A stretch of DNA of 64,000 bases from a virus. Lineage: Duplodnaviria; Caudoviricetes. Position numbers and translations under genes: made by a program. The DNA is taken from positions 31,780 through 95,779 of IMG/VR virus record IMGVR_UViG_3300044694_000083; one strand, given 5' to 3'. The notes under the pieces were generated by a model. It was not told the origin of the DNA. It saw nothing but the letters and a program-made list of their open reading frames with translations, and did not search any database. Below, one piece after another: positions 1 through 64,000 of this stretch; the stretch's first letter is position 1; each line of letters starts with the position of its first letter.

Positions 1-93
1 TGCGTATTCAGACTGTACATTCACGACTCCTCAAAATATTGGCTGCTGGAAAACAATACAATATTACTCGGATTTGATGAATTGAACAAATAG

Positions 94-120
94 AAAAGGG
101 CAGGGGAACCTGCCCTTGTT
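94..120. terminator. Intrinsic terminator downstream of int
   Basis: AAAAGGGCAGG-ggaa-CCTGCCCTT hairpin with A-run (U-tail on minus strand). Confidence 0.7.
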
Positions 121-134
121 GCATCTCACGCAGT

Positions 135-1385
135 TCACGATGCGACGTGCTGCTCGATCCAGTCTGCCCACTTCGTCATGGCCTCGCGCATCTGGGGGCC
201 ATAGTCGCTCCGGTCGTAGTTCTTTGAGCCGGTATCGTTCTTGGCGTGTTGCTGGATCAGGTCGCGCGTGAATCGGTCGACGCCGGCGTCGTGCGCGCGG
301 CTCTTCCAGGTCCGGCGCAGGTCGCGCGCCTGGAACGGCACCATGGACACGTCCGGCCGCGCCAGCCAGCGCCTGATGGCCTGGTTGATGCTCCGGTACG
401 CCGTCTTGTCACCCTGGCTGCCGCTGCGTGCCGGGAACAGCGGGCCTTCGCCGTGCTTGGCGATCAGGTCCTTCAGCACCGGGATCGCCTGGCGCGGCAG
501 CGGGATCGAGTGCGGCCGTTTGATCTTCGATTTCTCGGGCGGCATGTCCCAGCTGCAGGCCGCCAGGTTGATCTCGGCGCCGTCGATGCGCAGCGTCTCC
601 TGCACGCGTTGTCCGCAGCAGATGATCAGTCGGATGGCCGCTGCGACCTCTTGCGAGAACCCCTCCTGGCCGAGCTCCGTTGCACGCCAGAGTTGTTTCA
701 GCTCGGCGGCTGAGAGGTTCCGGTCTCGTGTCTTGATGGCGCCGGTGTCCTTCGCCACGTCGGCCGCCGGGTTGCGCACCAGGCCCCAGTCCTGGCGCTC
801 CTTGGCGGTGTAGTCGTGCGCCGACTTCATGCCCCATGCGAACGCCGAGGCGATGTAGCTGCGCGCCTTGTCGGCCGCGCCGCGGTGGCCGGCGTCGTAG
901 AACCGCGACACGAAGTTCACCACGTCGGCCGGCGTGACGTCGGCGGCCGGCTTATCGCGGCCGAGCGCGTCGGCGGCGTTGTTCTTGGCCAGCAGCAGGG
1001 CTCGCTCGACCTCGTCGGCGCTGATGCGGCCCTTCTGTCGCATGTGCGCAACGTAACCCTGAAACATGCGGCTGACAGTCGCCTTCGAGGCCGGCGCCGC
1101 AGTCGGTCGGAGCTCGGCGGCCGGGTCCTGTCCCTCCGCCACCTGGGCGAAGATTTTGCGCGCCTGGTCGCGCGCGCGGTCCGGCGCCAGGTCGGAGCAG
1201 CGGGCGATCGTCATCTTGCGCTGGGTGCGCGCTGCGTCGCGGGTCCGGTACCTCACTACGTAGGTTTTGCGGCCGCTGGCTTGGATCCGGATGCCGAATC
1301 CCTCCAACTCGCTGTCCCAGATCCACGCGTCGCCGGCCGCCGGTGGCTTCACGTTATCCACAACCGTCTTCGTTAGTTTGGGCAT
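135..1385 (-). CDS. int: Tyrosine integrase with N-terminal arm-DNA-binding domain
   Basis: N-term MPKLTK..WDSELEGFGIRI arm-binding pattern; catalytic R (GQRVQE), RDLRRT, QHA, NY; adjacent to tRNA att core. Confidence 0.95.
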   Translation of the reverse strand: MPKLTKTVVDNVKPPAAGDAWIWDSELEGFGIRIQASGRKTYVVRYRTRDAARTQRKMTIARCSDLAPDRARDQARKIFAQVAEGQDPAAELRPTAAPASKATVSRMFQGYVAHMRQKGRISADEVERALLLAKNNAADALGRDKPAADVTPADVVNFVSRFYDAGHRGAADKARSYIASAFAWGMKSAHDYTAKERQDWGLVRNPAADVAKDTGAIKTRDRNLSAAELKQLWRATELGQEGFSQEVAAAIRLIICCGQRVQETLRIDGAEINLAACSWDMPPEKSKIKRPHSIPLPRQAIPVLKDLIAKHGEGPLFPARSGSQGDKTAYRSINQAIRRWLARPDVSMVPFQARDLRRTWKSRAHDAGVDRFTRDLIQQHAKNDTGSKNYDRSDYGPQMREAMTKWADWIEQHVAS

Positions 1386-1446
1386 TCTCACTCTCACTGT
1401 CGACGAACACCCGCCGGCCAGGGCCAATCAGGTATTCAGTTGCTGG

Positions 1447-1877
1447 CCGGATTTTCGGGCGCAGGTCGGGCGCAAAAATCCGGTGTCGCCAGTGATTTTG
1501 GGGGATTGACTGGGAGGCCGTCTCGCGACTAAGTAGCTGAAATCGCGTTGAGAAGAGACGTTCCGTGATTCCCCGTGAAAGTGGTCAAGCTAGACTACGA
1601 ATCTGGGGGTCAGGAGTTCGAATCTCTTCGGGCGCGCCACTTTTCCCTTCCAAAATCACTGCACTGCCAAGGCCTTACACAAGGCCTTGGCGCTGTCAAT
1701 CGGGCCCGCACCCGGGCGCGGCAGTCCTCTCGGGCGCAGGTCGGGCGCAAGATCCAGCGGGAACACAGGGGAAAGCGGGGGATCCAGCGTGAAGGCCCGG
1801 GATGGCTGGTCTGGCGCCGGCGCCCGATTCGGGCGGCAGGTTGGGCCCGGATTTGCGCCCGAAATCTGCGCCCGAAA
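1447..1877. other. attP region: core plus arm-type repeats
   Basis: TCGGGCGCAGGTCGGGCGCAA at 1455-1475 and 1730-1750; inverted TGCGCCCGAAA x2 at 1854-1877; inverted repeat CAGTGATTTTGG 1490-1501 / 1650-1661; tRNA-fragment core in between. Confidence 0.85.
1592..1639 (+). tRNA. 3' half of tRNA-Arg(ACG), att identity block (not a full tRNA)
   Basis: AGA-CTACGAA-TCT anticodon arm, GGAGTTCGAATCTC T-arm, ends GCGCCA; no 5' half or D-arm. Confidence 0.9.
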
Positions 1878-1880
1878 CTG

Positions 1881-2972
1881 CTATAGGACGATCGTAACCC
1901 GCTCGGCCGCGCGCGTGATCCCGGTATACAGGTGCTTGATCCGGTTCTCGCGGAACACGCCGCTTTCATCGAACAACATTACGTTGTCCCACTGTGAACC
2001 TTGGCTCTTATGCACAGTGAGTGCATAGCCGTAGCAGAGCTCGTCAGCATACTTCCGCTGGTGCCACTGGAGGTCCTTCTCGGTGCCGAGAAAGAACTCA
2101 TGCGGCACGGATAACTCGCCCGGATCGGCCATGCCGTCGATCGACTTCACGGTCATGCTGACGCGGTCCGACTGCACAGTTACAGCGTCAGCAGTCCACA
2201 ACGAGCCGTTGAGCAGCCCCTTCTCGCGATTGTTCTTGAGGCACACCAGGCGGTCGCCCTGGACCGGCATGCTGCTGTCGATTCCCTTCAGCTGGCGGAT
2301 GCGCTGGTTCATGGCCTGGCGGGTGTTATTCATCCCGCACAGCACCTGGTCGGCAGCCAGCACTTCCCTGGCGCCGAGGCCCTGCCGGCGGATGATCTTG
2401 CTGTCGCCGTACTGGCCAATCTGCAGGCGCCGGCCTTCGCGCACGTCGATCGAGAGCCTGATGATCGGGTTGTCGGCGGCTTGGCGGTGGATGTCCGTCA
2501 GCATGAAGTCCGGCTCGGCGCTGGTGAAGAAGCCATCGCCCTTGACCGGCGGCAGCTGGGCCGGGTCGCCCAGCACCAGGATCTTTGTCCCGAAGCTGAG
2601 CAGGTCCTGGCCCAGCTCCTCGTCGACCATCGAGCATTCGTCGATGATCACCAGCTTGGCGAAGCGGACCGGGCTGTCCGGGTTGAGGGTGAACGTCGGG
2701 TCGGCGCCATCTTCGTCCTCCTCGACCTTGTAGATCAGGCTGTGGATCGTGCTGGCCTCGCCGCAGCCCTTCTTTCTGAGCACGAGGGCCGCTTTCCCGG
2801 TAAATGCGGCGAACAGCACCGGCCCGTCGATGCCCTCGGCGATGTGCTTGGCCAGGGTAGTCTTGCCGGTGCCTGCGAACCCGAAGAGACGGAAAACCTG
2901 CGGGCCGCGGCGGCTGCGCGCCCATTTATCTACGGCCGCCAGTGCGGCGGCCTGCTGTGGTGACCAGTCCAT
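1881..2972 (-). CDS. RecD/Dda-like SF1 DNA helicase
   Basis: GFAGTGKTT, IIDECSM, LGDPAQLPPV, YALTVHKSQGSQ, YTGITRA. Confidence 0.92.
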   Translation of the reverse strand: MDWSPQQAAALAAVDKWARSRRGPQVFRLFGFAGTGKTTLAKHIAEGIDGPVLFAAFTGKAALVLRKKGCGEASTIHSLIYKVEEDEDGADPTFTLNPDSPVRFAKLVIIDECSMVDEELGQDLLSFGTKILVLGDPAQLPPVKGDGFFTSAEPDFMLTDIHRQAADNPIIRLSIDVREGRRLQIGQYGDSKIIRRQGLGAREVLAADQVLCGMNNTRQAMNQRIRQLKGIDSSMPVQGDRLVCLKNNREKGLLNGSLWTADAVTVQSDRVSMTVKSIDGMADPGELSVPHEFFLGTEKDLQWHQRKYADELCYGYALTVHKSQGSQWDNVMLFDESGVFRENRIKHLYTGITRAAERVTIVL

Positions 2973-2987
2973 ATATCCTTTCTGCTG

Positions 2988-3254
2988 TCACGCCGCGGCG
3001 GGCGCATTCGGCGGGAGTGAAGCGCGCTCCTCGGCCGTCAGGTAGTGGCGGTAGATCCGCGGCAGGTCGGCCGGCTTGCGCCACTCGAAACAGGGCCGGC
3101 CGTTGCTGTAGATGCGCGCGCCGGCGCCCGGGCCGAACGTGCAGACCTGTGGAATGCGGATCTGCAGGCCGTGTTTCTTTGTAACGCGCCGGTCGCCGGT
3201 CTTCGGCTTCGGGCGCGCCGGCGTGCTGGTGATGACGATGCGGGTTACAGGCAT
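2988..3254 (-). CDS. Hypothetical protein
   Basis: GGAGG RBS, tightly packed in the operon. Confidence 0.55.
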   Translation of the reverse strand: MPVTRIVITSTPARPKPKTGDRRVTKKHGLQIRIPQVCTFGPGAGARIYSNGRPCFEWRKPADLPRIYRHYLTAEERASLPPNAPAAA

Positions 3255-3772
3255 GGTGCCTCCCAGCGCTCGACACGCTCGACCTTGCGCACCGTCCGGA
3301 CCGTGCGGCGCTGGTGATGGCCGCAGTAGGCGCACTTGCGAGCGTTGGCGTTGATGGCGACCCATTCGTGCACGCTCTCGCCGTGGATGATGCAGCGGCC
3401 GCGCACCAGGTACTCGCGCCAGAACCAGTCTGTGACGTCGAGCCAGTTCGCCGTCTCAAAGTTCGGCCCGTAGGCGAAGTCCTGCAGGCTGGCGCCGGGC
3501 CTGGTCACCTCGAGCAGGCGCTTGCCGTGGAACCAGCCGCCTTCGATGGCGCCGCCTATCATCAGGCTTCCAATCTGCTGCCTGTCACCGGCCTTCAGGC
3601 CTTCGAGGTTGGGCTGGATGGCGCCCGTGATCTGGTTCCACGCCGAGATGTAGACGCGCTCGCGGCCTCGCTTCAGCGCGCGCTGGTAGAGGCGCCAGCT
3701 GAACTTGTCGGACTGGCCGTTGATGGCTGGCCGGATGCTGGCGGCAAATTCCTTGGTGGCGGCGGTCGCCAT
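3245..3772 (-). CDS. Hypothetical protein with C-terminal CxxC
   Basis: ORF coupled to neighbours; CAYCGH. Confidence 0.6.
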   Translation of the reverse strand: MATAATKEFAASIRPAINGQSDKFSWRLYQRALKRGRERVYISAWNQITGAIQPNLEGLKAGDRQQIGSLMIGGAIEGGWFHGKRLLEVTRPGASLQDFAYGPNFETANWLDVTDWFWREYLVRGRCIIHGESVHEWVAINANARKCAYCGHHQRRTVRTVRKVERVERWEAPCL

Positions 3773-3773
3773 G

Positions 3774-4169
3774 TCAGTACGCCTTGCCGCCGTCGGCAGC
3801 GCGGTTCTCGGGCTTATGATCCGCGCGCTGGGCGTTGAAGGCCAACTTCTCGGCGATGGCGCCGGCCAGGTCCAGGCCATAGCCGCCGGCCAGGTCGAAG
3901 ATGCGGATTGCGGCGTCGGCGAGCTCGACCTCGCGCATCGGGCGATGCGGCAGCTTGTCGTCCATCAAGTTCTTGCGGTCGCCTTCCATCGCCTCGCTGA
4001 TCTCGGAGTGGATCAGGCACAGCTTGTTGGAGAAGTGCAGCGGGTTGGCCTTGCTGGTGTTCGGGTCGGCATCATTCCACCAGCCGGCCGCGCGCGCGGC
4101 GCCGTGGCAGATTTCGGTGAGTTCGGCAGCGGTGAAGCGGGCGCGCTTTTGTTCGTAGTTGAGGTCCAT
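3774..4169 (-). CDS. MazG-like NTP pyrophosphohydrolase
   Basis: IHSEISEAMEG...EVELADAAIRIFD pattern. Confidence 0.75.
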   Translation of the reverse strand: MDLNYEQKRARFTAAELTEICHGAARAAGWWNDADPNTSKANPLHFSNKLCLIHSEISEAMEGDRKNLMDDKLPHRPMREVELADAAIRIFDLAGGYGLDLAGAIAEKLAFNAQRADHKPENRAADGGKAY

Positions 4170-4182
4170 AATTGTCTTAGAA

Positions 4183-4212
4183 AGAAGGCGGGGTTTCCCC
4201 CGCCGTTTTTAT
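4183..4212. terminator. Terminator-like hairpin
   Basis: GGCGGGG-ttt-CCCCGCC flanked by A/T runs. Confidence 0.55.
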
Positions 4213-4451
4213 TTCCGGTACTCGCTTGTGGAGTTGACGGTGTTCTTCGCCTCCCACTCGATCAGCTTGTCCTCTGGGTAAAGAACGCGGCCGCCGAACC
4301 TGCTGAAGGCTGGGCCGCTGCCCATATATCGCCAATTTGCAAGTGTCCGGACCGATATCCGGCCCTCGTACCTGGCCGCCACTTGAGCCGGTGTCAGGTA
4401 CGAGGTCTTGTTGCGTGCTGCTACTGCTTGAACTGCTACTGCCTGTTGCAT
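4209..4451 (-). CDS. Excisionase-like HTH protein
   Basis: YLTPAQVA..TLANWR..GPAF.RFGGRVLY MerR-type HTH. Confidence 0.8.
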   Translation of the reverse strand: MQQAVAVQAVAARNKTSYLTPAQVAARYEGRISVRTLANWRYMGSGPAFSRFGGRVLYPEDKLIEWEAKNTVNSTSEYRK

Positions 4452-4503
4452 GGAACTGCCGGGTGCCCCCTAATTGGTGCTGCTAATTTGTTGCTGTTGG
4501 TAC

Positions 4504-5562
4504 TCAGAACACGTCGTCATCCATGCCGGCGGCCTGAGTGGCTGCAGGCTGGCTGACTTCCTGTTGCTGGAGTTGTTCCGGAGCCGCCGAATCGCCGCCC
4601 GTTTCTTGAGCCTTTTCCGTCACATTTTGGGCAGGGTCTTTCACCGGATTTACCTGTGCTTCAGCCGGCTTGTTCGCTTGGCGGGAGGCGCGCGTCGTCG
4701 TTGTCGCAGCGGCGGCCGCCTTATTCTTGCCAGCGGTCGCGGCGTCAGCGATAGCTTTCACGGCTCCGGCATCCTCGGCCTGGTCGCCGCCGATGGGGAA
4801 ATACTCGGCGACGCTGGCGCCCTCTTTCAACGCATTGCCGATGCCGACCAGGTCGGCCAGTTCCTCGACGGTGGTGTCGTCGATGCCGTGGCCGAGGTGG
4901 GCCTCCAGGCGCTTGATGTTGACGCCGTACTTACTGAAGGCCTGAACCACGCCTTGGATGCGCACGCTCAGCGGTTTCTCGCCGCCACCGGCCAGGGTCT
5001 TCTGGCACTCAGCGATGCCGGCCGCGATCATGTGTTTGGGCAGCAGCGCCAGGATACGGCCGCGGATCTGCTTGCTGGCGACGTTTGCGATGCGGTTGTC
5101 GATGTCGGCCTGGTCGCGGCAGGGCTTCGGCCCGTTTTTGGTGTCGACGATGTGCATCACAGTGATTTGCCGCGGACTGCGGTTGTTCTTCTCCTTGTCC
5201 CACGCATAGACCTCGACCTCGGACTTTCCGTCTGAGCGGGACAGCTCGCGGTGGCCATACTCGAAGTTGCCGTAGCAGCGCGCTGCCTCTTCGGCAAAGC
5301 GGATTGACGGCCCGCTGCCGCGGTTCGGGACTGCGTAGAAGGCGGTCGCGGCGAAGTCCGGGCTGCGGCAAGCATCCAGGAATTCCGTGATGGCGCCGGT
5401 CACGCTGCGCGGGAACATCTTCGCCAGCTGGATCTGGCCGCGCGCCTCGGCGACGGCGCGTTCGGATTCGATCGTGATCGCGCCGACGTTGGCGGCGGAC
5501 CCTGCCGGCGCCACCATGGCGCGGCGGAACTGGTCGGATTCGTGGTGTACGAGGTCGTTCAT
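4504..5562 (-). CDS. Putative single-strand annealing / recombination protein
   Basis: Located in the RecE-like/ATPase operon; acidic aromatic tail MDDDVF. Confidence 0.5.
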   Translation of the reverse strand: MNDLVHHESDQFRRAMVAPAGSAANVGAITIESERAVAEARGQIQLAKMFPRSVTGAITEFLDACRSPDFAATAFYAVPNRGSGPSIRFAEEAARCYGNFEYGHRELSRSDGKSEVEVYAWDKEKNNRSPRQITVMHIVDTKNGPKPCRDQADIDNRIANVASKQIRGRILALLPKHMIAAGIAECQKTLAGGGEKPLSVRIQGVVQAFSKYGVNIKRLEAHLGHGIDDTTVEELADLVGIGNALKEGASVAEYFPIGGDQAEDAGAVKAIADAATAGKNKAAAAATTTTRASRQANKPAEAQVNPVKDPAQNVTEKAQETGGDSAAPEQLQQQEVSQPAATQAAGMDDDVF

Positions 5563-5617
5563 GTATTACTCCGTTTTGGTGAAGTCTTGATTATATTTGA
5601 TTATTGATTGCCTGTGT

Positions 5618-6943
5618 TTAATCCTGCGTCTCGATGGCGAATTCTTCTCCGCCAACGCGCGTCACGAAGCATTGCAGCCCGGCCGACGCAGTCTGCTTGC
5701 GCAGTTCTTCCAGGTTTGTCGGATCCAGGCACTCGATACGATCAACGCATACAACCCCGAGGTCGCCGGCGCGCAGCTTGGCCACACCGACGGCGATCTC
5801 GACCTGTTGCGCGGTGTTAAGGCGGTCGAGCGGCAGCCCGTCACGGAACACCTCGCCGTCGCGCACCTCAAGACCGCGGATCGGCAGGGACGACAGCAGC
5901 TCCGACTTGTAGGCCTCGATCGCTGCCAGGGCGTCGGTCTGGCGCTGCGCCTCGTCGCGCAGGCCCTGCAGGCTCTTCTCCATGTCGGCGACGATCGCCA
6001 GCGACTGCTCGCGCTTCGCGGCCGCGTCTCGGTTCGCGCGGATGACGGCCAGGGCCTGGTCAATCGGCCCCGTGGTCGTTGCGTACGCTCCGTGCGCCTT
6101 CTCGCGTGCGGCGCCGGCCCGGGTTTCGTTGTCGAGCAGGTCCGCTTTGATCGCGTCGACCTTCTCCTGGGCGGCGGCCTTCAGCGCATCGATGTCGGCC
6201 TGCAGCTGCGTGCGGACGGCATCGATGTCGGCCTGCGCCTTCGCCTTGATGCCGTCCAGCTTGGTGGCGATCTTGCCGAGCGTGTTGTCGCGCGCAGCGG
6301 CCGCTTCCTGCACCTGCGCCGACAGCTCTTCTTCGCTGCCTTCGACGCCACCGACGGCCTCCGGGATCGCGGCGCGCAGCTGCTTGATCGTCGCGTCCTT
6401 CTCTTTGACGGCGCGGTTCGTGCCGGTGCGCGCGTCGAACACCTGCTTGTGCACGGTCTCGAGCACGTGCAGCGCGTGCACGCCAGGTTGCGCGGTGACC
6501 TTGACGCCGGACAGTTCGGTCAGCTTCCGGGCGTCGAGCTCGATCGGCATCGACTCCAGCAGGACCTTGACCCGGTCTTTCTTGTCAGCGGCTAGGAACG
6601 CGACCGGGTTCACCGACAGCATGTCGGTCAGGCCGCGGATCATCTCGGCCGGTCGCGGCACCTTCTTGCCTTCCGCGTCGCGCACTTCGGTGATGCTCTT
6701 GTCGGCGGTCACCCTCTTGATGATCGAGTTGCCGTCGTCGAGCACGAACACGACCTCGCCCTGGTCGGCGCCGGCGCGCAACAGTGTGGCGTCGTGGCCG
6801 GGCGATACGGCCGCCTTGATGGCTTCCAGAACCGATGTCTTGCCGACGCCGTTCGGGCCCGAGATGCTGTTGAAGCCGCCCGGAGTCAGTTCGAGCTCGT
6901 CGATGCCGAGGATGTTGCGGATGGTGAGGTGTTGGATTTTCAT
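5618..6943 (-). CDS. SbcC/SMC-like ATPase
   Basis: GPNGVGKTS, long coiled coil, LNTAQQ signature, VCVDRIE Walker B-like. Confidence 0.85.
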   Translation of the reverse strand: MKIQHLTIRNILGIDELELTPGGFNSISGPNGVGKTSVLEAIKAAVSPGHDATLLRAGADQGEVVFVLDDGNSIIKRVTADKSITEVRDAEGKKVPRPAEMIRGLTDMLSVNPVAFLAADKKDRVKVLLESMPIELDARKLTELSGVKVTAQPGVHALHVLETVHKQVFDARTGTNRAVKEKDATIKQLRAAIPEAVGGVEGSEEELSAQVQEAAAARDNTLGKIATKLDGIKAKAQADIDAVRTQLQADIDALKAAAQEKVDAIKADLLDNETRAGAAREKAHGAYATTTGPIDQALAVIRANRDAAAKREQSLAIVADMEKSLQGLRDEAQRQTDALAAIEAYKSELLSSLPIRGLEVRDGEVFRDGLPLDRLNTAQQVEIAVGVAKLRAGDLGVVCVDRIECLDPTNLEELRKQTASAGLQCFVTRVGGEEFAIETQD

Positions 6944-6945
6944 GG

Positions 6946-7572
6946 TTATTTTTGGCCGAGAGCGGCCTTGATGAGTTGATAGGTTTGGGGTGCTGCATCC
7001 TTGTGTTTCGGGGCGCGCCAGTGCGGGATCTCGATATCCATCGCCACGCAGATCGCGTCCCAACTGCTGACCAGTGCAGCCCACTTCTTCGAGGCCTTGG
7101 CCATCTCTGGAAATTTCGCCGCGATCTCTGGCACCTGCTCGAGCAGCAGCCGGCAGCGGCGGAAGTCCCACGGGTCACGCGGGTAGTCCTGGATCCAGCC
7201 CTGCAGCGCGTCGAACCCGGTCAGGTAGGTGAAAATCGAGTTGCTGCTGATGCCGCGCTCGCCGCTGGACAGCCAGCGCGCGGCCGACTCGGACAGGCCG
7301 AATTTGGTGTATTTCGCGACGGCGACGTGGTCGACCGCCGGTTTCAGTTCGGCGACCAGCGCCTCGACGTCCTCCTGGCGGCCGAACGCGAAGTTCGCGC
7401 CCGTCATGCGCGCCAGTTCGGGTGCGATGATCGCGTCCGTGGGCATGGCCTTGGTGATGGCGCTGATCCACTTCGGCGGCAGTGCGCCTTCCACCATGAC
7501 GCAGCCGCCGCGCTCGATGATCGTGAAGCGGGTGATGCCGCTGGCGCTGATATTCGATGAGAAGAAATTCAC
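6946..7572 (-). CDS. Conserved phage hypothetical protein
   Basis: Operon position; GISS..YPRDPWDFRRC. Confidence 0.65.
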   Translation of the reverse strand: MNFFSSNISASGITRFTIIERGGCVMVEGALPPKWISAITKAMPTDAIIAPELARMTGANFAFGRQEDVEALVAELKPAVDHVAVAKYTKFGLSESAARWLSSGERGISSNSIFTYLTGFDALQGWIQDYPRDPWDFRRCRLLLEQVPEIAAKFPEMAKASKKWAALVSSWDAICVAMDIEIPHWRAPKHKDAAPQTYQLIKAALGQK

Positions 7573-7587
7573 TTCGGGTCCTTTTGG

Positions 7588-8571
7588 TCAGAGGTAGACG
7601 GGCTCGCCGTTCATTGCCCACGGGGGCAGATTTGCTTTGATGATCTCGCCGTTGTCGGTGCCGGGCCAGCGATTGGCGTCGCGGCACTCTATGAGGCGCT
7701 GCAGGTCGCGCTGATACAGCGCGCGGCCGATCGCGATGATGTCGTCCGTCAGGTAGTGGACGGCCACGTCGTACGGGCGCGTCTTCTGGACAGCGATGAA
7801 GCAGAAGTGACGCGGCGCGGCGTCGCCGTAGAGCATGAACAGGAGGTCGAGGTAGTATGCTGCCTGCACGTGGTACCGGCGCTGCGCGATCGTGCGACCA
7901 AAGCCGATCTCGCTCACGTCATCCGTCGTCTTCAGGTCCGGCATGATCAGGCCGTTGGCCGTGATGATGTCCGGTCGGCACTTGCGCAGGATGCCCTGGT
8001 CGTCGGTCACGAAGAACGACTGCTCGACCTTGGCGCCCTCCAGCAGGCCAGCGGCCGTGTGGTGGTTGTTCACCGCGCGCAGCATGCCGAGCATGTTCTT
8101 GTATTCGGCAGCCGAGATCGCGATGCGGCCGGCCATGGTCTTCTCGTGCTGGCGCAGCAGCCAGGGCATCAGGCGCCCGGGCTCGAAGCCGTCCTCAATG
8201 AGGCGGTCGCAGAGCTCGCCCTTGCTGCCGCTGACCATCAGGCCGCGGGCGGTGCATTCCTTCTTGAGGTCGGCGACCAGGTCCAGCGCTTCCGGATAGG
8301 CCGACTTGTCGAATCCAACCGCGTACGTCTGCTCGAACGTGCCCGGCTCCAGCACCAGCTTGTGCGTGCCGTCGCCGACCGCAAAGCAGTGTTTGAACTC
8401 GCGCGGCTCGCGCTCCGGGTTCACAAACTGATCCCAGTAGTTCAGCGGGCTGACGGCGATCGCGTCGAGCTGTCCTTTCGATACGCCCGGTGCGGAGTGG
8501 TACTGCTCATTCGTCAGGTCAACCTTGCCGTGCAGGTACAGCTCCTGCGGCTGGGCGGCTTGGGCTTCCAT
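7588..8571 (-). CDS. RecE-like PD-(D/E)xK exonuclease (exonuclease VIII / DUF3799-like)
   Basis: NEQYH..VSKGQL, KCRPD, DLKTT, YHVQAAYY. Confidence 0.85.
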   Translation of the reverse strand: MEAQAAQPQELYLHGKVDLTNEQYHSAPGVSKGQLDAIAVSPLNYWDQFVNPEREPREFKHCFAVGDGTHKLVLEPGTFEQTYAVGFDKSAYPEALDLVADLKKECTARGLMVSGSKGELCDRLIEDGFEPGRLMPWLLRQHEKTMAGRIAISAAEYKNMLGMLRAVNNHHTAAGLLEGAKVEQSFFVTDDQGILRKCRPDIITANGLIMPDLKTTDDVSEIGFGRTIAQRRYHVQAAYYLDLLFMLYGDAAPRHFCFIAVQKTRPYDVAVHYLTDDIIAIGRALYQRDLQRLIECRDANRWPGTDNGEIIKANLPPWAMNGEPVYL

Positions 8572-8753
8572 AAATCCCCTTCATCAAATTTATTAGGATG
8601 GGGCAATTCTGAATCATATTTGAGTAATGCGCAAGTATCGCGTCCGCGTTTGTCTGTTCTATACACGCCACATCCCGGCTTTTCACGCTGGATCATGATA
8701 ATCATTTTTCGCGCATTGTTCTTTTATTGTACAATTCGATGAACTACTGAAAC

Positions 8754-9005
8754 ATGAGGAGCAACGTGAATACGTTTGAACAAACATTCCAGCAGGCGCT
8801 CGACCAGGTCGAGAAGGATGCGAAGGAGGTCGGGATGACGATTACGTCCATCTGCCGAGACCTCGGCATCAGCCGCGCGACGCCGGATCGCTGGCGCAAG
8901 GAGCCGCCCAAGACCGTCGAGATCCTGACGAAGATGCAGGGGATCGTTGCCGCGCGGCGCGAGCAGATTGCACGCGAAGAGGCCAGCGGCCTGCACCACG
9001 ACTAG
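8754..9005 (+). CDS. Cro-like HTH regulator
   Basis: ITSICRDLGISRATPDRW; first gene at divergent AT-rich promoter region. Confidence 0.7.
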   Translation: MRSNVNTFEQTFQQALDQVEKDAKEVGMTITSICRDLGISRATPDRWRKEPPKTVEILTKMQGIVAARREQIAREEASGLHHD

Positions 9006-9071
9006 CAGCACCCACGATAACAATCGGCGCGGATAGGACGGAATCGAGCCGCGCCACATGAAAGAGACTGT

Positions 9072-11825
9072 ATGGCTGCTATTACACTGCGCCCGTACCA
9101 GGAAGCGGGCGTTGCCTCCATTCGTGATGCGTTCCGGCGCAAGAACTACCCCGTGCTGTTCGTCCTTCCGACGGGCGGCGGCAAATGCCTCGGCAAGGGC
9201 ACTCCCGTGCTCATGTTCGACGGCACGATCAAACCTGTCGAAGATGTCAAGGTCGGCGACCTGCTGATGGGGCCTGACAGCAATCCCCGCACGGTGCTCT
9301 CGCTGGCGCGCGGCCGCGAGCCGCTGTACCGCGTGACGCCGACAAAGGGCGACCCGTATGTAGTCAACGAGAGCCACATTCTGAGCCTGAAGCGCACCAG
9401 CACGCACAAGGACCCGAAGTATCCAAGCCAGGCGCGCGGCGGCGAGATCGTCAACATCGGCGTGCGCGACTACCTGGCCAAGAGCTCGACTTTCAAGCAT
9501 GTTCACAAAGGCTGGCGCGCCGGTGTCGAATTCGCACAACACCAGTTTGAGCCTGCCATCGAGCCGTATTTCCTCGGGATCTGGCTGGGTGACGGGCACT
9601 CGCATATCGCCAACATCACAACCGGGGATGAGGAGATCGTTCAATACCTGATCGACTACGCCGGCCGCATTGGCATGAAGGTCAGCTGGCTCGACAACAG
9701 CGAGCGGTCGATCGTTGTCCAGATGCAGGGCATAGAAATGACAGGCCGCGGCGGCACGGCGCTCATGAATGCGCTGCGTGAGCACGACCTGATCCGCAAC
9801 AAGCACATCCCGCATCGGTACCTGACCGGGTCGCGCGAGGAGCGTCTTCAGGTCCTAGCTGGTATTATCGACACAGACGGCCACTACACCAGAAAGGGCT
9901 ACGACATCGCGCTCGGCAGTGAGCGACTGATGGACGACCTGATCTTCGTGGCGCGCTCGCTCGGTTTCTCCGCCTACAAGGCGCCCTGCCGCAAGACCTG
10001 CCACAACAATGGCGTGACGGGCAACTACTGGCGGTGCATCATCTCGGGCGACGTCGACCAGATCCCATGCCGCCTGCCTCGTAAGCAGGCCGCGAAGCGC
10101 CGCCAAGTCAAGGACGTGCTGGTCACTGGCATCAAGGTCGAGCCGATCGGCGATGGCGATTACTACGGCTTCGAGATCGACGGCGACCACCTGTTCATGC
10201 TGGGCGACTTCACCGTCACCCACAACACGTACACATTCAGCTATATCGCTGCCAGCGCGGCCGAGAAGGCGAACAACGTCATCATCATCGTGCACCGCAA
10301 GGAGTTGCTGCTGCAGGCCTCCGCGTCACTGCGCAATCTCGGCATCGACCATGGCCTGATCAGCCCACACTTCACTCCGGCACCGCACAAGATGGTCCAG
10401 GTCGCCAGCATCGACACGCTGCTGATTCGCCTGAAGAAGTACATCGACCGCGCGGAGGCGGCAGCAGCAGCCGGCAAGCCGATCCCGCCGAACCCATATG
10501 CATTCAAGCTCTGCATCTTCGACGAGGCGCACCACGTCATCCTGGCGAACAAATGGGGCAAGGTGTTCGAGCTCCTGGGGCGCCCGATCACGCTGGGTGT
10601 GACGGCCACGCCGATCCGCGGCGACGGCACCGGCTTGGGCGACGGCCACGGCGGGATCTTTAAGGAGATGGTCGTCGGGCCGCTGGTCGCCGAGCTGATC
10701 CAGATCGGCATGCTGATCAACCCGACCGTCTACACCTGCTTGTCGCCGCCCGACTTCTCGGACCTGAAGGCGAACAAGGAGGGCGACTACAATGCGCGCG
10801 AGGTCGAGGAACGCGTGGACAGGCCCGTCATCATCGGGTCGGCCGTTGAGCACTACAAGGAAGTCTGCCCGGGCGCGACCGCGATCGTCTTCTGTGCCTC
10901 GATCAAGCACGCCAAGCACGTCGTCGAGGAATTCAATGCGGCCGGGTTCAAATTCGCGCTGCTGGTTGGTGAGCCAGAGATGAGCGACGCCGAGCGCACC
11001 GAGGTGAATCGCAAACTGGCCGCCGGCGAGCTGCACGGCGCGTGCACGGTAGCGCTGGTCGACGAGGGCTACGATCTTCCAGCGCTCCAGTGCTGTATCG
11101 GTCTGGCGCCGACGGCATCTCTGTCGCGGTACCTGCAGCGTGTCGGCCGGATCATGCGGCCGGCGCCCGGCAAAAGCTCGGACAACACCTGGTATCTCGA
11201 CCATGTCGGCGACGTCGGCCGCCAGATAGATGGCGTGTTCAAGCGCAAGCACGGCTTGCCTGGCGACCTGCGCGAGTGGAGCCTGGAGGGGCGCCAGAAG
11301 GGCAAGAAAAAGAAGGACGAGGACGACGAGGTCAAAATGCTCCAGTGCCCGAAGTGCTTCCACGTGCACGACCCGGCGCCGGCCTGCCCGAAGTGCCAGC
11401 ACGTCTACGAGACGGCCGCGCCGCGCCAGATCGAGCAAGTCGACGGCAAGCTGACCAAGGTCGACGCCGAACTCGAGGCGCAGATAAGCCGCGCGAACCG
11501 CATCGCGCAGGCGCAGGCGACGACGGTATCTGAGATGGTCGACACGCTCGGCTACAGCCGCCAGCGCGCGCACGCGATCATGAAGGCGCGCCAGGAAAAG
11601 CAGGCACTGCGCGACGCGCTGCGCGACGACCTGGTCGCTTGGCAGAAGGAGGCCGGACAGAGCCCGCACCAGGTGCTGGGCATCTACCTGGGCGACATCA
11701 ACTCGCTGAAGCCGGCCGAACTGAAAGCGCTGCGCGAGCGCTTCGACGAGCACAAGCGGCTGCACAACAACGAACAGGCGGTCAGCGTATTCCGTGCGCA
11801 CGCCAATCAAGAACTGAATTTCTAA
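9072..11825 (+). CDS. SF2 DEAH helicase (RadD/YejH-like) with intein and Zn ribbon
   Basis: LRPYQ, PTGGGK|T, DEAHH, TATP, QRVGR, CPKC..CPKC. Confidence 0.92.
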   Translation: MAAITLRPYQEAGVASIRDAFRRKNYPVLFVLPTGGGKCLGKGTPVLMFDGTIKPVEDVKVGDLLMGPDSNPRTVLSLARGREPLYRVTPTKGDPYVVNESHILSLKRTSTHKDPKYPSQARGGEIVNIGVRDYLAKSSTFKHVHKGWRAGVEFAQHQFEPAIEPYFLGIWLGDGHSHIANITTGDEEIVQYLIDYAGRIGMKVSWLDNSERSIVVQMQGIEMTGRGGTALMNALREHDLIRNKHIPHRYLTGSREERLQVLAGIIDTDGHYTRKGYDIALGSERLMDDLIFVARSLGFSAYKAPCRKTCHNNGVTGNYWRCIISGDVDQIPCRLPRKQAAKRRQVKDVLVTGIKVEPIGDGDYYGFEIDGDHLFMLGDFTVTHNTYTFSYIAASAAEKANNVIIIVHRKELLLQASASLRNLGIDHGLISPHFTPAPHKMVQVASIDTLLIRLKKYIDRAEAAAAAGKPIPPNPYAFKLCIFDEAHHVILANKWGKVFELLGRPITLGVTATPIRGDGTGLGDGHGGIFKEMVVGPLVAELIQIGMLINPTVYTCLSPPDFSDLKANKEGDYNAREVEERVDRPVIIGSAVEHYKEVCPGATAIVFCASIKHAKHVVEEFNAAGFKFALLVGEPEMSDAERTEVNRKLAAGELHGACTVALVDEGYDLPALQCCIGLAPTASLSRYLQRVGRIMRPAPGKSSDNTWYLDHVGDVGRQIDGVFKRKHGLPGDLREWSLEGRQKGKKKKDEDDEVKMLQCPKCFHVHDPAPACPKCQHVYETAAPRQIEQVDGKLTKVDAELEAQISRANRIAQAQATTVSEMVDTLGYSRQRAHAIMKARQEKQALRDALRDDLVAWQKEAGQSPHQVLGIYLGDINSLKPAELKALRERFDEHKRLHNNEQAVSVFRAHANQELNF
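9186..10226 (+). mobile_element. Intein (347 aa) with LAGLIDADG homing endonuclease
   Basis: Starts CLGKGT, ends VTHN before T; LGIWLGDG and LAGIIDTDG blocks. Confidence 0.93.
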
Positions 11826-11855
11826 CTGCGGCACGCCGCACAACAGGGGGCATCA

Positions 11856-12308
11856 ATGGCATCAGTCAACAAGGTCACGATTCTGGGTAACTTGGGGCGC
11901 GACCCCGAAGTGAAGTACATGCCCAGCGGCGACGCGATCGCGAACATCGCGGTTGCGACCAGTTATAAGACCAAGGACAAGAACACCGGTGAGTCGAAGG
12001 AATTCACCGAGTGGCACCGCATCTCGTTCTTCGGCCGCCTGGCTGAAGTCGTCGGCCAGTACATGAAGAAGGGCAGCAGCATCTATGTCGAGGGCCGTCT
12101 ACAGACGCGCAAGTACACTGACAAGGACGGCATCGAGCGTTACGTGACCGAGATCGTGGGCGAGAACATGCAAATGCTTGGCGGTGGCGGCCAGGGTGGC
12201 GACAGCGGCGGCCAGGCGCCGGCGCAGCGTCAGCAGCAGCGCCCCGCACAGGCGCCAGCGGGCCGCCCGCAGTCGCGTCCGGCTGACACCGATGATATTC
12301 CGTTCTGA
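11856..12308 (+). CDS. ssb: Single-stranded DNA-binding protein
   Basis: [27 protein letters not shown]. Confidence 0.97.
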
Positions 12309-12314
12309 TCAGAA

Positions 12315-12542
12315 ATGATCAATATCGAACAGCGACTCGACCCGGTAGTCGAAGCAAACCGGGCTCTCCTGCTCCAGCGCTCGCAGGTCGGAATCGTCAA
12401 GTACGGCGTCACGCTGGCCGAATCCAGGTTGTCCGAACGGGCGCTGGTGCAGCACGCGCTCGAGGAGGCACTGGACCTGGCGAACTACCTGCAGGCCAGG
12501 CTGATGCAGATCGATGCGGCGGCCGCGGGCGGTGGCGCGTGA
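12315..12542 (+). CDS. Conserved phage hypothetical protein
   Basis: GIVKYGVTL..HALEEALDLANY. Confidence 0.65.
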   Translation: MINIEQRLDPVVEANRALLLQRSQVGIVKYGVTLAESRLSERALVQHALEEALDLANYLQARLMQIDAAAAGGGA

Positions 12543-12991
12543 GCCGCGAGAACCCTGTACAGCGCGCCGGCTGGCTGCGCGCGGCCCGGCACGCTGTACT
12601 CTGGCGCCTGAACACGGGCAAGGCCTGGTTGTCTGGACTGGGCCCGCGCGGCGTGCACTGGGCGCCCGACCGGAGTCACGTGCGCATCGATGCGGCGCGC
12701 CCGATCGCAGTCGGCCTGGGCATGGTCAACGGCGACCCGGTCGTCGGCGCTGGCGACCTGCTGGGCCGACTCTCGATCGTCATCACGCCGGAGATGGTCG
12801 GGCAGACGGTTGCAGTCTTCTGCTCGCTGGAGGCCAAGCGCACCACTGGCGGCCGCGTCAGCGAGGAGCAATCCAACTGGGGTGAGCAGACCACGAACGC
12901 TGGCGGAATCTACGGCGTCTTCCGGTCCGAAGAAGAGGCCGAACGCATCATCTTGGACTGGTGCGAAAAAAGAGGCGCAAAGCTGCCATAG
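12539..12991 (+). CDS. VRR-NUC nuclease
   Basis: WRLNTG, GDLLG, LEAK, SEEQ..W..AGG pattern. Confidence 0.8.
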   Translation: MSRENPVQRAGWLRAARHAVLWRLNTGKAWLSGLGPRGVHWAPDRSHVRIDAARPIAVGLGMVNGDPVVGAGDLLGRLSIVITPEMVGQTVAVFCSLEAKRTTGGRVSEEQSNWGEQTTNAGGIYGVFRSEEEAERIILDWCEKRGAKLP

Positions 12992-13172
12992 CTTGCTCAA
13001 ATACGGTTACAATCAGGATTCTTCACGGAAATTCCCAGTTTGCTTGCCGGCCTCATCGCATGCGGCTGGTAATGTTTCAAGGACGGGGGAGAGGTAGCTC
13101 CTCTGGCGCTACTGCTGGCGCCCTTTGCCCCCGTCTTCTTTTTCAGCAGGTACGTCCCACAGCAGAAGGACC

Positions 13173-16070
13173 ATGGCCAAATTACCAGACGAGGTTGTTA
13201 AAAAGGCGCGCGAGGCAGACATCGTAAATCTCATTGAGAATTACGGCGTCAAGCTCGATCGAGCCGGTCACGAATTCAAAGCGCTGTGCCCATTCCACAG
13301 CGAGAAGTCTCCTAGCTTTACGGTTACTCCGGACGTCGAGAACTCTGGTCTAGGCCGTTACCACTGCTTCGGCTGTGGTGCAGCAGGAGGGACCATTCAG
13401 TTCGTAATGGACTATGAGTCTGTCGATTTTCGCACCGCGGTTGAGAAGATCACAGGCGTGGTCGAGACAGACACAGCCCCGCGAGAACGTCGCACCATAG
13501 AACGCGAGCAGCAAGACCTGTGGCTGCCGCTGTCAGTCGTACCGGAGAGGGCGCCGAAGCCCAAGGACATTTTTAACAAGCAGATCAGCGGGCGCTGGAC
13601 GAAGCTGAAGCCAGCCGGCCGCTGGGAGTACTTTGACCCGGCCGGCGGCCTGATTGGCTACATCTACCGCTTCGACCTGCCCGGCGGCGGCAAGGAAGTG
13701 ATTCCGCAGACGTACTGTGTCAACCAGACCACGGGCGAGATGGAGTGGAAGTGGCAGTCGTTCGGCAAGCCGCGCCCTATCTACGGTCTCAACCGCTTGG
13801 CTGCCAATCCGGACGCCCAGGTCCTGGTCGTCGAGGGCGAGAAGGCCTGCGACGCCGCGCGCGCGCTGTTCCTGGCGGCAGGCGTGCCCGAGTCGAAATT
13901 GGTCGTGGCCAGCTGGCCGGGTGGCGGCAAAGCCATCAAGCATTGCGACTGGACGCCTTTGTACCGGCGCCGGGTGGCGCTGTGGCGCGACGCCGACCAG
14001 AAGCCCTATCCGGACATCCATGCACTGGCCGGCCAGATGATGCCGTACCTCGAGCAGCCGGGCACCATCGCCATGCGCGACATCTACATGGCAATCCGTC
14101 CGCACTGCGATACCATCAAGGTGGTCCCGGATCCGGTCGGCGTGCCGGACGGCTGGGACCTGGCGGACGAGGCGCCAGCGGGCTTCAACCTGCTGGCGCA
14201 CATGAAGACGGCGCGCCCGGCTGCCGAGGTCTATGTCGACCCGGTTCCGGAGCAGGAGACAGAACTCGAGCGGGATACCGTAGCATCACGCGAGGTTCCG
14301 CCGTGGGACGACGAGGCCTCATTTCCTGCCGAGTCCGCTGCCGCGCCGCCTGCACCAGTGAAGGAGGCGCCGCCGCATGCCGATGACGGCGACAAGTTCG
14401 AAGACCCAGCCTTGACGCAAAACGGCTACTTCCGCGTGCTGGGCTACGACCATGAGCGCTTCTACTTCCTGCAGTATGAGAAGTGCCAGATCATGGTCTA
14501 CACCAAGTCCGATTTCAGCGAGCCGGGCCTAATCGAGCTCGCGCCGTTGGACTGGTGGGAGGGCTATTTCCCGGGCGGGAAAAACCAGAACGGCATCGAC
14601 AAGCGCGCCGCCATGAACTGGCTCGTGCGCACGGCTCACAAGCGCGGCGTGTACAGCATGACGCGTCTGCGCGGCCGCGGCGGCTGGACTGACAAGGGTC
14701 GCATCGTGTTCCACCATGGCGACTTCCTCACGGTCGACGGCAAGCGCCTGCCGATCGCCAAGATGGACAGCTTCTACGTCTACGAGATGGCCGAGGCCCT
14801 GCCGGATATCCCAGAGCGCGCCATGACCTGCGAGGAAGGGCGCGACCTGCTCGACCTGGCGTCGATATTCCGCTGGGCGAAGCCGGCATCGGCCGCGCTG
14901 CTGGCCGGCTGGGTGGCGCTGGCGCCGATCGGCGGCGTCATCAAGTGGCGCCCGCACATCTGGCTGACCGGCGGCGCCGGATCCGGCAAGACGACCGTGC
15001 TCAATGCGTTCGTGCACCATCTCATGAACGGTATGGACCTGTTCGCCCAAGGTAATTCGACTGAGGCCGGCATGCGCCAGGAGCTCAAGGGCGACGCGCG
15101 GCCGGTGCTGTTCGACGAGTCTGAAAGCCAGGAGGAGCGCGAGCGCCTGCGCATCCAGCAGGTGCTCGCCATGATCCGCCAGGCATCGAGCGAGAGCCAG
15201 GCGAAGACCTACAAGGGCACGGCCGGCGGCGACGCCATGGCCTTCCACATCCGGTCCATGTTCTGCCTGGCCTCGATCCAGGTCGGCATCAAGTACCAAG
15301 CTGACATCGAGCGTATGACGGTGTTGGCGCTGCAGCCAAAGCACACGGATCCAGAGCCGGAGGAGACCTGGAAGCGCATGAGTGAGGCGCTGTACGTCAT
15401 GCAGCGCGATGAATCGCTGCCGGGCCGCCTCATTCGCCGTTCGCTGGACCTGCTGCCGATCACGCTCAAGAACATCGCGACGTTCTCCGAGGCCGCGGCG
15501 ATCCGCTTCGGCAGTCAGCGCGACGGCGACCAGTACGGCACGCTACTGGCCGGCGCCTGGTCGCTGATCTCGCGCGAGCTGGCCACGCGCGAGGCCGCGC
15601 TGATGATGATCGACATGTACGACTGGTCCGAGCACCGCGAGAACAACGAGACCGACGAGGGCGAGCGCGCGCTGGCCTCGCTCATGGGTGCGCTGGTGCG
15701 CATCTCCGGATCGGCGGAGGTGACCGTCAACGAGCTGATCCGGACGGCGAAGAGCTACCACGTCGATGGAATTACGATGACCAACGCCAGCGCCGAAGCG
15801 GTGCTGCAGCGCCATGGCATGCGCATCGACGGCAATCGCCTGGTGTTGTCGAACTCGTCGGGCGAGCTCAGGCGCCTGATGTCCGGCACGCCGTTCGAGT
15901 CCGACCTGCGCGGCGTGCTGCTGCGCCTGCGCGGCGCCGATCGCTACAACAACCGGTCGGTGAAATTCAACGGCGTGAACTCGAAGGCAATCTCGATTCC
16001 GCTCGATGGGCTGCTCGACGACGATCCGGTTTTGCCTGTGCCGGCCGACGATGACCGGGTGCCGTTCTGA
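13173..16070 (+). CDS. Primase-helicase (CHC2 Zn finger, TOPRIM, P-loop helicase)
   Basis: CPFHSEKSPSF..CFGCG; VVEGEKACDA; GWDLAD; GGAGSGKTT; LFDESE. Confidence 0.9.
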   Translation: MAKLPDEVVKKAREADIVNLIENYGVKLDRAGHEFKALCPFHSEKSPSFTVTPDVENSGLGRYHCFGCGAAGGTIQFVMDYESVDFRTAVEKITGVVETDTAPRERRTIEREQQDLWLPLSVVPERAPKPKDIFNKQISGRWTKLKPAGRWEYFDPAGGLIGYIYRFDLPGGGKEVIPQTYCVNQTTGEMEWKWQSFGKPRPIYGLNRLAANPDAQVLVVEGEKACDAARALFLAAGVPESKLVVASWPGGGKAIKHCDWTPLYRRRVALWRDADQKPYPDIHALAGQMMPYLEQPGTIAMRDIYMAIRPHCDTIKVVPDPVGVPDGWDLADEAPAGFNLLAHMKTARPAAEVYVDPVPEQETELERDTVASREVPPWDDEASFPAESAAAPPAPVKEAPPHADDGDKFEDPALTQNGYFRVLGYDHERFYFLQYEKCQIMVYTKSDFSEPGLIELAPLDWWEGYFPGGKNQNGIDKRAAMNWLVRTAHKRGVYSMTRLRGRGGWTDKGRIVFHHGDFLTVDGKRLPIAKMDSFYVYEMAEALPDIPERAMTCEEGRDLLDLASIFRWAKPASAALLAGWVALAPIGGVIKWRPHIWLTGGAGSGKTTVLNAFVHHLMNGMDLFAQGNSTEAGMRQELKGDARPVLFDESESQEERERLRIQQVLAMIRQASSESQAKTYKGTAGGDAMAFHIRSMFCLASIQVGIKYQADIERMTVLALQPKHTDPEPEETWKRMSEALYVMQRDESLPGRLIRRSLDLLPITLKNIATFSEAAAIRFGSQRDGDQYGTLLAGAWSLISRELATREAALMMIDMYDWSEHRENNETDEGERALASLMGALVRISGSAEVTVNELIRTAKSYHVDGITMTNASAEAVLQRHGMRIDGNRLVLSNSSGELRRLMSGTPFESDLRGVLLRLRGADRYNNRSVKFNGVNSKAISIPLDGLLDDDPVLPVPADDDRVPF

Positions 16071-16444
16071 TGGCCGCCGCGATCACCGTCACCGGGAAGT
16101 TCGTCAAGGACTTCGAATTTTACTGCGCTCGCGCCGGGATCCTCGGCCGCGAGCAGCAGCAGCTGCGCGACGCGGTGCGGCGCGACTTCGCGACCGTCGG
16201 CACGTGGGTGGCCGAGATGGCGGACGTTTATCGCTTCATGGATGAGACCTGGGGCTATATGCCGTCGGTCGAGTACTGCCAGGGTTACCTGGCGGCGCGC
16301 GGTTGGTGGCCGGAGGATGAGACTGTCTTCCAGCGCTGTGGCATCCTGCTGCTCGTGCGCCTGTGCGCGCAGGCCGCCGGCGTCATTCCGCCGGACGCAT
16401 CCCAAACAAGGCTGCCGTCACCGGATCCGGCTCCGGAATCCTGA
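16070..16444 (+). CDS. Hypothetical protein
   Basis: TGATG coupling to primase. Confidence 0.6.
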   Translation: MAAAITVTGKFVKDFEFYCARAGILGREQQQLRDAVRRDFATVGTWVAEMADVYRFMDETWGYMPSVEYCQGYLAARGWWPEDETVFQRCGILLLVRLCAQAAGVIPPDASQTRLPSPDPAPES

Positions 16445-16736
16445 ACGGCTGCGGCGCGCGGGAGATCGCAGGATCGCTCTTTTTCGCGCGCGGCAGTCGC
16501 ACGTCCTTCCCTTTCCCAAACCGGTAAATCGGCTCGCCAGCGTATGGCGTGTGCCCGCATATGTGGATCAGCTTGTGGTCGCGCAGGTACTGGATCGCGC
16601 TTCGGGTATTACTCTCTCGGCGCCCGTTCAGGTCGACCAGCTCGGCAAGCGACCGGTCGAATTGCTCAATGGCGCGCAGAAGGACGAACGCCCTCTCGTG
16701 GAGGGGCGTCTTCGGGGTGGGAATCGTGGTGGTCAT
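16383..16736 (-). CDS. Putative winged-helix protein
   Basis: SLAELVDL..TRSAIQYLRDHKLIH. Confidence 0.5.
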   Translation of the reverse strand: MTTTIPTPKTPLHERAFVLLRAIEQFDRSLAELVDLNGRRESNTRSAIQYLRDHKLIHICGHTPYAGEPIYRFGKGKDVRLPRAKKSDPAISRAPQPFRIPEPDPVTAALFGMRPAE

Positions 16737-16932
16737 GATCTCGGGCGGGTGGTGCCGGAGACCCGTCCGGCGCGGCTACAGGGCCCGCCGGCCCTGAGTT
16801 ATAAATGGTGCTGTCACGGAGCGCGGCGTGACCAGAGCGGGTCGTCAAGCAGGCAGACGGCCAGGATGCACAGGGCGAGGCCGAGCCAGCAGACCCACAG
16901 GTTGCGGTCGAGGAAAGCGAACAGGCGCGCGA

Positions 16933-17175
16933 TCATACGGCCTCCGCGTCGGTGAGAGCTTCGGTGGCGATCTTCGCGAACACGTCGCGGCCTGGGGCGT
17001 TGGCGGCCAGCTCGATTATCGTACGCATGGCCGCGACGAGGGTTTCATGCGCGTTACAGGACTTGGCTACGTAGGCAGCCATCTCTGGCGATGCGCACTC
17101 GGCTTTGATGATCGCGCTCTCGGTCGTATGAACGTTCTTTCCGTCTGCTTTCAGCTTGGAGTGGAAGGGTTTCAT
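16933..17175 (-). CDS. Hypothetical protein
   Basis: AAGGA RBS; CNAHETLVAA phage-type motif. Confidence 0.6.
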   Translation of the reverse strand: MKPFHSKLKADGKNVHTTESAIIKAECASPEMAAYVAKSCNAHETLVAAMRTIIELAANAPGRDVFAKIATEALTDAEAV

Positions 17176-17221
17176 ATGGTCCTTTCGTCATGCGCCCACC
17201 GAAGCGGGCGCGGGGTTGGTG

Positions 17222-17422
17222 TTAGGCGGCGGCGCGGGCGCAATCCGAACGGTGGCGCGCAAACGAATGGGCCTCGCCGAACTGCTGGCGGGTTGCGATT
17301 ACTTCGCCGTCAGCGCCGTCCGTGATGCGGTAGTCGTTTTTGCCAGCATGCCAAACGGTGAAATGGCCGGCAGCGCCTGCGAACTTCCAACCTTCTGCGC
17401 GTTGCGGGATTTTCTTTGCCAT
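17222..17422 (-). CDS. Hypothetical protein
   Basis: GGAG RBS, downstream of AT-rich promoter. Confidence 0.55.
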   Translation of the reverse strand: MAKKIPQRAEGWKFAGAAGHFTVWHAGKNDYRITDGADGEVIATRQQFGEAHSFARHRSDCARAAA

Positions 17423-17518
17423 GTTCTTCTCCAGTTCTCGCCGCGCCCAGTGCGCCGCCCATGTAAGTAATATACATCAAATTTGATACACTGTGTCGGT
17501 TTGTTGCTGCGATGACGC

Positions 17519-17552
17519 AAAAAAGCCCGGGTACCATCTGGTATCCCGGGCT
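17519..17552 (-). terminator. Intrinsic terminator after thyA
   Basis: A-run then GCCCGGG..CCCGGGC hairpin. Confidence 0.7.
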
Positions 17553-17571
17553 ATCCTGGCGCGCGGCCGCG

Positions 17572-18435
17572 TCAGCCGGTGACCATCTCCACGCGCGGCG
17601 CCTTGAGATCCGTGCACTGGTAGCCGATCAGCCGAATGTCGTACGGATTGACCGCTGCCAGCTCGTCGGCCGTGGCGCCGAAAAGCTGCGGGTAAATCTG
17701 GAGCACCGGCGGCGCAAGGTGCTCGTTGCCCAGCTGCTCGCGCACGGCGTCGATCGCGTTCTCGTAGATGTGTGGCTCGTCGATGTGGTGCGTCAGCCAG
17801 CGCGGGCGCAGGCCGGTAGCGGCCGCGAACAGGTGCAGCAGCAGCGCGGCGCCGGCAATGTTCATGGGCACGCCAAGGAACATGTCGGCCGAGCGCTGGT
17901 ACATCGACATGTTGAGCTCGCCGGCCGCGACGTTCACCTGGAAGCGGTAGAGCACGTGGCAGGGCGGCAGGGCCATCTTTTCCAGCTCGTCAGGGTTCCA
18001 TGCGCTGAAGAGGATTCGTCGGCTCGTCGGGTTAGTGCGGATCGCGTCGAGCGCTGCCTGGACCTGGTCGATGTACGTTCCGTCGGCGCGGGGCCAGCGG
18101 CGCCACAGGTAGCCGTACACGTGGCCGAGGTCGCCCGGGCCCTTGCGGTAGGGACTGCTGAGCCATTCGGTGTTGGTGTTCGCGTCCTTGCGCCACCAGC
18201 TGCAGCCGAGCTCGGCGAAGTGCTCGGCGTTCGTGTAGCCGCGCAGGAAACCGATGATCTCGCCACGGATCCCGGCGAAGTGCAGCCGCTTCGTGGTAAT
18301 GGCCGGGAAGCCGTCGCGCATGTCGAAGCGCAGCGTGGTGCCGTAGGGCAGGGTCAGCGCGGCCGAGGTGGTGCGGTTCTCCTGGCGGTAGCCGTTCGTC
18401 AGGACGTCGGAAAGCAGGGCGTGGTATTGGCGCAT
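17572..18435 (-). CDS. thyA: Thymidylate synthase
   Basis: FPAITTK, YGYLWR, SAWNP, ALPPCH, YQRSAD, PMN (Asn, dUMP-type), HIYEN. Confidence 0.93.
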   Translation of the reverse strand: MRQYHALLSDVLTNGYRQENRTTSAALTLPYGTTLRFDMRDGFPAITTKRLHFAGIRGEIIGFLRGYTNAEHFAELGCSWWRKDANTNTEWLSSPYRKGPGDLGHVYGYLWRRWPRADGTYIDQVQAALDAIRTNPTSRRILFSAWNPDELEKMALPPCHVLYRFQVNVAAGELNMSMYQRSADMFLGVPMNIAGAALLLHLFAAATGLRPRWLTHHIDEPHIYENAIDAVREQLGNEHLAPPVLQIYPQLFGATADELAAVNPYDIRLIGYQCTDLKAPRVEMVTG

Positions 18436-18523
18436 GGTCTTTTCAGGTTGGCGCCGGCGGGCCGGCGCTGGTTGGTCGGATGAAGCATCGAAAATTGTAC
18501 ATCACCCGGGCTATTCTGGTAGG

Positions 18524-19039
18524 CTATGTGGTAGCAGCCTCTTTTACGGCGGTCACGATGCGCATGAGGTAGGTCCAGTCGGGATGAGGCTTCTCGGGCA
18601 GCGCGCAGTGCCAGTCGTCGCCGATCAGCTCGACGAGCAGGTTGCTGCGGATGTGGTACGGGTGTTCGAAGTCCATGCTCTCGATCTCGTCCCACATCTC
18701 GCGGGCGCGGCGCTTCGTGATGCCGCTCAGGTAGGCGCGGCGCTCCTTGAGCAGCTCGCGCTTCAGCATCGCTTCGAAGCCGTCCGGGTCGTAGACGCTG
18801 GACTGGATCTCGGCCCCGCGCGCGAGGCAACCGGTCAGGTAGTCGGTGCTGACGCTGCGCAGGAACTCGCCCAGCGTGGCGCCCATGCCGCCCCAGTATG
18901 CCGACCACGAGCGGCCGTAGCACTCGACGATCATCTTGCCCTGGTTCGGGCCGAGGTCTTCGAGGAACACGGTGATCGGGTCGAGGCGCGGCACGTCGGT
19001 GATCAGCAGCTTAGTGACCTGGCTGCGCTCGACCTTCAT
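18524..19039 (-). CDS. Conserved phage hypothetical protein
   Basis: LDPITVFLED..CYGRSWSAYWGGMG. Confidence 0.7.
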   Translation of the reverse strand: MKVERSQVTKLLITDVPRLDPITVFLEDLGPNQGKMIVECYGRSWSAYWGGMGATLGEFLRSVSTDYLTGCLARGAEIQSSVYDPDGFEAMLKRELLKERRAYLSGITKRRAREMWDEIESMDFEHPYHIRSNLLVELIGDDWHCALPEKPHPDWTYLMRIVTAVKEAATT

Positions 19040-19458
19040 GCGGCACCTGTGGCGGCCAGGGCGGCGCGGGCATTCGCAAACCATTCGTCCTGGTCGTCTG
19101 CGACAGCTTCGTCGATAGCACGCTGAAGCGCGGCCACCAGCTGCGCCTCGCGGGCCTTGGCGGCGGCGAGCGCAGTGCGCGCTTCGATGCGGTCCTGCTC
19201 CAGCACGACCAGGTCGATTCCGTTGCGCTCGATGTTCTCGGTGCTGAAGGCTTGCAGCGCGTTCCAGCATGCTGCGAGGCGGCGGGCGTCGGCGGCGCTG
19301 ATGGCGTCGAGCTCGTCGCCGACGTGGCCCAGCATGGCGATCAGGCCCTGTGGCTGCCCCTCGATCCCAACGCAGTGTTGCTGTGATGCGCGTCCGTCGA
19401 TCGTGATGATTTCGTTGGTGATGCCGGCCGCGAGGCGGCCCTGGCTGTGGTTGGTCAT
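19036..19458 (-). CDS. Hypothetical protein
   Basis: GAAAGGAAGGT RBS; ARRLAACWNA phage motif. Confidence 0.65.
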   Translation of the reverse strand: MTNHSQGRLAAGITNEIITIDGRASQQHCVGIEGQPQGLIAMLGHVGDELDAISAADARRLAACWNALQAFSTENIERNGIDLVVLEQDRIEARTALAAAKAREAQLVAALQRAIDEAVADDQDEWFANARAALAATGAA

Positions 19459-19523
19459 ACCTTCCTTTCTTTGCGCCAGTGCGGCGCGTGGGAGCCGGCG
19501 GCCGGCCGGCGCGGCGTGTTATG

Positions 19524-19895
19524 TTAGGACGGCAAGTCTTCCGGCGTCTTGCCATTCTGGAGTGGCAGGCTCGCGGGTGCATGTGCAGGCGGCGGCAGGT
19601 TCTTGTTCGTGATGGTGGACAGGTCGAAGCCGTCGAGCATGGCACGCTGAACCCAGCCCAGCACGAAGGAGCCGATACGGTACTTCTCGGGCAGATTGCG
19701 CGCGTCGAACTGTTCGTCCATGGCGCCGAGTTGGCCGGCGTCCTCGCGCGCCTCGCCGTCGACGGCCTCGGGATCAGTGGTGAACCAGAACTCGCGGGTG
19801 AGGCGGTTGCACCAGCGCAGAGTGCGGTAGATGGTTACGCCGTTGAGGCGGCAAGCCATGTAGTCAGTGGCGTTGATCGTCTTCTGCGATTTCAT
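19524..19895 (-). CDS. Hypothetical protein
   Basis: AAAGGA RBS. Confidence 0.55.
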   Translation of the reverse strand: MKSQKTINATDYMACRLNGVTIYRTLRWCNRLTREFWFTTDPEAVDGEAREDAGQLGAMDEQFDARNLPEKYRIGSFVLGWVQRAMLDGFDLSTITNKNLPPPAHAPASLPLQNGKTPEDLPS

Positions 19896-19936
19896 ACAGT
19901 CCTTTCGGTGGGCCCCGCCGGAGCGGGGACGGGTTG

Positions 19937-20167
19937 TTAGGCAGCGTAGTCGAGCTCAAGGCGACGCCGCGCCATGTAGGCCTGGTTCGCCGCGTGCCGG
20001 CGCGCCAGGATCCCGGCGTCGCGGCGGATGTTGACCTGGCCGTGCCACCACGGCGCAGCCCGGCCACAGGTGACGGCGTCGCCGATCTCGTCGAACGAGC
20101 CGAGCACGGCGCCATCCTCATCGACGACGTCGAACAGTTTGCCGCTGGGGTTGGTGCCGTTGAACAT
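19937..20167 (-). CDS. Hypothetical protein
   Basis: GGAGA RBS. Confidence 0.55.
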   Translation of the reverse strand: MFNGTNPSGKLFDVVDEDGAVLGSFDEIGDAVTCGRAAPWWHGQVNIRRDAGILARRHAANQAYMARRRLELDYAA

Positions 20168-20206
20168 GGTATCTCCAGGTGGGCCCGGCGGACCGGGCGG
20201 GGTTGG

Positions 20207-20392
20207 TCAAGCGGTGATTTGGATCGGTGCGATCAGAGCATCGACGCCACGTTTTTTCAGGAAGCGGACGACGCGCATTGCCTTGACGCGGTCCATCAGG
20301 CGCATCTTGTGACCGACCTGCTTCGTGGATTGACCGGCGTCCTGTTCGTAGCGGACCTGGTACATCGTGCGCATCTTCTGTTTCGCTGCCAT
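20207..20392 (-). CDS. Hypothetical basic protein
   Basis: AGGAGG RBS, first gene after promoter. Confidence 0.6.
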   Translation of the reverse strand: MAAKQKMRTMYQVRYEQDAGQSTKQVGHKMRLMDRVKAMRVVRFLKKRGVDALIAPIQITA

Positions 20393-20509
20393 TTTAGCCT
20401 CCTGGTTATCTGTCGCTCATCTCGCGACCACAGAACCATTGTACATCAAATTTGAGTAACGGTGTTGCGGTTGTTCTCGTGCGCGTGCGCATGAGTCTCC
20501 TCGCGCGTT

Positions 20510-20880
20510 TTCTGGTTCCTTGGTTACTGTCGTGAAAAATACGTTTAAAATCAAAGACTTATTGGTAACCAAGCTTGGTTACCTGTTGGTTCGGTGGTTA
20601 CCTTGGCAGGGAACCTGGAAACTGCATGGTTTCGGGCGGTAACCCGTAAGTCGTTGATTTTAAAGTGGTAACCTGGGAACCGAAATCTGGCGCGCAAAAC
20701 CCCTATAAGTAAAACACACACACCCCTCCACCCCAATGTACATACAACACAACAAAAACACTTCATGGTGTCTTTTATTATATTTATCGGTTACCGTATA
20801 GATTTATATAAAAAGAGCCTTTAAAATCAATGACTTATGCGGTAACCTTGGCTGGTTACCAGCTGGTTCCCTGGTAACCA
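20510..20880. repeat. Origin-like locus 1: GGTWAC(C)/GGTTCC iterons, IHF-like sites, AT-rich core
   Basis: Roughly a dozen GGTAACC/GGTTACC variants; AATCAAnnnnTTA at ~20549, ~20647 (rev), ~20825. Confidence 0.75.
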
Positions 20881-20893
20881 TAGGCCCGGGCGC

Positions 20894-20917
20894 AAAAAAG
20901 CCCGCCGAAGCGGGCTG
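20894..20917 (-). terminator. Intrinsic terminator
   Basis: AAAAAAGCCCGC-cgaa-GCGGGCT. Confidence 0.75.
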
Positions 20918-20919
20918 GA

Positions 20920-21153
20920 TCATGCAACGCACCAGACTCTGCAACCTCCCGGTTCGGCTCTGATGCTGAACTTGCGCCCCGTGCTACGTGACCAGCGGGT
21001 GCTGTAAGTTCGGATGTTGGCGACCATCCTCTCGTCGCCATCGACCCAGAAGCAGTCGCCCACGCTCATCTGCCGGTAGGGAAACTTCGGGGCCGGTCCC
21101 GTTCGCTGGCAGGACACCTCGGGCATGTGGCGCCCTCTCTCGATTGCGTACAT
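20920..21153 (-). CDS. Small putative DNA-binding protein
   Basis: KFPYRQMSVGDCFWV..GCRVW phage-type family; GGAGA RBS. Confidence 0.65.
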   Translation of the reverse strand: MYAIERGRHMPEVSCQRTGPAPKFPYRQMSVGDCFWVDGDERMVANIRTYSTRWSRSTGRKFSIRAEPGGCRVWCVA

Positions 21154-21328
21154 ATGGATCTCTCCTATTCATTGTGTATCTCTATACTTACTTCACGACC
21201 TATTTGCATCACGTGTTATCCCGATGTGTCTGTTCGATACATCACTTTCCTGTTTGTATTACTGTATTTGAGGAAACTTTCGGTGATATAATTGATCAAT
21301 TCCAATACGGACACGGCGCGGGGGTGCT

Positions 21329-21856
21329 ATGGGGGCGGTGATCTACTTCGAGAGGCCGGAGCTGCCTGGCGTGCCGGCATTCCGCTGCGAACGGCTGCGG
21401 GCAACGCTGTCCGTGGCGAACTGCGCGGACATGTGGCGCAAAGGGAACCACGACAACATCGAGCGGCTGGCCAGGTGTAAAACGTGTCCGACCGGCGCCG
21501 TGCACGCGGGCGAGACCGCAGCCAGCATGAGTCCGTTCATGGGCGCGTGCGTGTGCGCCAGGTGCCAGCAGACCGCGCCGCGGCTGATCGGCAAACACCT
21601 GTGCGTGTCCTGCTACAACCGCCAGCGCGAGGCCATCGTCGGCAAGAACAGCAAGGGCACGCGCCCGACTAAGCTCAAGCCGCTGGGTAGGCGCACGGTG
21701 CGGTACTTCGCCGACGGTGCGCCCATCATGCTCACGATCGACCACACCGTGGACACGACGGAGATGATCGTGGCCGTGCTGCGTGACTCGAAGAAGCGCG
21801 CGACGTTCTCGTTCCTCGGCATGCCGCGCGGGATCCCGCAGGGGAGGCTCTTCTGA
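21329..21856 (+). CDS. Cys-rich Zn-finger protein (possible regulator)
   Basis: Multiple CxxC motifs. Confidence 0.65.
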   Translation: MGAVIYFERPELPGVPAFRCERLRATLSVANCADMWRKGNHDNIERLARCKTCPTGAVHAGETAASMSPFMGACVCARCQQTAPRLIGKHLCVSCYNRQREAIVGKNSKGTRPTKLKPLGRRTVRYFADGAPIMLTIDHTVDTTEMIVAVLRDSKKRATFSFLGMPRGIPQGRLF

Positions 21857-22155
21857 TGGCTTCGACCCCGACCAACGAGGGCAAGTTGCTGTGGGAGCTC
21901 TCGCCCCACGTCTGCCGCATCTGCTTCGCGCGCGTCCTCCAGCGCACCACGTTCGACCGCCGCAAGGTGTACCGCTGCTCAAGCTGCGAGACGGAGGCCG
22001 AGGGCCCGGGGCCGCAGGTCCTGTGCTGCTGCGGCATCAAGGTGCGCGGTACGCGTGACGCCGGCGTGCGCTGTGTGCCGAACCCGCGCCGCACGCCGGA
22101 GAACCCGGCGCAGTACGTGGCCGAGCAGGTGACCGCACCTGGTGCTGGTGCGTAG
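21856..22155 (+). CDS. Cys-rich Zn-finger protein
   Basis: CRIC, CSSC, CCCG; TGATG coupling. Confidence 0.65.
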   Translation: MASTPTNEGKLLWELSPHVCRICFARVLQRTTFDRRKVYRCSSCETEAEGPGPQVLCCCGIKVRGTRDAGVRCVPNPRRTPENPAQYVAEQVTAPGAGA

Positions 22156-22180
22156 GAAATTAATCATATAAAATACACGA

Positions 22181-22273
22181 ACCAGAGAGCAAGTCAGGGC
22201 GTCAGGCGCATAAGTGGCCGGCCCGCCTGGTGTTTTTCACAACCCTTCAACTTTCGGGCGCCTATCGGGCGCG
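22181..22273 (+). repeat. att-like site J (core then arm)
   Basis: ACCAGA-GAGCAAG-TCAGGG(CGTCAGG); arm TCGGGCGCCTA-TCGGGCGCG 22254-22273. Confidence 0.8.
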
Positions 22274-22278
22274 AGACC

Positions 22279-22755
22279 ATGAAACGACTGTACATCAGCG
22301 GGCCGATGACCGGCTTGTCGCAAAACAACGTCCACGCTTTCAACGCTGAGGCTGAGCGCCTGCGCCTGCTCGATTTCGATGTGGCGAACCCTGCCATCAT
22401 CAAGGAGCAGCCCGGCTTTACCTGGTCGGACTACATGACCCACGCCCTGGCCATGCTGCTGGCCTGTGACGGGGTCGTCATGCTGCCGGGCTGGGAGCAG
22501 AGCCGCGGCGCCTGCCTCGAGCGCCTGGTGGCCGTCGAGCTCGGCGTGCCGGTGTTCCTGGCTGCCGACGTCACGGGCGGACTCGCCATCGCGCAGAACG
22601 ACGGTGCCGATGCCGCGCGCGCACTGTACCGCTGGGCCCGTGCTAGCGCCCGTATGAGCGATGCAAAGGATATCGAGGCAGCGCGTGACACGTACCTGGT
22701 CTACGACGCCGCCCGAGCCGCCCTGCTGAAGGCGGTGGAAGGCGGTGCGGTATGA
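22279..22755 (+). CDS. DUF4406-like (nucleoside deoxyribosyltransferase fold) protein
   Basis: LYISGPMTG..NPA..LPGWEQSRGACLE. Confidence 0.85.
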   Translation: MKRLYISGPMTGLSQNNVHAFNAEAERLRLLDFDVANPAIIKEQPGFTWSDYMTHALAMLLACDGVVMLPGWEQSRGACLERLVAVELGVPVFLAADVTGGLAIAQNDGADAARALYRWARASARMSDAKDIEAARDTYLVYDAARAALLKAVEGGAV

Positions 22756-23192
22756 GTTCCGTCATGTACCGCGAGCACGACGACGTCGCGATCATCATTA
22801 CGCGAGCCAGCGAAACCAAGGTGCACGTCTCGGCGACGGCGCACCTCGTCAAGCAGGGCGAGCCGTACACGGCGACCGATGTCCTCGCGCTGGCTGCTGG
22901 CGTGGAGGCCCTGCAGCAGGAGCGCAACCGGCTGCGAGAGGAGCTGGACGCAGCCCGCGCCGGCGAGATCGGCCGCGAGCACGCTGAGGCATTGCAGGGT
23001 GCACGTAAGGTGATAGCCGAGCTGCGCGAGGCTGGCGTGGCCTTCTTCGAGGTCTACGACCAAGGCGAGGCACCGGATAGCGGCTTAGACGATGCTTTCC
23101 GTAAGAAAGTGGACACCGCTGACCGCTGGCTGGTCTCGGACAGCACGGCCGCCATGGCGCGCGCCAAGGTGCTGAAAGGCGGCGCCCAATGA
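22752..23192 (+). CDS. Hypothetical protein
   Basis: Overlap-coupled ORF. Confidence 0.6.
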   Translation: MSSVMYREHDDVAIIITRASETKVHVSATAHLVKQGEPYTATDVLALAAGVEALQQERNRLREELDAARAGEIGREHAEALQGARKVIAELREAGVAFFEVYDQGEAPDSGLDDAFRKKVDTADRWLVSDSTAAMARAKVLKGGAQ

Positions 23193-23704
23193 CCGCCGCG
23201 ACCCGCGAGAAGGTGCTGGCGGCGCTGGAGCAGGCGTGCCGGGAAGAGGCCGCGAGTGTCTGGAAGACCGACCTGGTCGACGAGGCACACACGGATGAAG
23301 GCTGCGCGCCTCTCGGCGCCGGCACCACGCGCATCATTGAGCTGAGCGAACCGCAAGGCTCACACCCGCGCACCACGCGCCGAGTGCTTGATGCCGAGGT
23401 GGCCGCCGGTCGCGTGTTGCGCCACAAGGCCGACGGGCGGGGTCTGATCCGCTGGTGGCCCGTCGGCCTGCTGGACAAGCTGCAGGCTGAGCGCGCGAGC
23501 GCCGGCATGCGCACGTACTGCCTCGGCTACACGCACGCCAAGTGCGCGGCCTGCCAACACGAGCGCAACTGGGGCGTGCTGAACGAGATGCCGGACGCGG
23601 AACGACTGCCGCTCCAGGTGACCATGACGCGCATCGACAGCGACAAATGCCGGATGACCAACATGGGCGAGCACGCGCCCGTCATCGCCGGAGACGCATC
23701 GTGA
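23189..23704 (+). CDS. Hypothetical protein
   Basis: ATGA-coupled ORF. Confidence 0.6.
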   Translation: MTAATREKVLAALEQACREEAASVWKTDLVDEAHTDEGCAPLGAGTTRIIELSEPQGSHPRTTRRVLDAEVAAGRVLRHKADGRGLIRWWPVGLLDKLQAERASAGMRTYCLGYTHAKCAACQHERNWGVLNEMPDAERLPLQVTMTRIDSDKCRMTNMGEHAPVIAGDAS

Positions 23705-23907
23705 AGCTGCCCGACTACATCGAATCCCTGAAGAAGCGGCGCGCACAGGCCGAGCGAGAGCGTGAGGAGGCGTTTGCGCTGCTGCGCGAGGTCGTCGGCG
23801 AGGCGGGTGAGGTGCCGTTCCTGCCAGCGGTCGTGTCGTCTGGCCTGGTCGCGCGGATCCGCTACCTGCTTGGCCAAGTTGGCGAAGGGAGCGCAAATGG
23901 CGCGTGA
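23701..23907 (+). CDS. Hypothetical protein
   Basis: GTGA coupling on both sides. Confidence 0.5.
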   Translation: MKLPDYIESLKKRRAQAEREREEAFALLREVVGEAGEVPFLPAVVSSGLVARIRYLLGQVGEGSANGA

Positions 23908-24134
23908 CCCGCGACGTCACCCTGATCGATGGCACGACCGTCGACAGCTGGTCGGAGGCCTGGCGCCACGAGTGCGAGGCCCGCGCCATCCTGGCGATGC
24001 CGACCAGGGACGCGCGGCGTAAGCACCTGGACCACGTCGAGCGCCTGCGCGGGACGAAGGAGCGCCAGCGGCTGGAGGAAACGGCCCTGGCGATCTGGGA
24101 GCAGCGGCGCGGCTCACGCGCGGCGGCGTCGTGA
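23904..24134 (+). CDS. Conserved small phage protein
   Basis: SEAWRHECEAR..ERLRG motif. Confidence 0.6.
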   Translation: MTRDVTLIDGTTVDSWSEAWRHECEARAILAMPTRDARRKHLDHVERLRGTKERQRLEETALAIWEQRRGSRAAAS

Positions 24135-24150
24135 CCCGATGATGGAACAG
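24127..24150 (+). promoter_or_regulatory. CGTCGTGA-type promoter
   Basis: CGTCGTGA-CCC-GATGAT-7nt-ATG (24151). Confidence 0.5.
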
Positions 24151-24486
24151 ATGTTCGAGTCAGCGTCGCCCCACCTTCAAGGAGACCGTATGCATACCGC
24201 AGCCGCAAACCCTGATCCCGTCATCAAACGCAGCCCGCGCCTCGGCGCCCTCGTCATCCTGGCAACCTGCGTGCCGTTCTGGGTGGCCGTAGCCTGGATG
24301 GTGACCCAATGAGCCTGCGCGAGAAGTACCGGGACGAGATCCGGGACGGCGCTGCCGGCATCCTGCTCTTCACCATGTGCGGCGTGCTTGGCTGGCTGGT
24401 CGGCCTGGCGATCGCGGTGGCGACGATATGAACGCGGGTCGTGAAAGTATCATTTCTGATTATTTCGACCAAGCAGAAGGACAACC

Positions 24487-25407
24487 ATGAATGACCAGAA
24501 AATTTATGAGCTGATCGCGAAGCATGGCCGCGTGCGCGCCGTGCAGCTTGCCGACTGGCTCGATGAGGACCTGTCCGATGTCAGCCAGGCGCTGCGCGGG
24601 CTGGTCGACGTGGGCGACGTAGTGCAGGCGCGCGGCACGGCGCCGAACGGCCAGCCGTCGATGTTCTACGAGCTCAGCGCAGATTTCATCCGCTCGCGCG
24701 CTGGCAAGGATATCCTGGCGCGCGTGAATGTGGATCCGGCGCCGAACGTGGCCGAGCCTGAAGCGCCGGCGCCAGCGGCACCCGAGGCTATGCCTGACGA
24801 GCCGGCCGCCGGCACCTATGCCGAGCGCGCCGTTGCCTATCTGACGAAGCACGGCGACACGCCTAACGAGGTCCTGCGCATGGCGCTCGGTCTGGCGCGC
24901 GAGCAGGCGCCGGCCAACTTTCTGAAGTCGGCGATCAACGCCGGCAAGCTGCACAAGGACGGCGGTATCTGGCGCCTGGGCAAGGGGCGCGCCTGGAACG
25001 GCCCGACGATCCCGTCCAAGGGCGGCCCGGTGGCGTCGTTCGATCCGAAGGCCCCGATCGAGTACCCGGCCGGCACAGAGAAGCCAGCCGCCGGCGCATT
25101 CGATACCCTGCTGAAGGCGCCTGAGCCGGCCCAGCCCGCGGCGGTGCCCGTGCCGCCGGTGGCCGTTGCCGCGCCGGTCGACCTGGCGAAGCTGAAGACC
25201 GAGCCGGCCCCCGTCGCCGTGCCTGTGTTCGTGCCGCCGGCGCCGGCCGCCACCGCGCCCGTCTACCGCGCCGCGCTCTGGTCCGATGGGATCCTCGAGC
25301 TGCAGCGCGACGGCCAGACCGTCCTGACGTGCACGCGCGGTGAGGGAGAGTTCCTGTCGTCGTTCCTGGCGCGCACGCTGGGCGAGGCCGGGAAGGTGGC
25401 GGCATGA
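24487..25407 (+). CDS. Winged-helix protein with Pro/Ala-rich linker
   Basis: AVQLADWLDEDLSDVSQALRGLV HTH-like; AAGGA RBS. Confidence 0.65.
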   Translation: MNDQKIYELIAKHGRVRAVQLADWLDEDLSDVSQALRGLVDVGDVVQARGTAPNGQPSMFYELSADFIRSRAGKDILARVNVDPAPNVAEPEAPAPAAPEAMPDEPAAGTYAERAVAYLTKHGDTPNEVLRMALGLAREQAPANFLKSAINAGKLHKDGGIWRLGKGRAWNGPTIPSKGGPVASFDPKAPIEYPAGTEKPAAGAFDTLLKAPEPAQPAAVPVPPVAVAAPVDLAKLKTEPAPVAVPVFVPPAPAATAPVYRAALWSDGILELQRDGQTVLTCTRGEGEFLSSFLARTLGEAGKVAA

Positions 25408-25748
25408 TGGACTTTGCCATGCTCCTGTTCCTGCTGCTGGTCGGTCACGCGCTGGCGGACTATCCGCTGCAGGGTGACTTCCTGGCGCAGGCCAAGAACC
25501 GCAACACGGCGATCGGCAAGGTGTTCTGGCCGCATGCGCTGGCTGCGCACTCAGTCATCCATGGAGGCTTCGTGCTGCTGCTGACCGGGTCGCTCTGGCT
25601 GGCGCTGACTGAGGTGTTCGTCCATGCGATCACGGACTGGCTGAAGTGCGAAGGCCAGCTGTCTCTAAACCAGGATCAGGCCGTGCACGTCGCGTGCAAG
25701 GTCATCTACGCCGCGGCCGTGGTGCTGGTTTCAGCATTGACACCCTGA
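25404..25748 (+). CDS. DUF3307-like membrane protein
   Basis: GHALADYPLQ..HSVIH..HAITD..DQAVH. Confidence 0.8.
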   Translation: MMDFAMLLFLLLVGHALADYPLQGDFLAQAKNRNTAIGKVFWPHALAAHSVIHGGFVLLLTGSLWLALTEVFVHAITDWLKCEGQLSLNQDQAVHVACKVIYAAAVVLVSALTP

Positions 25749-25837
25749 TTCCAAATCAGGCGCGCGGCACGCCGAAAGCCGCGCGTCATCTGCATTCCAC
25801 CTGCTGAGCCACCGCGCCCGGGCGCGCATCGGGCGCA
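25743..25837 (+). repeat. att-like site I (core then arm)
   Basis: CCCTGA-TTCCAAA-TCAGGC; arm CCGGGCGCGCA-TCGGGCGCA 25818-25837; TGA is the upstream stop codon. Confidence 0.8.
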
Positions 25838-25844
25838 CGAGACC

Positions 25845-26366
25845 ATGACCGACGATATCGACCTGCACGAATTCACCCACTTCGTCATCCCTGAAGGCGA
25901 CGCGCACCCCGGCGCCCTGTTCCAAGAGCTGATTGAGCTCGACGAGCATATCCACTTTCTGGAGGAGGAGATCGCCGTCGAGTTCCTGCTGCGCGTGGCG
26001 CCGAAGGTGAAACAGGGCCGGCGCCAGCTCGGCATGGCCATCATCCCCACCGTGCAGGGCGAGCTCAAGGACCTGTTCACGCAGCTGCTCGCGCACTGGT
26101 TCGGCCGAGCGCCGCAATTCCTCATCATCCTGGACCAAGAATTCTGGCTGCAGGCCGACGACATCACGCGCCGCGCGCTGCTAGAACACGAGATGTCGCA
26201 TGTGAAGCAAAGTCTCGACAAGAACGGCGATCCGGCCTTTGATCAGGATGGAAACCCAAAATTCGGTATCCGCGCCCATGACGTAGAAGAATTTCAATAC
26301 ATCGTCCGCAAATACGGCGCATGGAATCAGAACCTGGCCGAGTTCCTGCGCGCGGCTGGTCAATAA
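25845..26366 (+). CDS. Putative phage metallopeptidase
   Basis: ALLEHEMSH..HDVEEF..IVRKYG. Confidence 0.8.
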   Translation: MTDDIDLHEFTHFVIPEGDAHPGALFQELIELDEHIHFLEEEIAVEFLLRVAPKVKQGRRQLGMAIIPTVQGELKDLFTQLLAHWFGRAPQFLIILDQEFWLQADDITRRALLEHEMSHVKQSLDKNGDPAFDQDGNPKFGIRAHDVEEFQYIVRKYGAWNQNLAEFLRAAGQ

Positions 26367-26428
26367 AAACAACACCATTACTCAAAAATGATTTAGAATT
26401 GGTCTGTCTAAACCATTCCAGAACAGAC

Positions 26429-26791
26429 ATGACCTCTCAACAAAACCTGACGCGCGTGGCCGAAGCCGTGCGCGACGCCGCGGCGAAGGCCGTGAGCGAA
26501 AATATCGACCTTCTGCGACGGCAGGGCCACGACCAGGCAGCGACCGCGTACGAGAACGCCGCGCGGCGCGTGATGCAGCTGGACCTCGATCCGATCCTGT
26601 CTGGCGCCGGAGTTGAGCCGGATGCCGACGAGCGCCGCGCCTTCGACAAGGCGGCCGACGCCGCACATTTCAATACCGCGCGCGTTGACGGCGCGCTGTT
26701 CCATCCTGTCACCAAGCGCGCGTTCGCGATCTGGCGCGCAGGTGTTTCGTGGGCTCGTTGTCAATCAACCGAAGGAGAACAAAATGCTTAA
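26429..26791 (+). CDS. Hypothetical protein
   Basis: ORF after AT-rich promoter-like stretch. Confidence 0.55.
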   Translation: MTSQQNLTRVAEAVRDAAAKAVSENIDLLRRQGHDQAATAYENAARRVMQLDLDPILSGAGVEPDADERRAFDKAADAAHFNTARVDGALFHPVTKRAFAIWRAGVSWARCQSTEGEQNA

Positions 26792-26866
26792 GCGCTTCAT
26801 CGACTGGATTTTCTCGATCTTCAGCCCGGCCGAGCCGGAATCCGACGAAGACTGGATGGATCGCCA

Positions 26867-28141
26867 ATGGTAACCGACAACAACGCACCGGCAGGCATCG
26901 ACCTGGACAAGCTGGCCAAAATTGCTGACCGAGTCGACGCGCGCGGGTTGTTTAACGCATCCTGCGACATCCGCGAATGGATCGAAGAAACCCGCTGCGC
27001 CCTCGCTCGCCGGGCTGCAGCAGATGCACCGGCACGTAAGGTTCGCGAAGCGCTGGAGATTATCGCTGGATGGGAATTGCCTGCATCTGGCCAAACTTGG
27101 GACGATGGATCGCCTATGTCATACGGGGCAGCGTTCGGGTCGAATGGGGAGCGTGACTACATGCGTCAGGTTGCATCGGATGCACTACAGGCGCTCGCCC
27201 GGCAGCCCTCTATCGCCCACCCTGTCGGACAGGTATCGCCCGCTATCGACCAAGCTCAGGCCGATCACGACGAAGCCGTCTTACTGCTGTCGGCAGTGTT
27301 CGACGCATGGGAAAACGGCGATCCTTGCTATGAAGACCCGGACACGAGCAGCGGCTTTCTCGGCATAGCATTCCGCTTGGACGACGAAGTGTTCAACCGT
27401 TGCTGCGCATTGCTGAACAGGCTGAACCCGCCGCGCAACGCCGCTCCTCCCGCGCCTGTGTGCCATGCGCCGGCCGGCTGGAAACTGGTTCCGATTGAGC
27501 CAACAGATGAAATGCGGTTGGCCTGCCAATGGCTGGATTATTCCGACCATATCGACGCCGATTGGGCGCGCATGCTAGACGCCGCTCCCGCCGCCCCTGC
27601 CGCTGTCTCGCCTTCCGACGCGACGGGGAAAGCTGACGCTGCCAGTGCGGGCGGTCTGAAGCCGTACGGCTACGCTGTCGAGCAGCCGGACGGGCATGTG
27701 ACGTTCTTCAAGGAGGACCCGACCGGGTTCCGCCAGCAGCAGTGGGCCGACCTGCGCGTGGTCGTGCATACGCTCTACTCAGGCGACAGACCTGCCGCTG
27801 CGGACGCAGGCGGTCTGCTGGTCGGATACGTCGAGCCGGGCCACCTTCAGCAGCTGCGCGAGAACCAGCGGGAAGGCTGTTACATCAAGCTGTACGCCGT
27901 GCCGTTCACTGCCGAAAGCGCGCGCCCGACTGAGCCGCTGTACGCGGCCAACGCAGGCGAAGACACCGCGCGCCTGAACTTCCTGGACACGAACGTTCAC
28001 AAGTTCCGCATGGGCTGGCGCGTCGGCCAGGCGCCTGTCGGCAACCTGTCCGTGCAGTCGATCATCATGGGCGGCCAGCCGATCCGCGAGGCCATCGACG
28101 CCGCCAGAGCAGCCGCTGTGGGCGCAGGAGGTCAACCATGA
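26867..28141 (+). CDS. Mosaic phage accessory protein
   Basis: GWKLVPIEPT..M, DTARLNFL..REAIDAA mosaic segments. Confidence 0.7.
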   Translation: MVTDNNAPAGIDLDKLAKIADRVDARGLFNASCDIREWIEETRCALARRAAADAPARKVREALEIIAGWELPASGQTWDDGSPMSYGAAFGSNGERDYMRQVASDALQALARQPSIAHPVGQVSPAIDQAQADHDEAVLLLSAVFDAWENGDPCYEDPDTSSGFLGIAFRLDDEVFNRCCALLNRLNPPRNAAPPAPVCHAPAGWKLVPIEPTDEMRLACQWLDYSDHIDADWARMLDAAPAAPAAVSPSDATGKADAASAGGLKPYGYAVEQPDGHVTFFKEDPTGFRQQQWADLRVVVHTLYSGDRPAAADAGGLLVGYVEPGHLQQLRENQREGCYIKLYAVPFTAESARPTEPLYAANAGEDTARLNFLDTNVHKFRMGWRVGQAPVGNLSVQSIIMGGQPIREAIDAARAAAVGAGGQP

Positions 28142-28488
28142 CGCGCGACCTGCGGGCGTGGCTGGACGCGGCGGAATACCTGCCCGAGTTCATGCGCGAT
28201 TTCCACGACCAGAAAGACCTGTTCAAGACCATCCACGAACTGGTGAACGAGCACGACGGCACCAAGGCCATCAGCTGGCGCGATGCCCACATCTACACCA
28301 TCGACGTGTTCCTGTGGTTCATGGCGCGGCGCGGGTACACGCTGCAACGCAGTCGGGCGAAGTGCGAATTTTTGGACATCCACCAGACCATCGCGGACCA
28401 GACCAAAACGCGCCAGGACGCCTTCACGGCAGCCATGAGAGCAGCCGCCCAGGAGGCGGCAGCGCAGAAGGGAGGCGCCGATGCGTGA
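28138..28488 (+). CDS. Conserved phage hypothetical protein
   Basis: YLPEFMRDFHDQKDLFK..FLWFMARRGYTLQ. Confidence 0.7.
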   Translation: MTRDLRAWLDAAEYLPEFMRDFHDQKDLFKTIHELVNEHDGTKAISWRDAHIYTIDVFLWFMARRGYTLQRSRAKCEFLDIHQTIADQTKTRQDAFTAAMRAAAQEAAAQKGGADA

Positions 28489-28675
28489 TTTCTTTAAGCG
28501 CCTGATGTGCGGCCGCAAGGGGCATTGGCTGAGCCATGTCAGGAACATCTACGGCGACGAGATCAATTACCGAGGCGGCAAGCGCAGCGTCTGGAAGTGC
28601 GACAACTGCGGCGCAATCAAGCTGCGCGATTACCTGCACGATGAACAGAAAGGAACCCCACCCCATGGCCGCTGA
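28481..28675 (+). CDS. Small Zn-binding phage protein
   Basis: LMCGRKGH..CDNCG. Confidence 0.55.
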   Translation: MRDFFKRLMCGRKGHWLSHVRNIYGDEINYRGGKRSVWKCDNCGAIKLRDYLHDEQKGTPPHGR

Positions 28676-29234
28676 ACAAAACATCGATGCCGAGCACGAG
28701 CGCGCAGCTTTCGAGGCTTCCGGAATCACCGGCAGGCTGTATCGCAACGCCACGCCGGGCGGAACGGACTACTACGAGGACAGCCACACGGAAATGGCAT
28801 GGCGCGCGTGGCAAGAACGCGCGCGCCGCTCTGCCGCTATTGGAGAGGGCAATCCTGTCGAATTCGACGGAATTAAAACCCCAGAATTCGGGGGGATTGG
28901 AGAGAGCGGACTGCCACAAGCTGCGCAGGGCGTGAAGACGTGGCAGGAGCGCATGACCGAAGCTGGTGGAAGTGGCTGGGTGCCACACTCGTTCATGGTT
29001 GCCGAGATCGCAGACCTCCGCGCCCAGCTTGCGAGCCAGAGCCAGGGAATGCCGACCGACGCGCAGATCATCGCCGCGCTGCACGCCAACGGTATCGACA
29101 CGTACCCGAGCAAATACGGCTTCGACGCGGTACAGATATCGGCCACCAGCGTGCCCGGCCTTCGCAAAGTGCTGGAGACACTCGCCGCACCGCTGCTGTC
29201 CAGCGAACAGCAGGCGACCAAGGAGGGGAAATGA
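28665..29234 (+). CDS. Hypothetical protein
   Basis: ERAAFEA..AWRAWQERA phage motif. Confidence 0.6.
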   Translation: MAAEQNIDAEHERAAFEASGITGRLYRNATPGGTDYYEDSHTEMAWRAWQERARRSAAIGEGNPVEFDGIKTPEFGGIGESGLPQAAQGVKTWQERMTEAGGSGWVPHSFMVAEIADLRAQLASQSQGMPTDAQIIAALHANGIDTYPSKYGFDAVQISATSVPGLRKVLETLAAPLLSSEQQATKEGK

Positions 29235-29734
29235 GCACCCGCCGCAAGACACCGAGGCTCGCTCGTCCCGGCGAGGTCCTTACCCTGGTCGACGAGATGA
29301 TGGCATCGCCGGTCAATCCGATGCCGGAGGCCGACGCCGCGGACCGCGTCGCCGTGGCGCGCCTGCACCTGGCGAACATCCAGACGGCGCCCGTGCCGAC
29401 CGTGATGGACTGGCGCGTGTGCGCGATGGTCGGTAACGTGGTCGAGGTGATGATCGAGCTCGGCTACATCGACGATCCGGACGATCTGCTGATGGATGGC
29501 CAGGCCGCGCTGAAGGACGCCGCCGAGCGCGCGCTGGAGCGCACCGGCGTCATCCGCTTCACGGGCGACGAGCTGCGCGTCGTGGGCGAGCTGATCGACG
29601 GGTTCGCCGACATCCTCGGCTACCTGCCGCACCGCAAGGTGATCCGGGCGTTCCGCGAGACCGACAAGCGCATGCGCGCGCTGGACGCCGGGCAGCGCCG
29701 GCCGGCCGACTACGTGGCGCGCCGGCGCGCCTGA
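29231..29734 (+). CDS. Hypothetical protein
   Basis: GGAGG RBS; stop lies in att-like core H. Confidence 0.65.
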   Translation: MSTRRKTPRLARPGEVLTLVDEMMASPVNPMPEADAADRVAVARLHLANIQTAPVPTVMDWRVCAMVGNVVEVMIELGYIDDPDDLLMDGQAALKDAAERALERTGVIRFTGDELRVVGELIDGFADILGYLPHRKVIRAFRETDKRMRALDAGQRRPADYVARRRA

Positions 29735-29822
29735 CTGTGCATCTGGGCGTCAGCGCCGGCCGCGCCGCTGTACGCCTGCATTTCACCAGCGCGGCAAACA
29801 TTTTGGGCGCCGATAGGGCGCA
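29729..29822 (+). repeat. att-like site H (core then arm)
   Basis: GCCTGA-CTGTGCA-TCTGGG(CGTCAG); arm TTGGGCGCCGA-TAGGGCGCA 29803-29822. Confidence 0.8.
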
Positions 29823-29833
29823 GAAAGTAAAAA

Positions 29834-30124
29834 ATGAGCTATTCGTTTGGTATCAAGGCAGCTGACAAGGCTGCTGCAAAGGAGGCGGTCGCCGCCAAGT
29901 TCGACAGCGAAGTGGTGGCGCACCAGCCGGTGCACGTGCGCGACCGCGCCGCTGTGCTGGCCAATGTCGGCAGCGTCATTGACCTGCTGGCCGATGACGA
30001 CACCAAGGACATCATGGTTTCGGTCAACGGCTATGTCAGCTGGGGTGCAACCGTCGACGGTACGGAGCAGTTCAGCACCGTGAGCGTCAGCGCCACTGCA
30101 AGCTACGCGACGCGCGCAGCCTGA
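29834..30124 (+). CDS. Hypothetical protein
   Basis: MSYSF..SVNGYVSW; starts 11 nt after arm H. Confidence 0.65.
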   Translation: MSYSFGIKAADKAAAKEAVAAKFDSEVVAHQPVHVRDRAAVLANVGSVIDLLADDDTKDIMVSVNGYVSWGATVDGTEQFSTVSVSATASYATRAA

Positions 30125-30205
30125 TCCATCACCCGGTCGCGCCAGCACGGGCGGCCGCCCATCTGAGACGGTCTCATGATACTGAGAATTTCCTGAGACT
30201 GCTCA

Positions 30206-30222
30206 AATCGTGACGGTATCCT
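30206..30222 (+). promoter_or_regulatory. Late promoter variant
   Basis: AATCGTGA-CGG-TATCCT upstream of terminase operon. Confidence 0.55.
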
Positions 30223-30252
30223 GAAGCCTGACTTGTTGAGCTCCAGGAACCC

Positions 30253-30903
30253 ATGCCTCGCCCGAAGGAAGAACGAAAAGACGAGATCATTGCCGCCATC
30301 CGCCAGCACCTGCGACTGGTCGGCCCGCGCGACTATGATGGTCTCATGGCGAAGTACCCGGAGATGAGCCGGGCAACGTTCTACCGCTATCTCAAGGCAG
30401 CGCGCGAGCAGGAGGAGGCCAGCGCCGCGGCCCATGGAACGGGCGCGCTCCGTCTTGCGCAGCAGCGGATCCGCAGCCAGGTCGAGCCACCGGACAAGGT
30501 CCAAGCCAAGATCAAGGCGCACCTGCCCACGGCGCCGTCGCCGGCCGTGGTCGCCGCCGACCCGGTCAACGCCTCGCGCGCGTTCCAGTTCTTCGCGTTC
30601 TTCAACCAGATCGTCGGCGACGCCGAGCTGCTGCGCGGCACGGCCGTCATCAAGAACGACGACGGCACCGAGAAGGTCCGCAACCCGGCCATGCTGGAAA
30701 AGAGCATGCGCGGCCGCCTGGCGATCCTGGACACCTACCTGCACAGCGTCGAGGCGGTCTACAACATGGAGCGCATCCGAGAGCTGTATGACCTGGTGAT
30801 CGAGGAGGTGGGCAAGGCCTCGCCCGACATCCAGATGGCGGTGCTGGCGCGCCTGCGAGAGCTGGACAACCGCCGCGGCCTGACCATGAACGGGAACGTC
30901 TGA
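30253..30903 (+). CDS. Putative terminase small subunit
   Basis: N-terminal HTH (MSRATFYRY); coupled directly upstream of TerL. Confidence 0.6.
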   Translation: MPRPKEERKDEIIAAIRQHLRLVGPRDYDGLMAKYPEMSRATFYRYLKAAREQEEASAAAHGTGALRLAQQRIRSQVEPPDKVQAKIKAHLPTAPSPAVVAADPVNASRAFQFFAFFNQIVGDAELLRGTAVIKNDDGTEKVRNPAMLEKSMRGRLAILDTYLHSVEAVYNMERIRELYDLVIEEVGKASPDIQMAVLARLRELDNRRGLTMNGNV

Positions 30904-33014
30904 TGGCGTTCGGGAAGAAGAAGGCGCCCAAGGTCGACCCGTTTGGCAGCCTCGGCGAGCTGGTGGCGCAGCTCGAGGCGCGCACGGGCTTCCGCGTCGA
31001 CGTCAGCGGAATCGGCGACAAGACGTTCATCGAATGGTGCGAGGACCTGGCCGCCAAGGGCCTGAAGGTCGACGGCAAGCCGTTCCGCCTGGACGATCGC
31101 CCGGCGCTGCGCCCGATCTACGAGGCCATCCCCAGCACGCGCGAGGAGGCCAAGGACGCCATGCTGATCGCCATGAAGGCGACCCAGCTTGGCCTGACGG
31201 TGTGGGAGGTGCTGGCCAACATCTACATGGCGACGAAGTGGGAGCCGGTTTCGATCGGCATGTTCATGCCGTCGATGACCACGGCCATCCACAAGTCCGA
31301 GCACCGTTTTATGCGCATGGTGCGCTCGGCGCCCGACCTGTACCGCCTGCTGATCAACGGCCGCGACGCCGATGGCAATGCGCAGAAGGTCGGCGAGGGC
31401 AACGTGCTAACAAGGAAGGTCGGCGAGTCGCTGCTGCTGTTCCTCTGGACCACCGGCAAGGTGACGACCGAATCCGTGCCGATGGACGTCGTCACCCTGG
31501 ACGAGGTTCAGGAGATGGCCCTGGACCACATCGACAAGGTCCGGGCCCGTATGGGCGATTCCGAGGTGGCTTTCACGCTGATGCTGTCCACGGCCAACAT
31601 GCCGGACCTGGACATCCACTTCTGGTACCTGGAAGGCACGCGCGAGGTCTGGCACACCGAATGCCCGCACTGCAAAGCCATGTCCGACCTATCGGACCCG
31701 GCCGGAATCTTCCCGGACAAGTCGATCGGCTACAACACCGGCCAGCACGCCGGCGCGCCGATGAACGAATACGTCTGGACATGCCCGAGCTGCGGCGGCT
31801 GGATCCAGGATCCGCAGATCGGGCGCTACATCGTCACCAATCCGGGCGCCAACCCGAAAATCCGCTCGTTCCTGCTGCCGCGCACCATCTCGCCGAAGAT
31901 GACGCCGCGGAAGATGATCGAGGCCTGGCGCCGCGCGAAGACCGGCAACCAGAAAAAGAGCTTCTACAACCGCACGCTGGCGCGCCCGTACATCGACGCC
32001 GACCAGCTGCCGGTGACGATGGCGCACTGCCTGGCCGCCATGGAGGCCGGCATTGCCGCTGGCATCAAGTGGGAGAAGAAGCACGACGGCGCCAGCAGCT
32101 ATTTCTGCGGCATTGACCAGATGGGCGGCTTCAACGCCGTCATCATCAAGAAGCGGCTGCCGAATGGCCGCCAGGCGGTCGTGCACGTCGAGGCGGTATT
32201 CGACAACGATCCGTTCGAGCGCTGCGCCGAGCTCATGAACATCTTCCGGATCGAGGTCTGCGTGGTTGAGCAGCTGCCGAACGTGAACGATGCGCGCCGG
32301 TTCGCGAACCGCTTCCCTGGCCGCGTGTTCCTGGCCGGCTATGCCGACCTGCGCGACGACCAGATGGTGTGGGGCGACGACTTGTCGAAGTCGGACCGGC
32401 GCACGTCCGAGGACGATCGGTCGCGCTACACTGTCACGCTGAACCAGTACAAATGCATGCAGACCGCGCTGTTCCGCGTGCGTGAAGGCCACTGCATTTT
32501 CCCGAACGCCGACGACCTGGTGCAGGACGTGGTCGAGAACGGCGAGACGAAGCGGATCCCGATCCTGCGCGACTGGGTTTTCGTCCACTACACGAAGACC
32601 GCGCTCGTGGTCGACGACGGCTCGGAGACAGTCAGCGGCAAGCCGAAAAAGGACATGGAGGCGCGCAAGCTGCGCATGAAGGTCCTGAAGGTCGGCATGG
32701 ACCCGCACTACAGCTACGCCAACATGCTGTGCGACGTGGCCTGGGCCCGGTCGCACGGAACGACCACGTTTATCCTGCCCGACACAACACCAACCGGAGC
32801 GCCCGTGATCAAACCAGAAGACATCGGCGCCGCGCCGCTGATCAATGCCGTGCACGAGCTCCGCCAGGAGGCTATGGCCGGCACGTGCGGCCGCTGCACG
32901 GCCTACGACGAGACCGACGGCATGTGCATGGAACGCTGGTTCAAGGTGAAGGCCTCGGATCCGGCCTGCCCGATGTTCGACGAGGACCCGTACGCGGGCG
33001 CTGCGCCCGAATAG
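30903..33014 (+). CDS. Terminase large subunit (GpA-like)
   Basis: MKATQLGLT, TLDEVQEM, CPHC/CPSC, FYNRTLARPY, CGIDQ. Confidence 0.88.
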   Translation: MAFGKKKAPKVDPFGSLGELVAQLEARTGFRVDVSGIGDKTFIEWCEDLAAKGLKVDGKPFRLDDRPALRPIYEAIPSTREEAKDAMLIAMKATQLGLTVWEVLANIYMATKWEPVSIGMFMPSMTTAIHKSEHRFMRMVRSAPDLYRLLINGRDADGNAQKVGEGNVLTRKVGESLLLFLWTTGKVTTESVPMDVVTLDEVQEMALDHIDKVRARMGDSEVAFTLMLSTANMPDLDIHFWYLEGTREVWHTECPHCKAMSDLSDPAGIFPDKSIGYNTGQHAGAPMNEYVWTCPSCGGWIQDPQIGRYIVTNPGANPKIRSFLLPRTISPKMTPRKMIEAWRRAKTGNQKKSFYNRTLARPYIDADQLPVTMAHCLAAMEAGIAAGIKWEKKHDGASSYFCGIDQMGGFNAVIIKKRLPNGRQAVVHVEAVFDNDPFERCAELMNIFRIEVCVVEQLPNVNDARRFANRFPGRVFLAGYADLRDDQMVWGDDLSKSDRRTSEDDRSRYTVTLNQYKCMQTALFRVREGHCIFPNADDLVQDVVENGETKRIPILRDWVFVHYTKTALVVDDGSETVSGKPKKDMEARKLRMKVLKVGMDPHYSYANMLCDVAWARSHGTTTFILPDTTPTGAPVIKPEDIGAAPLINAVHELRQEAMAGTCGRCTAYDETDGMCMERWFKVKASDPACPMFDEDPYAGAAPE

Positions 33015-33092
33015 CGCCCGAACGGCGGCGCCGGCGCCCGGTTCCCTATGAAAACCCGGCCCGGCGCCCTGATTGCTACTCTGGGCGTCAGG
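33002..33092 (-). repeat. att-like site A (arm then core on + strand)
   Basis: TGCGCCCGAAT-AGCGCCCGA 33002-33021; CCCTGA-TTGCTAC-TCTGGG(CGTCAGG) 33067-33092. Confidence 0.85.
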
Positions 33093-33825
33093 CCGCGGCT
33101 GCGGTGTCAGCGGCTGAGCAGATTGAATGCTGCTGCTGCCACTCGAGGAACTTGTGCATTCCCAAGGGCTCTATTGCGCTCCAGCCTGAAGGGAATCCCA
33201 TCAGCCACTCGCTCCACTCTGGGTTCACGCGGCCAGTCGATGTGGTGGATAGTCCTTCCACTTCCGCCAGACGGCTGGCCAAAGTGTCCGACTTGCCTTT
33301 GTGGCGCCCTCCACACTTCTTCCCGATCGACGCCGTCAGCGTAGGCCAGAATCCAGATCCTCTCTCGCTCGTGCGGAGCGTCGGCATGGTGCGCTCCGAT
33401 GACGCCCCATTCCGCATCATACCCCAGCGCGGCCAGGTCCCCGAGAACTCGTCCGAGTCCTCGAGCAGTGAGCATTGGACTGTTTTCCACCCACACGAAG
33501 CGCGGTCGTACTTCGCGAACGATGCGATGCTGGTGCGACCATAGTCCACTGCGCTCGCCATCGATGCCAGCTCCCGAACCGGCTGCGCTGATGTCCTGGC
33601 ATGGAAAGCCGCCAGAAACGACATCAACAATTCCTCGCCATGGTCGGCCGTCAAAAGTTGTGACGTCAGACCAAATCGGGAAAGGTCGAAGGATTCCGTC
33701 GTTTTGTCGTTGCGCCAAAACGGTTGCTGCGTAGGCATCACGCTCAACTGCACATACGGTTTTCCATCCAAGGAGGTGCCCGCCGAGAATTCCTCCACCA
33801 GCGCCCGCGAAAAGAGCCAGCTCAT
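33088..33825 (-). CDS. Overlapping alternative-frame MTase subunit carrying motif IX
   Basis: Open 245 codons inside MTase gene; WPT and NPEWSEWLMGFPSGW; true start uncertain. Confidence 0.65.
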   Translation of the reverse strand: MSWLFSRALVEEFSAGTSLDGKPYVQLSVMPTQQPFWRNDKTTESFDLSRFGLTSQLLTADHGEELLMSFLAAFHARTSAQPVRELASMASAVDYGRTSIASFAKYDRASCGWKTVQCSLLEDSDEFSGTWPRWGMMRNGASSERTMPTLRTSERGSGFWPTLTASIGKKCGGRHKGKSDTLASRLAEVEGLSTTSTGRVNPEWSEWLMGFPSGWSAIEPLGMHKFLEWQQQHSICSAADTAAAA

Positions 33826-33829
33826 TCAT
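33107..33829 (-). CDS. C5-cytosine DNA methyltransferase, main subunit
   Basis: LFAGAGG, GGFPCQD, VENS, HERERI, ALGNA (motif X); no motif IX. Confidence 0.9.
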   Translation of the reverse strand: MNELALFAGAGGGILGGHLLGWKTVCAVERDAYAATVLAQRQNDGILRPFPIWSDVTTFDGRPWRGIVDVVSGGFPCQDISAAGSGAGIDGERSGLWSHQHRIVREVRPRFVWVENSPMLTARGLGRVLGDLAALGYDAEWGVIGAHHADAPHERERIWILAYADGVDREEVWRAPQRQVGHFGQPSGGSGRTIHHIDWPREPRVERVADGIPFRLERNRALGNAQVPRVAAAAFNLLSR

Positions 33830-33957
33830 GGTTTCCTGTAAGTAGTGTTAGATCCGGTACTTCAGCGGATCAATTGAACTGGCTCAATTTTACTCGAAAA
33901 TAAGTAATGCGTGTTGGTGGAAAGCGGGAAATGCCGTGAAGGTGCGGGTATTTCTGG

Positions 33958-34048
33958 TGCGCCCGACTAGCGCCCGAAGTCGTCAGCGCGGGCCAGCTCT
34001 CCAGGGAAAAGCCGGCCAAAAACCCAGATCCGTTATCTGGGCGTCAGG
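33958..34048 (-). repeat. att-like site B
   Basis: TGCGCCCGACT-AGCGCCCGA; CCCAGA-TCCGTTA-TCTGGG(CGTCAGG) 34023-34048. Confidence 0.85.
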
Positions 34049-34796
34049 CTGCGGCCCGTGGCATGGCGAGCTCGTACGCATGCGCGACCCTGGCATCGGC
34101 CGTCGCGAAGTGCTTGGCGTCGTCTTCCATGCCGACGAACAGCCGTCCGGTGTTGGCGCACGCGACGCCTGTCGTCCCGCTGCCCATAGCAAAGTCCAGC
34201 ACCACCTGGCCGGCATTGGTGTAGGTGCGCACCAGGTATTCCATCAGCGCCAGCGGCTTTTGCGTCGGGTGCAGCTTGCTGCGCTGCTTGTCACTGGAGA
34301 AGAACTGGACGCTGCGCGGGTAGCGGCTGGTCGAGTCGTAGACGGTCAACTGGTTGCCCTGGCCGTAGCATTCGCTCGCGACGGTCTTGCGCTTCGTGCT
34401 CTTGCGGGCGTGGCCGTGCGTCATCTGCGGATTGTAGGTTGGCTGGCGGCTGCAGAAGACAAGCACCGTTTCGTGCGCGCGCAGCGGCGCCTTCTTCGCG
34501 TTGAGGAAGCCGGTCGCATTTCCCTTCTCCCAGACCCAGTCGTGCCGGAACCACCCGGGGTTGCTCATCACCAGTGCGCTGGAAAAAGGCTGGCTGGCGG
34601 TAAACACGATCACGCCGCCCGGCTTCACGATGCGTCGCAGCTGCTCCCACATTTGATCGAGCGGGATAACCGCATCCCACGCGTTGCGCGTTGTTCCATA
34701 AGGAGGGTCACAAACAACGGCGTCCACGCTGGCCGCCGGCAGGTTACGCATCGCCTCGATGCAGTCGCCGAGGTGCAAGGTATAGGGTCTGGTCAT
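34044..34796 (-). CDS. N6-adenine/N4-cytosine DNA methyltransferase (beta class)
   Basis: DPPY, HPTQKP, VLDFAMGSGTT. Confidence 0.92.
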   Translation of the reverse strand: MTRPYTLHLGDCIEAMRNLPAASVDAVVCDPPYGTTRNAWDAVIPLDQMWEQLRRIVKPGGVIVFTASQPFSSALVMSNPGWFRHDWVWEKGNATGFLNAKKAPLRAHETVLVFCSRQPTYNPQMTHGHARKSTKRKTVASECYGQGNQLTVYDSTSRYPRSVQFFSSDKQRSKLHPTQKPLALMEYLVRTYTNAGQVVLDFAMGSGTTGVACANTGRLFVGMEDDAKHFATADARVAHAYELAMPRAAA

Positions 34797-34859
34797 AGAA
34801 AGTAGTGGAACGTCACGCCCGGCGCGTGGCCGGGTGAAAACGCGTGCAATTTAGTGAAG

Positions 34860-34960
34860 TGCGCCCGATCGGCGCCCGAATTTACCTCCTGCTGCTGGAG
34901 GTCATTGTATCATAAAAGATAAATCCCATGGGCAACCAGATTCAGCATCTGGGGGTCAGG
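34860..34960 (-). repeat. att-like site C
   Basis: TGCGCCCGATC-GGCGCCCGA; ACCAGA-TTCAGCA-TCTGGGGGTCAGG; 34947-34960 identical to attP 1601-1614. Confidence 0.88.
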
Positions 34961-34980
34961 CTCGCGCAGCGACGGAGCTC

Positions 34981-35003
34981 CGTCGTGAAACGATAATGCG
35001 GCC
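34981..35003 (+). promoter_or_regulatory. Late leaderless promoter
   Basis: CGTCGTGA-AAC-GATAAT-6nt-ATG. Confidence 0.7.
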
Positions 35004-35681
35004 ATGAGCACCATCCTCTTCATCAAGGCGCGTGACCTGCGCGACACGCACACCAGCGATATGTTTGCCACGCACCTCGAGACGCGGACGCGAAAAGATG
35101 GGGTGACCCAGCAATACCACGTGGCAGCGCCGAAGCCGGCCGCGCCTGCGCATGCTGGCCATGACAGCCGGCGCGAGGCCATGGCTGCGTTCGATGGCGA
35201 GCGCTCCGACGCTGTGGCGCTGAAGCGCGGCGACAAGTGGCTGGCCGTGCGACGTAGCGAGGCCGAGAAGCACCTGGCGGACGGCTGGAAGGATCCGAGC
35301 GGGGAGGTCGGGAAGCCGGCAACTGTCAGCGAGGCGCTGCGCGACCTGGCCGGCAGCAAGGCCAAGAGCATCGACTTCGACAGCCTGACCTACCTCAAGA
35401 ACACGGTCGGCCTGAAGGGGCTGAGCGAAGATGAGGCGCGCCACGTGGGCAACGCCATCAGCCTGATCTCGCACATGCGCGACACCGGCCGGCTGAGCGG
35501 CACGCACATGCTGCAGATCCGCGACAAGCTGCGCGGCAAGGCAGTGCTGGACATGGTCGAGCAGGTCGCCGCCCGGATGAAAGAGGTTCGCGATCCCCTC
35601 GACGCGGTGCGCGAGTATTTCTACGGCCGTGAGAACATGACCAAGGCGCTCGTCTTCCTGCGCCCTATCGGCGCCCGATAA
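35004..35681 (+). CDS. Putative internal head (cargo) protein
   Basis: N-term ILFIKA, RTRKDG hairpin, C-term MTKALVFLR; late promoter. Confidence 0.6.
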   Translation: MSTILFIKARDLRDTHTSDMFATHLETRTRKDGVTQQYHVAAPKPAAPAHAGHDSRREAMAAFDGERSDAVALKRGDKWLAVRRSEAEKHLADGWKDPSGEVGKPATVSEALRDLAGSKAKSIDFDSLTYLKNTVGLKGLSEDEARHVGNAISLISHMRDTGRLSGTHMLQIRDKLRGKAVLDMVEQVAARMKEVRDPLDAVREYFYGRENMTKALVFLRPIGAR

Positions 35682-35733
35682 CGGCGGCGCGCCAGCATCC
35701 GCAGAGAGCGGACAACCAGACTCAGGGTCTGGT
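35659..35733 (-). repeat. att-like site D
   Basis: TGCGCCCTATC-GGCGCCCGA; ACCAGA-CTCAGGG-TCTGGT 35715-35733. Confidence 0.8.
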
Positions 35734-35750
35734 GCTCGCCGCGCGGCCGC

Positions 35751-35773
35751 CGTCGTGACCCGACAATCTTTAC
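35751..35773 (+). promoter_or_regulatory. Late leaderless promoter
   Basis: CGTCGTGA-CCC-GACAAT-6nt-ATG. Confidence 0.7.
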
Positions 35774-36184
35774 ATGCAAACCATACTCTTCCTGAAGGCG
35801 CGCGTGGGCCCATACCTGCGCCGCGGCAAGTGGGTGTCCGGCTACGAGGGGCGCGCCTCGCGCGTCGAGACGCCGGCCGGTCAGCGCGACATGTTCAAGC
35901 AGCCGCCGAACCCGTTCAAAGGCGTCGACCCGGTCGCGGCGACGCCGGACCTGTTCGAGGGCCAAGTGCCGCCGAAGCAGGATCTGCCGACGGTCGAGCA
36001 CGACGGCGACACCTGGTACATCGTCAGCACGGGCGCCGTGGGTGCCGACGGCAGGGTGATGGCGCACCTGTCGAGCGCGACGCGGATGCAGGGATCGATG
36101 CCGAAGAAGGTCGTGGCATGGATCACGCCGCCCGGCCGCGCCGGCGAGCTCGCCAAGGCTATCCTGCTGATGCGCGCAGCATGA
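35774..36184 (+). CDS. Putative internal head (cargo) protein
   Basis: N-term ILFLKA, C-term LAKAILLMR; late promoter. Confidence 0.6.
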   Translation: MQTILFLKARVGPYLRRGKWVSGYEGRASRVETPAGQRDMFKQPPNPFKGVDPVAATPDLFEGQVPPKQDLPTVEHDGDTWYIVSTGAVGADGRVMAHLSSATRMQGSMPKKVVAWITPPGRAGELAKAILLMRAA

Positions 36185-36220
36185 GCCCGATCGCCTGGTG
36201 GTTCATGTGGCTGGGTCTGT

Positions 36221-37180
36221 TCACGTCACCGTCAGCATCGCCAGCGCGGCGAGAGCCTGAGCCGCCTTCGTCGGAGCGAGCAGCTTGAGCGGCAGCAGCC
36301 AGAGCAGTGTGGCGAGCGGCGTGTCTCGCCTGACGTGCTTACGGTAGAAGGCGGGGGTGATGCTGGTCACTTCCTTGAATGACGTCGTGAAGTGCGATTG
36401 GCTCGCGAACCCGCATAGAAGTGCAATTTGCGCCAGGCTTTGTTTGCTGGTTGCCAGGTAATATTTGGCGGTATCCACTCGTCGGCGTAACACGTAAAGC
36501 AGCGGTGTCCGCCCCGTCGCAGCCTTGAACGCGCGTGTGAAGTGCGATGGACTGAGGCCGAGCATAGCAGCGAGCTCATTGGATTTGATCGATCGGTCAA
36601 TATTCTGGTCAATATATGAATCGACCTGAGCGACCTCTAATTCTCCGATGGGCTCTGTCTCTTGTATCTGCCGATTCTCCCTGGTTTTGCATACAACCTT
36701 CAGAACGCGATAGACGATCGACAAAATCAGGGCATCGATCAGTGGTGGCAGGGCGATTCGTGGTGTTTCCAGAGAGATCGATTTCAGTAGCGCGACCGCA
36801 GTGGCCAGAGTCATGTTTGGCCGCACCTCGAAATACACGAAATTGCAGTCGTAAAGATCACTGTTCATGGCAAGAACGCGGTTGAACCAACGCTCCGGAA
36901 TAATCACGGCAGCCGTAATCATGGGTTCATTCGTCCGCACATGGACAGTGGTGTTTTTCGGCACAAAAAACACCGAATTGGGAGCGTATTCCTCGCGCGA
37001 ATGGTCCTCCCCATTTACGAGCAGTGATCCTTTTGCTTTTGTTTCGAGCAGGAATATCGCATGAGTGTCGAAACGAAGGGTGGCTGGTCCGATCGCATCG
37101 GTGAATACATGCACCTCCAAATCGCGGATTGATCTGACCGTGTGTGTTTCCGATTTCCAAAACGACAGAGTCTCCGGCAT
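36221..37180 (-). CDS. AraC-family transcriptional regulator (moron)
   Basis: LSPSHFTRAFK..IALLCGFASQSHFT..TPAFYR; visibly lower GC. Confidence 0.9.
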   Translation of the reverse strand: MPETLSFWKSETHTVRSIRDLEVHVFTDAIGPATLRFDTHAIFLLETKAKGSLLVNGEDHSREEYAPNSVFFVPKNTTVHVRTNEPMITAAVIIPERWFNRVLAMNSDLYDCNFVYFEVRPNMTLATAVALLKSISLETPRIALPPLIDALILSIVYRVLKVVCKTRENRQIQETEPIGELEVAQVDSYIDQNIDRSIKSNELAAMLGLSPSHFTRAFKAATGRTPLLYVLRRRVDTAKYYLATSKQSLAQIALLCGFASQSHFTTSFKEVTSITPAFYRKHVRRDTPLATLLWLLPLKLLAPTKAAQALAALAMLTVT

Positions 37181-37212
37181 TGCTACCTCCAGCTATAGGA
37201 GGCGTAACATTT

Positions 37213-37306
37213 TGCGCCCGATGGGCGCCCGAAGCCAGCCTGGGCGAGTCAAAAACTCGTGCGGAGCCATGCTTGTCGATCATGACGCCCAGATTAAAGA
37301 TCAGGG
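37213..37306 (-). repeat. att-like site E
   Basis: TGCGCCCGATG-GGCGCCCGA; (TGACG)CCCAGA-TTAAAGA-TCAGGG 37288-37306. Confidence 0.85.
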
Positions 37307-37474
37307 CGCCGACTTTCGCTCGAACGCGAAGTGGCCGAGGATCCCCAGCAGCAGGATCGCGATCACGTGCGTGCTGTAGTCGTGCACGCCGAAGGCCTGG
37401 GCCTGGTCGACGGCGAACATGCCAAACGCCGTCAGGCCGGCCACGAAGAATATTTTGCTGATCACGTTGTTCAT
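37301..37474 (-). CDS. Small two-TM membrane protein (57 aa, not in ORF track)
   Basis: MNNVISKIFFVAGLTAFGMF..IAILLLGILGHFAFERKSAP*; GAGGA RBS; stop in core E. Confidence 0.55.
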   Translation of the reverse strand: MNNVISKIFFVAGLTAFGMFAVDQAQAFGVHDYSTHVIAILLLGILGHFAFERKSAP

Positions 37475-37524
37475 TGTTCAAAATCCTCGGGTCTCGTTTT
37501 TGAGTATCGATAGTTCATGCCATG

Positions 37525-37716
37525 TCAAGTGCCAGCCTTGACAGAGTCTGCACGCCTGCGTACCGGGCTGAACTGGTTGTCCCAGTACGCCTGCCACATG
37601 GCGTTCCACGCCGCGCGCCGCGTCGTGCCGTGGCCGACGACGAATATCCGGCGACAAGTATAGACGCCGTCGCGGTAGGAGATGCGCGGCTTGATGGCGA
37701 TCACGGGCCCGGTCAT
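37525..37716 (-). CDS. Hypothetical protein
   Basis: ATGA-coupled. Confidence 0.5.
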   Translation of the reverse strand: MTGPVIAIKPRISYRDGVYTCRRIFVVGHGTTRRAAWNAMWQAYWDNQFSPVRRRADSVKAGT

Positions 37717-38039
37717 GGCATGGCCCTCCCGAACTCGACAGCAGCGTTGAATATGGCCTGTCGCATCGCTGCTGCAGTGTCGCCCTCGTAGAAATGCTTC
37801 GTCAGCGGGCCGCCCGCCGGCAGCACCTCGATTCGACGTCCGGACACGACGCGGTGCATCACGTCGAATTCAAGATAGGCCGCCAGATCCAGCGCCTGAC
37901 CGCTATCCCGCCTTGGATCCCATAACATGTCGCGTGCCACGTTCTGGCGTTGCTCGGCAAGCCACCAGAAATCCCACTCGTGCCGCTTTTTGCCGGCGGC
38001 TTTCGCCGCCAGCGCCAGGAGCTCGCGCTCATTCTCCAT
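37713..38039 (-). CDS. Conserved phage hypothetical protein
   Basis: RELLALAAKAAG..WDP..GQALDLA..RQAIFNAAVE. Confidence 0.65.
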   Translation of the reverse strand: MENERELLALAAKAAGKKRHEWDFWWLAEQRQNVARDMLWDPRRDSGQALDLAAYLEFDVMHRVVSGRRIEVLPAGGPLTKHFYEGDTAAAMRQAIFNAAVEFGRAMP

Positions 38040-38286
38040 CGCGGGCCTCCTTCCACTCCAGGAACGGCACGCGCACGATGCGATGGAAGTCGTCAGCCGC
38101 TCGTGCGTTCGTGTCGAGCTCGTTGCGGCTCTCGATGCCGCACGCGGTCAGGATGAATTCCTTGGCGGCCGCCTCGTCGAACTTGACGCCGTCGCCGGTT
38201 TCCCCGGCCAGGTGCTCCAGCCAGGCACAGAACTGCGGATCCCGGCAGAACGTGCACGCCATGATGCAGAGGTCGCGAGTGCTCAT
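38029..38286 (-). CDS. Conserved phage hypothetical protein
   Basis: CRDPQF..CGIESRNELD. Confidence 0.65.
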   Translation of the reverse strand: MSTRDLCIMACTFCRDPQFCAWLEHLAGETGDGVKFDEAAAKEFILTACGIESRNELDTNARAADDFHRIVRVPFLEWKEARDGE

Positions 38287-38440
38287 TGCGGGGCTCCATT
38301 CACCAGAAACCAAAGCAGCAGACAGCCAATCACCGCCAGACCGATCAGCGCGCGCCGCTCGCGCACCGTCAGCGGCCGCTCCTTGCGCAACGGGCAGCGG
38401 TCGCTCTGGCCGCAGTTGTGGTTGCAGCAGGTCGGGCGGC

Positions 38441-39283
38441 TCACGGTTGCACCTTGGCGATGATGTCGGACAGTTTTATTTGACGCACAACCGTTCCCTC
38501 AAGCCCGTTGTCGCATTTCATGACGGCAACGTAGCACGCGTCACGCACCGCCTCGGCGATCGCCATATCGCGCCCGCCGCGGTTATCTTCGCTGCGCCGG
38601 CCAACCGGCGGGATCCACATCTCGCCGCCGCGGTCCGTGTAGCCATAGCGATAGAGCGTGCGCGTCGCGCGATCCAGGTCGGCTTGAACCTTTTCGAAAT
38701 CGGATAGCGCTCGCTCGTGCATTTCGGCCGCGACGTAGGCGTTTTTGCCGCTTACGATCGTCGGCAGCACCAGCTGGCCGTTATCCACCGCGTGGCGCAG
38801 GGCGGCGTTGGCGAAGTGCTGAAGGCTCGACATGCGCACGTCGCCCTGATCCACCTCGCGCCAGGCTCGCAGCATCTCGCCGTCCTTCATCCCCGTCACC
38901 GGGTACTGCTTCGCCGGCGCCGGCCATGCCCACAGCTCAGGGTTCATCTCGCCCCATGTCGGCCTTGCGGTGACTCGGCTGCCGTCCTTCTTGTCGACCA
39001 GTTCGTCGCCCACGAATACCGGCTTGCCGTCGATGTGGCCGAGCGGGGTCATGACGAGCGTGCGCTCCTCGGCCCGCGAGTAGTACGCCGGCATCGCACC
39101 ATTGACGTCCCACTTCATAAGCACGTCCTCTTCCTGGGTTTGGATCAGACCGAGGATGTTGCAGCAGGATCTGTCGCGGTGGTCCCACTTCAGGACCTCG
39201 ACTTTCTCGCCGCTCGCGCAGCAGAACGGCGCTCCAGCGCGCGCGTGTTCAAGGTTAAACGGTCGGCTTTCTTGTGTTTTCAT
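38441..39283 (-). CDS. Mosaic hypothetical protein
   Basis: RPFNLEHARAGAP N-terminus; starts 7 nt after arm F. Confidence 0.65.
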   Translation of the reverse strand: MKTQESRPFNLEHARAGAPFCCASGEKVEVLKWDHRDRSCCNILGLIQTQEEDVLMKWDVNGAMPAYYSRAEERTLVMTPLGHIDGKPVFVGDELVDKKDGSRVTARPTWGEMNPELWAWPAPAKQYPVTGMKDGEMLRAWREVDQGDVRMSSLQHFANAALRHAVDNGQLVLPTIVSGKNAYVAAEMHERALSDFEKVQADLDRATRTLYRYGYTDRGGEMWIPPVGRRSEDNRGGRDMAIAEAVRDACYVAVMKCDNGLEGTVVRQIKLSDIIAKVQP

Positions 39284-39290
39284 TGTGCGT

Positions 39291-39385
39291 TGCGCCCTAA
39301 CGGCGCCCGTTGGTTAATCGAAATTTCTAGAAGAAATTGTATCAGAAAAGATTAAGCGCGTGCGTAACCTGATTGGTTGTCAGGT
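39291..39385 (-). repeat. att-like site F
   Basis: TGCGCCCTAAC-GGCGCCCGT; ACCTGA-TTGGTTG-TCAGGT 39367-39385. Confidence 0.8.
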
Positions 39386-39598
39386 GCTCACGATGCGGCT
39401 GATGTATTCGCGCAACTGGCGGCGCACAGCCCAGAGCTTCTGCGCGCAGCCCGGCCGATTGAACAGGTACTCGCTCGGCGTGAGCATGTAGGAGCGTCCG
39501 AGCTGCTGCTCGATGCCGCCGACAGTCACGACGCGTACCATGATCCACTCGACACAGCCTCCCTTGTGACAGAGCTTGCGATTGCGAACGCGCTTCAT
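39380..39598 (-). CDS. Hypothetical protein
   Basis: ATGA-coupled; stop in core F. Confidence 0.5.
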   Translation of the reverse strand: MKRVRNRKLCHKGGCVEWIMVRVVTVGGIEQQLGRSYMLTPSEYLFNRPGCAQKLWAVRRQLREYISRIVST

Positions 39599-40044
39599 GC
39601 CGCCATCCTCATCATGATTTTGTCGAGCTCGCCCAACTGATGGCCGGTGCGTGGCCGCGACTCGTTGCGGTGGTACCACGCGCGGCGCGCGGCCAGGTGG
39701 TCCTTCTTGCGCTGCTGCTTCGTCAGCTTGTGGTCCTCGCCCGGGCCGGCGGTGAAAACGGCGATGTAGTCGCGACCCTGGTTCTCCGGCGGCAGGTGGT
39801 CCTCGATGTGGCACAGGCCCTCGGCGTGCAGCTTCCTGACGGCCTTGCGCGCGGTCTCGTACTGGATGTCCAACTTCTCCGCGAGCTGCTTCGTAGTGCC
39901 CGGCATCGCGGCCAGCAGCCGCTGGCGCGTGTCCGACTTCGTCAGCGGCGTCGCCAGCTTGTTGCGCCACTGGGTGTAGTGGTTGTTGCAGAGGCCGCGC
40001 GCGCGGACCTGGTGCGCGCAGCCGTCGCGGGTGCAGGTCTTCAC
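39595..40044 (-). CDS. Zn-finger plus HTH protein
   Basis: CTRDGC..RGLCNNHY; TTKQLAEKLDI HTH. Confidence 0.65.
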   Translation of the reverse strand: MKTCTRDGCAHQVRARGLCNNHYTQWRNKLATPLTKSDTRQRLLAAMPGTTKQLAEKLDIQYETARKAVRKLHAEGLCHIEDHLPPENQGRDYIAVFTAGPGEDHKLTKQQRKKDHLAARRAWYHRNESRPRTGHQLGELDKIMMRMAA

Positions 40045-40268
40045 GCGGCAGCCCCGCGTAGGTGCGGCGCATGCTGGCAGCCGGCGCAGCCCTGGTCGCG
40101 CGCGCTGGCGTCGTACTGGCAGTCGGTGGACATGCGGAAGGGTGCCTGGACATAGCTCGCGACCGTCACCAGGTTACCCATCCCGTCCATGATATCGCGG
40201 TAACCGTCCTGCACGTCGACCGGCGCGCCAGCCACCGGCCGCGGCCTGTTGTTGCAGCCGTTAATCAT
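40041..40268 (-). CDS. Small Cys-containing protein
   Basis: GCNNR..DCQY..GCAGC. Confidence 0.5.
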   Translation of the reverse strand: MINGCNNRPRPVAGAPVDVQDGYRDIMDGMGNLVTVASYVQAPFRMSTDCQYDASARDQGCAGCQHAPHLRGAAA

Positions 40269-40752
40269 GGTTTCCGCCTTCGCTGTCGTCGGCCGGTGTC
40301 GCGCGCTCCTCCGGTGTGATCGTGAACAAAAAGGATGCCAGCGGCAGCACGTCGTCGAGCGGGTCGTTGGGCATGGCGCCGGTAGTCTTGGCCCACTCCC
40401 TCTTGAAGGCCTCGAGGTCTTCGTCGCTGAACTCGCCGCGTATTTCAACCAGGCCGGGCAACAGCATCGCTTCGGCCCGCTCCAGCCGCTCGATCAGCTC
40501 CAGCACGGCGGCGGGGTTGGCGGCGGCGATGAAGAGTCCGTTCGCCTCATTGAGGTCCTTGCCCGGGACAATCTCCGGGTTTCGCATGGTGCCAACGTCG
40601 CACGATGGCGAGAAGATCACCGAGCCGTCCACTGCCTTGATCTGCGGCGTGTGCATCGTCGGGTAGAAGCCGCCGTGGGGCAGCGCCTCCCACGGCCCCG
40701 GCGTCGCCGCCTGCGCCAGCTCCTTGAGGCGGGTGAGGTCGAGGGCGGTCAT
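40261..40752 (-). CDS. Ead/Ea22-like protein
   Basis: LKELAQAATPGPW..FIAAANPAAVLELI. Confidence 0.8.
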   Translation of the reverse strand: MTALDLTRLKELAQAATPGPWEALPHGGFYPTMHTPQIKAVDGSVIFSPSCDVGTMRNPEIVPGKDLNEANGLFIAAANPAAVLELIERLERAEAMLLPGLVEIRGEFSDEDLEAFKREWAKTTGAMPNDPLDDVLPLASFLFTITPEERATPADDSEGGNHD

Positions 40753-40997
40753 TGGGCACCTCCGCCAACCTCGACCGGGCGCGTCGTCTTCCCGTGGCGC
40801 TCCTCCCACGCGGCTGAGCCGCGGCAGTTCGTGAAGTAGCGCGCCGAGCCGCCATCGAAGAACCTGTAGACCGTGCAGCCGTCCTTGGTGAACAGGGTGT
40901 CGACCACGAACTCGCTGTTCACGCGCTGGCGGGTCTCCGGGTCCTTCGAGCAGCCTGCCAGGAGCGCGAGGGCGATCAGGATGATGGTGGATTTCAT
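40749..40997 (-). CDS. Small lipoprotein (DUF4884-like)
   Basis: Lipobox LAGC; LFTKDGCTVYRF. Confidence 0.75.
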   Translation of the reverse strand: MKSTIILIALALLAGCSKDPETRQRVNSEFVVDTLFTKDGCTVYRFFDGGSARYFTNCRGSAAWEERHGKTTRPVEVGGGAQ

Positions 40998-41038
40998 ACC
41001 TTCCTTTCATCGCGCCCGGCGGACCGGGCGCATCGGGG

Positions 41039-41275
41039 TTATTTTTCGGGCGACGTGATCGCGTCGAGGTAGCTGATGGCGCGAACCCCCGGCGGCCCAT
41101 TGTGGCGGCCTTTGCCGAGAACCAGCGCGCCCTGCTTTGGCACGTTGGCGCGCTCAGGCCCGAAGCCGTCATAGTCGTCGATGATCTGGTCGAGCCCGAA
41201 CTTTCGCTTCAGCCGGATTGCGTTCGTGGTCTTGCCGCAGCCGGCCGGACCGTAGACGTAGAGGGAGGCGGCCAT
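41039..41275 (-). CDS. Miniature P-loop protein
   Basis: VYGPAGCGKTT..IIDD in 78 aa. Confidence 0.6.
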   Translation of the reverse strand: MAASLYVYGPAGCGKTTNAIRLKRKFGLDQIIDDYDGFGPERANVPKQGALVLGKGRHNGPPGVRAISYLDAITSPEK

Positions 41276-41502
41276 TATGCGGCGACCGGGATCAGGCCCT
41301 TGCGGTCGGCTTTCTTCGCCATGCGGTAGATGGCGCGGCCGCATGCTGGCAGGAGGTTGCGCTGACCGAGGAACTGGCCACGCGGCGCGCCGAACAGGTC
41401 GAACAGCATGATCGGTTTCGTGGGCACGAGTTCGACTTCACGCGGGTGCTTGCCGATGGCACGAACGGCGCGGCGGGCGATTTTGGACTGTTTGTGGGAC
41501 AT
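41275..41502 (-). CDS. Hypothetical basic protein
   Basis: AAGGA RBS. Confidence 0.5.
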   Translation of the reverse strand: MSHKQSKIARRAVRAIGKHPREVELVPTKPIMLFDLFGAPRGQFLGQRNLLPACGRAIYRMAKKADRKGLIPVAA

Positions 41503-41525
41503 GGTTTTCCTTGTGGTGGGGTTGA

Positions 41526-41876
41526 TTAATAGCCGGTGCGCATGCGGTTCACGATCTGCTGCGCGTGCATGCCGATCATGGCGTTGAGGATGTCGCCGGC
41601 GCTTTCCTTGATTACCTGCTGGACGATTGCGCTTGCTGCAGGTCCGCCCATGCCCCAGGTTTCCTGGTACTCGGGTTTCTTCAGCTCTTCCTTCACGACC
41701 GCTTCGAACTGCTCGCGGATCTGGTTGGCGATCATCTCCTGCAGCTTGTTGCGGCGGAAGTGCGCGACCTGCTCTTCGACCAGGCGGCCGAGCTCGTCTT
41801 CCGGGATCAGGTTGGCGATGGTTTCCTGCACGCGTTCCTTGACGCGCTGCTCGAGGGTGGCGATCTGGCCGCTCAC
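41526..41876 (-). CDS. Hypothetical protein
   Basis: GTGA-coupled to acpP. Confidence 0.6.
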
Positions 41877-42130
41877 GCCGACACCTTGGCAGTGATGTAG
41901 TCGATGGCCTGCTGGACGGTGGTGATGCCGCCAGCTTCGTCGTCCGGGATCTCGATTTCGAATTCGTCCTCGATCGCCATGACGAGCTCGACCTCGTCCA
42001 GGCTGTCGGCGCCTAGGTCGTCGACGAATGTCTGTTCCGGCTTCACGTCTGCTTGTGCGATGCCGAGCTGTTCGGAGATGACGCGCTTAATGCGGTCGGC
42101 GGTGGTGCTGGCCTTGATATTGGTGTCCAC
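41873..42130 (-). CDS. acpP: Acyl carrier protein
   Basis: [40 protein letters not shown]. Confidence 0.93.
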
Positions 42131-42142
42131 GTTTTCCTTGAT

Positions 42143-42236
42143 TGCGCCCTATACGCGCCCGGGCTGGTTGGCGTGCCGGCAAAAGGCCGGCTGGTGTTGG
42201 GGTTCCGCTGGCTGACGCCCAGACCTCAAATCAGGG
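42143..42236 (-). repeat. att-like site G
   Basis: TGCGCCCTATA-CGCGCCCGG; (TGACG)CCCAGA-CCTCAAA-TCAGGG 42218-42236. Confidence 0.8.
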
Positions 42237-42307
42237 CAGGCGTCGCGCTACGATGTATCAATAATAATCAACGCTAGGAAAATAATCAAGCGCAACAATC
42301 CGCCTGT

Positions 42308-42331
42308 CGTCGTGACGCTACCCTGTTTAGC
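42308..42331 (+). promoter_or_regulatory. Late leaderless promoter of portal
   Basis: CGTCGTGA-CGC-TACCCT-7nt-ATG. Confidence 0.7.
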
Positions 42332-44092
42332 ATGACACCCGATACCGCCTTTAACGTAGCGCGAGATGAGCGCGCGCCAGCCGAGGAGCGAGCCGAAGCG
42401 CATGCCGAGCTCCAGAAGGCGGCATTGTCTTCGGAGCTGATTCCCCAATCGCATCTTATGCCGCTGATCGAATTCATTCGCGAGCAGCACGAGGAGCAGG
42501 AGTTTCAGAAATCCCTGTCTCAAAATAAGGTTATCCCGTTCCCGTCGCGCGCCGCGAGAGAGCGTCAACCAGGCATGCAATCCGTCTATCTGGACGACGG
42601 CGTAAATGGAGCCTATGGCGAATATTATGAGAAGCCTGGGGCCTTCAGCTTTGACTTCATGAGGCAGATGGTCGCTGGGACCGATATTCTCAGCGCCATC
42701 GTCCTTACCCGTGTGCGCCAAGTGCAGCGCTTTTGCCGTCAGCAAGAGAACGGCAAGGGCCCCGGTTTCGAGATCCGCATGCGCGACCGCGATGCGAACG
42801 CCAGCACCGAGCAAACCAACACCATCAAGGTGTTGCAAGACTTCTTCTCGAACTGCGGCATGGAGAGCAACCCGCGCCAGCGCGCGCGCCTCAGGCGAGA
42901 CAACTTCACCTCGTTCATGGGGAAGCTAACTCGCGACAGCCTCACCATGGACTCGTCGCCGATCGAGACCGAGTTCAAGCGCGACAAGAAGCTGGGTATG
43001 GACGGCATTTACGCCGTCGACGGCGCCACGATCCGCCTGTGCACTGAGCTCGGCTACCGCGACAACGACGAAATCCGCGCGCTGCAAGTCGTCCAGGGCC
43101 AGCTGCGCGCCGCTTACACGTTCGATGACCTGATTTATGTGCCGCGCAACCCGCGAAGTGACGTGCTTGTGGGCGGTTACGGAATGTCCGAGACCGAGAT
43201 GCTGATCAAGACGGTCACGAACATTCTCAATGCCGTGACCTACAACGGTAAGTTCTTCGATTCGAACAGCATCCCGAAAGGATTGCTGCACCTGTCCGGC
43301 AACTACGACCAGCGGGATCTCGCTGCGTTCAAGCGCCAGTGGAACGGCATGGTTAAGGGAATCAATAATTCCTGGGCGATGCCGGTCATGGTCTCGAAGG
43401 ACCAGGAGAGCAAGGCGAGCTTTGAAAAATTCGGCATCGACATCGACGAGATGGCTTTCGCCAAGTGGCTCACGTTCCTGACCTCGATCGCCTGCGCGAT
43501 CTACGGTATTTCCCCGGACGAGATCAACATGGAGGCCTTCAGCACCCGCAACAGCGGGCTGAGTGGCAACGACACCGAGGAAAAACTGGCCCACTCGGCC
43601 GACAAGGGCCTGCGCCCGCTGTTGTCCTACTTCGAGGACCTGTTCACCGATTACATAGTGTCCGACTTCTCGGACCAGTTCGTGTTCCGCTGGACCGGCC
43701 TGGACGAAGAGGACGAGAAGCAGCGCTTCGAGCGCCAGAAGCTGATCCTCACGGTCAACGAGCTGCGGGCCATGGACAGCCTCGAGCCGATCGAAGAGCA
43801 GTGGGGCAGCGCGCCGCTCAACCCGTCGCTCATCGGCCCGTGGCAGGCCGAGCAGCAGCAGGGCCAGGAGGATTATGGCCAGCCTGGTGCTGATGGCCAG
43901 GCCGAGGCCGGTGACGGCGGCGGCGAACAGCAGGATGACCAGGGCGGCGGCGCGCCGGACTTTGGCGACGGCGGCGACCAGGACTTCGGCGACGCGCCGG
44001 CCGGCGACGGCAGCGTGCCGGCGGATCCGAATGGCGATCCGGCCGACTTCGCGAAATCGTTCGGACTGCCGGTCTTCAGGGTCGAGACATGA
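42332..44092 (+). CDS. Portal protein
   Basis: VDGATIR, PRNPR..GYGMSE, FFDSNSIPKG, GLRPLL, LTVNELR; acidic tail. Confidence 0.85.
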   Translation: MTPDTAFNVARDERAPAEERAEAHAELQKAALSSELIPQSHLMPLIEFIREQHEEQEFQKSLSQNKVIPFPSRAARERQPGMQSVYLDDGVNGAYGEYYEKPGAFSFDFMRQMVAGTDILSAIVLTRVRQVQRFCRQQENGKGPGFEIRMRDRDANASTEQTNTIKVLQDFFSNCGMESNPRQRARLRRDNFTSFMGKLTRDSLTMDSSPIETEFKRDKKLGMDGIYAVDGATIRLCTELGYRDNDEIRALQVVQGQLRAAYTFDDLIYVPRNPRSDVLVGGYGMSETEMLIKTVTNILNAVTYNGKFFDSNSIPKGLLHLSGNYDQRDLAAFKRQWNGMVKGINNSWAMPVMVSKDQESKASFEKFGIDIDEMAFAKWLTFLTSIACAIYGISPDEINMEAFSTRNSGLSGNDTEEKLAHSADKGLRPLLSYFEDLFTDYIVSDFSDQFVFRWTGLDEEDEKQRFERQKLILTVNELRAMDSLEPIEEQWGSAPLNPSLIGPWQAEQQQGQEDYGQPGADGQAEAGDGGGEQQDDQGGGAPDFGDGGDQDFGDAPAGDGSVPADPNGDPADFAKSFGLPVFRVET

Positions 44093-45720
44093 CCGCGGCG
44101 CCGAAGCGCCCGGCCGCCAAGGAGCCGGAGCCGAACCCGGACGTGTGCAAGGGCGATCACGTCTACTTCCGCCACCCGAAGGGCCCGTGCGCGGCCGAGG
44201 TGCTGGCCACCGGACGCCACGGGATCACCGTGCACCATGAAGGCAAGCACCACAAAGTGAAGTGGGAGCATGTGCTTGGGCACAAGACCCGGAAGTCGCA
44301 AAAATACGACGTCATCGACGAAGGCGAAGACGGGCTGATCGTCCAGGATGAGGATGGCCAGCGCCGCTATATCACCGTGCCGCCGGAGGCACGCGGAGAG
44401 AAAATGGTACTGAGCAAAGCATTTGGCGCCGGCTCCGGCCGGATGATCATCTTCGCGAAGAGCGGCGAGATCAAGGGTAAGGCCGGTTTGAGCCTGAAGG
44501 ACGTCACCGACAAGACCGGAAAGACGACGAAGCACTGGGTTCGTTCCAACAAGGAGCTGCCGAAGGGTGATCAGGACGGAAAGCCGGAGGCTGGCTCTGA
44601 AGCCGGTTACGGCACGCACAACCTGCAGCCGGGCGACTCGGTCTCCTTCAAGAACGGCGAGCACGAGGGCGAGGGCAATATCCACGCGATTGGCGAGCAC
44701 GGCGCGGTGGTGCATGACGCCGCCGGCGGCGAGCACCGGGTGCTGCACGCCCAGATTACCGGCCACAAGCCGGCCGCCGGCACGCAGAAGCCCGCCGTTC
44801 AGCAGGAGGTGCGCGGCAAGCAGGAGCCGATCCCGGCCGACCAGTTCAACGCGGCCGAGTACGCCAAATCGCACGACGACGCGAACGTGACGCCGGAGCA
44901 GATCCTGGCGCAGTTCCCGCCCGATACCTCGTCGAAGATCGCCGACGTGCAGAAGCGCCTGCAGTCGATCGAGCAAACTGTCGATATGTTCATGGAGGGC
45001 GGCGAGTACACCGCCGACCGAACGGCGCTGCACCAGAAAATCTACGAGAGCCTGCTGTCGGCCGATCGCATCAATGCCGCCACGCCGGCACAAGGCGATC
45101 AGCCAACCTTCACGATCCTTGGCGGCCGAGGGGGCTCCGGTAAGAGCTGGTTCGAGGGCCAGGTCTACGATCCGGACAAGTCGATCGTGCTCGACGCTGA
45201 CCACATCAAGGGCATGCTGCCGGAGTATGAGGGATGGAACGCGGCGCAGGTGCATGAGGAATCGAGCCAGCTCCTGGAGTCGATTCTGTCAGCCGCGCGC
45301 CAGCTCGGCGTGAACGTGGTGTTGGACGCGACCATGAAGACGGCCAAGGGCGCCGTCCAGAAGGTCAACGACTTCAAGGGAGCGGGCTTCCGCGTTGAGG
45401 CGCACTACATGCACCTACCGCGCCAGGAGGCCGCGAAACGCGCCGTGTCCCGCTTCTTGGGTAAGACACAGCGCTACGTTCCGGTCGACGTGGTGCTGTC
45501 GAACACGACCAACGAAGAGTCGTTCGAGCAGGTCAAAAAGCTTGCCGACAGGTGGTCGTTCCGCGACAACAACGTGCCGCAGGGCAGCCAGCCAATCCTG
45601 ATCTCGGAAAGCGGTAACCAAGATGGGTCGGGCGACACGGAAAAAGGCGAAAGTCAAGCCGAAAGATTGACCAAATCTGAGCAATGGAGTATCTTACTCA
45701 TATGGAAACCGAACAAGTGA
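44089..45720 (+). CDS. Zeta-toxin-like P-loop kinase fused to N-terminal SH3-like domains
   Basis: LGGRGGSGKS, LDADHIK, VHEES, VVLDAT, RYVP. Confidence 0.75.
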   Translation: MTAAPKRPAAKEPEPNPDVCKGDHVYFRHPKGPCAAEVLATGRHGITVHHEGKHHKVKWEHVLGHKTRKSQKYDVIDEGEDGLIVQDEDGQRRYITVPPEARGEKMVLSKAFGAGSGRMIIFAKSGEIKGKAGLSLKDVTDKTGKTTKHWVRSNKELPKGDQDGKPEAGSEAGYGTHNLQPGDSVSFKNGEHEGEGNIHAIGEHGAVVHDAAGGEHRVLHAQITGHKPAAGTQKPAVQQEVRGKQEPIPADQFNAAEYAKSHDDANVTPEQILAQFPPDTSSKIADVQKRLQSIEQTVDMFMEGGEYTADRTALHQKIYESLLSADRINAATPAQGDQPTFTILGGRGGSGKSWFEGQVYDPDKSIVLDADHIKGMLPEYEGWNAAQVHEESSQLLESILSAARQLGVNVVLDATMKTAKGAVQKVNDFKGAGFRVEAHYMHLPRQEAAKRAVSRFLGKTQRYVPVDVVLSNTTNEESFEQVKKLADRWSFRDNNVPQGSQPILISESGNQDGSGDTEKGESQAERLTKSEQWSILLIWKPNK

Positions 45721-45875
45721 AAAAACCGATCCCAAGCCCGCAGGAGCGGCCCGACCTTTACGACGATTACGACGGCGGCCAGGCGACCGAAGGCAAGAAC
45801 CCGGTCAAGACCCCCGACTATATCCAGAAGCTGATCGCCGAGCGCAAGGGCAGGAGCCAGGCGCCGAAGCAGTGA
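45684..45875 (+). CDS. Small protein overlapping the zeta-like gene
   Basis: ORF track; start uncertain. Confidence 0.4.
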   Translation: MEYLTHMETEQVKKPIPSPQERPDLYDDYDGGQATEGKNPVKTPDYIQKLIAERKGRSQAPKQ

Positions 45876-46085
45876 TCGCTTCATTCAATCGCCCGAATAA
45901 GGGAAGCCCCGCCAGCCAGATGCGGGCCGGCTTCGGCCGGGTCTTTCTACCCTGAGCTCACAGGGTTGATCTGGTGTGAGAGACACGCAGCGCCCAGCGG
46001 CCGATGGCCGTAGTCGTATGGGCAGCACCCGCGCCACCGGGCGCCGACGGCAGTATTGATCGCAGTCCACTATGGGGGAGCCATC

Positions 46086-46229
46086 ATGCAGCAGAACCGT
46101 CCTACGAAAGAGCAGGTCCGCGCGTACACGCAACAGCGCGCGAAAGCACAAACGCCACCGCCGTCGCCCGAGGAGGTGCGGCGCCAGCTCGGATGGGGCA
46201 TGCTGTGGGATGGGCCGGCGCGGAAGTAG
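46086..46229 (+). CDS. Small protein (47 aa, not in ORF track)
   Basis: GGGGAG RBS; MQQNRPTKEQVRAY..PPSPEEVRRQLGW. Confidence 0.6.
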   Translation: MQQNRPTKEQVRAYTQQRAKAQTPPPSPEEVRRQLGWGMLWDGPARK

Positions 46230-46259
46230 TTGCGCAAATTTGAGTAGTTGTGGGATAAT
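46230..46259 (+). promoter_or_regulatory. Sigma70-type promoter
   Basis: TTGCGC-18nt-GATAAT with TG extension. Confidence 0.6.
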
Positions 46260-46265
46260 TCAGCT

Positions 46266-46833
46266 TCAAGCAAGGCCGAGCGCGTGAGCGACGAGAAAAT
46301 GGCCTTTGCTGATGCAGGTAAACATCGCGAAAGACTGCATCTAACCATGGTGACGGCCATGGGACAGCTTAGACATCTCGAATGAGTCTGCTGCGACGGC
46401 AGCGCCGGAACCGTAACCGGCAACTACACGGCTGGCATCCTTCCCACTGCAACAACGCTGGATAACCTGGGACCAGCTGCCAGCCGTGTGGTAAGCCACT
46501 AAGAAGCGGGAGAAAGACGGCCCTTGAATCCCTCGACAAACAATAGCAGCAGTAAGTGGGCCTAGCCGGGGTGGAGCCGGCAACCAACACCGCGCCACTT
46601 TCCAGATAGGACTGGGCGCAAAATGAGTGTGCCGCGAGACTTGTTGGCGAAAGCCTCCCCTCGCGGACGTTCGAAGCACGACGGCGGTGAAAGCCCGCGC
46701 GGGAGACGTACACCGCAAACCGGCTGGCAGCTTCCTAAGGCTGATATGCTGGATCGTAGGTGTGCACGCCTGCGGTTCGCCCACTACAGCAGCTGTTTGC
46801 CTTCAAGAGACCCGGCCACGCGCCGGGTTTTTT
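46266..46833 (+). ncRNA. Candidate large structured ncRNA or small-RNA array
   Basis: Promoter-to-terminator unit, dense stems, no convincing ORF. Confidence 0.6.
46810..46833 (+). terminator. Intrinsic terminator
   Basis: ACCCGGC-cacgc-GCCGGGT-TTTTT. Confidence 0.8.
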
Positions 46834-46852
46834 GTTGCCCGCTCGCAGGCCG

Positions 46853-46875
46853 CGTCGTGACCATAGCATGGTCGC
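46853..46875 (+). promoter_or_regulatory. Late leaderless promoter
   Basis: CGTCGTGA-CCA-TAGCAT-6nt-ATG. Confidence 0.7.
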
Positions 46876-48027
46876 ATGCACTCTCTTCTCATCGATATCG
46901 GCGCCTGCTGCGAGCACCACAGCAACGACGCGCTCGAGCACCTGCACAAGGCCATCGTCGAGGGCGAGCCGGACGACATCTGGCTGCCGCATCCGTCACC
47001 GCTGCTGCGCCGCCTGGTCGAGCTGTTCACCCAGCGCGGCCTGATGCGTATCGAAGGCTTCATCAACGAGCTGAAGGCCTGGCAGGAGGGCGAGCGCCAC
47101 CGCGCCGGCAACCGTCCAGCGCGCCCGGACGGCGCCATGGAACGTTGGACGCCGGGCGAGCTCAAGCTGGTCAAGTTGTACCTGGAGACGCTGCCGCCCG
47201 ACGAGTTCACCCTGGACGACCACATGATGGTGGTCGACTACCTGGCGCAGCGCTACCTTTCGCCTGAAGACCTGCGCACCGAGGCCGAGTGGCTGGCCGT
47301 GCGCTCGAGCCTGATGGGCCGCGTGCAGGCGAATATGGCCAACACGACCCTGGTCGAGGCCGACCGGCTGCTGGCCGCCATGCCAAACACAATCGACCAG
47401 GCCGCGGCGCAGTTCGGCATGAGTGCCGTGCAGCGCGCCGTCATGGAGTTCGGCCGCGCGCGCGCCGCGGAGAACGTCACCTCGATGACGGCCGTCGAGC
47501 GCCACCGCGTCAAGCGTATCGTCATGCGCCACCAGGAAGCGCGCGCGCTGGGCGACACCACCGGGCCATCGCTGCAGTCGGACTTGCTCGATGCCATGGG
47601 CGAGATGAACCGCGACTGGCGCAGGATTGCGGTTACGGAAGCGACGGAAAACCAGAACCAGGGCTATGTCGCGTCGCTCAAGCCTGGCGCCAAGGTGCGC
47701 CGCCTCGAGCAGTACCGAAACGCGTGCCCGTGGTGTCGGAAGATCGACGGCAAAGTCATGGAGGTCGTCGACGCCGGCGCGCCGGACAAGGATGGCGAGA
47801 CGCAAATCTGGGTCGGCAAGACCAATATCGGGCGCTCGGCGGCGCCGCGCAAGCGCGTAGGCGGCGAACTCGTCGACCGCACGCCGGACGAAATGTACTG
47901 GATCGCAGCCGGCGTGCAGCACCCGCACTGCCGCGGCAGCTGGCTGCCGGTGATCGAAGACCGCCCGGGCGATGACCCGGATTTCGGGGACTGGCTCCGC
48001 GCCACCCTGGCCAAACCGGAGAAATGA
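46876..48027 (+). CDS. Head morphogenesis protein (SPP1 gp7 / Mu F-like)
   Basis: RDWRRIAVTE, ACPWC, HPHCRG. Confidence 0.78.
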   Translation: MHSLLIDIGACCEHHSNDALEHLHKAIVEGEPDDIWLPHPSPLLRRLVELFTQRGLMRIEGFINELKAWQEGERHRAGNRPARPDGAMERWTPGELKLVKLYLETLPPDEFTLDDHMMVVDYLAQRYLSPEDLRTEAEWLAVRSSLMGRVQANMANTTLVEADRLLAAMPNTIDQAAAQFGMSAVQRAVMEFGRARAAENVTSMTAVERHRVKRIVMRHQEARALGDTTGPSLQSDLLDAMGEMNRDWRRIAVTEATENQNQGYVASLKPGAKVRRLEQYRNACPWCRKIDGKVMEVVDAGAPDKDGETQIWVGKTNIGRSAAPRKRVGGELVDRTPDEMYWIAAGVQHPHCRGSWLPVIEDRPGDDPDFGDWLRATLAKPEK

Positions 48028-48401
48028 TGAAGCTTTCGAACAAGCTGCGCGGCTGGGCCGGCACGAACCAGCATGGGCTGACGTTCTACTGCCCGGGCTG
48101 CGAGTGCGGACACACCATAAACACCGGCCCGAACGGCTGGGCCTGGAATAACGACGTCCACAGCCCGACTTTCTCGCCATCGGTACTGGTCACCGGTCAG
48201 GATTTCACGCCTGCAGGCCAGGCGGAATACGACGCATGGTATGCGGCTGGTTGCCCGCCGCTTGAGGGGAAACAGTTCGAGTCAGCGCCTACCGTCTGCC
48301 ACTCGTTCGTCACCGACGGCATGATCCAGTTCCTGGGCGACAGCACGCACGCGCTCTCTGGCCAAACGGTGGAACTGCCGGACTTCCCGGAGTACCACTG
48401 A
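48024..48401 (+). CDS. Small Zn-binding protein (DUF6527-like)
   Basis: CPGC..H, PTFSPSV, CHSFVTDG.IQFL.D.TH. Confidence 0.65.
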   Translation: MMKLSNKLRGWAGTNQHGLTFYCPGCECGHTINTGPNGWAWNNDVHSPTFSPSVLVTGQDFTPAGQAEYDAWYAAGCPPLEGKQFESAPTVCHSFVTDGMIQFLGDSTHALSGQTVELPDFPEYH

Positions 48402-49054
48402 TGATGCTCCTGCTGAAGGCCAGTATCGAGGACCGCTACCAGCGCATGCTGGCGCGCCGGCACGGTGGTGATCGGGCCGCCATGGCGGCCGAGGATGCGG
48501 AGCTGCGGAAGCGCGTCGAATCCTCAAGGATGATCAGCCAAGCCGATCTGCGCGCGGCTGCGGCACGCCACAAGGACCTGGCGCCGCCGACACCGGCTCA
48601 GGCCGAGGCTGGCAACTACAAGAAGCCGCGCGTGCAGTGGGCCGGCCTGGAGATCGCGATCGAGAACCCGGTCGGCAGCGTGCGTGAGGGGAAGGGCTGG
48701 CGCACCGTGATGCAAAACGCCTACGGCTACATCTGCCGCAGCGAGGCGGTCGATGGCGACGAGGTCGACGTCTACCTGGGCCCGGAGCTCGACACGGCGC
48801 CCACGGTCTACGTCGTGCACCAGCGCCGCGCCGGCGACTGGAAGGCCTACGACGAGGACAAGTGCATGCTGGGCTTCCCCAGCGAGGCGGCCGCGCGCGC
48901 GGCGTACCTGAAGCACTACGATGATCCGAGGTTCCTGGGCCCGATCACCGCGATGCCGGTCGACGAGTTCGTGCGCAAGGTGAAGGCCACTAAGGACAAG
49001 CCGGCCATGATCAAGGCGGTCCTGTTTTTGAGGAAAGCGACGCTCGCGTCGTGA
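48401..49054 (+). CDS. Inorganic-pyrophosphatase-like domain protein (polyvalent-protein type)
   Basis: AGNYKK, IENPVGSVR, YGYI, DGDEVDV, DEDKCMLGF. Confidence 0.75.
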   Translation: MMLLLKASIEDRYQRMLARRHGGDRAAMAAEDAELRKRVESSRMISQADLRAAAARHKDLAPPTPAQAEAGNYKKPRVQWAGLEIAIENPVGSVREGKGWRTVMQNAYGYICRSEAVDGDEVDVYLGPELDTAPTVYVVHQRRAGDWKAYDEDKCMLGFPSEAAARAAYLKHYDDPRFLGPITAMPVDEFVRKVKATKDKPAMIKAVLFLRKATLAS

Positions 49055-49063
49055 CCGGAGAAT
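49047..49063 (+). promoter_or_regulatory. Late promoter with short hairpin leader
   Basis: CGTCGTGA-CCG-GAGAAT, then CGGGAG..CTCCCG hairpin before ATG 49091. Confidence 0.6.
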
Positions 49064-49090
49064 AGCGGGAGACCTTCACCTGGCTCCCGT

Positions 49091-52000
49091 ATGATCATCC
49101 TCTTCTCGAAGTCCCAGCTCGCTCTATTCGACGCGCCCGTGCAGGTCGGCGCGCACGTGCGCAAGGACGGCGTCGTCGTCAAGCCGCACGTCCGCATCCA
49201 GAAGGTCGCGCTGCACCAGCAGCACGCGCCGCGCCAGGCGTCGCTCTTCGACGAGCCGCCGGCGCCGCCCGTAGCCGCCAAGCCGATCAAGCCGCCGAAG
49301 CCGGCCGCGCCTGTCACCCTGGACCTGTTCGCGCCGGAGAACCTGCCGAAGCAGGAACCTGAGGCGCCGAAGACTCCGACGCTCGATGAGGTGCTGGCGC
49401 GCTACGGCGGCCGCGAGGGCGTGCGCAAGCTGATCATGACGGCGCCGATCAAGGAAGCCCGCCAGGTACTCGGCATGCTGGCGCAGCTTTCCGGAAAGAC
49501 CGTCGCCGAGGTGACCGAGGAGTACGGCAGCGCGCCGGCGGCCGAGGCGCCAGCGCCAGCGCCGGCCGTCGAGAAGCCAGCCAGGTCCAAGAAGCCGCGC
49601 AAGTCGAAGGCCAAGCCAGCTCCGGTGGTATCCGCGCCAGCTCCGGTGGTTTCGGAGGCAGCTCCGGTGATTGCGCCGCCGGCGCCCGGCACTCCGTTCG
49701 GCGTGGCCGCCGGCACCAGTAAGGGAAAGCGCCGCGAGATCAACGCCGAGGTGATCGCCGCGCTGGAGACCGAACACCCGGACCCGGCCCTTCTGCGCCA
49801 GTACAGCGGCAACGGCGGCTGCGGCGACAGCCTGAACGAGTTCTATACCGACCCGGCCGTGGCCGCTGCCATGTGGGCCACGCTGGGCCGCATGGGCGCG
49901 CGCACCGGCACCGCGCTCGAGCCGTCGTGCGCGACCGGCGTCTTCCTGCACACTGCGCCCGAAGGCTTCCGCGTCACCGGCGTCGAGCTCGACCCGGTCA
50001 GCGCCAAGGTGGCGCAGGTCCTGCACGGCGCACGCCACGAGATCGTGACCGCGTCCCTGGAGCGCTTCGCGACCGCGGACGACCGCCAGTTCGACGTGGT
50101 GATCGGCAATCCGCCGTACGGCCCGCGCGGCTTCCTGGCCAAGGACGACAAGGTCTCAATCAGCACCGCCGAACAGTATTTCGTCGACACCGCGCTCGAC
50201 AAGTGCCGCGCTGGCGGCATCGTCGCGCTGGTGGTGCCGACCGGGATCATGGACAGCAAGTCGGCCAGGTCGTTCCGCGAGCTGATGCTGTGCAAGGGCG
50301 AGTTCCTTGGCGCCCAGCGCATGCCGAACACCGCGTTCGAGCACTCGCACACCGAGGTGACCACGGATGTGATCTACCTGCGCAAGCGCGCGGACGACGT
50401 CGCCGGCGCGCTGGAGACGGTCGACCGCGACACGCTGCAGCACCTGGGCGTCTGGGACGAGGAGTTCCTGGCCGGCTCGTACTTCACCGGCCGCGGCGCC
50501 GACAACGTGCTCGGCACCATGACCGAGGGCTGGCGCGCCAAGGCCAGCATGGGCAACGACATCACCGTCGAGGGCTCCATGATCGGCGTGCCGGAGGCGA
50601 TCGCCGCCTTCGAGCCGGACGCGAAGTCCGCCGTGCCAGTCACCGTGCAGGACATCCTGGCCGCACTGCCCGACGAGGCCGCGCGCAACCGCGCCGTCTC
50701 CGGCGCCGCGCGCCGCCCGTACGCGAACACGGCCAAGGTGGGCGATACCAAGATCGTCGATGGCGTAGCCTATGTGCTGCAGGGCGAGCCGCCGCGCTGG
50801 CACCGAGTCGACGAGTTCATGGAGACCGATTCCATCAAAGAGGCGACCGCGATCGCCGCCGAGATCGACCTGCTGCTGTCCGGCGGCGGCGCGGTCGACC
50901 GGCCGGCGATCGAGGCCGCGGTGCGCGCCTACGTGGCGAAGTTCGGCATCCCGGCCGACGATCCGAACCTGATGACGGCCGCCAGCGTGGACAAGACGCT
51001 GTACCGCCTGATCGGCGCCGTGAACCACGAGGGCCAGCTATCCGACGCCGTGCTGGGCAAGGCCCCGCGCAAGGTCGAGGGTGGCTTCGATGCCACCGCG
51101 CAGCTGCTGGCGATCGAGTCGGGCGAATTCACGGCCGCCGACCTGGCCGAACGCCTGGGCCGCGAGGTCGAGGACGTCGAGGAGCAGCTGGCGGCCGACA
51201 GCCGCTATGCCTGGGCCGGCGACGGCCGCTGGACCACGATGGACACCTATCTCACCGGCGAGCTGTGGCCGAAGCTGGACGCCGCGCGCGCCGCGCTGGC
51301 GTCCGGCGAGCACGCCGACCTGTCCGCCAAGCTGCAGGCGCAGGTCGAGGCGCTGGAGAAGGCGATCGATCAGAAGTCGCTGGACGACGTCGATTTCCAG
51401 CTCAACAGCGCGTTCCTGCCGCTGGACGTGGTGGCCGCCTATTTCAACTGGCGCAATCACGAGGGCCCGGGCGCCAACGACTGGACGCGCAAGCAGCCGG
51501 ACGTGGTGATCACGTTCGCGAACGGCGTCTACACCGTGAAGGGCGGCAACGAGTACGGCGACAGCAAGTTGCTCGACAAGTACCTGAATCGCTCGGGCGT
51601 GCGCAAGGAAGAGGACCTGCCGAAAATCGAGGACTGGAACGCCGAGTTCAAGGAATGGCTGTGCGGCTCCCAGTACCGCGACCAGGTCGAGGACCTGTAC
51701 AACCGCGCGTTCCGCGGCTACGTGGCGCCGACCTTCTCGGATGCGCCGATCGAGGTGCCGGGCCTGAACCCGGACCGTAGCGTGCGCGACTGGCGCTGGT
51801 CGAGCCTGCGCCGCAGCCTGGCGCAGGGCAAGGGTATCATCGCCGACGACGTCGGCCTGGGCAAGACGCTGGGCGGCCTGCTGCTGGCGCGCATGGCCAA
51901 GGTGCAGGGCCGCAGCCAGCGGCCGGTGATCGTGGTGCCGAAATCCGTGCTGGCGAACTGGTATTCGGAGGCGCAGGCCTGGTTCCCGGGTTCGCGCGTG

Positions 52001-55000
52001 ATGACGATCGGCGCCAACTTCCAGATCAAGAATGGCGAGCTCGTGGGCAAGGACGACAGCGCGGCCGAGCGCAAGCGCAAGTACCACGACATGACCCAGA
52101 ACGATTACGACTTCATCATCATCAGCGAGCCGGCGTTCGAAGAGATCGACCTGGATCCGGTGACGAAGGAGCAGTATTACTCGGACGACTTCTGGGTGCA
52201 GCGCGGCGAATCCATGGGCAATGCTGGCGACAAGCGCCGCAAGGCCATCAAGGAGCGCTACGAGCAGCACCTGGCGCAGCGCGAGTTTTCCGACCGTACG
52301 GACGCGATCTACTTCAATGACCTGGGCATCGACATGCTTATTGCGGACGAGATGCACCACCAGAAGAACCTGTACGCCGCGCGCGCGCGCTTCGGCGAGC
52401 AGCCCAAGTTCCTGGGTGGCCAGGGCCTGTCGAACCGCGCGCTGGACTTCAACCTGAAAACCCGCTGGGTGCGCGAGCAGAACGGCGGCCTGGGCGTGTT
52501 CGGCCTGACGGCGACGCCCACCAAGAACAGCCCGCTCGAGATTTACTCGATGCTGTCGCACATCGCGCCGGAGGCCTTTGAGCGCATCAAGGTGCGCAAC
52601 AGCGAGGAGTTCCTGGACCGCTTCTGCGAGTTCCAGCAGGACAAGGTGCTCTCGACCTCGGGCGATATCGAGGACGCAACCGTCGTCTCCGGTTTTAAAA
52701 ACCTGTCGGAGCTGCGCGAGATCATGTCGCGCTTCATCGACCGCCGTACCGCCGAGCAGGTAGGTCTGCAGCTGCCCCAGCGCCAGGACCGCATGCACCT
52801 GGTCGACATGACCAAGGAGCAGCAGGACGTATATGCCGCGCTGCGCGAGCTCGCCGAGGAATCGTCGGGCAAGAAGGACGCCACCGGCGACGCCCACATC
52901 TTTGCCATCATGGACAAGATGAACAAGGCGGCCCTGGACCTGTCCCTGTTGGACCCGGCCGCGCACGCCGGCGCCGTTAGCCCGAAGTATGCCGAGCTGG
53001 CCAAGCAGTGCGCGATTGGCAAGGAAGACGGCGGCCAGATCGTGTTCTCCGAATACATCGACTCGCACGAGAAGATCGTCGACGCCCTGGTGGCCCAAGG
53101 CTTCGACCGCAAGCGCATCGGCATCATCAACGCCAAGGTGGCCGGCTCCGCGGTGAAGCGCCAGAACATCGCCGACGCGTTCAACGCCGGCAAGCTGGAC
53201 GTGGTGATCGGCAACTGCACCATGGCCGAGGGCCTGAACCTTCAGAAAACCACCACCGACATCCACAACCTGGATATCCCGTGGGAGCCGGCCACGCTTC
53301 AGCAGCGCAACGGCCGCGGCCTGCGCCAGGGCAACCTGAACGAGGCGGTCCGGATCCACTCCTACCTGTCCAAAGGCAGCTTCGACGGCTACCGCTACCA
53401 GGCCGTGGCCGCGAAGAAGGATTGGCAGGATCTGCTGTGGAACGGCGGCGACCGCGTCGAGAACCTGGCGCGCGAGGGCGCGTTCTCGCTCGACGACATG
53501 CGTATCATGCTGGCGGCCGACCCGGAGGCGGCGCGCGCCAAGTTCGCCGAGGACAAGGCCGCAGCGATGCAACGTTACGAAGCCGGCCAGCGCGTCGACG
53601 CCATGGCCGAATTCGTGCGGTTCCAGGACATGCAGCGCAGCTACCGCACACTGAAGAACAAGGGCAGCGCCAGCGCCAAGCGCCTGCACGACAAGATCGA
53701 GGCGTCTAAAAACGCTCTGTTCCGCAACAAGTATTTCCCGGCCAAGCAGGCGTTGGACAGCGACACCGACGTGCTGATTCACCCGGATACCGGCACCGTG
53801 CTGACCGCCGGCGCCGCGCTGGATTTCGGCGCCGATGGCAAGATGGTCGTCACGGGCGTGAACATGCGCGCCGGCACGGTCACCATGCGCCGCTACGCCG
53901 ACACCGCCGGCGCGCGCCCGGTCACCGTCCCGCTGAAGGAGACTAGCGACGCCAAGCCGTTCGAGCTCGACGAGAAGGCCGAGGCCGACGAGGTGAAGGC
54001 CAAGTTCGAGTCCGAAGCTGCCGACAAGCTCAACAACCTGAAGAACTGGGACGACGTCAAGAACCTGCCGTCGTCGGTGCTGGAGGCGAACAACGACCTG
54101 ATCCAGCGCCAGATCAAGGCCGGCTCGAAGGCCTACACCTTCCATATGCCGTATGGCTCGGTGCCGATGGTGAACCGCGAGACCGGCGACCTGAAGATGG
54201 CCGAGAGCTACGAGCACACCAAGCTGCACGACACGCACGACTACCTGCTGCCGACCGATGCCGCCAAGGAGCGCGTCGCGCAGGCCTGGATGGCGTCCGA
54301 GCGCGGCAAGAAGTTCGGCAAGGAGAGCCATCAGGCCCGGAAAAATAGCCGCGTCGAATGGCGCAACAAGGTCGTGTACCCGGATGCCAGCTACTCGAAC
54401 CGCAACTACAACCCCTGGACCGGGCTGCTGCGCGACCTGCACGGCAAGGACCAGGTCTCCGGCATCGCCGAGCACCCGGCCGTGCGCGCCACGCGCGAGC
54501 GGTTCGAGCGCGAGCAGCTGGAGCGCGTGCGCCGGGCCCCGACCTTCAAGGACGCCCTGGCCGAGGCCTTCCCGCTGGCGACGCTGCCGGAATACGGCGG
54601 CACCGATAGCACGAAACCTACATGGAACAAGAAAGCGCTGGCGATCCTGTGGGCGCGCGCTCGGCATGAAGGCCTGCTGGGCAGCCAGGTCAGCGACCAT
54701 CTGCCCATGGCGCCGGTTGGCTCGAGCGGCCGCGCGTTTCCCAAGCACGACAGTTACGCGCATCACCGCCCGGGCTACGCTGGCGAGGACAAGACCGTGC
54801 ATGGCACGCTGCGCGACATCGCGGCCGGCTCCGGCCACCGCGACCTGGCGCATGCCATGACCGCGTCGGCGATCCGCCACCACGACGGGCTGGACAAGGT
54901 CGCCGAGCTGCGTTCGCTGTCCCAGTACAGCAACGGCGACCCGGACGCGCTCCAGGTTATGCAGATGCTGGCCGAGAGCACCGGCCTGGCCGACAAGAAG

Positions 55001-55132
55001 GTGCATGAGCTCGAAGGCTTCCGGGACGGCTTGTTTTCGACCCATCAATGGGCACCGGACCGCAATCAGACTGTTCGTGAGCGGATCGCTGCTCGCCAGG
55101 CATACATCCAGAAACAAAAGGAGGCCGCATGA
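49091..55132 (+). CDS. DarB-like N6-adenine MTase-SNF2 helicase fusion
   Basis: EFYT, LEPSCATG, GNPPY; DVGLGKT, DEMH, TATP, QRNGRGLRQGN. Confidence 0.9.
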   Translation: MIILFSKSQLALFDAPVQVGAHVRKDGVVVKPHVRIQKVALHQQHAPRQASLFDEPPAPPVAAKPIKPPKPAAPVTLDLFAPENLPKQEPEAPKTPTLDEVLARYGGREGVRKLIMTAPIKEARQVLGMLAQLSGKTVAEVTEEYGSAPAAEAPAPAPAVEKPARSKKPRKSKAKPAPVVSAPAPVVSEAAPVIAPPAPGTPFGVAAGTSKGKRREINAEVIAALETEHPDPALLRQYSGNGGCGDSLNEFYTDPAVAAAMWATLGRMGARTGTALEPSCATGVFLHTAPEGFRVTGVELDPVSAKVAQVLHGARHEIVTASLERFATADDRQFDVVIGNPPYGPRGFLAKDDKVSISTAEQYFVDTALDKCRAGGIVALVVPTGIMDSKSARSFRELMLCKGEFLGAQRMPNTAFEHSHTEVTTDVIYLRKRADDVAGALETVDRDTLQHLGVWDEEFLAGSYFTGRGADNVLGTMTEGWRAKASMGNDITVEGSMIGVPEAIAAFEPDAKSAVPVTVQDILAALPDEAARNRAVSGAARRPYANTAKVGDTKIVDGVAYVLQGEPPRWHRVDEFMETDSIKEATAIAAEIDLLLSGGGAVDRPAIEAAVRAYVAKFGIPADDPNLMTAASVDKTLYRLIGAVNHEGQLSDAVLGKAPRKVEGGFDATAQLLAIESGEFTAADLAERLGREVEDVEEQLAADSRYAWAGDGRWTTMDTYLTGELWPKLDAARAALASGEHADLSAKLQAQVEALEKAIDQKSLDDVDFQLNSAFLPLDVVAAYFNWRNHEGPGANDWTRKQPDVVITFANGVYTVKGGNEYGDSKLLDKYLNRSGVRKEEDLPKIEDWNAEFKEWLCGSQYRDQVEDLYNRAFRGYVAPTFSDAPIEVPGLNPDRSVRDWRWSSLRRSLAQGKGIIADDVGLGKTLGGLLLARMAKVQGRSQRPVIVVPKSVLANWYSEAQAWFPGSRVMTIGANFQIKNGELVGKDDSAAERKRKYHDMTQNDYDFIIISEPAFEEIDLDPVTKEQYYSDDFWVQRGESMGNAGDKRRKAIKERYEQHLAQREFSDRTDAIYFNDLGIDMLIADEMHHQKNLYAARARFGEQPKFLGGQGLSNRALDFNLKTRWVREQNGGLGVFGLTATPTKNSPLEIYSMLSHIAPEAFERIKVRNSEEFLDRFCEFQQDKVLSTSGDIEDATVVSGFKNLSELREIMSRFIDRRTAEQVGLQLPQRQDRMHLVDMTKEQQDVYAALRELAEESSGKKDATGDAHIFAIMDKMNKAALDLSLLDPAAHAGAVSPKYAELAKQCAIGKEDGGQIVFSEYIDSHEKIVDALVAQGFDRKRIGIINAKVAGSAVKRQNIADAFNAGKLDVVIGNCTMAEGLNLQKTTTDIHNLDIPWEPATLQQRNGRGLRQGNLNEAVRIHSYLSKGSFDGYRYQAVAAKKDWQDLLWNGGDRVENLAREGAFSLDDMRIMLAADPEAARAKFAEDKAAAMQRYEAGQRVDAMAEFVRFQDMQRSYRTLKNKGSASAKRLHDKIEASKNALFRNKYFPAKQALDSDTDVLIHPDTGTVLTAGAALDFGADGKMVVTGVNMRAGTVTMRRYADTAGARPVTVPLKETSDAKPFELDEKAEADEVKAKFESEAADKLNNLKNWDDVKNLPSSVLEANNDLIQRQIKAGSKAYTFHMPYGSVPMVNRETGDLKMAESYEHTKLHDTHDYLLPTDAAKERVAQAWMASERGKKFGKESHQARKNSRVEWRNKVVYPDASYSNRNYNPWTGLLRDLHGKDQVSGIAEHPAVRATRERFEREQLERVRRAPTFKDALAEAFPLATLPEYGGTDSTKPTWNKKALAILWARARHEGLLGSQVSDHLPMAPVGSSGRAFPKHDSYAHHRPGYAGEDKTVHGTLRDIAAGSGHRDLAHAMTASAIRHHDGLDKVAELRSLSQYSNGDPDALQVMQMLAESTGLADKKVHELEGFRDGLFSTHQWAPDRNQTVRERIAARQAYIQKQKEAA

Positions 55133-55452
55133 TCGACCCACAAAAATTCGCGGCCAGCACCCTGCAGCTGCTCCAGCAGGACCCTCGGCGCTACCGCTGC
55201 TTCGGCGTCTACTGGTATCTGGTGAAGGCGCTGATGAAGCGCTTCTACACCCAGGACAACCTGCACCTGTTGGGCGACTACATGGACCAGTCCGTGATCG
55301 ACCGCATGCCGCCGCACGCCGACCTGCATGAGGCGCTGGCCGCTGCGATCGAGGAATACCGCCAGAACGCCAGCTTCAACCTGGGTTCGAACGTGGTCAC
55401 CGATCCGGAGGGCGAGCAGTTCACGCTGGTCGATACCGATGCCGGGATTTGA
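55129..55452 (+). CDS. Hypothetical protein
   Basis: AGGAGG RBS, ATGA coupling. Confidence 0.65.
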   Translation: MIDPQKFAASTLQLLQQDPRRYRCFGVYWYLVKALMKRFYTQDNLHLLGDYMDQSVIDRMPPHADLHEALAAAIEEYRQNASFNLGSNVVTDPEGEQFTLVDTDAGI

Positions 55453-55470
55453 CCTGGCGCCACGCCATCA

Positions 55471-55497
55471 AGGCCGCCTGCGGGCGGCTTTTTTATT
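55471..55497 (+). terminator. Intrinsic terminator
   Basis: GCCGCC-tgcg-GGCGGC-TTTTTT. Confidence 0.8.
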
Positions 55498-55751
55498 GCG
55501 GTAACCGCTTCCTGGTTACCGGCGCTTTGCAAGTCATTGATTTTATGCGTGTAACCGGTAACCAGGAACCAGCGCGAGAAACATATATAACACACACAAT
55601 ACGTAGGAGTATTTCATATAAGAAACACTATCCTCCTATAGTATCTATATCTAATATTACATGGTTACTTGGTTACTTATAGAAAAAGAAGATAAGAATC
55701 AAAGGCTTATCGGTAACCGAGTCTGGTTCCCAACTGGTTCCCATGGATACC
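55498..55751. repeat. Origin-like locus 2: GGTWAC iterons, IHF-like sites, AT-rich core
   Basis: Same architecture as 20510-20880. Confidence 0.7.
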
Positions 55752-55764
55752 TGCAAGGCCGCCC

Positions 55765-55787
55765 CGTCGTGACCCTACCATGGCGGA
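55765..55787 (+). promoter_or_regulatory. Late leaderless promoter
   Basis: CGTCGTGA-CCC-TACCAT-6nt-ATG. Confidence 0.7.
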
Positions 55788-58700
55788 ATGAAGCCAATCC
55801 TCTTCCTGAAGGCCCAGTCGATTCCGCCCGGAAGTCGCTGGATTACACTGCACCCGAACGGTGCTGACTCCAAAGGCCAGCCTGTCCTGATCCAGCCGAA
55901 CGCCGACGGTTCCGCGCACGTGATCGGCGGCGCCGGCGGAAAGCTCAACTACCTGAAGCTGCGCGCCGTCCGCTCCGAATCCGACTACAAGCGCGAGGCG
56001 GCCGAGAAGAAGAAAGCCGCGACCGAGGCCAAGAAAGAGCAGCGCAAGCGCGACAAGGAAAACGGCCTGGTCGAGTCGAAGAAGAAGGCGCGCGAGAACG
56101 TGCGCACGCAGGTGCGTGACCACGAGCGCAAGTTCGTCCAGACCGTGGCCGATGCCATGGGCTGGGATCCGAAGTCGCTGGAGTTTCCTGAACAGGACGT
56201 CGCGCACCTGTCGGATGCCGCGCAGGCTAAGCTGCGGCTGAAGCACCACCAGGAGCTGCTGGCGCGCGCGAACGAGGCGGTCGATGTCCAGCGCCGGCGC
56301 CTGGTGGACGACGCTGGTGCGCGCATGGAGGCCGGCATCAGCGAGATTCCGCTTGAGACCTCCGACCCGGAAACCCTGTCGGTACAGGACATCGCGCCGG
56401 TGAAGGCGGAAGGTGGCGGCCTGGGCTTCTCGCCGGATTACAAGGAACGTGCCGAGGATGCCGGTCTGACCGAGCACGAGCTCAAGGCTGAGGCGGACAA
56501 GGCCAAGGAGGCGAAGCAGGCCTCGATGACGCCGGCGCAGCGCCAGGCGGCGGTGGCGCGCGGCGAGACCGCGAAGATGGTCGCCGACGAGATCAAGTCG
56601 ATCCGCGAGCCGCTGGTGAAGGACACCAAGGTGCAGCTGGCCGACGCCAAGGAGGCAGTGGCGCTGCTGAAGGCCCAGAAGCAGCTGCGCCAGCTCCACA
56701 AAAAGGCTCAGGAGGCCAACCGCGAGATCGACAAGTCGGCGGCCGAGCCGAAGGCCTACGTGATCGAGTACACGGCTGATCCGGAGGCGGATGCCAAGGT
56801 CGAGGCGGACATCGAGGGCGACCTGCGCACCATGAAGACGCGCGCGTTCCTGTCCGAATTCCAGCAGCTGGCCGGCGAGGCGCCGGGCGAGAGCCTGGGC
56901 AAGCACATCGGCGTGGGCGCCTACAACAGCATCAACAGCCTGGCGCTGGCCGTTGGCGGCGAGGCGCTGGTCGACCGGTCCGTGGTCGACGTGTTGGGCG
57001 TCGCGGGCGCTGCGCAGGTGCTGGCGCGGCGGATCCACAGCGACCTGGCTGACGACGTCGACCGCATCACCGAGGGGATGCAGGCCTTTCACCTCGACCA
57101 CTACATGGCCACCAGCGAGCAGGCGCTGTCTGACGCGCGCGACCTGATGGAGACGGCCAAGGAGATCGAGCTCGGCGAGCTGGCCGGCGGCGCCGACCTG
57201 CAGGCGGCGCAGGAGCTGAACGCGCGCCGGCGCCGCGCGGTGACGGACGCACAGAAGATCCTGGGCCAGGCTCTGGGTGAGATGGAGGCGAACGCCGCCC
57301 TGGTGACGGCCCTCAAGCAGGGCAAGAAGGACCAATTCGAGGTCTCGCTCGGAAAGGTCGGTATCGAGGACGCCATCCGCCAGGTGCGCGCGATCGGCCT
57401 GCAGAAGGGGGATTACACGATCGAGGACGTGGCGGGCGACCGGTTCCTGACCGTCAACGCCTCCGGCCTGGACCGATTGGCCAAGCCGGTGAGCCGGGAC
57501 GACGTGCAGCAAGTCCAGCGCAATCTCGCCATCATCCGCGGCGACCACGACGAGGACGGCTGGCTGCCGGCCGGCGTCGCCAATCGTCCGGACCTGGCCA
57601 TGGACGTGAAGCCGGGCGCGGCGCCGCAGCTGGCCGAGCCGTTCCAGCCGGGCGAGGATCTGGAGCAGAGCCTGCGCGACTACATCGGCGGGCGCGCGGC
57701 CGACGGCGACACCCCGGGCGACATCGTCGCCGACATCCAGTCGGCCGAGTTCTTCCAGAAGGCCGGGCCCGGCCGGGCCGAGGAATACCGCGCCGCGCTC
57801 GACGCGGTGGCGCCGCTCAAGGGCCAGGATGGCAAGATGCAGCGCGCGGACGCGCTGGGCGATACCTTCGAGAAGTATGCCGACGCGTTCGTGCAGCGCC
57901 GTTACGGCGGCGCGCGCGCGACCATCAACCAGCAGAAATTCGAGGTCGACCAGCACGCAGTCGACGCGCTGCACCGAGCGCTGGCCGAGACCCCTGAAGG
58001 CACGGCCGCCTACAAGCCGATCGGCGAGCTGCAGCCGCAGGACCAGCGCGCGATTCGCGAATTCTTCCACCGGAACGTGGCCAAGGAATCGCCGGAGGCT
58101 GCGCAGCTGCGCCAGGAGCTCGAGAAGCACGCCGCGGCCGAGCCGGAGGCCGAGACCACCGACATGTTCGGCGACACCGTGCCGAACCCGGAGCACGGCG
58201 AGTGGCGTGCGCGCCGTGACGAGCTGGCCAGCCAGGTGAACGCCTCGTCGCTGACCTGGGCGAAGTACGTCGAGACGATGGGCGGCCATGAGAAGGCCTA
58301 TGAGGCGGTGCAGGACCTGATTCGCTCGAAGGTCGGCAGGGCCTTCGTTGACGCGCACAACAAGCTCAAGCCTGGCGCGCCGCTGAAGGTCGGCAAGGCG
58401 CTGATCCGCCACAACCTGAATCACCTGGACGCGACCGACCACGAAGCGCGCGAGGCTCGGCTGGCGCGCGACCGCGCGCTGACCGACAGCCTGCGCGAGC
58501 GCGTGCAGGGCCGCTACGCCAGCGGCTCGGTCTCCGACAAGCTGGACGCCGCGCGCGACCGGCAGGAGGCGTTCAACCAGGCGCAGATGGGTTTCTTCGC
58601 CGACGAGGCGCCGCCGACCGCCACCGAGGACATCAAGCTCGAGGGGGACGAGCGGCACAGCATCGGCCACGCGGCCGAGCGCCAGATCGCCGGCATGATG

Positions 58701-60329
58701 GGCGTGGTTGGGAAAAACTTCAAACCCGGCGCCCCGACCAAGCTCTGGGCGCCGACCATGAGCGGCGGGAAGAACGCCGCGCGCCAGCGCCTGGTGAAGC
58801 TGGTCGAGGCGAACAAGCGCGTGGTCGCCGCGTTCGGCACCGGCTCGGGCAAGTCGCTGCTGCAGCTGGCCTCGTTTACGCACCTCAAGGAGAAGGGCCA
58901 GGCCAAGCGCGGCCTGTTCCTGGTGCCGTCGATCGTGCAGGGCCAGTTCTCCGGCGAGGCGCTGCGCTACCTTGAGCCGGGCAAGTACAACTGGCACATC
59001 CAGCCCGGCTCCAGCCGCGAGGAGCGGATTGCCGCGTACAAGAACCCGGAGCACGATTTCGCGGTCATGACGCACCAGTCCTTCCGCGACGACATGCTGC
59101 ACCTGGGCGCGAAGCACGCCGGCATCCCGGAAAGCGAAATGGCCGACCGCCTGAACGCCATGACGGACGACGAGCGCAAGGCCTGGATGGGCGATCTGAT
59201 GAAGCGTGAGGGGATCAACTTCGACTACCTCACGGTGGACGAGAGCCAGAACACCCTGAACCGCGCCGGCAAGGAGAATTCCGGCCTGGCCAACGTGGTC
59301 GACGCGCTGTCGCACCATACGCCGAATTACCTGCTGGCGAGCGGAGATCCGGTCAAGAACGATGCCAGCGAAGTGTTCGACCTGCTGCGAAAAATGGACC
59401 CTGCGCGCTACGGCGACAGGGCCGCCTTCATGCGCCGCTACGGCGCCGACACACTGGCCAGCAAGAACGCGCTCAAGCGCGAGATGGCGCGCTACGTGTA
59501 TCCATCGAAGATCGATCCGGACGTTCAGGCCGACCGGCGCGAGGAAAAGATCGCGCTGTCCGCCGGCCAGAAGCTGGCGCTGTCGGAGCTCGACAAGCAC
59601 TTCAGCAGCGCGCGCATCGCCCGCATGCAGGGCAAGGTCGACGTGGTCGCCATGCGCGCCATCTCGCCGAACTCGTTTGCCGGAGCCCCGGAGGACAAGC
59701 ACGAGGAGATCGCGCGCAACCTGCAAGCCAACCTGGGCATCCTGAAGGCCTCCGCCACCCAGCGCGTGATCAACACGCACCCGGATAACGCCAAGGTCGA
59801 CCACCTGTCGAAGGTCGCGGCCGAGCGCAAGGGCAAGCCGGGCGTCGTGTTTGCGCACTCGCTGGACGCCGTCAAGGCGATCAAGGAGCGGCTGGAGAAG
59901 GAAGGCCACCGCGTGGTTGCGCTGACGGGCGCCGACTCCTCGACCGAGAAGGAGCGCAAGCGCCTGATGTTCAACCCGGAGCAGGGCGACGCGCAGGCCG
60001 ACATCCTGATCGCATCCGACGCCGGCGCCACCGGCATGAACATCCAGCGCGGCCAGTGGCTGGTGCAGATGGATACGCCCCAGACTGCGATGACGCACGC
60101 CCAGCGCCAGGGCCGCATTTTCCGGACCGGGCAGAAAAACAACGTCGAGCTGATCGACCTGGTGGCGGACCACCCGGAGGAGCGCGCCGCACGCGACCGG
60201 CTGTCGAAGAAGTACGGCCTGCGCGAGATGATGACGAGCTCGATGGAAGGGCTCGACGACACCGGCGTCGCCTCCTACCTGAAGCAACAGCAGGCGCAAG
60301 AAGATGATTCACAAACTGCTCTTTTTTGA
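55788..60329 (+). CDS. Large SNF2-like protein with divergent helicase motifs
   Basis: FGTGSGKS, VDESQ, ASGDP, DAGATGMN, QRQGRIFRTGQ. Confidence 0.82.
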   Translation: MKPILFLKAQSIPPGSRWITLHPNGADSKGQPVLIQPNADGSAHVIGGAGGKLNYLKLRAVRSESDYKREAAEKKKAATEAKKEQRKRDKENGLVESKKKARENVRTQVRDHERKFVQTVADAMGWDPKSLEFPEQDVAHLSDAAQAKLRLKHHQELLARANEAVDVQRRRLVDDAGARMEAGISEIPLETSDPETLSVQDIAPVKAEGGGLGFSPDYKERAEDAGLTEHELKAEADKAKEAKQASMTPAQRQAAVARGETAKMVADEIKSIREPLVKDTKVQLADAKEAVALLKAQKQLRQLHKKAQEANREIDKSAAEPKAYVIEYTADPEADAKVEADIEGDLRTMKTRAFLSEFQQLAGEAPGESLGKHIGVGAYNSINSLALAVGGEALVDRSVVDVLGVAGAAQVLARRIHSDLADDVDRITEGMQAFHLDHYMATSEQALSDARDLMETAKEIELGELAGGADLQAAQELNARRRRAVTDAQKILGQALGEMEANAALVTALKQGKKDQFEVSLGKVGIEDAIRQVRAIGLQKGDYTIEDVAGDRFLTVNASGLDRLAKPVSRDDVQQVQRNLAIIRGDHDEDGWLPAGVANRPDLAMDVKPGAAPQLAEPFQPGEDLEQSLRDYIGGRAADGDTPGDIVADIQSAEFFQKAGPGRAEEYRAALDAVAPLKGQDGKMQRADALGDTFEKYADAFVQRRYGGARATINQQKFEVDQHAVDALHRALAETPEGTAAYKPIGELQPQDQRAIREFFHRNVAKESPEAAQLRQELEKHAAAEPEAETTDMFGDTVPNPEHGEWRARRDELASQVNASSLTWAKYVETMGGHEKAYEAVQDLIRSKVGRAFVDAHNKLKPGAPLKVGKALIRHNLNHLDATDHEAREARLARDRALTDSLRERVQGRYASGSVSDKLDAARDRQEAFNQAQMGFFADEAPPTATEDIKLEGDERHSIGHAAERQIAGMMGVVGKNFKPGAPTKLWAPTMSGGKNAARQRLVKLVEANKRVVAAFGTGSGKSLLQLASFTHLKEKGQAKRGLFLVPSIVQGQFSGEALRYLEPGKYNWHIQPGSSREERIAAYKNPEHDFAVMTHQSFRDDMLHLGAKHAGIPESEMADRLNAMTDDERKAWMGDLMKREGINFDYLTVDESQNTLNRAGKENSGLANVVDALSHHTPNYLLASGDPVKNDASEVFDLLRKMDPARYGDRAAFMRRYGADTLASKNALKREMARYVYPSKIDPDVQADRREEKIALSAGQKLALSELDKHFSSARIARMQGKVDVVAMRAISPNSFAGAPEDKHEEIARNLQANLGILKASATQRVINTHPDNAKVDHLSKVAAERKGKPGVVFAHSLDAVKAIKERLEKEGHRVVALTGADSSTEKERKRLMFNPEQGDAQADILIASDAGATGMNIQRGQWLVQMDTPQTAMTHAQRQGRIFRTGQKNNVELIDLVADHPEERAARDRLSKKYGLREMMTSSMEGLDDTGVASYLKQQQAQEDDSQTALF

Positions 60330-60344
60330 GGTATAGTTGAGCCC

Positions 60345-60596
60345 ATGAAAGCCCACATCGACGACACCCACCGAAAACTTGGCGAGCTGGCCGTCATGGC
60401 GCAGCAGACCGAGGCGGCCGAGCGCAAGATCCTGGCGCGCGCGACGCAGCGCCTCGACGAGGTGCAGGCCGAGCTCAAGGAGGCTGGCAGCCATGCCCTG
60501 ACCGGTGGCGGCGACAAGTACATGGCGCTGGTCCAGGAGCGCGGCCAGCTGCAGCAGGTGATCGCGCAGGCGCGCCAGGTGCTGGGGGCCCAGTAA
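60345..60596 (+). CDS. Small coiled-coil protein
   Basis: Helical heptad composition. Confidence 0.55.
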   Translation: MKAHIDDTHRKLGELAVMAQQTEAAERKILARATQRLDEVQAELKEAGSHALTGGGDKYMALVQERGQLQQVIAQARQVLGAQ

Positions 60597-60784
60597 CGTG
60601 CTCGCCTTCCTCATCTCCCTTTTGATCGAGCGCGCGGCGCCAGGCATCAGGCCGGAACCCTGGTGCTGGGCGATGCCCACGGCGGCCGTTGCTCGATTCT
60701 CGGCTCTCCCGCCATGGTGGCGATCATGAAGCGGGCTGCGTCTCGGTCCGGATAGGCGCAGACCCGCCAAAAAACTCTACGAGA

Positions 60785-60810
60785 AAGCCGCCTTCGGGCG
60801 GCTTTTTTGT
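60785..60810 (+). terminator. Intrinsic terminator
   Basis: AAGCCGCC-ttcg-GGCGGCTT-TTTT. Confidence 0.85.
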
Positions 60811-60831
60811 TGCCTAGATCACGCCAGCGGC

Positions 60832-60854
60832 CGTCGTGACAACATCATGGCGGC
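60832..60854 (+). promoter_or_regulatory. Late leaderless promoter of capsid operon
   Basis: CGTCGTGA-CAA-CATCAT-6nt-ATG. Confidence 0.7.
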
Positions 60855-61748
60855 ATGGACGATAACGATCTGCTGGCCACAATTCCCGACTTCGTGAGCT
60901 TCGGTATGCTCATGAAAGCGACGCCGCGCGAGGAAGGCGGCCGCCGCATCATCTATGTCGAGGCCAGCAAGGAAAGCCGTGACCAGCAGGGCGAGATCGT
61001 CCTGGCGAAGGCGCTGCGCGAATCCGCCGACGTTTTCAAGAAGTTCGGCGTGCTGGACCTGGATCACAAGTCCATGCCGTCCGTCGCGAAAATGTACGGC
61101 ATCGACGACCCGGAAAGCTGGGTCATCGGGCAGCCTGTCGATGTCGCATTCAACGGCGACACCACGATCGTGAAGGCGGAGCTGCGCCGCGGAGATTCGC
61201 CGCTGGCCGAGCGCGCCAACAGGGTGTGGGATGGCATGACCAAGGTTTCGCCGCCGGACCGCTACTACGCCTCTGTGGGCGGAAGCGTGACCGGCCGCGA
61301 CATCCGCATCGACCCGCTGACGAAAGCGAAGGTTCCGGTGATCACTGGCACGCGCTGGAACAACCTCGCGCTGTCGCTCAATCCGGTTCATGCCGGCCTG
61401 GCGCCCGCCTCCACGACGCCGGTCGGCACGTTCGCCAAGTCGCTCGGCGGCTGGGTCATGCAGAAGGCGCTCGAGGCGAGCTACGCGACCAACCCGGCCG
61501 ACATGACCGGCGGCGCGGCTCTGCGCATGCAGTCGCTCGACGGCGCGCCGATCAACTACTTCGATTTACGCAACAGGCTGGCTGAGGCGCTGCGCGCCGG
61601 GGAGGTGGGACCGAACCCGGGCGCGGCGGACCTCGTCGCCTATTGCGCCCAAACGTTTGGCCTGTCGCAGGACGACGCGGCCGAGAACGTAGAGCGGTTC
61701 TACCGCGATTTGCAAACAGGCCTTAAACAACGGAGCAGAAAACAATGA
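60855..61748 (+). CDS. Prohead protease
   Basis: ASKESRDQQGE, DLDH, ASVGG, ALSLNPV; two genes upstream of capsid. Confidence 0.75.
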   Translation: MDDNDLLATIPDFVSFGMLMKATPREEGGRRIIYVEASKESRDQQGEIVLAKALRESADVFKKFGVLDLDHKSMPSVAKMYGIDDPESWVIGQPVDVAFNGDTTIVKAELRRGDSPLAERANRVWDGMTKVSPPDRYYASVGGSVTGRDIRIDPLTKAKVPVITGTRWNNLALSLNPVHAGLAPASTTPVGTFAKSLGGWVMQKALEASYATNPADMTGGAALRMQSLDGAPINYFDLRNRLAEALRAGEVGPNPGAADLVAYCAQTFGLSQDDAAENVERFYRDLQTGLKQRSRKQ

Positions 61749-62365
61749 GCACTGAACAAAACAAGCAGCCGAACAGCTTTCAGCAGCTGCTCGGCGAGCT
61801 CGGCGAAATGACGAAGTCGTTTGCCCCGCCCGCTGAAGCCAATGACGGCAAGAAGCCTAGCGAAGGCGAGGAAGACGACGACAAGAACAAGGTTGCGGCT
61901 GAAGGCGACGAGTCGATGGCGAAGTCCTTCCAGGTGACGCTGGCAGACGGCTCGGTCGTCGAAGCGCAGGATGGCACCGAGCTCGTCAAGTCGCTGTTCG
62001 AACGCGTCGACAACCAGGAATCCATGATGGTGCAGGCCCTTGGCGGCACTCTGGATCTCGTCAAGTCCATGGGCGCACAGCTGACGGCGCAGAGCGAGCT
62101 GATCAAGTCGCTGCAGGACACCGTCGGTCGCCTCTCGAACCAGGGCGCCGGCCGCAAGACGCTGGTCAACGTGCACGAGCAGGTCACCACCATGACCAAG
62201 TCGCTGCAGCAGCCGCAGGGTCCGACCAAGGAAGAAATCATGGCGAAGTCGAACGCAGCATTCGCGGCCGGCAAGATCAGCGGTCACGAACTGACCACGA
62301 TCGACGTCGCGATGCGTGCCGGCGTGCCGATCGACCAGGCGCTCGCCGCCAAGGTCATGCAGTAA
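61745..62365 (+). CDS. Scaffold protein
   Basis: Between protease and capsid; seven [LM]-x-KS repeats. Confidence 0.65.
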   Translation: MSTEQNKQPNSFQQLLGELGEMTKSFAPPAEANDGKKPSEGEEDDDKNKVAAEGDESMAKSFQVTLADGSVVEAQDGTELVKSLFERVDNQESMMVQALGGTLDLVKSMGAQLTAQSELIKSLQDTVGRLSNQGAGRKTLVNVHEQVTTMTKSLQQPQGPTKEEIMAKSNAAFAAGKISGHELTTIDVAMRAGVPIDQALAAKVMQ

Positions 62366-62396
62366 AACCACACCACCCGAAGGGAACCGTAAAAAA

Positions 62397-63905
62397 ATGA
62401 ACGACTTTTTTAAGCAATTCGCCAGCATGACTCCCGGCGGCGCGGCTTCGCTGGGTGGCTCGGCTGCCGGCGCGCTGACCGAGGAGCTGCAGAAGGCTCT
62501 CCAGGCCAGCAACTACGAGACCGACGTCTCGAACCTGACCGGTGGCGGCGCCCTGGGCGTGCAGTCGCTGGACACGGCCATGAAGACCACGATCCAGGAG
62601 AACGAGCACTTCGTGCTGTTCAACCGCCTGGCATCGACCAACGCGACCAACATCGTCGACGAGTACACCCGCCAGAACGGCATCGGCGGCGTGCTGGGCG
62701 GCTCGACCAACACCCAGATGGGCGTGGTGCGCGCGGCGCAGGGCGACTACAGCCGTGAAGTCGGTCTGGTCAAGTTCCTCATGACGATGCGCCAGGTCGG
62801 TTACGTCCTGAACATCGGCAAGAACATGGTCGGCCCGATCGCGACCGAAGAGCGCAATGGCGCCCTGCAGCTGCTGACCGACGCCAACTACCTGCTGTAT
62901 CATGGCAACGCCGATGCCTCGCCGACCCAGTTCGACGGCATCATCAAGATCATCGAGGACAGCGTCGCGGCCGGCCAGATTTCGGACGAGAACATCGTCG
63001 ACATGAACGGCGCCAAGCTGAACAGCGTCGAGCCGTTCTCGAAGGTCAACTCGACCGTGATGGACTACGGTTCGTGGGGTCGCTCGACCGACGTGTTCAT
63101 GCCGGTCTCGGTGCAGAACGACCTGAACATGGGCCTGGATCCGGCCTTCCGCTGGCTGCCGGGTAACAGCAACACCCCGCAGATCGGCGCGCACGTCGAG
63201 GGCATTCGCCTGCAGAACGGCGTCCTGAAGACCAACCAGGACACCTTCATCCACGCGGACAACCACCCGATGGTGATGCCGTGGGATGGCAGCTCGAACG
63301 CCCAGTACACCGCCGCAGCGGCCGCGAATGCTGCCTTCAAGCCGGCTGGCCTGGCTGTCGATGTCTCGGCGACCGACCCGTCGTCGACCTTCACCAGCAG
63401 CCGCGCTGGCAATTACTACTACGCTGTCGCCGGCATCGGCGCCAACGGCGAGCAGCTGTCGGCCGTGACCAAGAGCGCGCAGGTGGCGATCGCCGACGGC
63501 ACCAAGGCCGTGCTGACCATCTCGCAGTCGGCCTCGGGCACCGAGAGCGGCTACGCCATCTACCGCTCGCGCCAGAACGGCACCAACGCCTCGAGCGACC
63601 TGCGCCTGGTGAAGATCGTCAAGAAGACTGGTGCGACCACCACCTTCACCGATCTGAACCGCGACATCCCGGGCACGATCACCGTGCCGCTGCTGAACAT
63701 GGCGCCGGCGGCGGATGCGATCGGCTGGCGTCAATTTCAACCGATGACGAAAATTCCCCTGCCTTTCGGCGTGGGCGGCATGCCGGTCATGAGCTGGTTC
63801 CAGTTCCTGTTCGGTTACCTGCGCGTGACCAAGCCGAAGCACCATGGCCTGATCAAGAACATCCTGCCGTCCACCGCGCAGTGGCGCCCGTTCACCGCCG
63901 AGTAA
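62397..63905 (+). CDS. Major capsid protein
   Basis: ELQKAL..GGALGVQSLD..FDGI pattern; position after protease/scaffold; followed by terminator. Confidence 0.82.
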   Translation: MNDFFKQFASMTPGGAASLGGSAAGALTEELQKALQASNYETDVSNLTGGGALGVQSLDTAMKTTIQENEHFVLFNRLASTNATNIVDEYTRQNGIGGVLGGSTNTQMGVVRAAQGDYSREVGLVKFLMTMRQVGYVLNIGKNMVGPIATEERNGALQLLTDANYLLYHGNADASPTQFDGIIKIIEDSVAAGQISDENIVDMNGAKLNSVEPFSKVNSTVMDYGSWGRSTDVFMPVSVQNDLNMGLDPAFRWLPGNSNTPQIGAHVEGIRLQNGVLKTNQDTFIHADNHPMVMPWDGSSNAQYTAAAAANAAFKPAGLAVDVSATDPSSTFTSSRAGNYYYAVAGIGANGEQLSAVTKSAQVAIADGTKAVLTISQSASGTESGYAIYRSRQNGTNASSDLRLVKIVKKTGATTTFTDLNRDIPGTITVPLLNMAPAADAIGWRQFQPMTKIPLPFGVGGMPVMSWFQFLFGYLRVTKPKHHGLIKNILPSTAQWRPFTAE

Positions 63906-63924
63906 TCGTCCGATATCATGAGCC

Positions 63925-63953
63925 GCGGCCCTGGAAACGGGGCCGCTTTTTTA
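63925..63953 (+). terminator. Intrinsic terminator after capsid gene
   Basis: GCGGCCC-tggaaacg-GGGCCGC-TTTTTT. Confidence 0.75.
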
Positions 63954-64000
63954 TAACCCATTTTAGGAGGGGACCATGGCACGCGTAATTTGCACTCTTA

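Follow-up and report, generated by a model that had tools for sequence, protein, structure and literature searches.

Integrase, attP and ten attP-like elements

The phage is temperate and has a genome of 95,779 bp, of which a stretch of 64,000 nucleotides, hereafter the window, was analysed; coordinates are those of the window unless another genome is named. A P4-type tyrosine integrase (Int), the sole tyrosine recombinase in the genome, is encoded at 135-1427 on the minus strand, with an N-terminal arm-binding domain (PF13356, E 1.8e-15) and a catalytic domain (PF00589); its true start is likely the ATG at 1385. The attP site (1457-1748, plus strand) comprises a P-arm repeat (1457-1473), a core (1590-1606) and a P'-arm repeat (1732-1748), so that arms flank the core on both sides, as Int arm sites do. 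The attP core, CTAGA-CTACGAA-TCTGG, starts a 3' fragment of tRNA-Arg(ACG) at 1590-1639. A candidate excisionase gene (HTH_17/phrog_66) lies at 4209-4451 on the minus strand, and among the relatives first compared its homologues were found only in G001 and Bordetella phage PHB04. An 'HTH binding protein' is annotated at the equivalent position in the Pseudomonas phages Dolphis and Jeremy.

Ten short two-part internal sites resemble one half of attP. Each combines a core, CCWGA-N7-TCWGG, with a tandem repeat, GGGCGC-N5-GGGCGC. The core motif has 10 exact matches in the window against 0.15 expected, and no more than 2 matches occurred in any of 100 shuffles of the window. The tandem repeat has 12 exact matches against 0.15 expected, ten of them paired with internal cores and two flanking the attP core (at 1457 and 1732). 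Scanning the rest of the 95,779-bp genome for core motif and tandem repeat revealed no additional copy. These results agree with a preliminary description of this DNA, which reported ten such elements and none beyond 22-42 kb save attP. The same ten sites are recovered, but each core starts one base further right than was given there; the arm-to-spacer distances reported (87 bp for the first site and 88 bp for the last, for example) equal the measured core-to-repeat gaps plus 30. A 14-nt identity with attP that had been noted is real (ATCTGGGGGTCAGG, at site 34936) and belongs to a more widespread third half-site, TCWGG-N3-TCAGG, which seven of the ten sites carry.

The elements are about 92 bp long, and in all ten the repeat follows the core, at a gap of 39-59 bp. 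Elements 1-3 lie on the plus strand and elements 4-10 on the minus strand. The core consensus, nCWGAY-N4-AR-TCWGn, consists of two inverted half-sites flanking a 7-bp spacer, like the anticodon-stem core of attP. Since the two W positions are non-complementary in five of the ten cores, the core was taken as a duplex DNA/protein site and its reading as an RNA stem was rejected. All ten spacers and that of attP differ from one another.

Element 1 (22182-22272; core 22182-22198, gap 57 bp, repeat 22256-22272) holds a terminator-like hairpin in its gap, and the start codon of a DUF4406 gene lies 6 nt past its repeat. The core of element 2 (25744-25836; core 25744-25760, gap 59 bp, repeat 25820-25836) supplies the TGA stop of a DUF3307 gene, and a metallopeptidase gene begins 8 nt past the repeat. 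Element 3 (29730-29821; core 29730-29746, gap 58 bp, repeat 29805-29821) heads a block of a small gene, a TerS-like gene and TerL. On the minus strand, element 4 (33003-33084; core 33068-33084, gap 48 bp, repeat 33003-33019) is an orphan directed into the 3' end of TerL, its repeat overlapping the terminase stop codon; its position is kept in nine related phages. Element 5 (33959-34040; core 34024-34040, gap 48 bp, repeat 33959-33975) lies upstream of a 245-aa gene (33088-33825, minus), and element 6 (34861-34952; core 34936-34952, gap 58 bp, repeat 34861-34877), whose gap contains a predicted extended -10 promoter (TGATACAAT), upstream of an N6/N4 DNA methylase gene (34044-34796, minus). A second orphan, element 7 (35660-35732; core 35716-35732, gap 39 bp, repeat 35660-35676), sits between two paralogous plus-strand genes. 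Element 8 (37214-37305; core 37289-37305, gap 58 bp, repeat 37214-37230) is upstream of an AraC-family regulator gene (36221-37180, minus). The gap of element 9 (39292-39384; core 39368-39384, gap 59 bp, repeat 39292-39308) carries a predicted TGATACAAT promoter paralogous to that of element 6, and a gene at 38441-39283 (minus) begins 8 nt past the element. Element 10 (42144-42235; core 42219-42235, gap 58 bp, repeat 42144-42160) is upstream of an acyl-carrier-protein gene (41873-42130, minus), divergent from the portal gene, and its position is kept across the phage family.

Conservation and covariation with attP and Int

The elements are shared by temperate phages of ~90 kb that make up a large family, cultured phages of Pseudomonas and Bordetella among them. 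The same architecture occurs in PHB04, G001, Dolphis, Jeremy, a Caballeronia pedi phage and eight IMG/VR genomes. Among 71 elements counted in 12 genomes, the gap is 57-59 bp in 60 and 39, 46-50, 70, 79 or 82 bp in the other 11. Complete core-plus-arm sites thus recur at gene-block borders in a widespread phage family, with 2 to 10 copies per genome (10 both here and in the C. pedi phage), and G001 has an additional full element at the start of int. Positions after the Zn-ribbon gene, at the end of TerL and beside the portal gene are kept over deep divergence. When the Int-less relative G003 was checked, it had no elements; its late operon is tightly packed. To our knowledge, integrase arm and core sites are normally described at attP only, and no description of dispersed core-plus-arm sites inside a phage genome was found in the literature searched.

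Element sequence tracks both the arm-binding domain of Int and the attP core. The Int proteins of the family form two classes that share the arm-binding N-domain (60-83% identity), while the remainder of the protein is 58-75% identical within class A and only ~21% identical between the Int of this phage and that of the C. pedi phage. GGGCGC tandems serve as the attP arms in most members of both classes, and in class B the P' arm lies 59-61 bp from the attP core, the same geometry as in the internal elements. The attP core of contig G410 reads CCAGC-TTGGGAA-GCTGT, and GCTGT also appears in four of its five internal cores, in place of the TCWGn found in nearly all other genomes; its arm-distal half-site remains ACTGA, unlike its attP. 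The attP arms of PHB04 read TA-GGGCGC, and TA precedes the first repeat unit at five of its six internal sites, whereas other genomes mostly have TC or CC there, with TA in at most 2/7. The spacers also agree with the attP overlaps in composition, with Y at position 1, A at position 6 and R at position 7. Clear GGGCGC tandem arms were not found beside int in the C. pedi phage or in G409, both of which have elements, and matches to the IHF consensus are confined to 2 of 60 gaps.

That the elements vary together with attP and with the domains of Int makes the phage Int their probable binder. The attP-like character proposed in the preliminary description is upheld, in the more specific form of attL-like copies of the attP core and one arm. 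As the ten sites copy one half of attP, Int most likely docks at the borders of the accessory and late gene blocks.

Placement between genes and a possible Int-dependent role

A co-oriented ORF starts within 150 nt of 59 of the 71 elements and within 20 nt of 28, and a co-oriented upstream gene has its stop codon within or adjoining the core in 37. The predicted fold of the gaps is on average more stable than that of shuffled sequence (mean z -1.4; 37% below -2, against 1.4% of controls), and many of them are terminators with a T-run adjoining the arm. No promoter shared among the gaps was found, and simple scans for promoters and terminators across the window gave no enrichment. Since no co-oriented gene lies downstream of element 4 or element 7, acting as a plain 5' operator cannot be the role of every site.

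We propose that each element is a bipartite protein-binding site that mimics the core and P' arm half of attP, with the arm repeat kept on a fixed helical face, 58 bp from the core or 58 bp plus or minus multiples of ~10 bp. Int would bind bivalently, with its N-terminal domain contacting the repeats and its remainder, for core binding and catalysis, seated on the core half-site nearer the arm, and would loop the ~58-bp gap, which often holds the intrinsic terminator of the upstream gene and, in elements 6 and 9, a predicted sigma-70 promoter. Because the elements occupy the space between the stop codon of one gene and the ribosome site of the next, intasome-like complexes would assemble where gene blocks of the accessory and terminase regions have their 5' borders. 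Such complexes could act as boundaries, roadblocks or operators, so that accessory and late gene expression would track the Int level, extending the autoregulation of int via arm sites. We give roughly even chances to this reading of the elements as Int-dependent boundary, roadblock or operator sites that couple gene expression to Int. If Int does bind them, the recombinase would have a second role as a regulator or boundary factor acting across the genome, which would explain why one arm-binding domain is retained while catalytic domains and tRNA targets are swapped.

The repeats and cores might instead be bound by another conserved phage regulator, such as a late activator or repressor or an RDF-like factor acting at attP. 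Xis, Cox and Apl proteins, whose targets include attP as well as promoters, typically bind tandem direct repeats, and both the C. pedi phage, with its elements but no arms near int, and the distal half-site of G410, which does not covary with attP, fit such a factor. We nevertheless regard it as quite improbable: the C. pedi phage has ten elements yet lacks the HTH_17 excisionase candidate, nothing but the Int N-domain was seen to follow the repeats through the two Int classes, the attP arms are disposed around the core in the fashion of Int arm sites, and the internal core of G410 does covary with its attP core. Still less probable, in our estimate, is that Int binds with no gene-specific role, at decoys that titrate it or at architectural sites for condensing or pairing phage DNA. 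A genome with ten bivalent sites, two of them orphans, would suit this, but placement is precise, from stop codon to ribosome site, orientation follows the genes in 59/71 elements, and the three deeply conserved positions have persisted. Of what the preliminary description raised as alternatives, Int-bound regulatory sites fit better than shuffling.

Possible recombination at the elements, and related systems

The elements may also be recombination sites, at which Int, or homologous recombination through the conserved motifs, inserts, excises or exchanges cassettes on an integron-like platform. The elements have the geometry expected of such a site, namely a complete core around a 7-bp overlap and, in addition, an arm, and a full symmetric core with its spacer exceeds the needs of a regulatory site, a counterpoint to the regulatory reading. 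The element region is the hypervariable part of the genome, and the Int-less G003 has neither elements nor a loosely packed late operon. The methylase block at 34024-34940 matches 7151-8066 of G001 with cores at both its ends, and element edges, which span ~5% of the region, account for about 10 of the 35 points at which homology between the window and G001 stops. The AraC, methylase and other families form a forward array before TerL in the Pseudomonas phages and, mostly co-oriented with elements, a reverse array from TerL to portal in this phage and its nearer relatives, with n+1 elements per n cassettes and an orphan site adjoining TerL; the methylase lies behind an element-1-class site in the C. 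pedi phage and behind element 6 here. However, since the ten spacers all differ, a tyrosine recombinase that depends on homology finds no partner site in the genome, and comparison of the spacers with that of attP likewise gave no identical overlap for strand exchange. Spacers of orthologous elements show no greater similarity than randomly paired ones (0.42 vs 0.41), and the single identical non-orthologous pair is not significant (~0.13 such pairs expected by chance). Blocks of 99.8% identity between Dolphis and Jeremy stop at gene boundaries, 7-90 nt off the cores; the extra genes of G001 lie just past the arm repeat rather than at cores; and a replaced block beside TerL is bounded on one side by an arm instead of a core. 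Because the elements fill whole intergenic regions, any breakpoint at a gene boundary is necessarily near one.

The active capture, excision or inversion of gene modules envisaged in the preliminary description is therefore not borne out: spacers all differ, genes keep a collinear order past the sites in the two close pairs (window/G001, Dolphis/Jeremy), the source-metagenome contigs are collinear too, and most breakpoints lie at gene starts or ends or at outer element edges, not in spacers. The same collinearity counts against a shufflon or invertible segments. We consider the cassette reading the leading rival, though unlikely overall, and slow gain and loss of cassettes at the elements over evolutionary time is compatible with the data. 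It is doubtful, too, that the lysogeny Int has been co-opted family-wide for cassette insertion and exchange at dispersed attL-like sites, as a viral integron-like capture platform; many internal sites would then hold the arm-binding domain fixed while the catalytic part and target tRNA were swapped. If Int did recombine the elements, this would be a new phage route to accessory genes (methylases, regulators, toxin-antitoxin pairs). In integron attC arrays and pdif modules, gene cassettes of one orientation are separated by recombinase sites; the elements are arranged likewise, with one more site than cassettes. An integron with IntI and folded single-stranded attC sites was rejected, since this Int is a P4-type lysogeny integrase with an arm domain, not IntI or XerCD, and its sites are duplex core-plus-arm sites with W positions that fail to pair in 5/10.

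Returning to Int-bound sites as the preferred reading, one close likeness is the lambda attL intasome, with inverted core half-sites, a 7-bp overlap, tandem arm repeats ~55-60 bp to one side and an Int with a separate arm-binding N-domain; the real attP of class B relatives has matching spacing. Unlike lambda attL (core B-O-C' and P' arms, Int-bridged and IHF-bent), the elements occur in ten intragenomic copies away from junctions, with overlaps that all differ and no partner site, a near absence of the IHF consensus, and a terminator or promoter inside the putative loop. The stoperators of mycobacteriophage L5 and Cluster A are single 13-bp sites bound by the immunity repressor. Like them, the elements are many asymmetric copies in short intergenic gaps, oriented with transcription, and a roadblock to elongation is the action proposed; they differ in being bipartite, ~92 bp long and attP-like rather than operator-like, with Int as the probable binder. 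P4 Int autoregulates through arm-type sites. The same holds for IntS of KplE1 (PMC2951348), arm-bound Int being a transcription regulator in these cases, and here too the P arm lies 30-80 nt upstream of int; known autoregulation concerns the int promoter at attP only, while the elements precede about ten unrelated accessory and late blocks. The SAS/ESAS sequences of Cluster K mycobacteriophages, of unknown function, differ in sequence, spacing and host phylum, and the paper draws no link to attP arms (PMC3203893). They share with the elements a conserved sequence a few bases upstream of start codons and an inverted repeat further upstream, repeated genome-wide and conserved by gene family (PMC3203893).

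An integrase gene, its attP and dispersed elements

The record is a single contig of 95,779 bp with 63% G+C, and the window is its final 64 kb. The phage is temperate and myovirus-like, and it encodes a P4-type integrase on the minus strand (135-1427; Pfam PF13356 and PF00589, with a weak PF22022 match below the cut-off), a gpA-type terminase (30903-33014), a portal protein (42332-44092), replication proteins and giant virion proteins. An intact attP adjoins int. Its core, CTAGA-CTACGAA-TCTGG (1590-1606), begins a tRNA-Arg(ACG) 3' fragment that ends at 1639, and is flanked by an identical pair of tandem repeats, GGGCGCAGGTCGGGCGC, at 1457 and 1732. A candidate excisionase with an HTH_17 domain lies at 4209-4451.

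The preliminary description had reported ten attP-like sites, each with a core and a tandem arm repeat, and all ten are present, although their coordinates had been placed one base too low. The cores start at 22182, 25744, 29730, 33068, 34024, 34936, 35716, 37289, 39368 and 42219 (elements 1 to 10). The core motif CCWGA-N7-TCWGG was found 10 times and the arm motif GGGCGC-N5-GGGCGC 12 times, against 0.15 expected for each, and neither has another copy in the whole genome. The core precedes the repeat at every site, on the plus strand in elements 1-3 and on the minus strand in elements 4-10, and the gaps between them are 57, 59, 58, 48, 48, 58, 39, 58, 59 and 58 bp. In five of ten cores the two W positions are not complementary, which rules out an RNA hairpin and indicates that the core is a duplex protein site. 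Seven sites, like attP, carry a third half-site, TCWGG-N3-TCAGG, and this accounts for the 14-nt match with attP previously noted at 34936.

The observation holds, and the elements recur across a large family of phages. Six elements were found in the syntenic Bordetella phage PHB04, the sole match in a megablast search against phages, ten in a Caballeronia pedi phage, and ten with identical arms in G001, an IMG/VR contig with a 90% identical terminase. A scan of genome contigs gave one match, 400 Burkholderiales genomes gave none beyond that one, and a metagenome scan added little more. More than 170 homologues of the Int N-domain were found with identities of 60-85%, a large number of them on contigs of 85-97 kb, and those of Pseudomonas phages Dolphis, Jeremy and Touem01 are among them; Logan contigs in this size range indicate over 100 genomes of the family. 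The comparison set was enlarged by Dolphis, Jeremy and eight further IMG/VR genomes. Across 12 genomes we counted 71 good elements, 60 of them with a gap of 57-59 bp, and the remaining gaps (39, 46-50, 70, 79 or 82 bp) differ by steps of about one helical turn. The 7-bp spacer between the core half-sites is constrained to Y at position 1 (71/74), A at position 6 (62/74) and R at position 7 (73/74), and the attP overlaps CTACGAA, CTCAAAA and TTGGGAA obey the same rule. A de novo repeat search in G002 and in the relative G003 yielded no analogous elements.

Placement of the elements and contents of their gaps

The elements span the intergenic regions from end to end. The left half-site often includes the upstream gene's stop codon (the TGA in CCTGA), and the next start codon follows the repeat by 6-16 nt. 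A co-oriented gene lies downstream of eight of the ten window elements, while element 4 faces into the terminase gene from its 3' side and element 7 lies between two plus-strand paralogues. Particular elements occupy corresponding places in Pseudomonas, Bordetella and Caballeronia phages: following the Zn-ribbon gene at the terminase operon head, at the 3' end of terminase, next to portal, and following the AraC gene.

Gap sequences form more stable folds than their shuffled versions (mean z -1.4), with 37% below -2 compared with 1.4% of coding controls. Many form a textbook intrinsic terminator, its T-run directly adjoining the arm repeat, and the gap of element 1 holds a terminator-like hairpin. 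Elements 6 and 9 contain a paralogous extended -10 promoter, TGATACAAT; the paralogous stretches span 34953-34990 and 39310-39367 on the minus strand, and G001 has TGATACAAT as well. A simple scan showed no promoter or terminator enrichment at 22-42 kb, and an IHF consensus was matched in only two of 60 gaps. Separately, TAGGAAAWTAATCA occurs in exactly two plus-strand copies (22153-22166 and 42275-42288; none expected), one lying 16 nt before the core of element 1 at the terminase operon head and the other upstream of the portal gene. This sequence may serve as a late promoter or as an activator site.

Recombination and other explanations

The preliminary description had proposed that the integrase shuffles gene cassettes between these sites. 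This mechanism is unsupported since within each genome all spacers differ and the window and G001 are collinear. Between these two, about 10 of 35 ends of homology coincide with element edges, on the core and arm sides alike, and the extra genes of G001 directly follow an arm repeat. Conservation of spacers as a sign of recombination was ruled out, because orthologous pairs are no more alike (0.42) than random, non-orthologous ones (0.41), so that chance can account for the one identical spacer, found in the G001 core 7151 and the window core 34936. Among public sequencing runs, with no RNA run listed as containing it, the phage is present only in Logan contigs of a soil or rhizosphere metagenome, probably its source; these are collinear, their listed joints have sides of about 20 nt and lie away from cores, and they are uninformative here. 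Dolphis and Jeremy share blocks of 99.8% identity that stop where genes begin or end, at distances of 7-90 nt from cores. A methylase block does have cores at both ends, but such an appearance is expected of any breakpoint at a gene boundary because the elements fill the intergenic space. Slow insertion of cassettes at the sites would fit the picture over longer distances: AraC, methylase and other families, mostly co-oriented with their elements, are arrayed forward, ahead of TerL, in the Pseudomonas phages and reversed, beyond TerL, in the window phage, and reverse arrays have one element more than cassettes. We regard such slow insertion as a less likely rival.

Several other identities were considered and rejected. 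ARAGORN detected no tRNA and the core-to-repeat distance is not tRNA-like, which rules out tRNA pseudogenes or secondary tRNA att sites; in addition, position 2 of the spacer, which as U33 should never vary, is T in just 26 of 74. A sigma-54 (-24/-12) promoter, considered by eye for the tandem repeat, is at odds with start codons only 6-16 nt away and with the same repeat forming the attP arms. A MITE-like mobile repeat was ruled out since conservation is limited to two short blocks and their spacing.

Integrase as the probable binding protein

The family has two Int classes whose arm-binding N-domains (residues about 15-110) are 60-83% identical to each other; the remainder is 58-75% identical within class A, which includes the window Int, and about 21% identical between the window and C. 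pedi phages. GGGCGC tandems form the attP arms in most members of both classes, indicating that the repeat travels with the Int N-domain. In class B genomes G405, G407, G408 and G413, the P' arm and the attP core A-CTCAAAA-TCTGn are 59-61 bp apart, matching the spacing inside the internal elements. G410 has a different tRNA target, with the attP core CCAGC-TTGGGAA-GCTGT, and four of its five internal cores have the form ACTGA-N7-GCTGT, carrying a G in place of the T seen in nearly all other genomes. The arms of PHB04 read TA-GGGCGC, and TA precedes the first repeat unit at five of its six internal sites, where other genomes mostly have TC or CC. G003 lacks int between its Dda-like helicase and DksA-like genes and also lacks elements. 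This covariation makes it well supported that the elements are attL-like and Int-linked, and the sequence comparisons argue that Int probably binds them. Against Int binding, the distal half-site of G410 does not track attP, and no clear arms lie beside int in C. pedi phage and G409. The excisionase was rejected as the binder because the HTH_17 candidate is missing from the C. pedi phage, whose elements persist.

As many gaps hold terminators or promoters and particular positions are kept across phages, we favour the elements being Int-dependent boundary, roadblock or operator sites. An Int bridging core to arm would enclose the gap terminator or, in elements 6 and 9, the promoter. KplE1 IntS is known to autoregulate its gene by way of arm sites (PMC2951348); Int-dependent sites of this kind would extend that mode of control, and the elements would act somewhat like stoperators. 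In the papers searched we found no description of dispersed core-plus-arm sites, the nearest described look-alike being the Cluster K SAS/ESAS elements (PMC3203893).

Further observations concern int and its surroundings. The family integrases are domain chimeras that switch near residue 105, with about 70% identity in the N-domain and about 21% in the core-binding/catalytic part (window 135-1427, minus strand, versus L043:5623-6813). An additional complete element with a short gap of 28 bp is found in G001, right at the start codon of int and on the upstream side of the P arm (L016:6955-7016, or G001 66955-67016), which suggests Int autoregulation. In class B relatives a complete tRNA-Leu(CAA) gene directly follows the P' arm (L098:5072-5158 in G408, L080:14165-14250 in G405 and L090:7267-7352 in G407), while their attP core reproduces no more than the anticodon loop (CTCAAAA). 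The arrangement resembles 'tRNA-dependent lysogeny', where a phage supplies its own substitute for the tRNA that it disrupts (cf. PMC10865867).

The window phage also carries unusual cargo: an acyl-carrier-protein gene (41873-42130, minus strand), a gene after portal for a 543-aa protein containing a Zeta-toxin kinase domain (44089-45720, plus strand), and genes for two giant proteins of 2013 and 1513 aa (49091-55132 and 55788-60329, plus strand) that have PHB04 homologues annotated as DNA methyltransferase and SF2 helicase. The ResIII/Helicase_C helicase (9072-11825, plus strand) contains an intein near its N-terminus with Hint and LAGLIDADG homing-endonuclease domains, and its homologues in PHB04 and Dolphis are shorter. 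The record end (about 60 nt, window 63940-64000) nearly repeats the record start (about 57 nt, G000:C1:1-57), ribosome site and start codon included, with a few mismatches; this may reflect termini that overlap imperfectly or the duplication of a gene start.

Follow-up and report, generated by a model that had tools for sequence, protein, structure and literature searches.

The window analysed here is a stretch of 64,000 nucleotides (positions 31,780 to 95,779 of IMG/VR record IMGVR_UViG_3300044694_000083) from the 96-kb genome of a temperate phage. It holds a tyrosine integrase gene with an adjoining attP and, besides this genuine attP, ten internal sites located at operon boundaries. In the following list, the sequence given after each internal core is its 7-bp spacer.

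135-1427, minus strand: tyrosine integrase, a 430-aa ORF with an arm-binding N-domain, a central domain and a catalytic domain
1455-1875, plus strand: attP, with the P arm pair at 1455-1474, the core CTAGA-CTACGAA-TCTGG at 1590-1606 and the P' arm pair at 1730-1749
1590-1640: tRNA part of attP, the 3' half of tRNA-Arg(ACG)
1819-1827 and 1854-1875, minus strand: further arm repeats of attP
22182-22273, plus strand: element 1, core 22182-22198 (GAGCAAG), 55-bp linker with a terminator-like hairpin, arm pair 22254-22273; the downstream gene starts at 22279
25744-25837, plus strand: element 2, core 25744-25760 (TTCCAAA), 57-bp linker, arm pair 25818-25837; the stop codon of the upstream gene lies inside CCTGA and the downstream gene starts at 25845
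29730-29822, plus strand: element 3, core 29730-29746 (CTGTGCA), 56-bp linker, arm pair 29803-29822; at the head of the terminase cassette
33002-33084, minus strand: element 4, core 33068-33084 (plus-strand spacer TTGCTAC), 46-bp linker, arm pair 33002-33021, which overlaps the terminase stop codon
33958-34040, minus strand: element 5, core 34024-34040 (TCCGTTA), 46-bp linker, arm pair 33958-33977; upstream of a C5-methyltransferase gene
34041-34935, minus strand: cassette E, a single gene (34044-34796) for an N6/N4 DNA methyltransferase
34860-34952, minus strand: element 6, core 34936-34952 (TTCAGCA), 56-bp linker with the extended -10-like motif TGATACAAT, arm pair 34860-34879; upstream of the N6/N4-methyltransferase gene
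35659-35732, minus strand: element 7, core 35716-35732 (CTCAGGG), 37-bp linker, arm pair 35659-35678
37213-37305, minus strand: element 8, core 37289-37305 (TTAAAGA), 56-bp linker, arm pair 37213-37232; upstream of an AraC-family gene (36221-37180)
39291-39384, minus strand: element 9, core 39368-39384 (TTGGTTG), 57-bp linker with TGATACAAT, arm pair 39291-39310
42143-42235, minus strand: element 10, core 42219-42235 (CCTCAAA), 56-bp linker with a GC hairpin, arm pair 42143-42162; on its other side the portal gene starts at 42332

The integrase, whose true start is probably slightly downstream of the TTG, matches PF13356 (Arm-DNA-bind_3, 1.8e-15), PF00589 (Phage_integrase, 9.5e-10) and the phrog_1 integrase profile (1.3e-45), while a PDB sequence search with it gave no match. 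This P4/lambda-type enzyme is the sole recombinase, with no other integrase-like frame in the genome, and a tblastn search did not find a second protein with the arm-binding domain. A transposase as the acting enzyme was rejected because the ORF at 25845-26366, which matches the phrog_513 "transposase", is a phage metallopeptidase by Pfam. ARAGORN detected no whole tRNA at attP. In provirus G008, an integrated relative, a complete tRNA-Arg contains CCAGA-CTACGAA-TCTGG.

A pattern scan combined with the gene map places ten CCWGA-N7-TCWGG sites between 22182 and 42235 of the window, all of them intergenic, and the core pattern is absent from the remaining 31.8 kb of the phage record; a looser core pattern gave 24 strand matches versus 2.95 expected. 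On one side of each internal core lies a tandem arm pair, YCGGGCGCN-NN-TMGGGCGCA, and the TCGGGCGCA-type arm repeat, in tandem with an 11-bp period, is found both at attP and beside all ten cores. Core and arm pair are 55-57 bp apart in seven of the ten elements, 46 bp in two and 37 bp in one, and 48 of 63 elements from other contigs also have 55-57 bp, whereas the attP distances of 115 and 123 bp are unlike the internal 56 bp. The IHF-site consensus was not seen in the linkers. Composites of core and arm pair number ten, compared with 0.0 in 200 Markov-simulated genomes, so that what exceeds chance is the sites with their arm pairs and not the non-identity of their spacers.

A preliminary description of this DNA had taken the sites for integrase core-type sites with arms, and this is now well supported because the arm is the attP repeat and the internal core motif corresponds to the anticodon stem-loop of the tRNA-Arg targeted at attB; further support comes from the arm-binding domain of the integrase and from the way the core motif follows the att target across relatives. 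The half-site classes that it distinguished (..GGGCGTCA; ..GGTK; ..GGGCGCC/GGCGCGC) were confirmed as well, on either side relative to the arm. The extended right half reads TCWGGGYGTCA at the internal sites versus TCTGGGGGTCA at attB of provirus G008. With an arm-domain integrase, inverted half-sites around a 7-bp overlap in a core that matches the one at attP and attB, and attP-shared arms at a fixed distance, the elements have the attributes of attL-like att sites, and it is quite likely that the integrase binds them. The central W of the paired half-sites does not covary (6/11 paired, with 311 of 500 shuffles as high), and the sites are thus protein half-sites, not a hairpin; an RNA, cruciform, terminator or REP-like hairpin element was rejected because the sole variable stem position is unpaired in 5/11 and scores the same as shuffled sequence.

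The same elements were found in at least about a dozen related phages of ~90 kb, among the matches listed in an arm-pair scan of IMG/VR, and Bordetella phage PHB04, an isolated phage, is one of them. All of them share a constant arm motif and integrase N-domain (54-66% identical), and the core motif largely tracks the tRNA targeted by each phage. Relatives with a tRNA-Arg att site have CCWGA/TCWGG cores, including G013, in which the catalytic part of the integrase is only about 33% identical, and phages targeting tRNA-Gly(CCC) have AMWGA/KCTGT cores. Covariation of the core type with the integrase clade was rejected, since G013 and G009 have CCWGA-type cores despite a G007-type integrase, and it is the att target that decides, not the catalytic-domain clade. 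The cores of G007 and G010 lack an obvious match to the candidate attP, which counts against the reading favoured below. The G007-type integrase had no match in the genome_contigs and viral_contigs collections, and the core-plus-extension pattern gave mostly chance single matches in viral_contigs. In phages with unalignable linkers and with shared genes of only about 65-70% identity, the elements retain their number, position, core, arm pair and helical phase.

The plus-strand spacers recovered by the CCWGA-N7-TCWGG scan are exactly the ten that had been listed. It is true that these ten and the attP spacer CTACGAA all differ, but the point is uninformative because, with a match probability of ~1.2e-3 per pair (position-specific composition), simple arithmetic gives 11 random spacers that are all different in roughly nine of ten draws. 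The remark that the spacers mostly have Y..R ends holds, with Y at position 1 and R at position 7 in nine of ten sites, and 33 distinct spacers from six genomes follow the pattern Y-N4-A-R. A comparison of orthologous slots, which had been suggested as a check, gave a divided answer: G016 and G018 have an identical spacer at all six slots called orthologous, and G006 and G016 have 7/7 identical spacers at three of four slots with linkers that align at about 0.5 or lower, but G000 and G001 have an identical spacer at only one of nine slots and one mismatch at two more. The slot 1 spacer is different in every lineage, and among pairs lacking flank homology 14 have identical spacers versus 1.2 expected. 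Conservation of spacers per slot is thus seen in one clade. The retention of spacers between G006 and G016, though the linkers are unalignable, fits the idea of slot "addresses", while under a strict identity rule most slots of G000 and G001 could not recombine. A passage in PMC2817482 states that lambda-type enzymes need overlap identity, whereas CTnDOT and Tn916 integrases, which have an arm-binding domain, require identity only beside the first cleavage. By analogy, the conserved Y (position 1) and A-R (positions 6-7) could be an identity stretch of the CTnDOT/Tn916 kind; the phage sites differ from that kind in that the conservation of whole spacers per slot points towards an identity requirement and not towards heterology tolerance.

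As for the cassette turnover that the preliminary description had anticipated, homology breaks at cores do occur, but they make up a minority of the turnover in the region. The homology of cassette E to G001 extends exactly from core to core (blastn HSP 34024-34940 versus G001 7151-8066, 83% identity) between flanking cassettes that are non-homologous, and an indel of 1.63 kb that distinguishes G016 from G018 has its ends on cores, but only 2 of 13 homology breaks between these two genomes touch a core. The cassette-E junction pattern had no match in metagenome_contigs. A role of the sites as preferred places of gene gain was unsupported (lineage-specific genes adjoining sites, 0.49 versus 0.55; P = 0.81).

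The reading that we favour, though with slightly less than even chances, is that the elements are attL-like integrase sites permitting exchange between relatives at spacer-matched slots; that recombination takes place at the internal sites at all would likewise be slightly less likely than not. Each element would be a self-contained module in which the half-sites CCWGAY and RTCWGG, copying the anticodon stem of the target tRNA, enclose a 7-bp overlap, and two arm repeats stand at about 56 bp or closer by one to a few helical turns. A heterobivalent integrase, for which the architecture of the lambda Int intasome is available (PMC4880445), would hold arm and core simultaneously over a bent linker, with two protomers per site, and two sites would synapse as a tetramer. 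Because the overlaps differ mutually and from that of attP, a lambda-like enzyme could not, in this proposal, delete or invert segments of its own genome. A co-infecting or resident relative with an identical overlap at the same slot would allow recombination, and everything on one side would be swapped.

The gene context, however, suggests a tie to gene expression: in 31 of 42 elements the arm pair is followed within 120 nt by a co-oriented gene start (median about 20 nt before the start codon), and in G001 an additional element is located 24 bp upstream of int, an autoregulation-like position. Such observations favour the main alternative, itself rather unlikely, in which the elements are regulatory or architectural sites where an integrase bridge between arm and core loops out the ~56-bp linker with its terminator hairpin or promoter, so that operons are switched off (or on) during the establishment or maintenance of lysogeny, and in which the spacers differ only so that binding never becomes recombination. 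The location at operon boundaries, the agreement of site and gene orientation in 8 of 10 sites in the window, the conserved extended -10 motif in two linkers, the GC hairpins in 25 of 42 linkers, and the fact that most gene turnover bypasses the sites are all in line with it. The linker content is, on the other hand, non-uniform, with a -10-like motif in only 4 of 42 and a hairpin with a T-rich tail in 7 of 42; scans for sigma-70 and terminator consensus gave background levels. A site that serves binding only would have no need of the information in the distinct, exact 7-bp spacers that slots keep amid linker decay, and, with two arm repeats and two half-sites, each element matches a recombination half-complex in stoichiometry. 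That some homology breaks fall exactly on cores also argues against regulation.

It is improbable that the elements are operon punctuation by another factor, with the arm pair as promoter or operator for a phage-encoded regulator, the core as a stop or terminator context, and the likeness to attP due to common descent of short motifs instead of integrase binding. The arm pairs do lie directly upstream of start codons, some of their variants (TATAGGGCGCA) superficially resemble the ends of phage-RNAP promoters, and the core with the extended half-site provides TGA stop codons for several upstream genes. Neither a phage RNA polymerase nor a second arm-binding-domain protein was found, however, in a genome whose large ORFs are a DarB-like methyltransferase/helicase, a helicase, a primase and a terminase, and the arm pair as a promoter of such a polymerase was rejected on that ground. 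Moreover, the arm repeats around attP occur in both orientations and without gene starts, the core motif shifts with the tRNA target, and the arm motif goes with the conserved N-domain of the integrase. Very improbable is the view of the elements as functionless scars, that is, attL/attR joints left behind when small elements integrated one after another into the phage, and now drifting. The single arm side of each element, like that of a recombination product, and the "mixed and matched" look of the half-sites could be explained in this way, but number, position, core, arm pair and phasing are conserved in diverged phages, and the spacers retain the Y-N4-A-R pattern.

Lambda attL is laid out as B-O-C', the H' bend and tandem P' arm sites. 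The phage elements share several features with attL and with the sites of P4-family integrases, which cross over in a tRNA anticodon loop: a heterobivalent integrase, inverted core half-sites around a 7-bp overlap, arm repeats in tandem on one side at some 50-80 bp, and a core taken from an anticodon stem-loop. Here, however, ten dispersed copies exist in the phage genome besides the real attP, and none arose by integration into a chromosome. The integron (IntI, attC) resembles the present system in the repetition of a recombination-type site between genes or short operons, in its single tyrosine recombinase encoded elsewhere in the element, in the coupling of site orientation to gene orientation, and in cassettes that are sometimes single accessory genes (two methyltransferases here). 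The phage sites are, in contrast, double-stranded modules of half-sites and arms without hairpin covariation, their units include the essential terminase, and the spacers are unique per slot; the absence of covariation in the sole variable pair and an integrase of the P4 arm-domain type, not IntI, exclude them from attC sites. On Acinetobacter plasmids, XerC/XerD sites delimit the pdif (dif) modules (PMC6449649, PMC13141974). There, too, a recombinase core of two half-sites and a short variable spacer occurs in many copies, which form the borders of discrete modules that are reshuffled between relatives. The pdif system uses host Xer, a 6-bp spacer and no arms, whereas the phage has its own integrase, a 7-bp spacer and phased arm pairs; with inner half-sites of 5-6 bp, its elements do not belong to the Xer/dif (11-6-11) class. 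Nor do they belong with the Rci shufflon, where inverted sites with identical 7-bp crossover spacers lie within the alternative 3' ends of one gene, because their spacers differ and they are intergenic sites bounding operons. Repeated intergenic elements proposed for modular shuffling or expression are known as the PeSL regulatory cassettes of T4-type phages, promoter/stem-loop repeats at module boundaries (PMC2839356), and as the translation-linked start-associated sequences just upstream of start codons in Cluster K mycobacteriophages (PMC3203893), but these have no link to an integrase or att site. As far as we could find, the arrangement has apparently not been described before.

The usual account of phage mosaicism is that recombination, illegitimate or through short homology, takes place at random positions and that selection then acts. 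An addressable, site-specific and phage-encoded exchange, if true, would be a different mechanism of mosaicism, and it is directly testable because the isolated phage PHB04 has the same elements. If the elements are regulatory instead, it would likewise be new for a chromosomal integrase to regulate genome-wide via attL-like loops. No matter which of these holds, the tracking of the tRNA target by the core constitutes a natural series of integrase/site specificities for engineering, and att-like sites should be expected far from int in genome annotation. An extended form of the exchange reading, plausible though somewhat less likely than not, is that the chromosomal integrase of PHB04-like temperate phages of ~90 kb doubles as an intragenomic recombination system, in which the 7-bp overlaps, specific to each slot, serve as addresses for in-register exchange of whole modules among related phages and prophages without self-deletion. 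If so, a lambda-type Int would, with the att halves at every operon boundary, form a programmed, integron-like engine of mosaicism.

The core CCWGA-N7-TCWGG, in which two inverted half-sites surround a 7-bp spacer, was found ten times by a pattern search of the window, with precisely the spacers claimed in the preliminary description, and the same search returned an attP-like core. The window forms the final 64 kb of a 95.8-kb IMG/VR phage record, and the pattern is absent from the other 31.8 kb. All ten cores are intergenic on the gene map of the window, which consists of crude GC3-based calls.

Core sites in the window (position; element; core-to-arm direction; core-to-arm distance)
22182; element 1; rightward; 55 bp
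25744; element 2; rightward; 57 bp
29730; element 3; rightward; 56 bp
33068; element 4; leftward; 46 bp
34024; element 5; leftward; 46 bp
34936; element 6; leftward; 56 bp
35716; element 7; leftward; 37 bp
37289; element 8; leftward; 56 bp
39368; element 9; leftward; 57 bp
42219; element 10; leftward; 56 bp
1590; attP-like core CTAGA-CTACGAA-TCTGG

Each core is accompanied, on one side only, by an arm pair with the consensus YCGGGCGCN-NN-TMGGGCGCA and an 11-bp period, and the shorter core-to-arm distances equal 56 bp minus one or two helical turns. Such composites number ten in the phage genome versus 0.0 in 200 simulated genomes. The central W of the two half-sites varies independently, being paired in 6 of 11 sequences, which is no better than in shuffles; a hairpin reading was rejected for this lack of covariation, and the cores are therefore protein half-sites.

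The sole recombinase is encoded by the ORF at 135-1427 (minus strand), which contains Arm-DNA-bind_3 and Phage_integrase domains. The attachment site attP adjoins it, with element-type arm pairs at 1455-1474 and 1730-1749 and further ones on the opposite strand at 1819-1875; its core at 1590, flanked by arm pairs, opens the 3' half of tRNA-Arg(ACG). Because the complete tRNA-Arg in G008, an integrated relative, reads CCAGA-CTACGAA-TCTGG-GGGTCA, the internal sites copy the target attB: the anticodon stem corresponds to the half-sites and the loop to the 7-bp overlap, and the likeness continues into the extended right half, TCWGGGYGTCA. The 3' acceptor strand of the tRNA-Arg, TCGGGCGCG, is an arm-type motif: TCGGGCGCR, the repeat of the arm pairs, equals the 3' acceptor-stem strand of this target tRNA (TTCGGGCGCGCCA, 1626-1640). 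A single arm-like motif is therefore present in attB itself, at a distance of 21 bp from the core. Each internal element has the layout of an attL, namely a core, a bendable linker, and tandem arm sites. The closest relative, G001, has an eleventh element (66955-67017) in the interval from the int start codon to the P arm, with the core CCAGA-AACTGCG-TCTGG and an arm pair only 26 bp off; all that the window has at the corresponding place is a remnant half-site, TCAGG, located 22 bp ahead of the P arm pair. Next to int/attP, a palindrome of the type TKMTCAAAAATGAKMA, probably an operator, is present in G007 (~14036-14075), G010 (24840-24890), PHB04 (~1340-1360), and G011 (~29515-29530).

An IMG/VR arm-pair scan and a terminase search gathered, among the matches listed, about a dozen relatives of 80-96 kb, all metagenomic contigs except Bordetella phage PHB04, an isolate that shares synteny with the window. 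In all of these listed relatives the arm pairs have a core upstream, and the core-arm spacing is 55-57 bp in 48 of 63 further elements. Both the arm motif and the integrase N-domain are constant, and the latter keeps 54-66% identity even in integrases whose remaining part is 24-33% identical or undetectable. The core motif tracks the attachment target.

Attachment targets and internal cores of the window phage (G000) and its relatives
G000, G001, G006, G008, G016, G018; tRNA-Arg; CCWGA/TCWGG
G013 (catalytic part from a different integrase clade); tRNA-Arg; CCWGA/TCWGG
G011; tRNA-Gly(CCC), stem ACAGC/GCTGT; AMWGA/TCTGT
G012; tRNA-Gly(CCC), stem ACAGC/GCTGT; mostly ACTGA/GCTGT
PHB04; tRNA-His-like half ending in TCTGG; MCWGA/TCWGN
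G009; candidate att core A-CTCAAAA-TCTGG; CCAGA/TCTGG

G007 and G010 are exceptions with no clean fit. We regard the tracking as good, if incomplete, evidence for reading of the internal cores by the integrase. Chimeric integrases, with a conserved arm-binding N-domain and a divergent core-binding/catalytic part, are seen in G000, G007, G009, G010, and G013, which suggests domain swapping. In G007 (13888-14250) and G009 (64806-65158), a complete tRNA-Leu(CAA) gene adjoins the attP arms, and the candidate attP overlap CTCAAAA is its anticodon loop, an arrangement resembling the "tRNA-dependent lysogeny" of mycobacteriophages (PMC10865867). The attP of G012 (~67300-67460) holds the 5' half of tRNA-Gly(CCC), inverted; in G011 it is the 3' half of this tRNA that is present, as is usual.

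The units between elements carry accessory genes in some cases and essential genes in others: a gpA-type terminase (unit C), single genes for a C5 methyltransferase (D), an N6/N4 methyltransferase (E), and a protein with no family match (F), an AraC-family regulator (G), and, in the remaining units, blocks of small genes. The gene for the gpA-type large terminase (30903-33014) and the portal gene (42332-44092) are ~9 kb apart, separated by accessory genes that lie mostly on the opposite strand (the two DNA methyltransferases, the AraC regulator, and small ORFs), and the PHB04 layout is identical. A segment of the C5-methyltransferase gene (33585-33829) shares 86% DNA identity with Salmonella phages S9-5 and ABTNLsp11242 and ~75-78% with Ralstonia phages; the gene may be truncated, as the match of its protein to the Pfam model is confined to the first half of that model. 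Two very large ORFs among the virion genes, at 49091-55132 (2013 aa) and 55788-60329 (1513 aa), have matches in DarB-like antirestriction methyltransferase/helicase and helicase families. Between G000 and G001, the N6-methyltransferase unit has 83% identity over 34024-34940, exactly from core to core, and both neighboring units are non-homologous. In G018, which lacks 1.63 kb present in G016, the joint is a core whose own sequence and spacer are those of one G016 site and whose right flank is that of the following site. Of 13 homology breaks between these two genomes, however, only 2 touch a core, and lineage-private genes are not enriched beside the sites (0.49 versus 0.55, P = 0.81). The cores appear to serve as joints sometimes but are not the main route of gene turnover.

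That all spacers differ, as the preliminary description stated, is true but uninformative, because their composition, Y-N4-A-R, gives a match probability of only ~1.2e-3 per pair, and such an outcome is expected in about nine of ten draws of eleven random spacers. The check suggested there, a comparison of spacers at corresponding slots, whose orthology between distant genomes is based on gene-family order, shows conservation per slot in part of the family but not universally. G016 and G018 (~90% identical) share the same spacer at all six slots called orthologous, and G006 and G016 share 7/7 positions at three of four slots (tacggaa, tgctgaa, tcctcaa), where the alignment values of linkers and flanks, 0.49-0.59, are about what unrelated sequences give. 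Between G000 and its closest relative G001, the match is 7/7 at one slot, 6/7 at two, and at most 3/7 at six (33/63 positions overall), and the low values occur mostly where the neighboring unit has been replaced; slot 1 differs in every lineage. Among pairs lacking flank homology, 14 have identical spacers, versus 1.2 expected, and one methyltransferase cassette common to G000 and G001 has tgctgaa on one side in the first genome and on the other side in the second. Slot-specific constraint therefore acts on the spacer in part of the family; it is not universal, and a site serving only for binding would hardly account for it.

In the main rival explanation, which we consider possible though rather unlikely, bound integrase would loop out the linker, together with the terminator or promoter in it, and thereby control the operon starting just past the arms. 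The arm pairs are indeed close to start codons, with a co-oriented start within 120 nt in 31 of 42 elements from six genomes (median ~20 nt); the arm-side gene is co-directional with the core-to-arm axis in 8 of 10 elements of the window, and the extra element of G001 lies at the int start. Linker sequence is not conserved among elements, and of the 42 linkers 25 contain a GC hairpin, seven a hairpin with a T-rich tail, and four a -10-like motif, which in the window occurs as TGATACAAT in elements 6 and 9. The reading of the elements by a factor other than the integrase fits the data poorly and is improbable, and their being drifting scars, also a poor fit, is highly improbable.

The elements have the same parts as lambda/P4-type att sites, with three of the four defining features present and the fourth, integrase binding and recombination, predicted here from sequence; no dispersed array of such sites within a phage was found in the literature searched. 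Integrons, Acinetobacter pdif modules, shufflons, and T4 PeSLs work comparably, but the membership tests for each exclude these elements. Our best reading, held tentatively, is that the elements are half-intasomes that synapse and exchange at matching overlaps. Overlap identity is required by lambda-type enzymes, and IntDOT requires it only beside the site of first cleavage (PMC2817482). A heterology-tolerant variant would be compatible with the conservation at the spacer ends (Y at position 1, A-R at positions 6-7). Conservation of entire spacers in the G006 clade speaks for an identity rule. In the half-intasome reading, each element would be spanned by two integrase protomers, linking its two arm repeats to its two half-sites; pairs of elements that share an overlap would synapse and then exchange, and the ten different overlaps would prevent the genome from rearranging itself.

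Follow-up and report, generated by a model that had tools for sequence, protein, structure and literature searches.

Ten composite modules of about 95 bp each mark gene boundaries in the window, the 64,000-nt stretch of phage DNA analyzed here, and each is probably (we estimate roughly 60%) a miniature attL-type att site for the phage's own heterobivalent tyrosine integrase, with the surrounding genes packed against the module. Core and arm motifs match the attP and attB of the same phage, confirming the earlier note's description of the sites as att-like; the core-arm spacing is fixed, the half-sites have the character of double-stranded protein sites, the modules are conserved across the phage family, and the flanking genes keep their C-termini. 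Judging from the sequence, the integrase is the putative binder of both arms and cores. The modules would most likely serve as boundary joints at which related genomes gain, lose, or exchange accessory genes; they might in addition be insulators that depend on the integrase.

The pattern CCWGA-N7-TCWGG occurs exactly ten times in the whole 95,779-bp phage genome. All ten cores are accompanied, 39-59 nt away, by a tandem GGGCGC-N5-GGGCGC arm, and the genome contains no other composite core-plus-arm modules. Among the 51 sites of six related phages, the full dyad with an exact 7-bp centre is present in every one, and the arm lies 57-59 bp from the core in 46, the five outliers being 39, 46, 48, 48, and 50 bp. 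The half-sites, GAGCACCWGA and TCTGGG(C/G)GTCAG, correspond to the two halves of the tRNA-Arg anticodon arm plus the attP core. Centre positions 1, 6, and 7 are limited to Y..RR (compare the attB centre CTACGAA). The ten centres in the window are all unlike each other and unlike the attP centre, also CTACGAA; comparison of the ten sites and attP thus revealed no partners with the identical overlap that complete strand exchange needs. All ten sites fall in gaps between accessory genes. Site polarity is constant within each block regardless of gene orientation, and the polarity of the core relative to the arm reverses between sites, even between apparent orthologues such as those of site E. Folding of the spacers identified terminators or extended -10 promoters; it was more informative than a sigma-70 promoter/terminator consensus scan of the region, in which counts did not exceed those in shuffles. 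No spacer yielded an IHF-type bending site.

On the plus strand, site J (22182..22272) comprises the core CCAGAGAGCAAGTCAGG (22182-98), a 57-nt spacer with a hairpin and a T-run, and the arm (22256-72); the upstream gene stops 27 nt short of the site, and the ATG of a DUF4406 gene follows 6 nt past the arm. Site I (25744..25836; core 25744-60, spacer 59 nt, arm 25820-36) holds within its core the TGA (25746-48) of the upstream gene 25404-25748, and the ATG of a metallopeptidase gene lies 8 nt past its arm. Site H (29730..29821; core 29730-46, spacer 58 nt, arm 29805-21) heads the terminase operon, the first start of which is 12 nt past the arm; the upstream gene, whose true start is probably near 29231, stops at 29732-34.

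On the minus strand, site G (42144..42235; arm 42144-60, spacer 58 nt, core 42219-35) heads the leftward array and is divergent from the portal gene; the GTG of an acyl-carrier-protein gene lies 13 nt past the arm. Site F (39292..39384; arm 39292-308, core 39368-84) has a 59-nt spacer with a TGATACAAT promoter; the core contains the stop (39380-82) of a 72-codon ORF (39380-39598), and gene 38441-39283 starts 8 nt past the arm. A longer ORF of 257 aa at this site was rejected, since it does not share the frame of the genuine gene at 39595-40044 and looks coding only over its last 72 codons. In site E (37214..37305; arm 37214-30, spacer 58 nt, core 37289-305) the core includes the stop (37301-03) of gene 37301-37474, and an AraC-family gene starts 33 nt past the arm. 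Site D (35660..35732; arm 35660-76, spacer 39 nt, core 35716-32) has no downstream gene; its arm lies within the C-terminus of the rightward gene 35004-35681, and its half-site GAGCACCAGA equals the 5' half of the tRNA anticodon arm. Site C (34861..34958; arm 34861-77, core 34936-52 plus GGGTCAGG) has the same extended -10 motif as F in a 58-nt spacer and contains the 13-mer TCTGGGGGTCAGG, identical to the tRNA/attP core; it is situated in a divergent gap beside the late promoter of gene 35004, and the next start is 64 nt past its arm. At site B (33959..34046; arm 33959-75, spacer 48 nt, core 34024-40 plus extension) the upstream gene is an N6/N4 methyltransferase (34044-34796) with its stop (34044-46) within the extension GCGTCA, and the next start is 129 nt away. 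Site A (33003..33090; arm 33003-19, 48-nt spacer with a strong hairpin, core 33068-84 plus GCGTCA) ends the leftward array and has no downstream gene. Its arm overlaps the last codons and the stop (33012-14) of terL; upstream, and ending 22 nt short of the core, lies a C5-cytosine methyltransferase gene (33107-33829, minus strand; 63% identity to the Salmonella phage S9-5 enzyme).

The attP of the phage (1449..1880, plus strand) carries a 3' fragment of tRNA-Arg(ACG) (~1583-1640), the core CTAGA-CTACGAA-TCTGGGGGTCAGG, the arm motif GGGCGCAGGTCGGGCGCA at 1457-74 and 1732-49, and an inverted arm pair at 1855-77. The half-sites GAGCACCAGA and TCTGGGGGTCAG each equal one half of the anticodon arm of the host tRNA-Arg, and this anticodon arm is intact beside the prophage of the related phage G008. 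The tyrosine integrase (135..1388, minus strand), the sole integrase of the genome, has an N-terminal arm-DNA-binding domain (PF13356, Arm-DNA-bind_3, DUF4102) together with PF00589; the relatives G001, G006, G007, G008, and G010 likewise have a single integrase gene each. By eye, the arm-binding domain is ~60-70% identical in all seven of the seven phages and the remainder of the protein falls into two classes, a pattern that fits invariant arms and varying cores. In the window, G001, G008, G010, and G007 the attP core is flanked by the arm motif, and in PHB04 by a degenerate form of it; nowhere else in the genomes of the window's phage, G008, and G010 is GGGCGC clustered as densely as in the attP region. 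In G010 the attP core is 59 nt from its arm. The G007 attP core differs, and this different core recurs at the J-type site of the same phage: the 11-mer GACATTTATCA has just two occurrences in G007, at attP and 42 nt from the J-type arm. Several observations count against an integrase-att assignment, among them the variable core polarity, the differing centres, and the spacers without an IHF-type site. The arms of the window's attP are 116-125 bp from the core, as opposed to 58 in the sites, and in G006 an arm cluster beside int was not found though eight good sites are present. A candidate attP near 81.3 kb in G006 proved to be a terminator hairpin adjoining a tRNA-like pseudogene. The AraC-family regulator (36221-37180) was discarded as a candidate arm binder, being absent from G006, which has good sites.

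In the att-site model, two core-type half-sites around a 7-bp centre and two tandem arm-type sites ~58 bp away would fill the intergenic gaps of the accessory region. An integrase bridging arm and core would loop out the spacer, which carries the terminator of the upstream gene or the promoter of the downstream gene. Given a module of fixed length in a densely packed genome, upstream genes would extend up to or into the arm-distal half-site, which happens to contain TGA, and downstream genes would start once a ribosome-binding site fits past the arm.

The contacts between genes and sites largely agree with what the earlier note had described. The TGA of CCTGA is indeed the upstream stop codon at I, H, E, and F, with the reading frames at I, H, and E backed by homologues in G001, G006, or G007. 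A stop within the CGTCA extension had been proposed for both A and B; this holds at B, where the frame is backed by a Pfam match and a G001 orthologue, and fails at A, where ORF 33088-33825 is a spurious overlapping frame and the real gene is the C5-cytosine methyltransferase. Five of the seven co-directional upstream genes stop inside the site. The reported closeness of starts behind the arm at J, I, H, F, G, and E was reproduced, as were the termination of terL inside arm A and of the 35004 gene (..LRPIGAR*) across arm D, and the claim that every site is a gene boundary is correct for all ten. Similar abutment is present in five related phages, with other stop codons and other positions, which range from -6 to +9 relative to base 1 of the repeat, and in three phages the convergent terL runs up to the arm or overlaps it. 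The earlier note had inferred that units would move as whole ORFs, and had named identical C-termini and neighbours in homologues lacking the element as grounds for rejecting this in favor of simple compaction; that check went mostly against the proposal. In G007, a phage almost without sites, the homologues have the same ends within 1-4 residues and the next gene abuts directly; the stop and start overlaps are thus best read as compaction against a module of fixed length. Compaction accounts for such contact, which is unremarkable alone.

The earlier note had also likened the sites to integron attC sites, which fold as single-stranded hairpins, are recombined as the folded bottom strand, and carry a stop in the inverse core. 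The stops do lie inside the arm-distal half-site, much as TAA often lies within the RYYYAAC of attC, and the distal half in G006 reads (T)AACAGA; an attC mechanism is nevertheless highly improbable. In 21 of 43 sites the W bases of the two half-sites are complementary, equal to random, and this lack of base-pair covariation indicates double-stranded protein sites rather than attC-like hairpins. The stem would be only 5 bp without the extrahelical-base architecture, RYYYAAC/GTTRRRY cores are absent from the window's sites, whose half-sites are CCWGA/TCWGG, and the integrase is of the DUF4102 type with an arm-binding domain rather than IntI. Comparability to attC as a mechanism was therefore not borne out.

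We give equally little credence to an origin of the sites as repeats of a small MITE- or REP-like mobile element, or to a role at the RNA level, for instance as an mRNA hairpin or a tRNA mimic, even though the ~95-nt modules are repeated and intergenic and the core resembles an anticodon stem-loop. Spacers of different sites in one genome are ~45-60% identical, no more alike than chance, and the sites are thus not copies of a master element. ARAGORN and Rfam gave no matches in the window, the U33 that is invariant in tRNA has no counterpart at position 2 of the centre, and the missing covariation speaks against RNA pairing as well.

A further possibility, which we hold only tentatively, is that the sites are purely regulatory boundary elements at which the integrase or another protein bridges arm and core and loops the spacer without strand exchange, silencing or insulating the accessory genes and the terminase operon, for example at commitment to lysogeny. 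The arms are 6-16 nt ahead of start codons at most sites of all six phages, and the spacers carry a promoter (C and F) or a terminator ending at the arm. The operon-head sites J, H, and G are those kept in every relative. In G001 an extra perfect-palindrome core plus arm lies immediately upstream of the int start, as autoregulation would predict, and differing centres do not hinder binding. However, A and D lack a gene that could be regulated, D points the opposite way from its neighbors, the next starts at B and C are distant, the core polarity relative to the arm is not fixed, and a complete, exactly spaced recombination-type dyad is unnecessary for regulation.

The att-site model with boundary joints was also weighed against a true cassette system, in effect an integron built on a lambda-type integrase. 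The integrase would cut and rejoin at the 7-bp centres so that a unit of proximal half-site, spacer, arm, gene(s), and distal half-site with stop is excised, inserted, or swapped, either in register between co-infecting relatives sharing a centre or in a heterology-tolerant manner as for IntDOT/Tn916. The invariably complete dyad, the attB-like constraint on the centre, the uniform array polarity whatever the gene orientation, and the sites A and D without a downstream gene all favor such a system. A methyltransferase block 83% identical to that of G001 ends at the centres of both flanking cores, and the centre TGCTGAA is upstream of the methyltransferase in the window and downstream of it in G001. 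Homology between relatives breaks at the repeat centre at C, H, and F. Identical centres recur across genomes more often than expected (5 observed versus 0.88 expected, P ~0.004). In G008 the array lies on the other side of terL with a different cassette order, and some cassettes are recent imports, for example the C5-methyltransferase with a GC3 of 0.54. In contrast, no one genome contains matching centres, and between the window and G001, the two closest genomes, only three of nine orthologous centres are conserved; differing centres together with this weak conservation do not fit simple homology-dependent strand exchange. The sites hold position across relatives as the intervening genes vary, and because the genes on both sides change, the sites do not travel with them. 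Other breakpoints are at the arm/gene junction (B and J), and sites with identical centres in distant genomes have unrelated flanking genes. The earlier proposal that units move as whole ORFs through recombination at the core thus finds no confirmation in the breakpoints, and we regard the cassette system as rather doubtful. On an 'address' model with centres conserved between relatives the same data point both ways: only three of nine orthologous centres are kept, and shared centres are enriched across genomes but have unrelated flanks. It is similarly somewhat unlikely that PHB04-like temperate phages apply their own lambda/P4-type integrase to about ten attL-like sites, each with an individual 7-bp centre, to capture, shuffle, and exchange accessory cassettes, possibly with tolerance of heterology, with gene ends fused to the cores; this would amount to a natural cassette system based on a heterobivalent integrase.

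A search of genome contigs for closer relatives yielded one 5-kb Caballeronia contig, an IMG/VR search with the exact site sequences returned G001 only, and a metagenome scan added one genuine site on 1-kb contigs. Our literature search found no published description of such modules. If the integrase occupies the modules, it would have a second job inside its own genome, marking the joints at which accessory genes (methyltransferases, regulators, small genes) are gained or swapped, or insulating these genes. This would provide a concrete, testable mechanism for gene-boundary mosaicism in one family of Burkholderiales phages and widen the known uses of the arm-plus-core att architecture.

Among known systems, the modules resemble the attL/attR sites of heterobivalent integrases (lambda Int, P4-like DUF4102 enzymes, tRNA anticodon-loop targets) in having inverted half-sites around a 7-bp centre equivalent to the anticodon loop, a distinct tandem arm motif with one-turn spacing a few helical turns from the core, an integrase with an N-terminal arm-binding domain, and the same motifs in the phage's real attP. 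Their geometry approximates the C'-H'-P' arm of lambda. They differ in that ten additional copies are present within the phage genome, all at gene boundaries and all with different centres; core polarity varies, and the unconserved spacers hold terminators or promoters rather than a recognisable bending-protein site. Integron cassettes share sites at gene 3' ends, often with the stop codon in the site, that are co-oriented regardless of gene orientation and separated by variable accessory genes; the phage sites, unlike attC, have neither hairpin folding nor conserved 7-bp core sites, the integrase with its arm-binding domain belongs to another family, and several units contain more than one gene with their own promoters. 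In pdif/dif modules (XerC/XerD) and engineered heterospecific lox/FRT cassette exchange, short variable-centre dyads also bound gene modules, and unlike centres would block intragenomic deletion yet permit in-register exchange; arm-type sites, the 7-bp centre, a phage-encoded heterobivalent recombinase, and weak centre conservation between relatives set the phage sites apart. The start-associated sequences and stoperators of mycobacteriophages (PMC3203893) are likewise phage-specific, transcription-oriented intergenic motifs a few bases before starts, but are single short asymmetric motifs, bound by repressor or by a binder that is not known, with no attP resemblance and no dyad paired with them at constant spacing. 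Morons, autonomous promoter-gene-terminator insertions, are similar in placing foreign-composition accessory genes with their own promoter and terminator between conserved genes, as the C5-methyltransferase exemplifies here; conserved flanking protein-binding sites are not what defines a moron.

Exactly ten copies of the dyad CCWGA-N7-TCWGG are present in the entire genome (a 95,779-bp IMG/VR virus record, of which the window covers bases 31780–95779; related to Bordetella phage vB_BbrM_PHB04, with 82% nucleotide identity in terL). A tandem GGGCGC-N5-GGGCGC arm is found 39–59 nt from all ten cores; elsewhere exact tandem arms occur only twice, both at attP. Read from core through spacer to arm, sites J (22182–22272), I (25744–25836) and H (29730–29821) point rightward and A (33003–33090), B (33959–34046), C (34861–34958), D (35660–35732), E (37214–37305), F (39292–39384) and G (42144–42235) all leftward, D included, which has a rightward late gene on either side, the two being paralogues. 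These paralogues (35004 and 35774) share the N-terminus MxTILFxKAR and are each preceded by CCGTCGTGA(N4)GAYAAT (34980–35032 and 35750–35802). The box stands only ~6 nt before the ATG, which suggests leaderless late transcripts; a 5-kb Caballeronia contig has the same box before a similar gene after terL. TerL and portal are 9 kb apart (33014–42332), separated by mostly opposite-strand accessory genes that include two methyltransferases, an AraC-family regulator and an acyl carrier protein. PHB04 and the related phages G001, G006, G010 and G007 share this layout; provirus G008 has a co-directional array upstream of terL.

Composite sites number 9 in G001, 6 in PHB04, 9 in G008, 8 in G006 and about 8 in G010, giving a total of 51 with those of the window. 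The arm-to-core spacer measures 57–59 nt in 46 of the 51 (39, 46, 48, 48 and 50 nt in the others), and the classes in the window, 58, 48 and 39 nt, differ by steps of roughly one helical turn. Spacers of different sites within one genome are unrelated in sequence; those of orthologous sites in the window and G001 are often 73–80% conserved. They fold more strongly than shuffled sequence (mean z −1.5, 51 sites), and many consist of a canonical GC-rich hairpin with a T-run ending at the arm; an extended −10 promoter of the type TGnTACAAT is found in those at C and F and at the orthologous G001 sites. Since terminators and promoters alike are held at one distance, the fixed length is kept whatever the spacer encodes, a pattern that points to a protein complex that would touch both module ends. 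Two genes at 21329–22155, encoding a 175-aa protein and a 99-aa zinc-ribbon-like protein, lie directly upstream of site J in all relatives and are candidate regulators.

The sole integrase of the genome is a tyrosine integrase with an N-terminal Arm-DNA-bind_3 domain (135–1388, minus strand). The adjoining attP region contains a 3′ fragment of tRNA-Arg(ACG), for which ARAGORN made no tRNA call; its anticodon stem-loop, CTAGA-CTACGAA-TCTGGGGGTCAGG, is flanked by the arm motif GGGCGCAGGTCGGGCGCA at 1457–74 and 1732–49, and an inverted arm pair lies at 1855–77. The attachment site is confirmed by G008, whose integrase (68% identity) adjoins a complete tRNA-Arg(ACG) followed by ~10 (T)TCGGGCGC repeats. 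One half-site class, (C)TGACGCCCAGA (reverse complement TCTGGGCGTCAG), corresponds to the variable loop together with the 3′ strand of the anticodon stem in the tRNA; site C contains the identical 13-mer TCTGGGGGTCAGG. A second class, GAGCACCWGA at D and F, corresponds to the 5′ side of that tRNA-Arg arm, which is intact in G008. Because the two classes match the two sides of the tRNA arm, the cores copy both attB halves; the arms in turn reproduce the arm motif of attP. The earlier description of the sites as att-like is well supported.

Three further points link the sites to the integrase. Its N-terminal domain is ~60–70% identical by eye across seven phages and the remainder of the protein falls into two classes, paralleling the invariant arms and varying cores. 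In G007, where the core differs, the 11-mer GACATTTATCA has only two copies in 96 kb, one within attP and one 42 nt upstream of the J-type arm. The attP core-to-arm distance in G010 is 59 nt, the geometry of the dispersed sites.

In G010 (IMGVR_UViG_3300044684_000161), a free phage genome, a complete tRNA-Leu(CAA) stands directly after the attP arm (65017–65158), and the candidate attP core holds the same anticodon loop sequence, CTCAAAA. G006 (IMGVR_UViG_3300049460_000123) has a tRNA-like pseudogene at 81100–81330, with D-arm-like and T-arm-like segments, no ARAGORN call and a GGGCGCC/GGCGCCC terminator hairpin after it; its attP was not located. No arm cluster was found beside int in G006, which nevertheless has good sites, a caveat to the link with the integrase. 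G001 (IMGVR_UViG_3300037466_002724) has an additional composite site, absent from the window, immediately upstream of the int start (66950–67016), with a perfect 9-bp palindrome AGCACCAGA-N7-TCTGGTGCT and an arm 28 nt away; it is a candidate for integrase autoregulation.

The earlier note had proposed that stop codons are embedded in the cores and start codons follow the arms, an observation mostly borne out. Five arms (J, I, H, F, G) have a start codon 6–13 nt further on; the distance grows to 33 nt at E, 64 nt at C and 129 nt at B, and A and D have no gene past the arm. Five of the six proposed stops stand up: at I, H, E and F the upstream gene terminates with the TGA of CCTGA, and B has its stop in the GCGTCA extension. 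Support for the frames at I, H and E comes from homologues in G001, G006 or G007, and for that at B from a Pfam match and the G001 orthologue. The terL gene does end inside arm A, and the 35004 gene inside arm D. At A the stop assignment was wrong: ORF 33088–33825 is a spurious frame overlapping the true gene, a C5-cytosine methyltransferase (33107–33829, minus strand) that stops 22 nt ahead of the core and matches the Salmonella phage S9-5 enzyme at 154 of 245 aligned positions (63%), C-terminal motif included. Its GC3 is 0.54 vs ~0.85 in resident genes, so the cassette between A and B is of foreign composition; a TAAAAT −10-like box in its leader (33830–33958) is overlapped by the palindrome TTACTTATTTTCGAGTAA, of which G006 has a near-identical version, TTACTCATTTTTGAGTAA, immediately downstream of int. 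At F, a 257-aa ORF (39380–40153, minus strand) proved an artefact in which only the last 72 codons look coding; the true genes are 39595–40044 (GC3 0.95) and the 72-codon ORF 39380–39598, both on the minus strand and joined by an ATGA overlap.

To explain why genes touch the sites, G007 is informative, as it has homologues of many array genes and almost no sites. Its homologues of the genes ending in E, I and H end within 1–4 residues of the same point (..ERKSAP* in the window vs ..ERKTA* at E; ..LVSALTP* vs ..LVAAI-P* at I), with the next gene directly abutting. In the window the terL tail extends into arm A and is for that reason ~6 residues longer than in relatives; G010 and the Caballeronia contig have a terL stop that abuts the arm. 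Among relatives, the upstream stop falls at −6 to +9 of the first core base in about half of all sites, as a TGA within the half-site, a TAA or TAG just before it (TAACAGA in G006) or a stop inside the centre, the N7 between half-sites. Abutment, rather than one stop codon built into a recombination core, is the constant feature. Adjacent co-directional genes elsewhere in the window also often overlap by a few bases. Given the unchanged G007 C-termini, the varied stops and the commonness of overlaps, the stop and start overlaps are read as compaction, with genes probably packed against a module of fixed length.

That genes also move between the sites, as cassettes joined by recombination, is a possible further reading. 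The N6/N4 methyltransferase block (34024–34940; 83% identity to G001) loses homology at both flanking core centres, and the centre TGCTGAA lies upstream of this gene in the window and downstream in G001. Sites C, H and F likewise show a homology break at the core; at B and J it lies at the arm/gene edge. Site polarity ignores gene orientation, and in G008 the array is on the other side of terL with a different cassette order. Yet most array genes are syntenic, strongly diverged orthologues (36–67% protein identity vs 90% for terL). The centres themselves argue both ways: they are biased (Y at position 1, R at positions 6–7) and identical across genomes in 5 cases vs 0.88 expected, but no two are alike within one genome, the window and G001 agree in just 3 of 9 orthologous centres, and sites sharing a centre in distant genomes have no flanking genes in common.

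The reading with the best support is that these are boundary modules of integrase type against which genes are packed; the modules could serve as cassette joints, insulators or both. No account of sites like these came up in a literature search. Complementarity between the variable W positions of the two half-sites is seen in 21 of 43 sites, the chance expectation, so the dyad is read as double-stranded DNA, each half-site separately, and is not kept as a stem. An RNA hairpin and an attC-like folded site are both excluded by this result, and the likeness to integron cassettes, part of the original proposal, stands as a loose analogy only.
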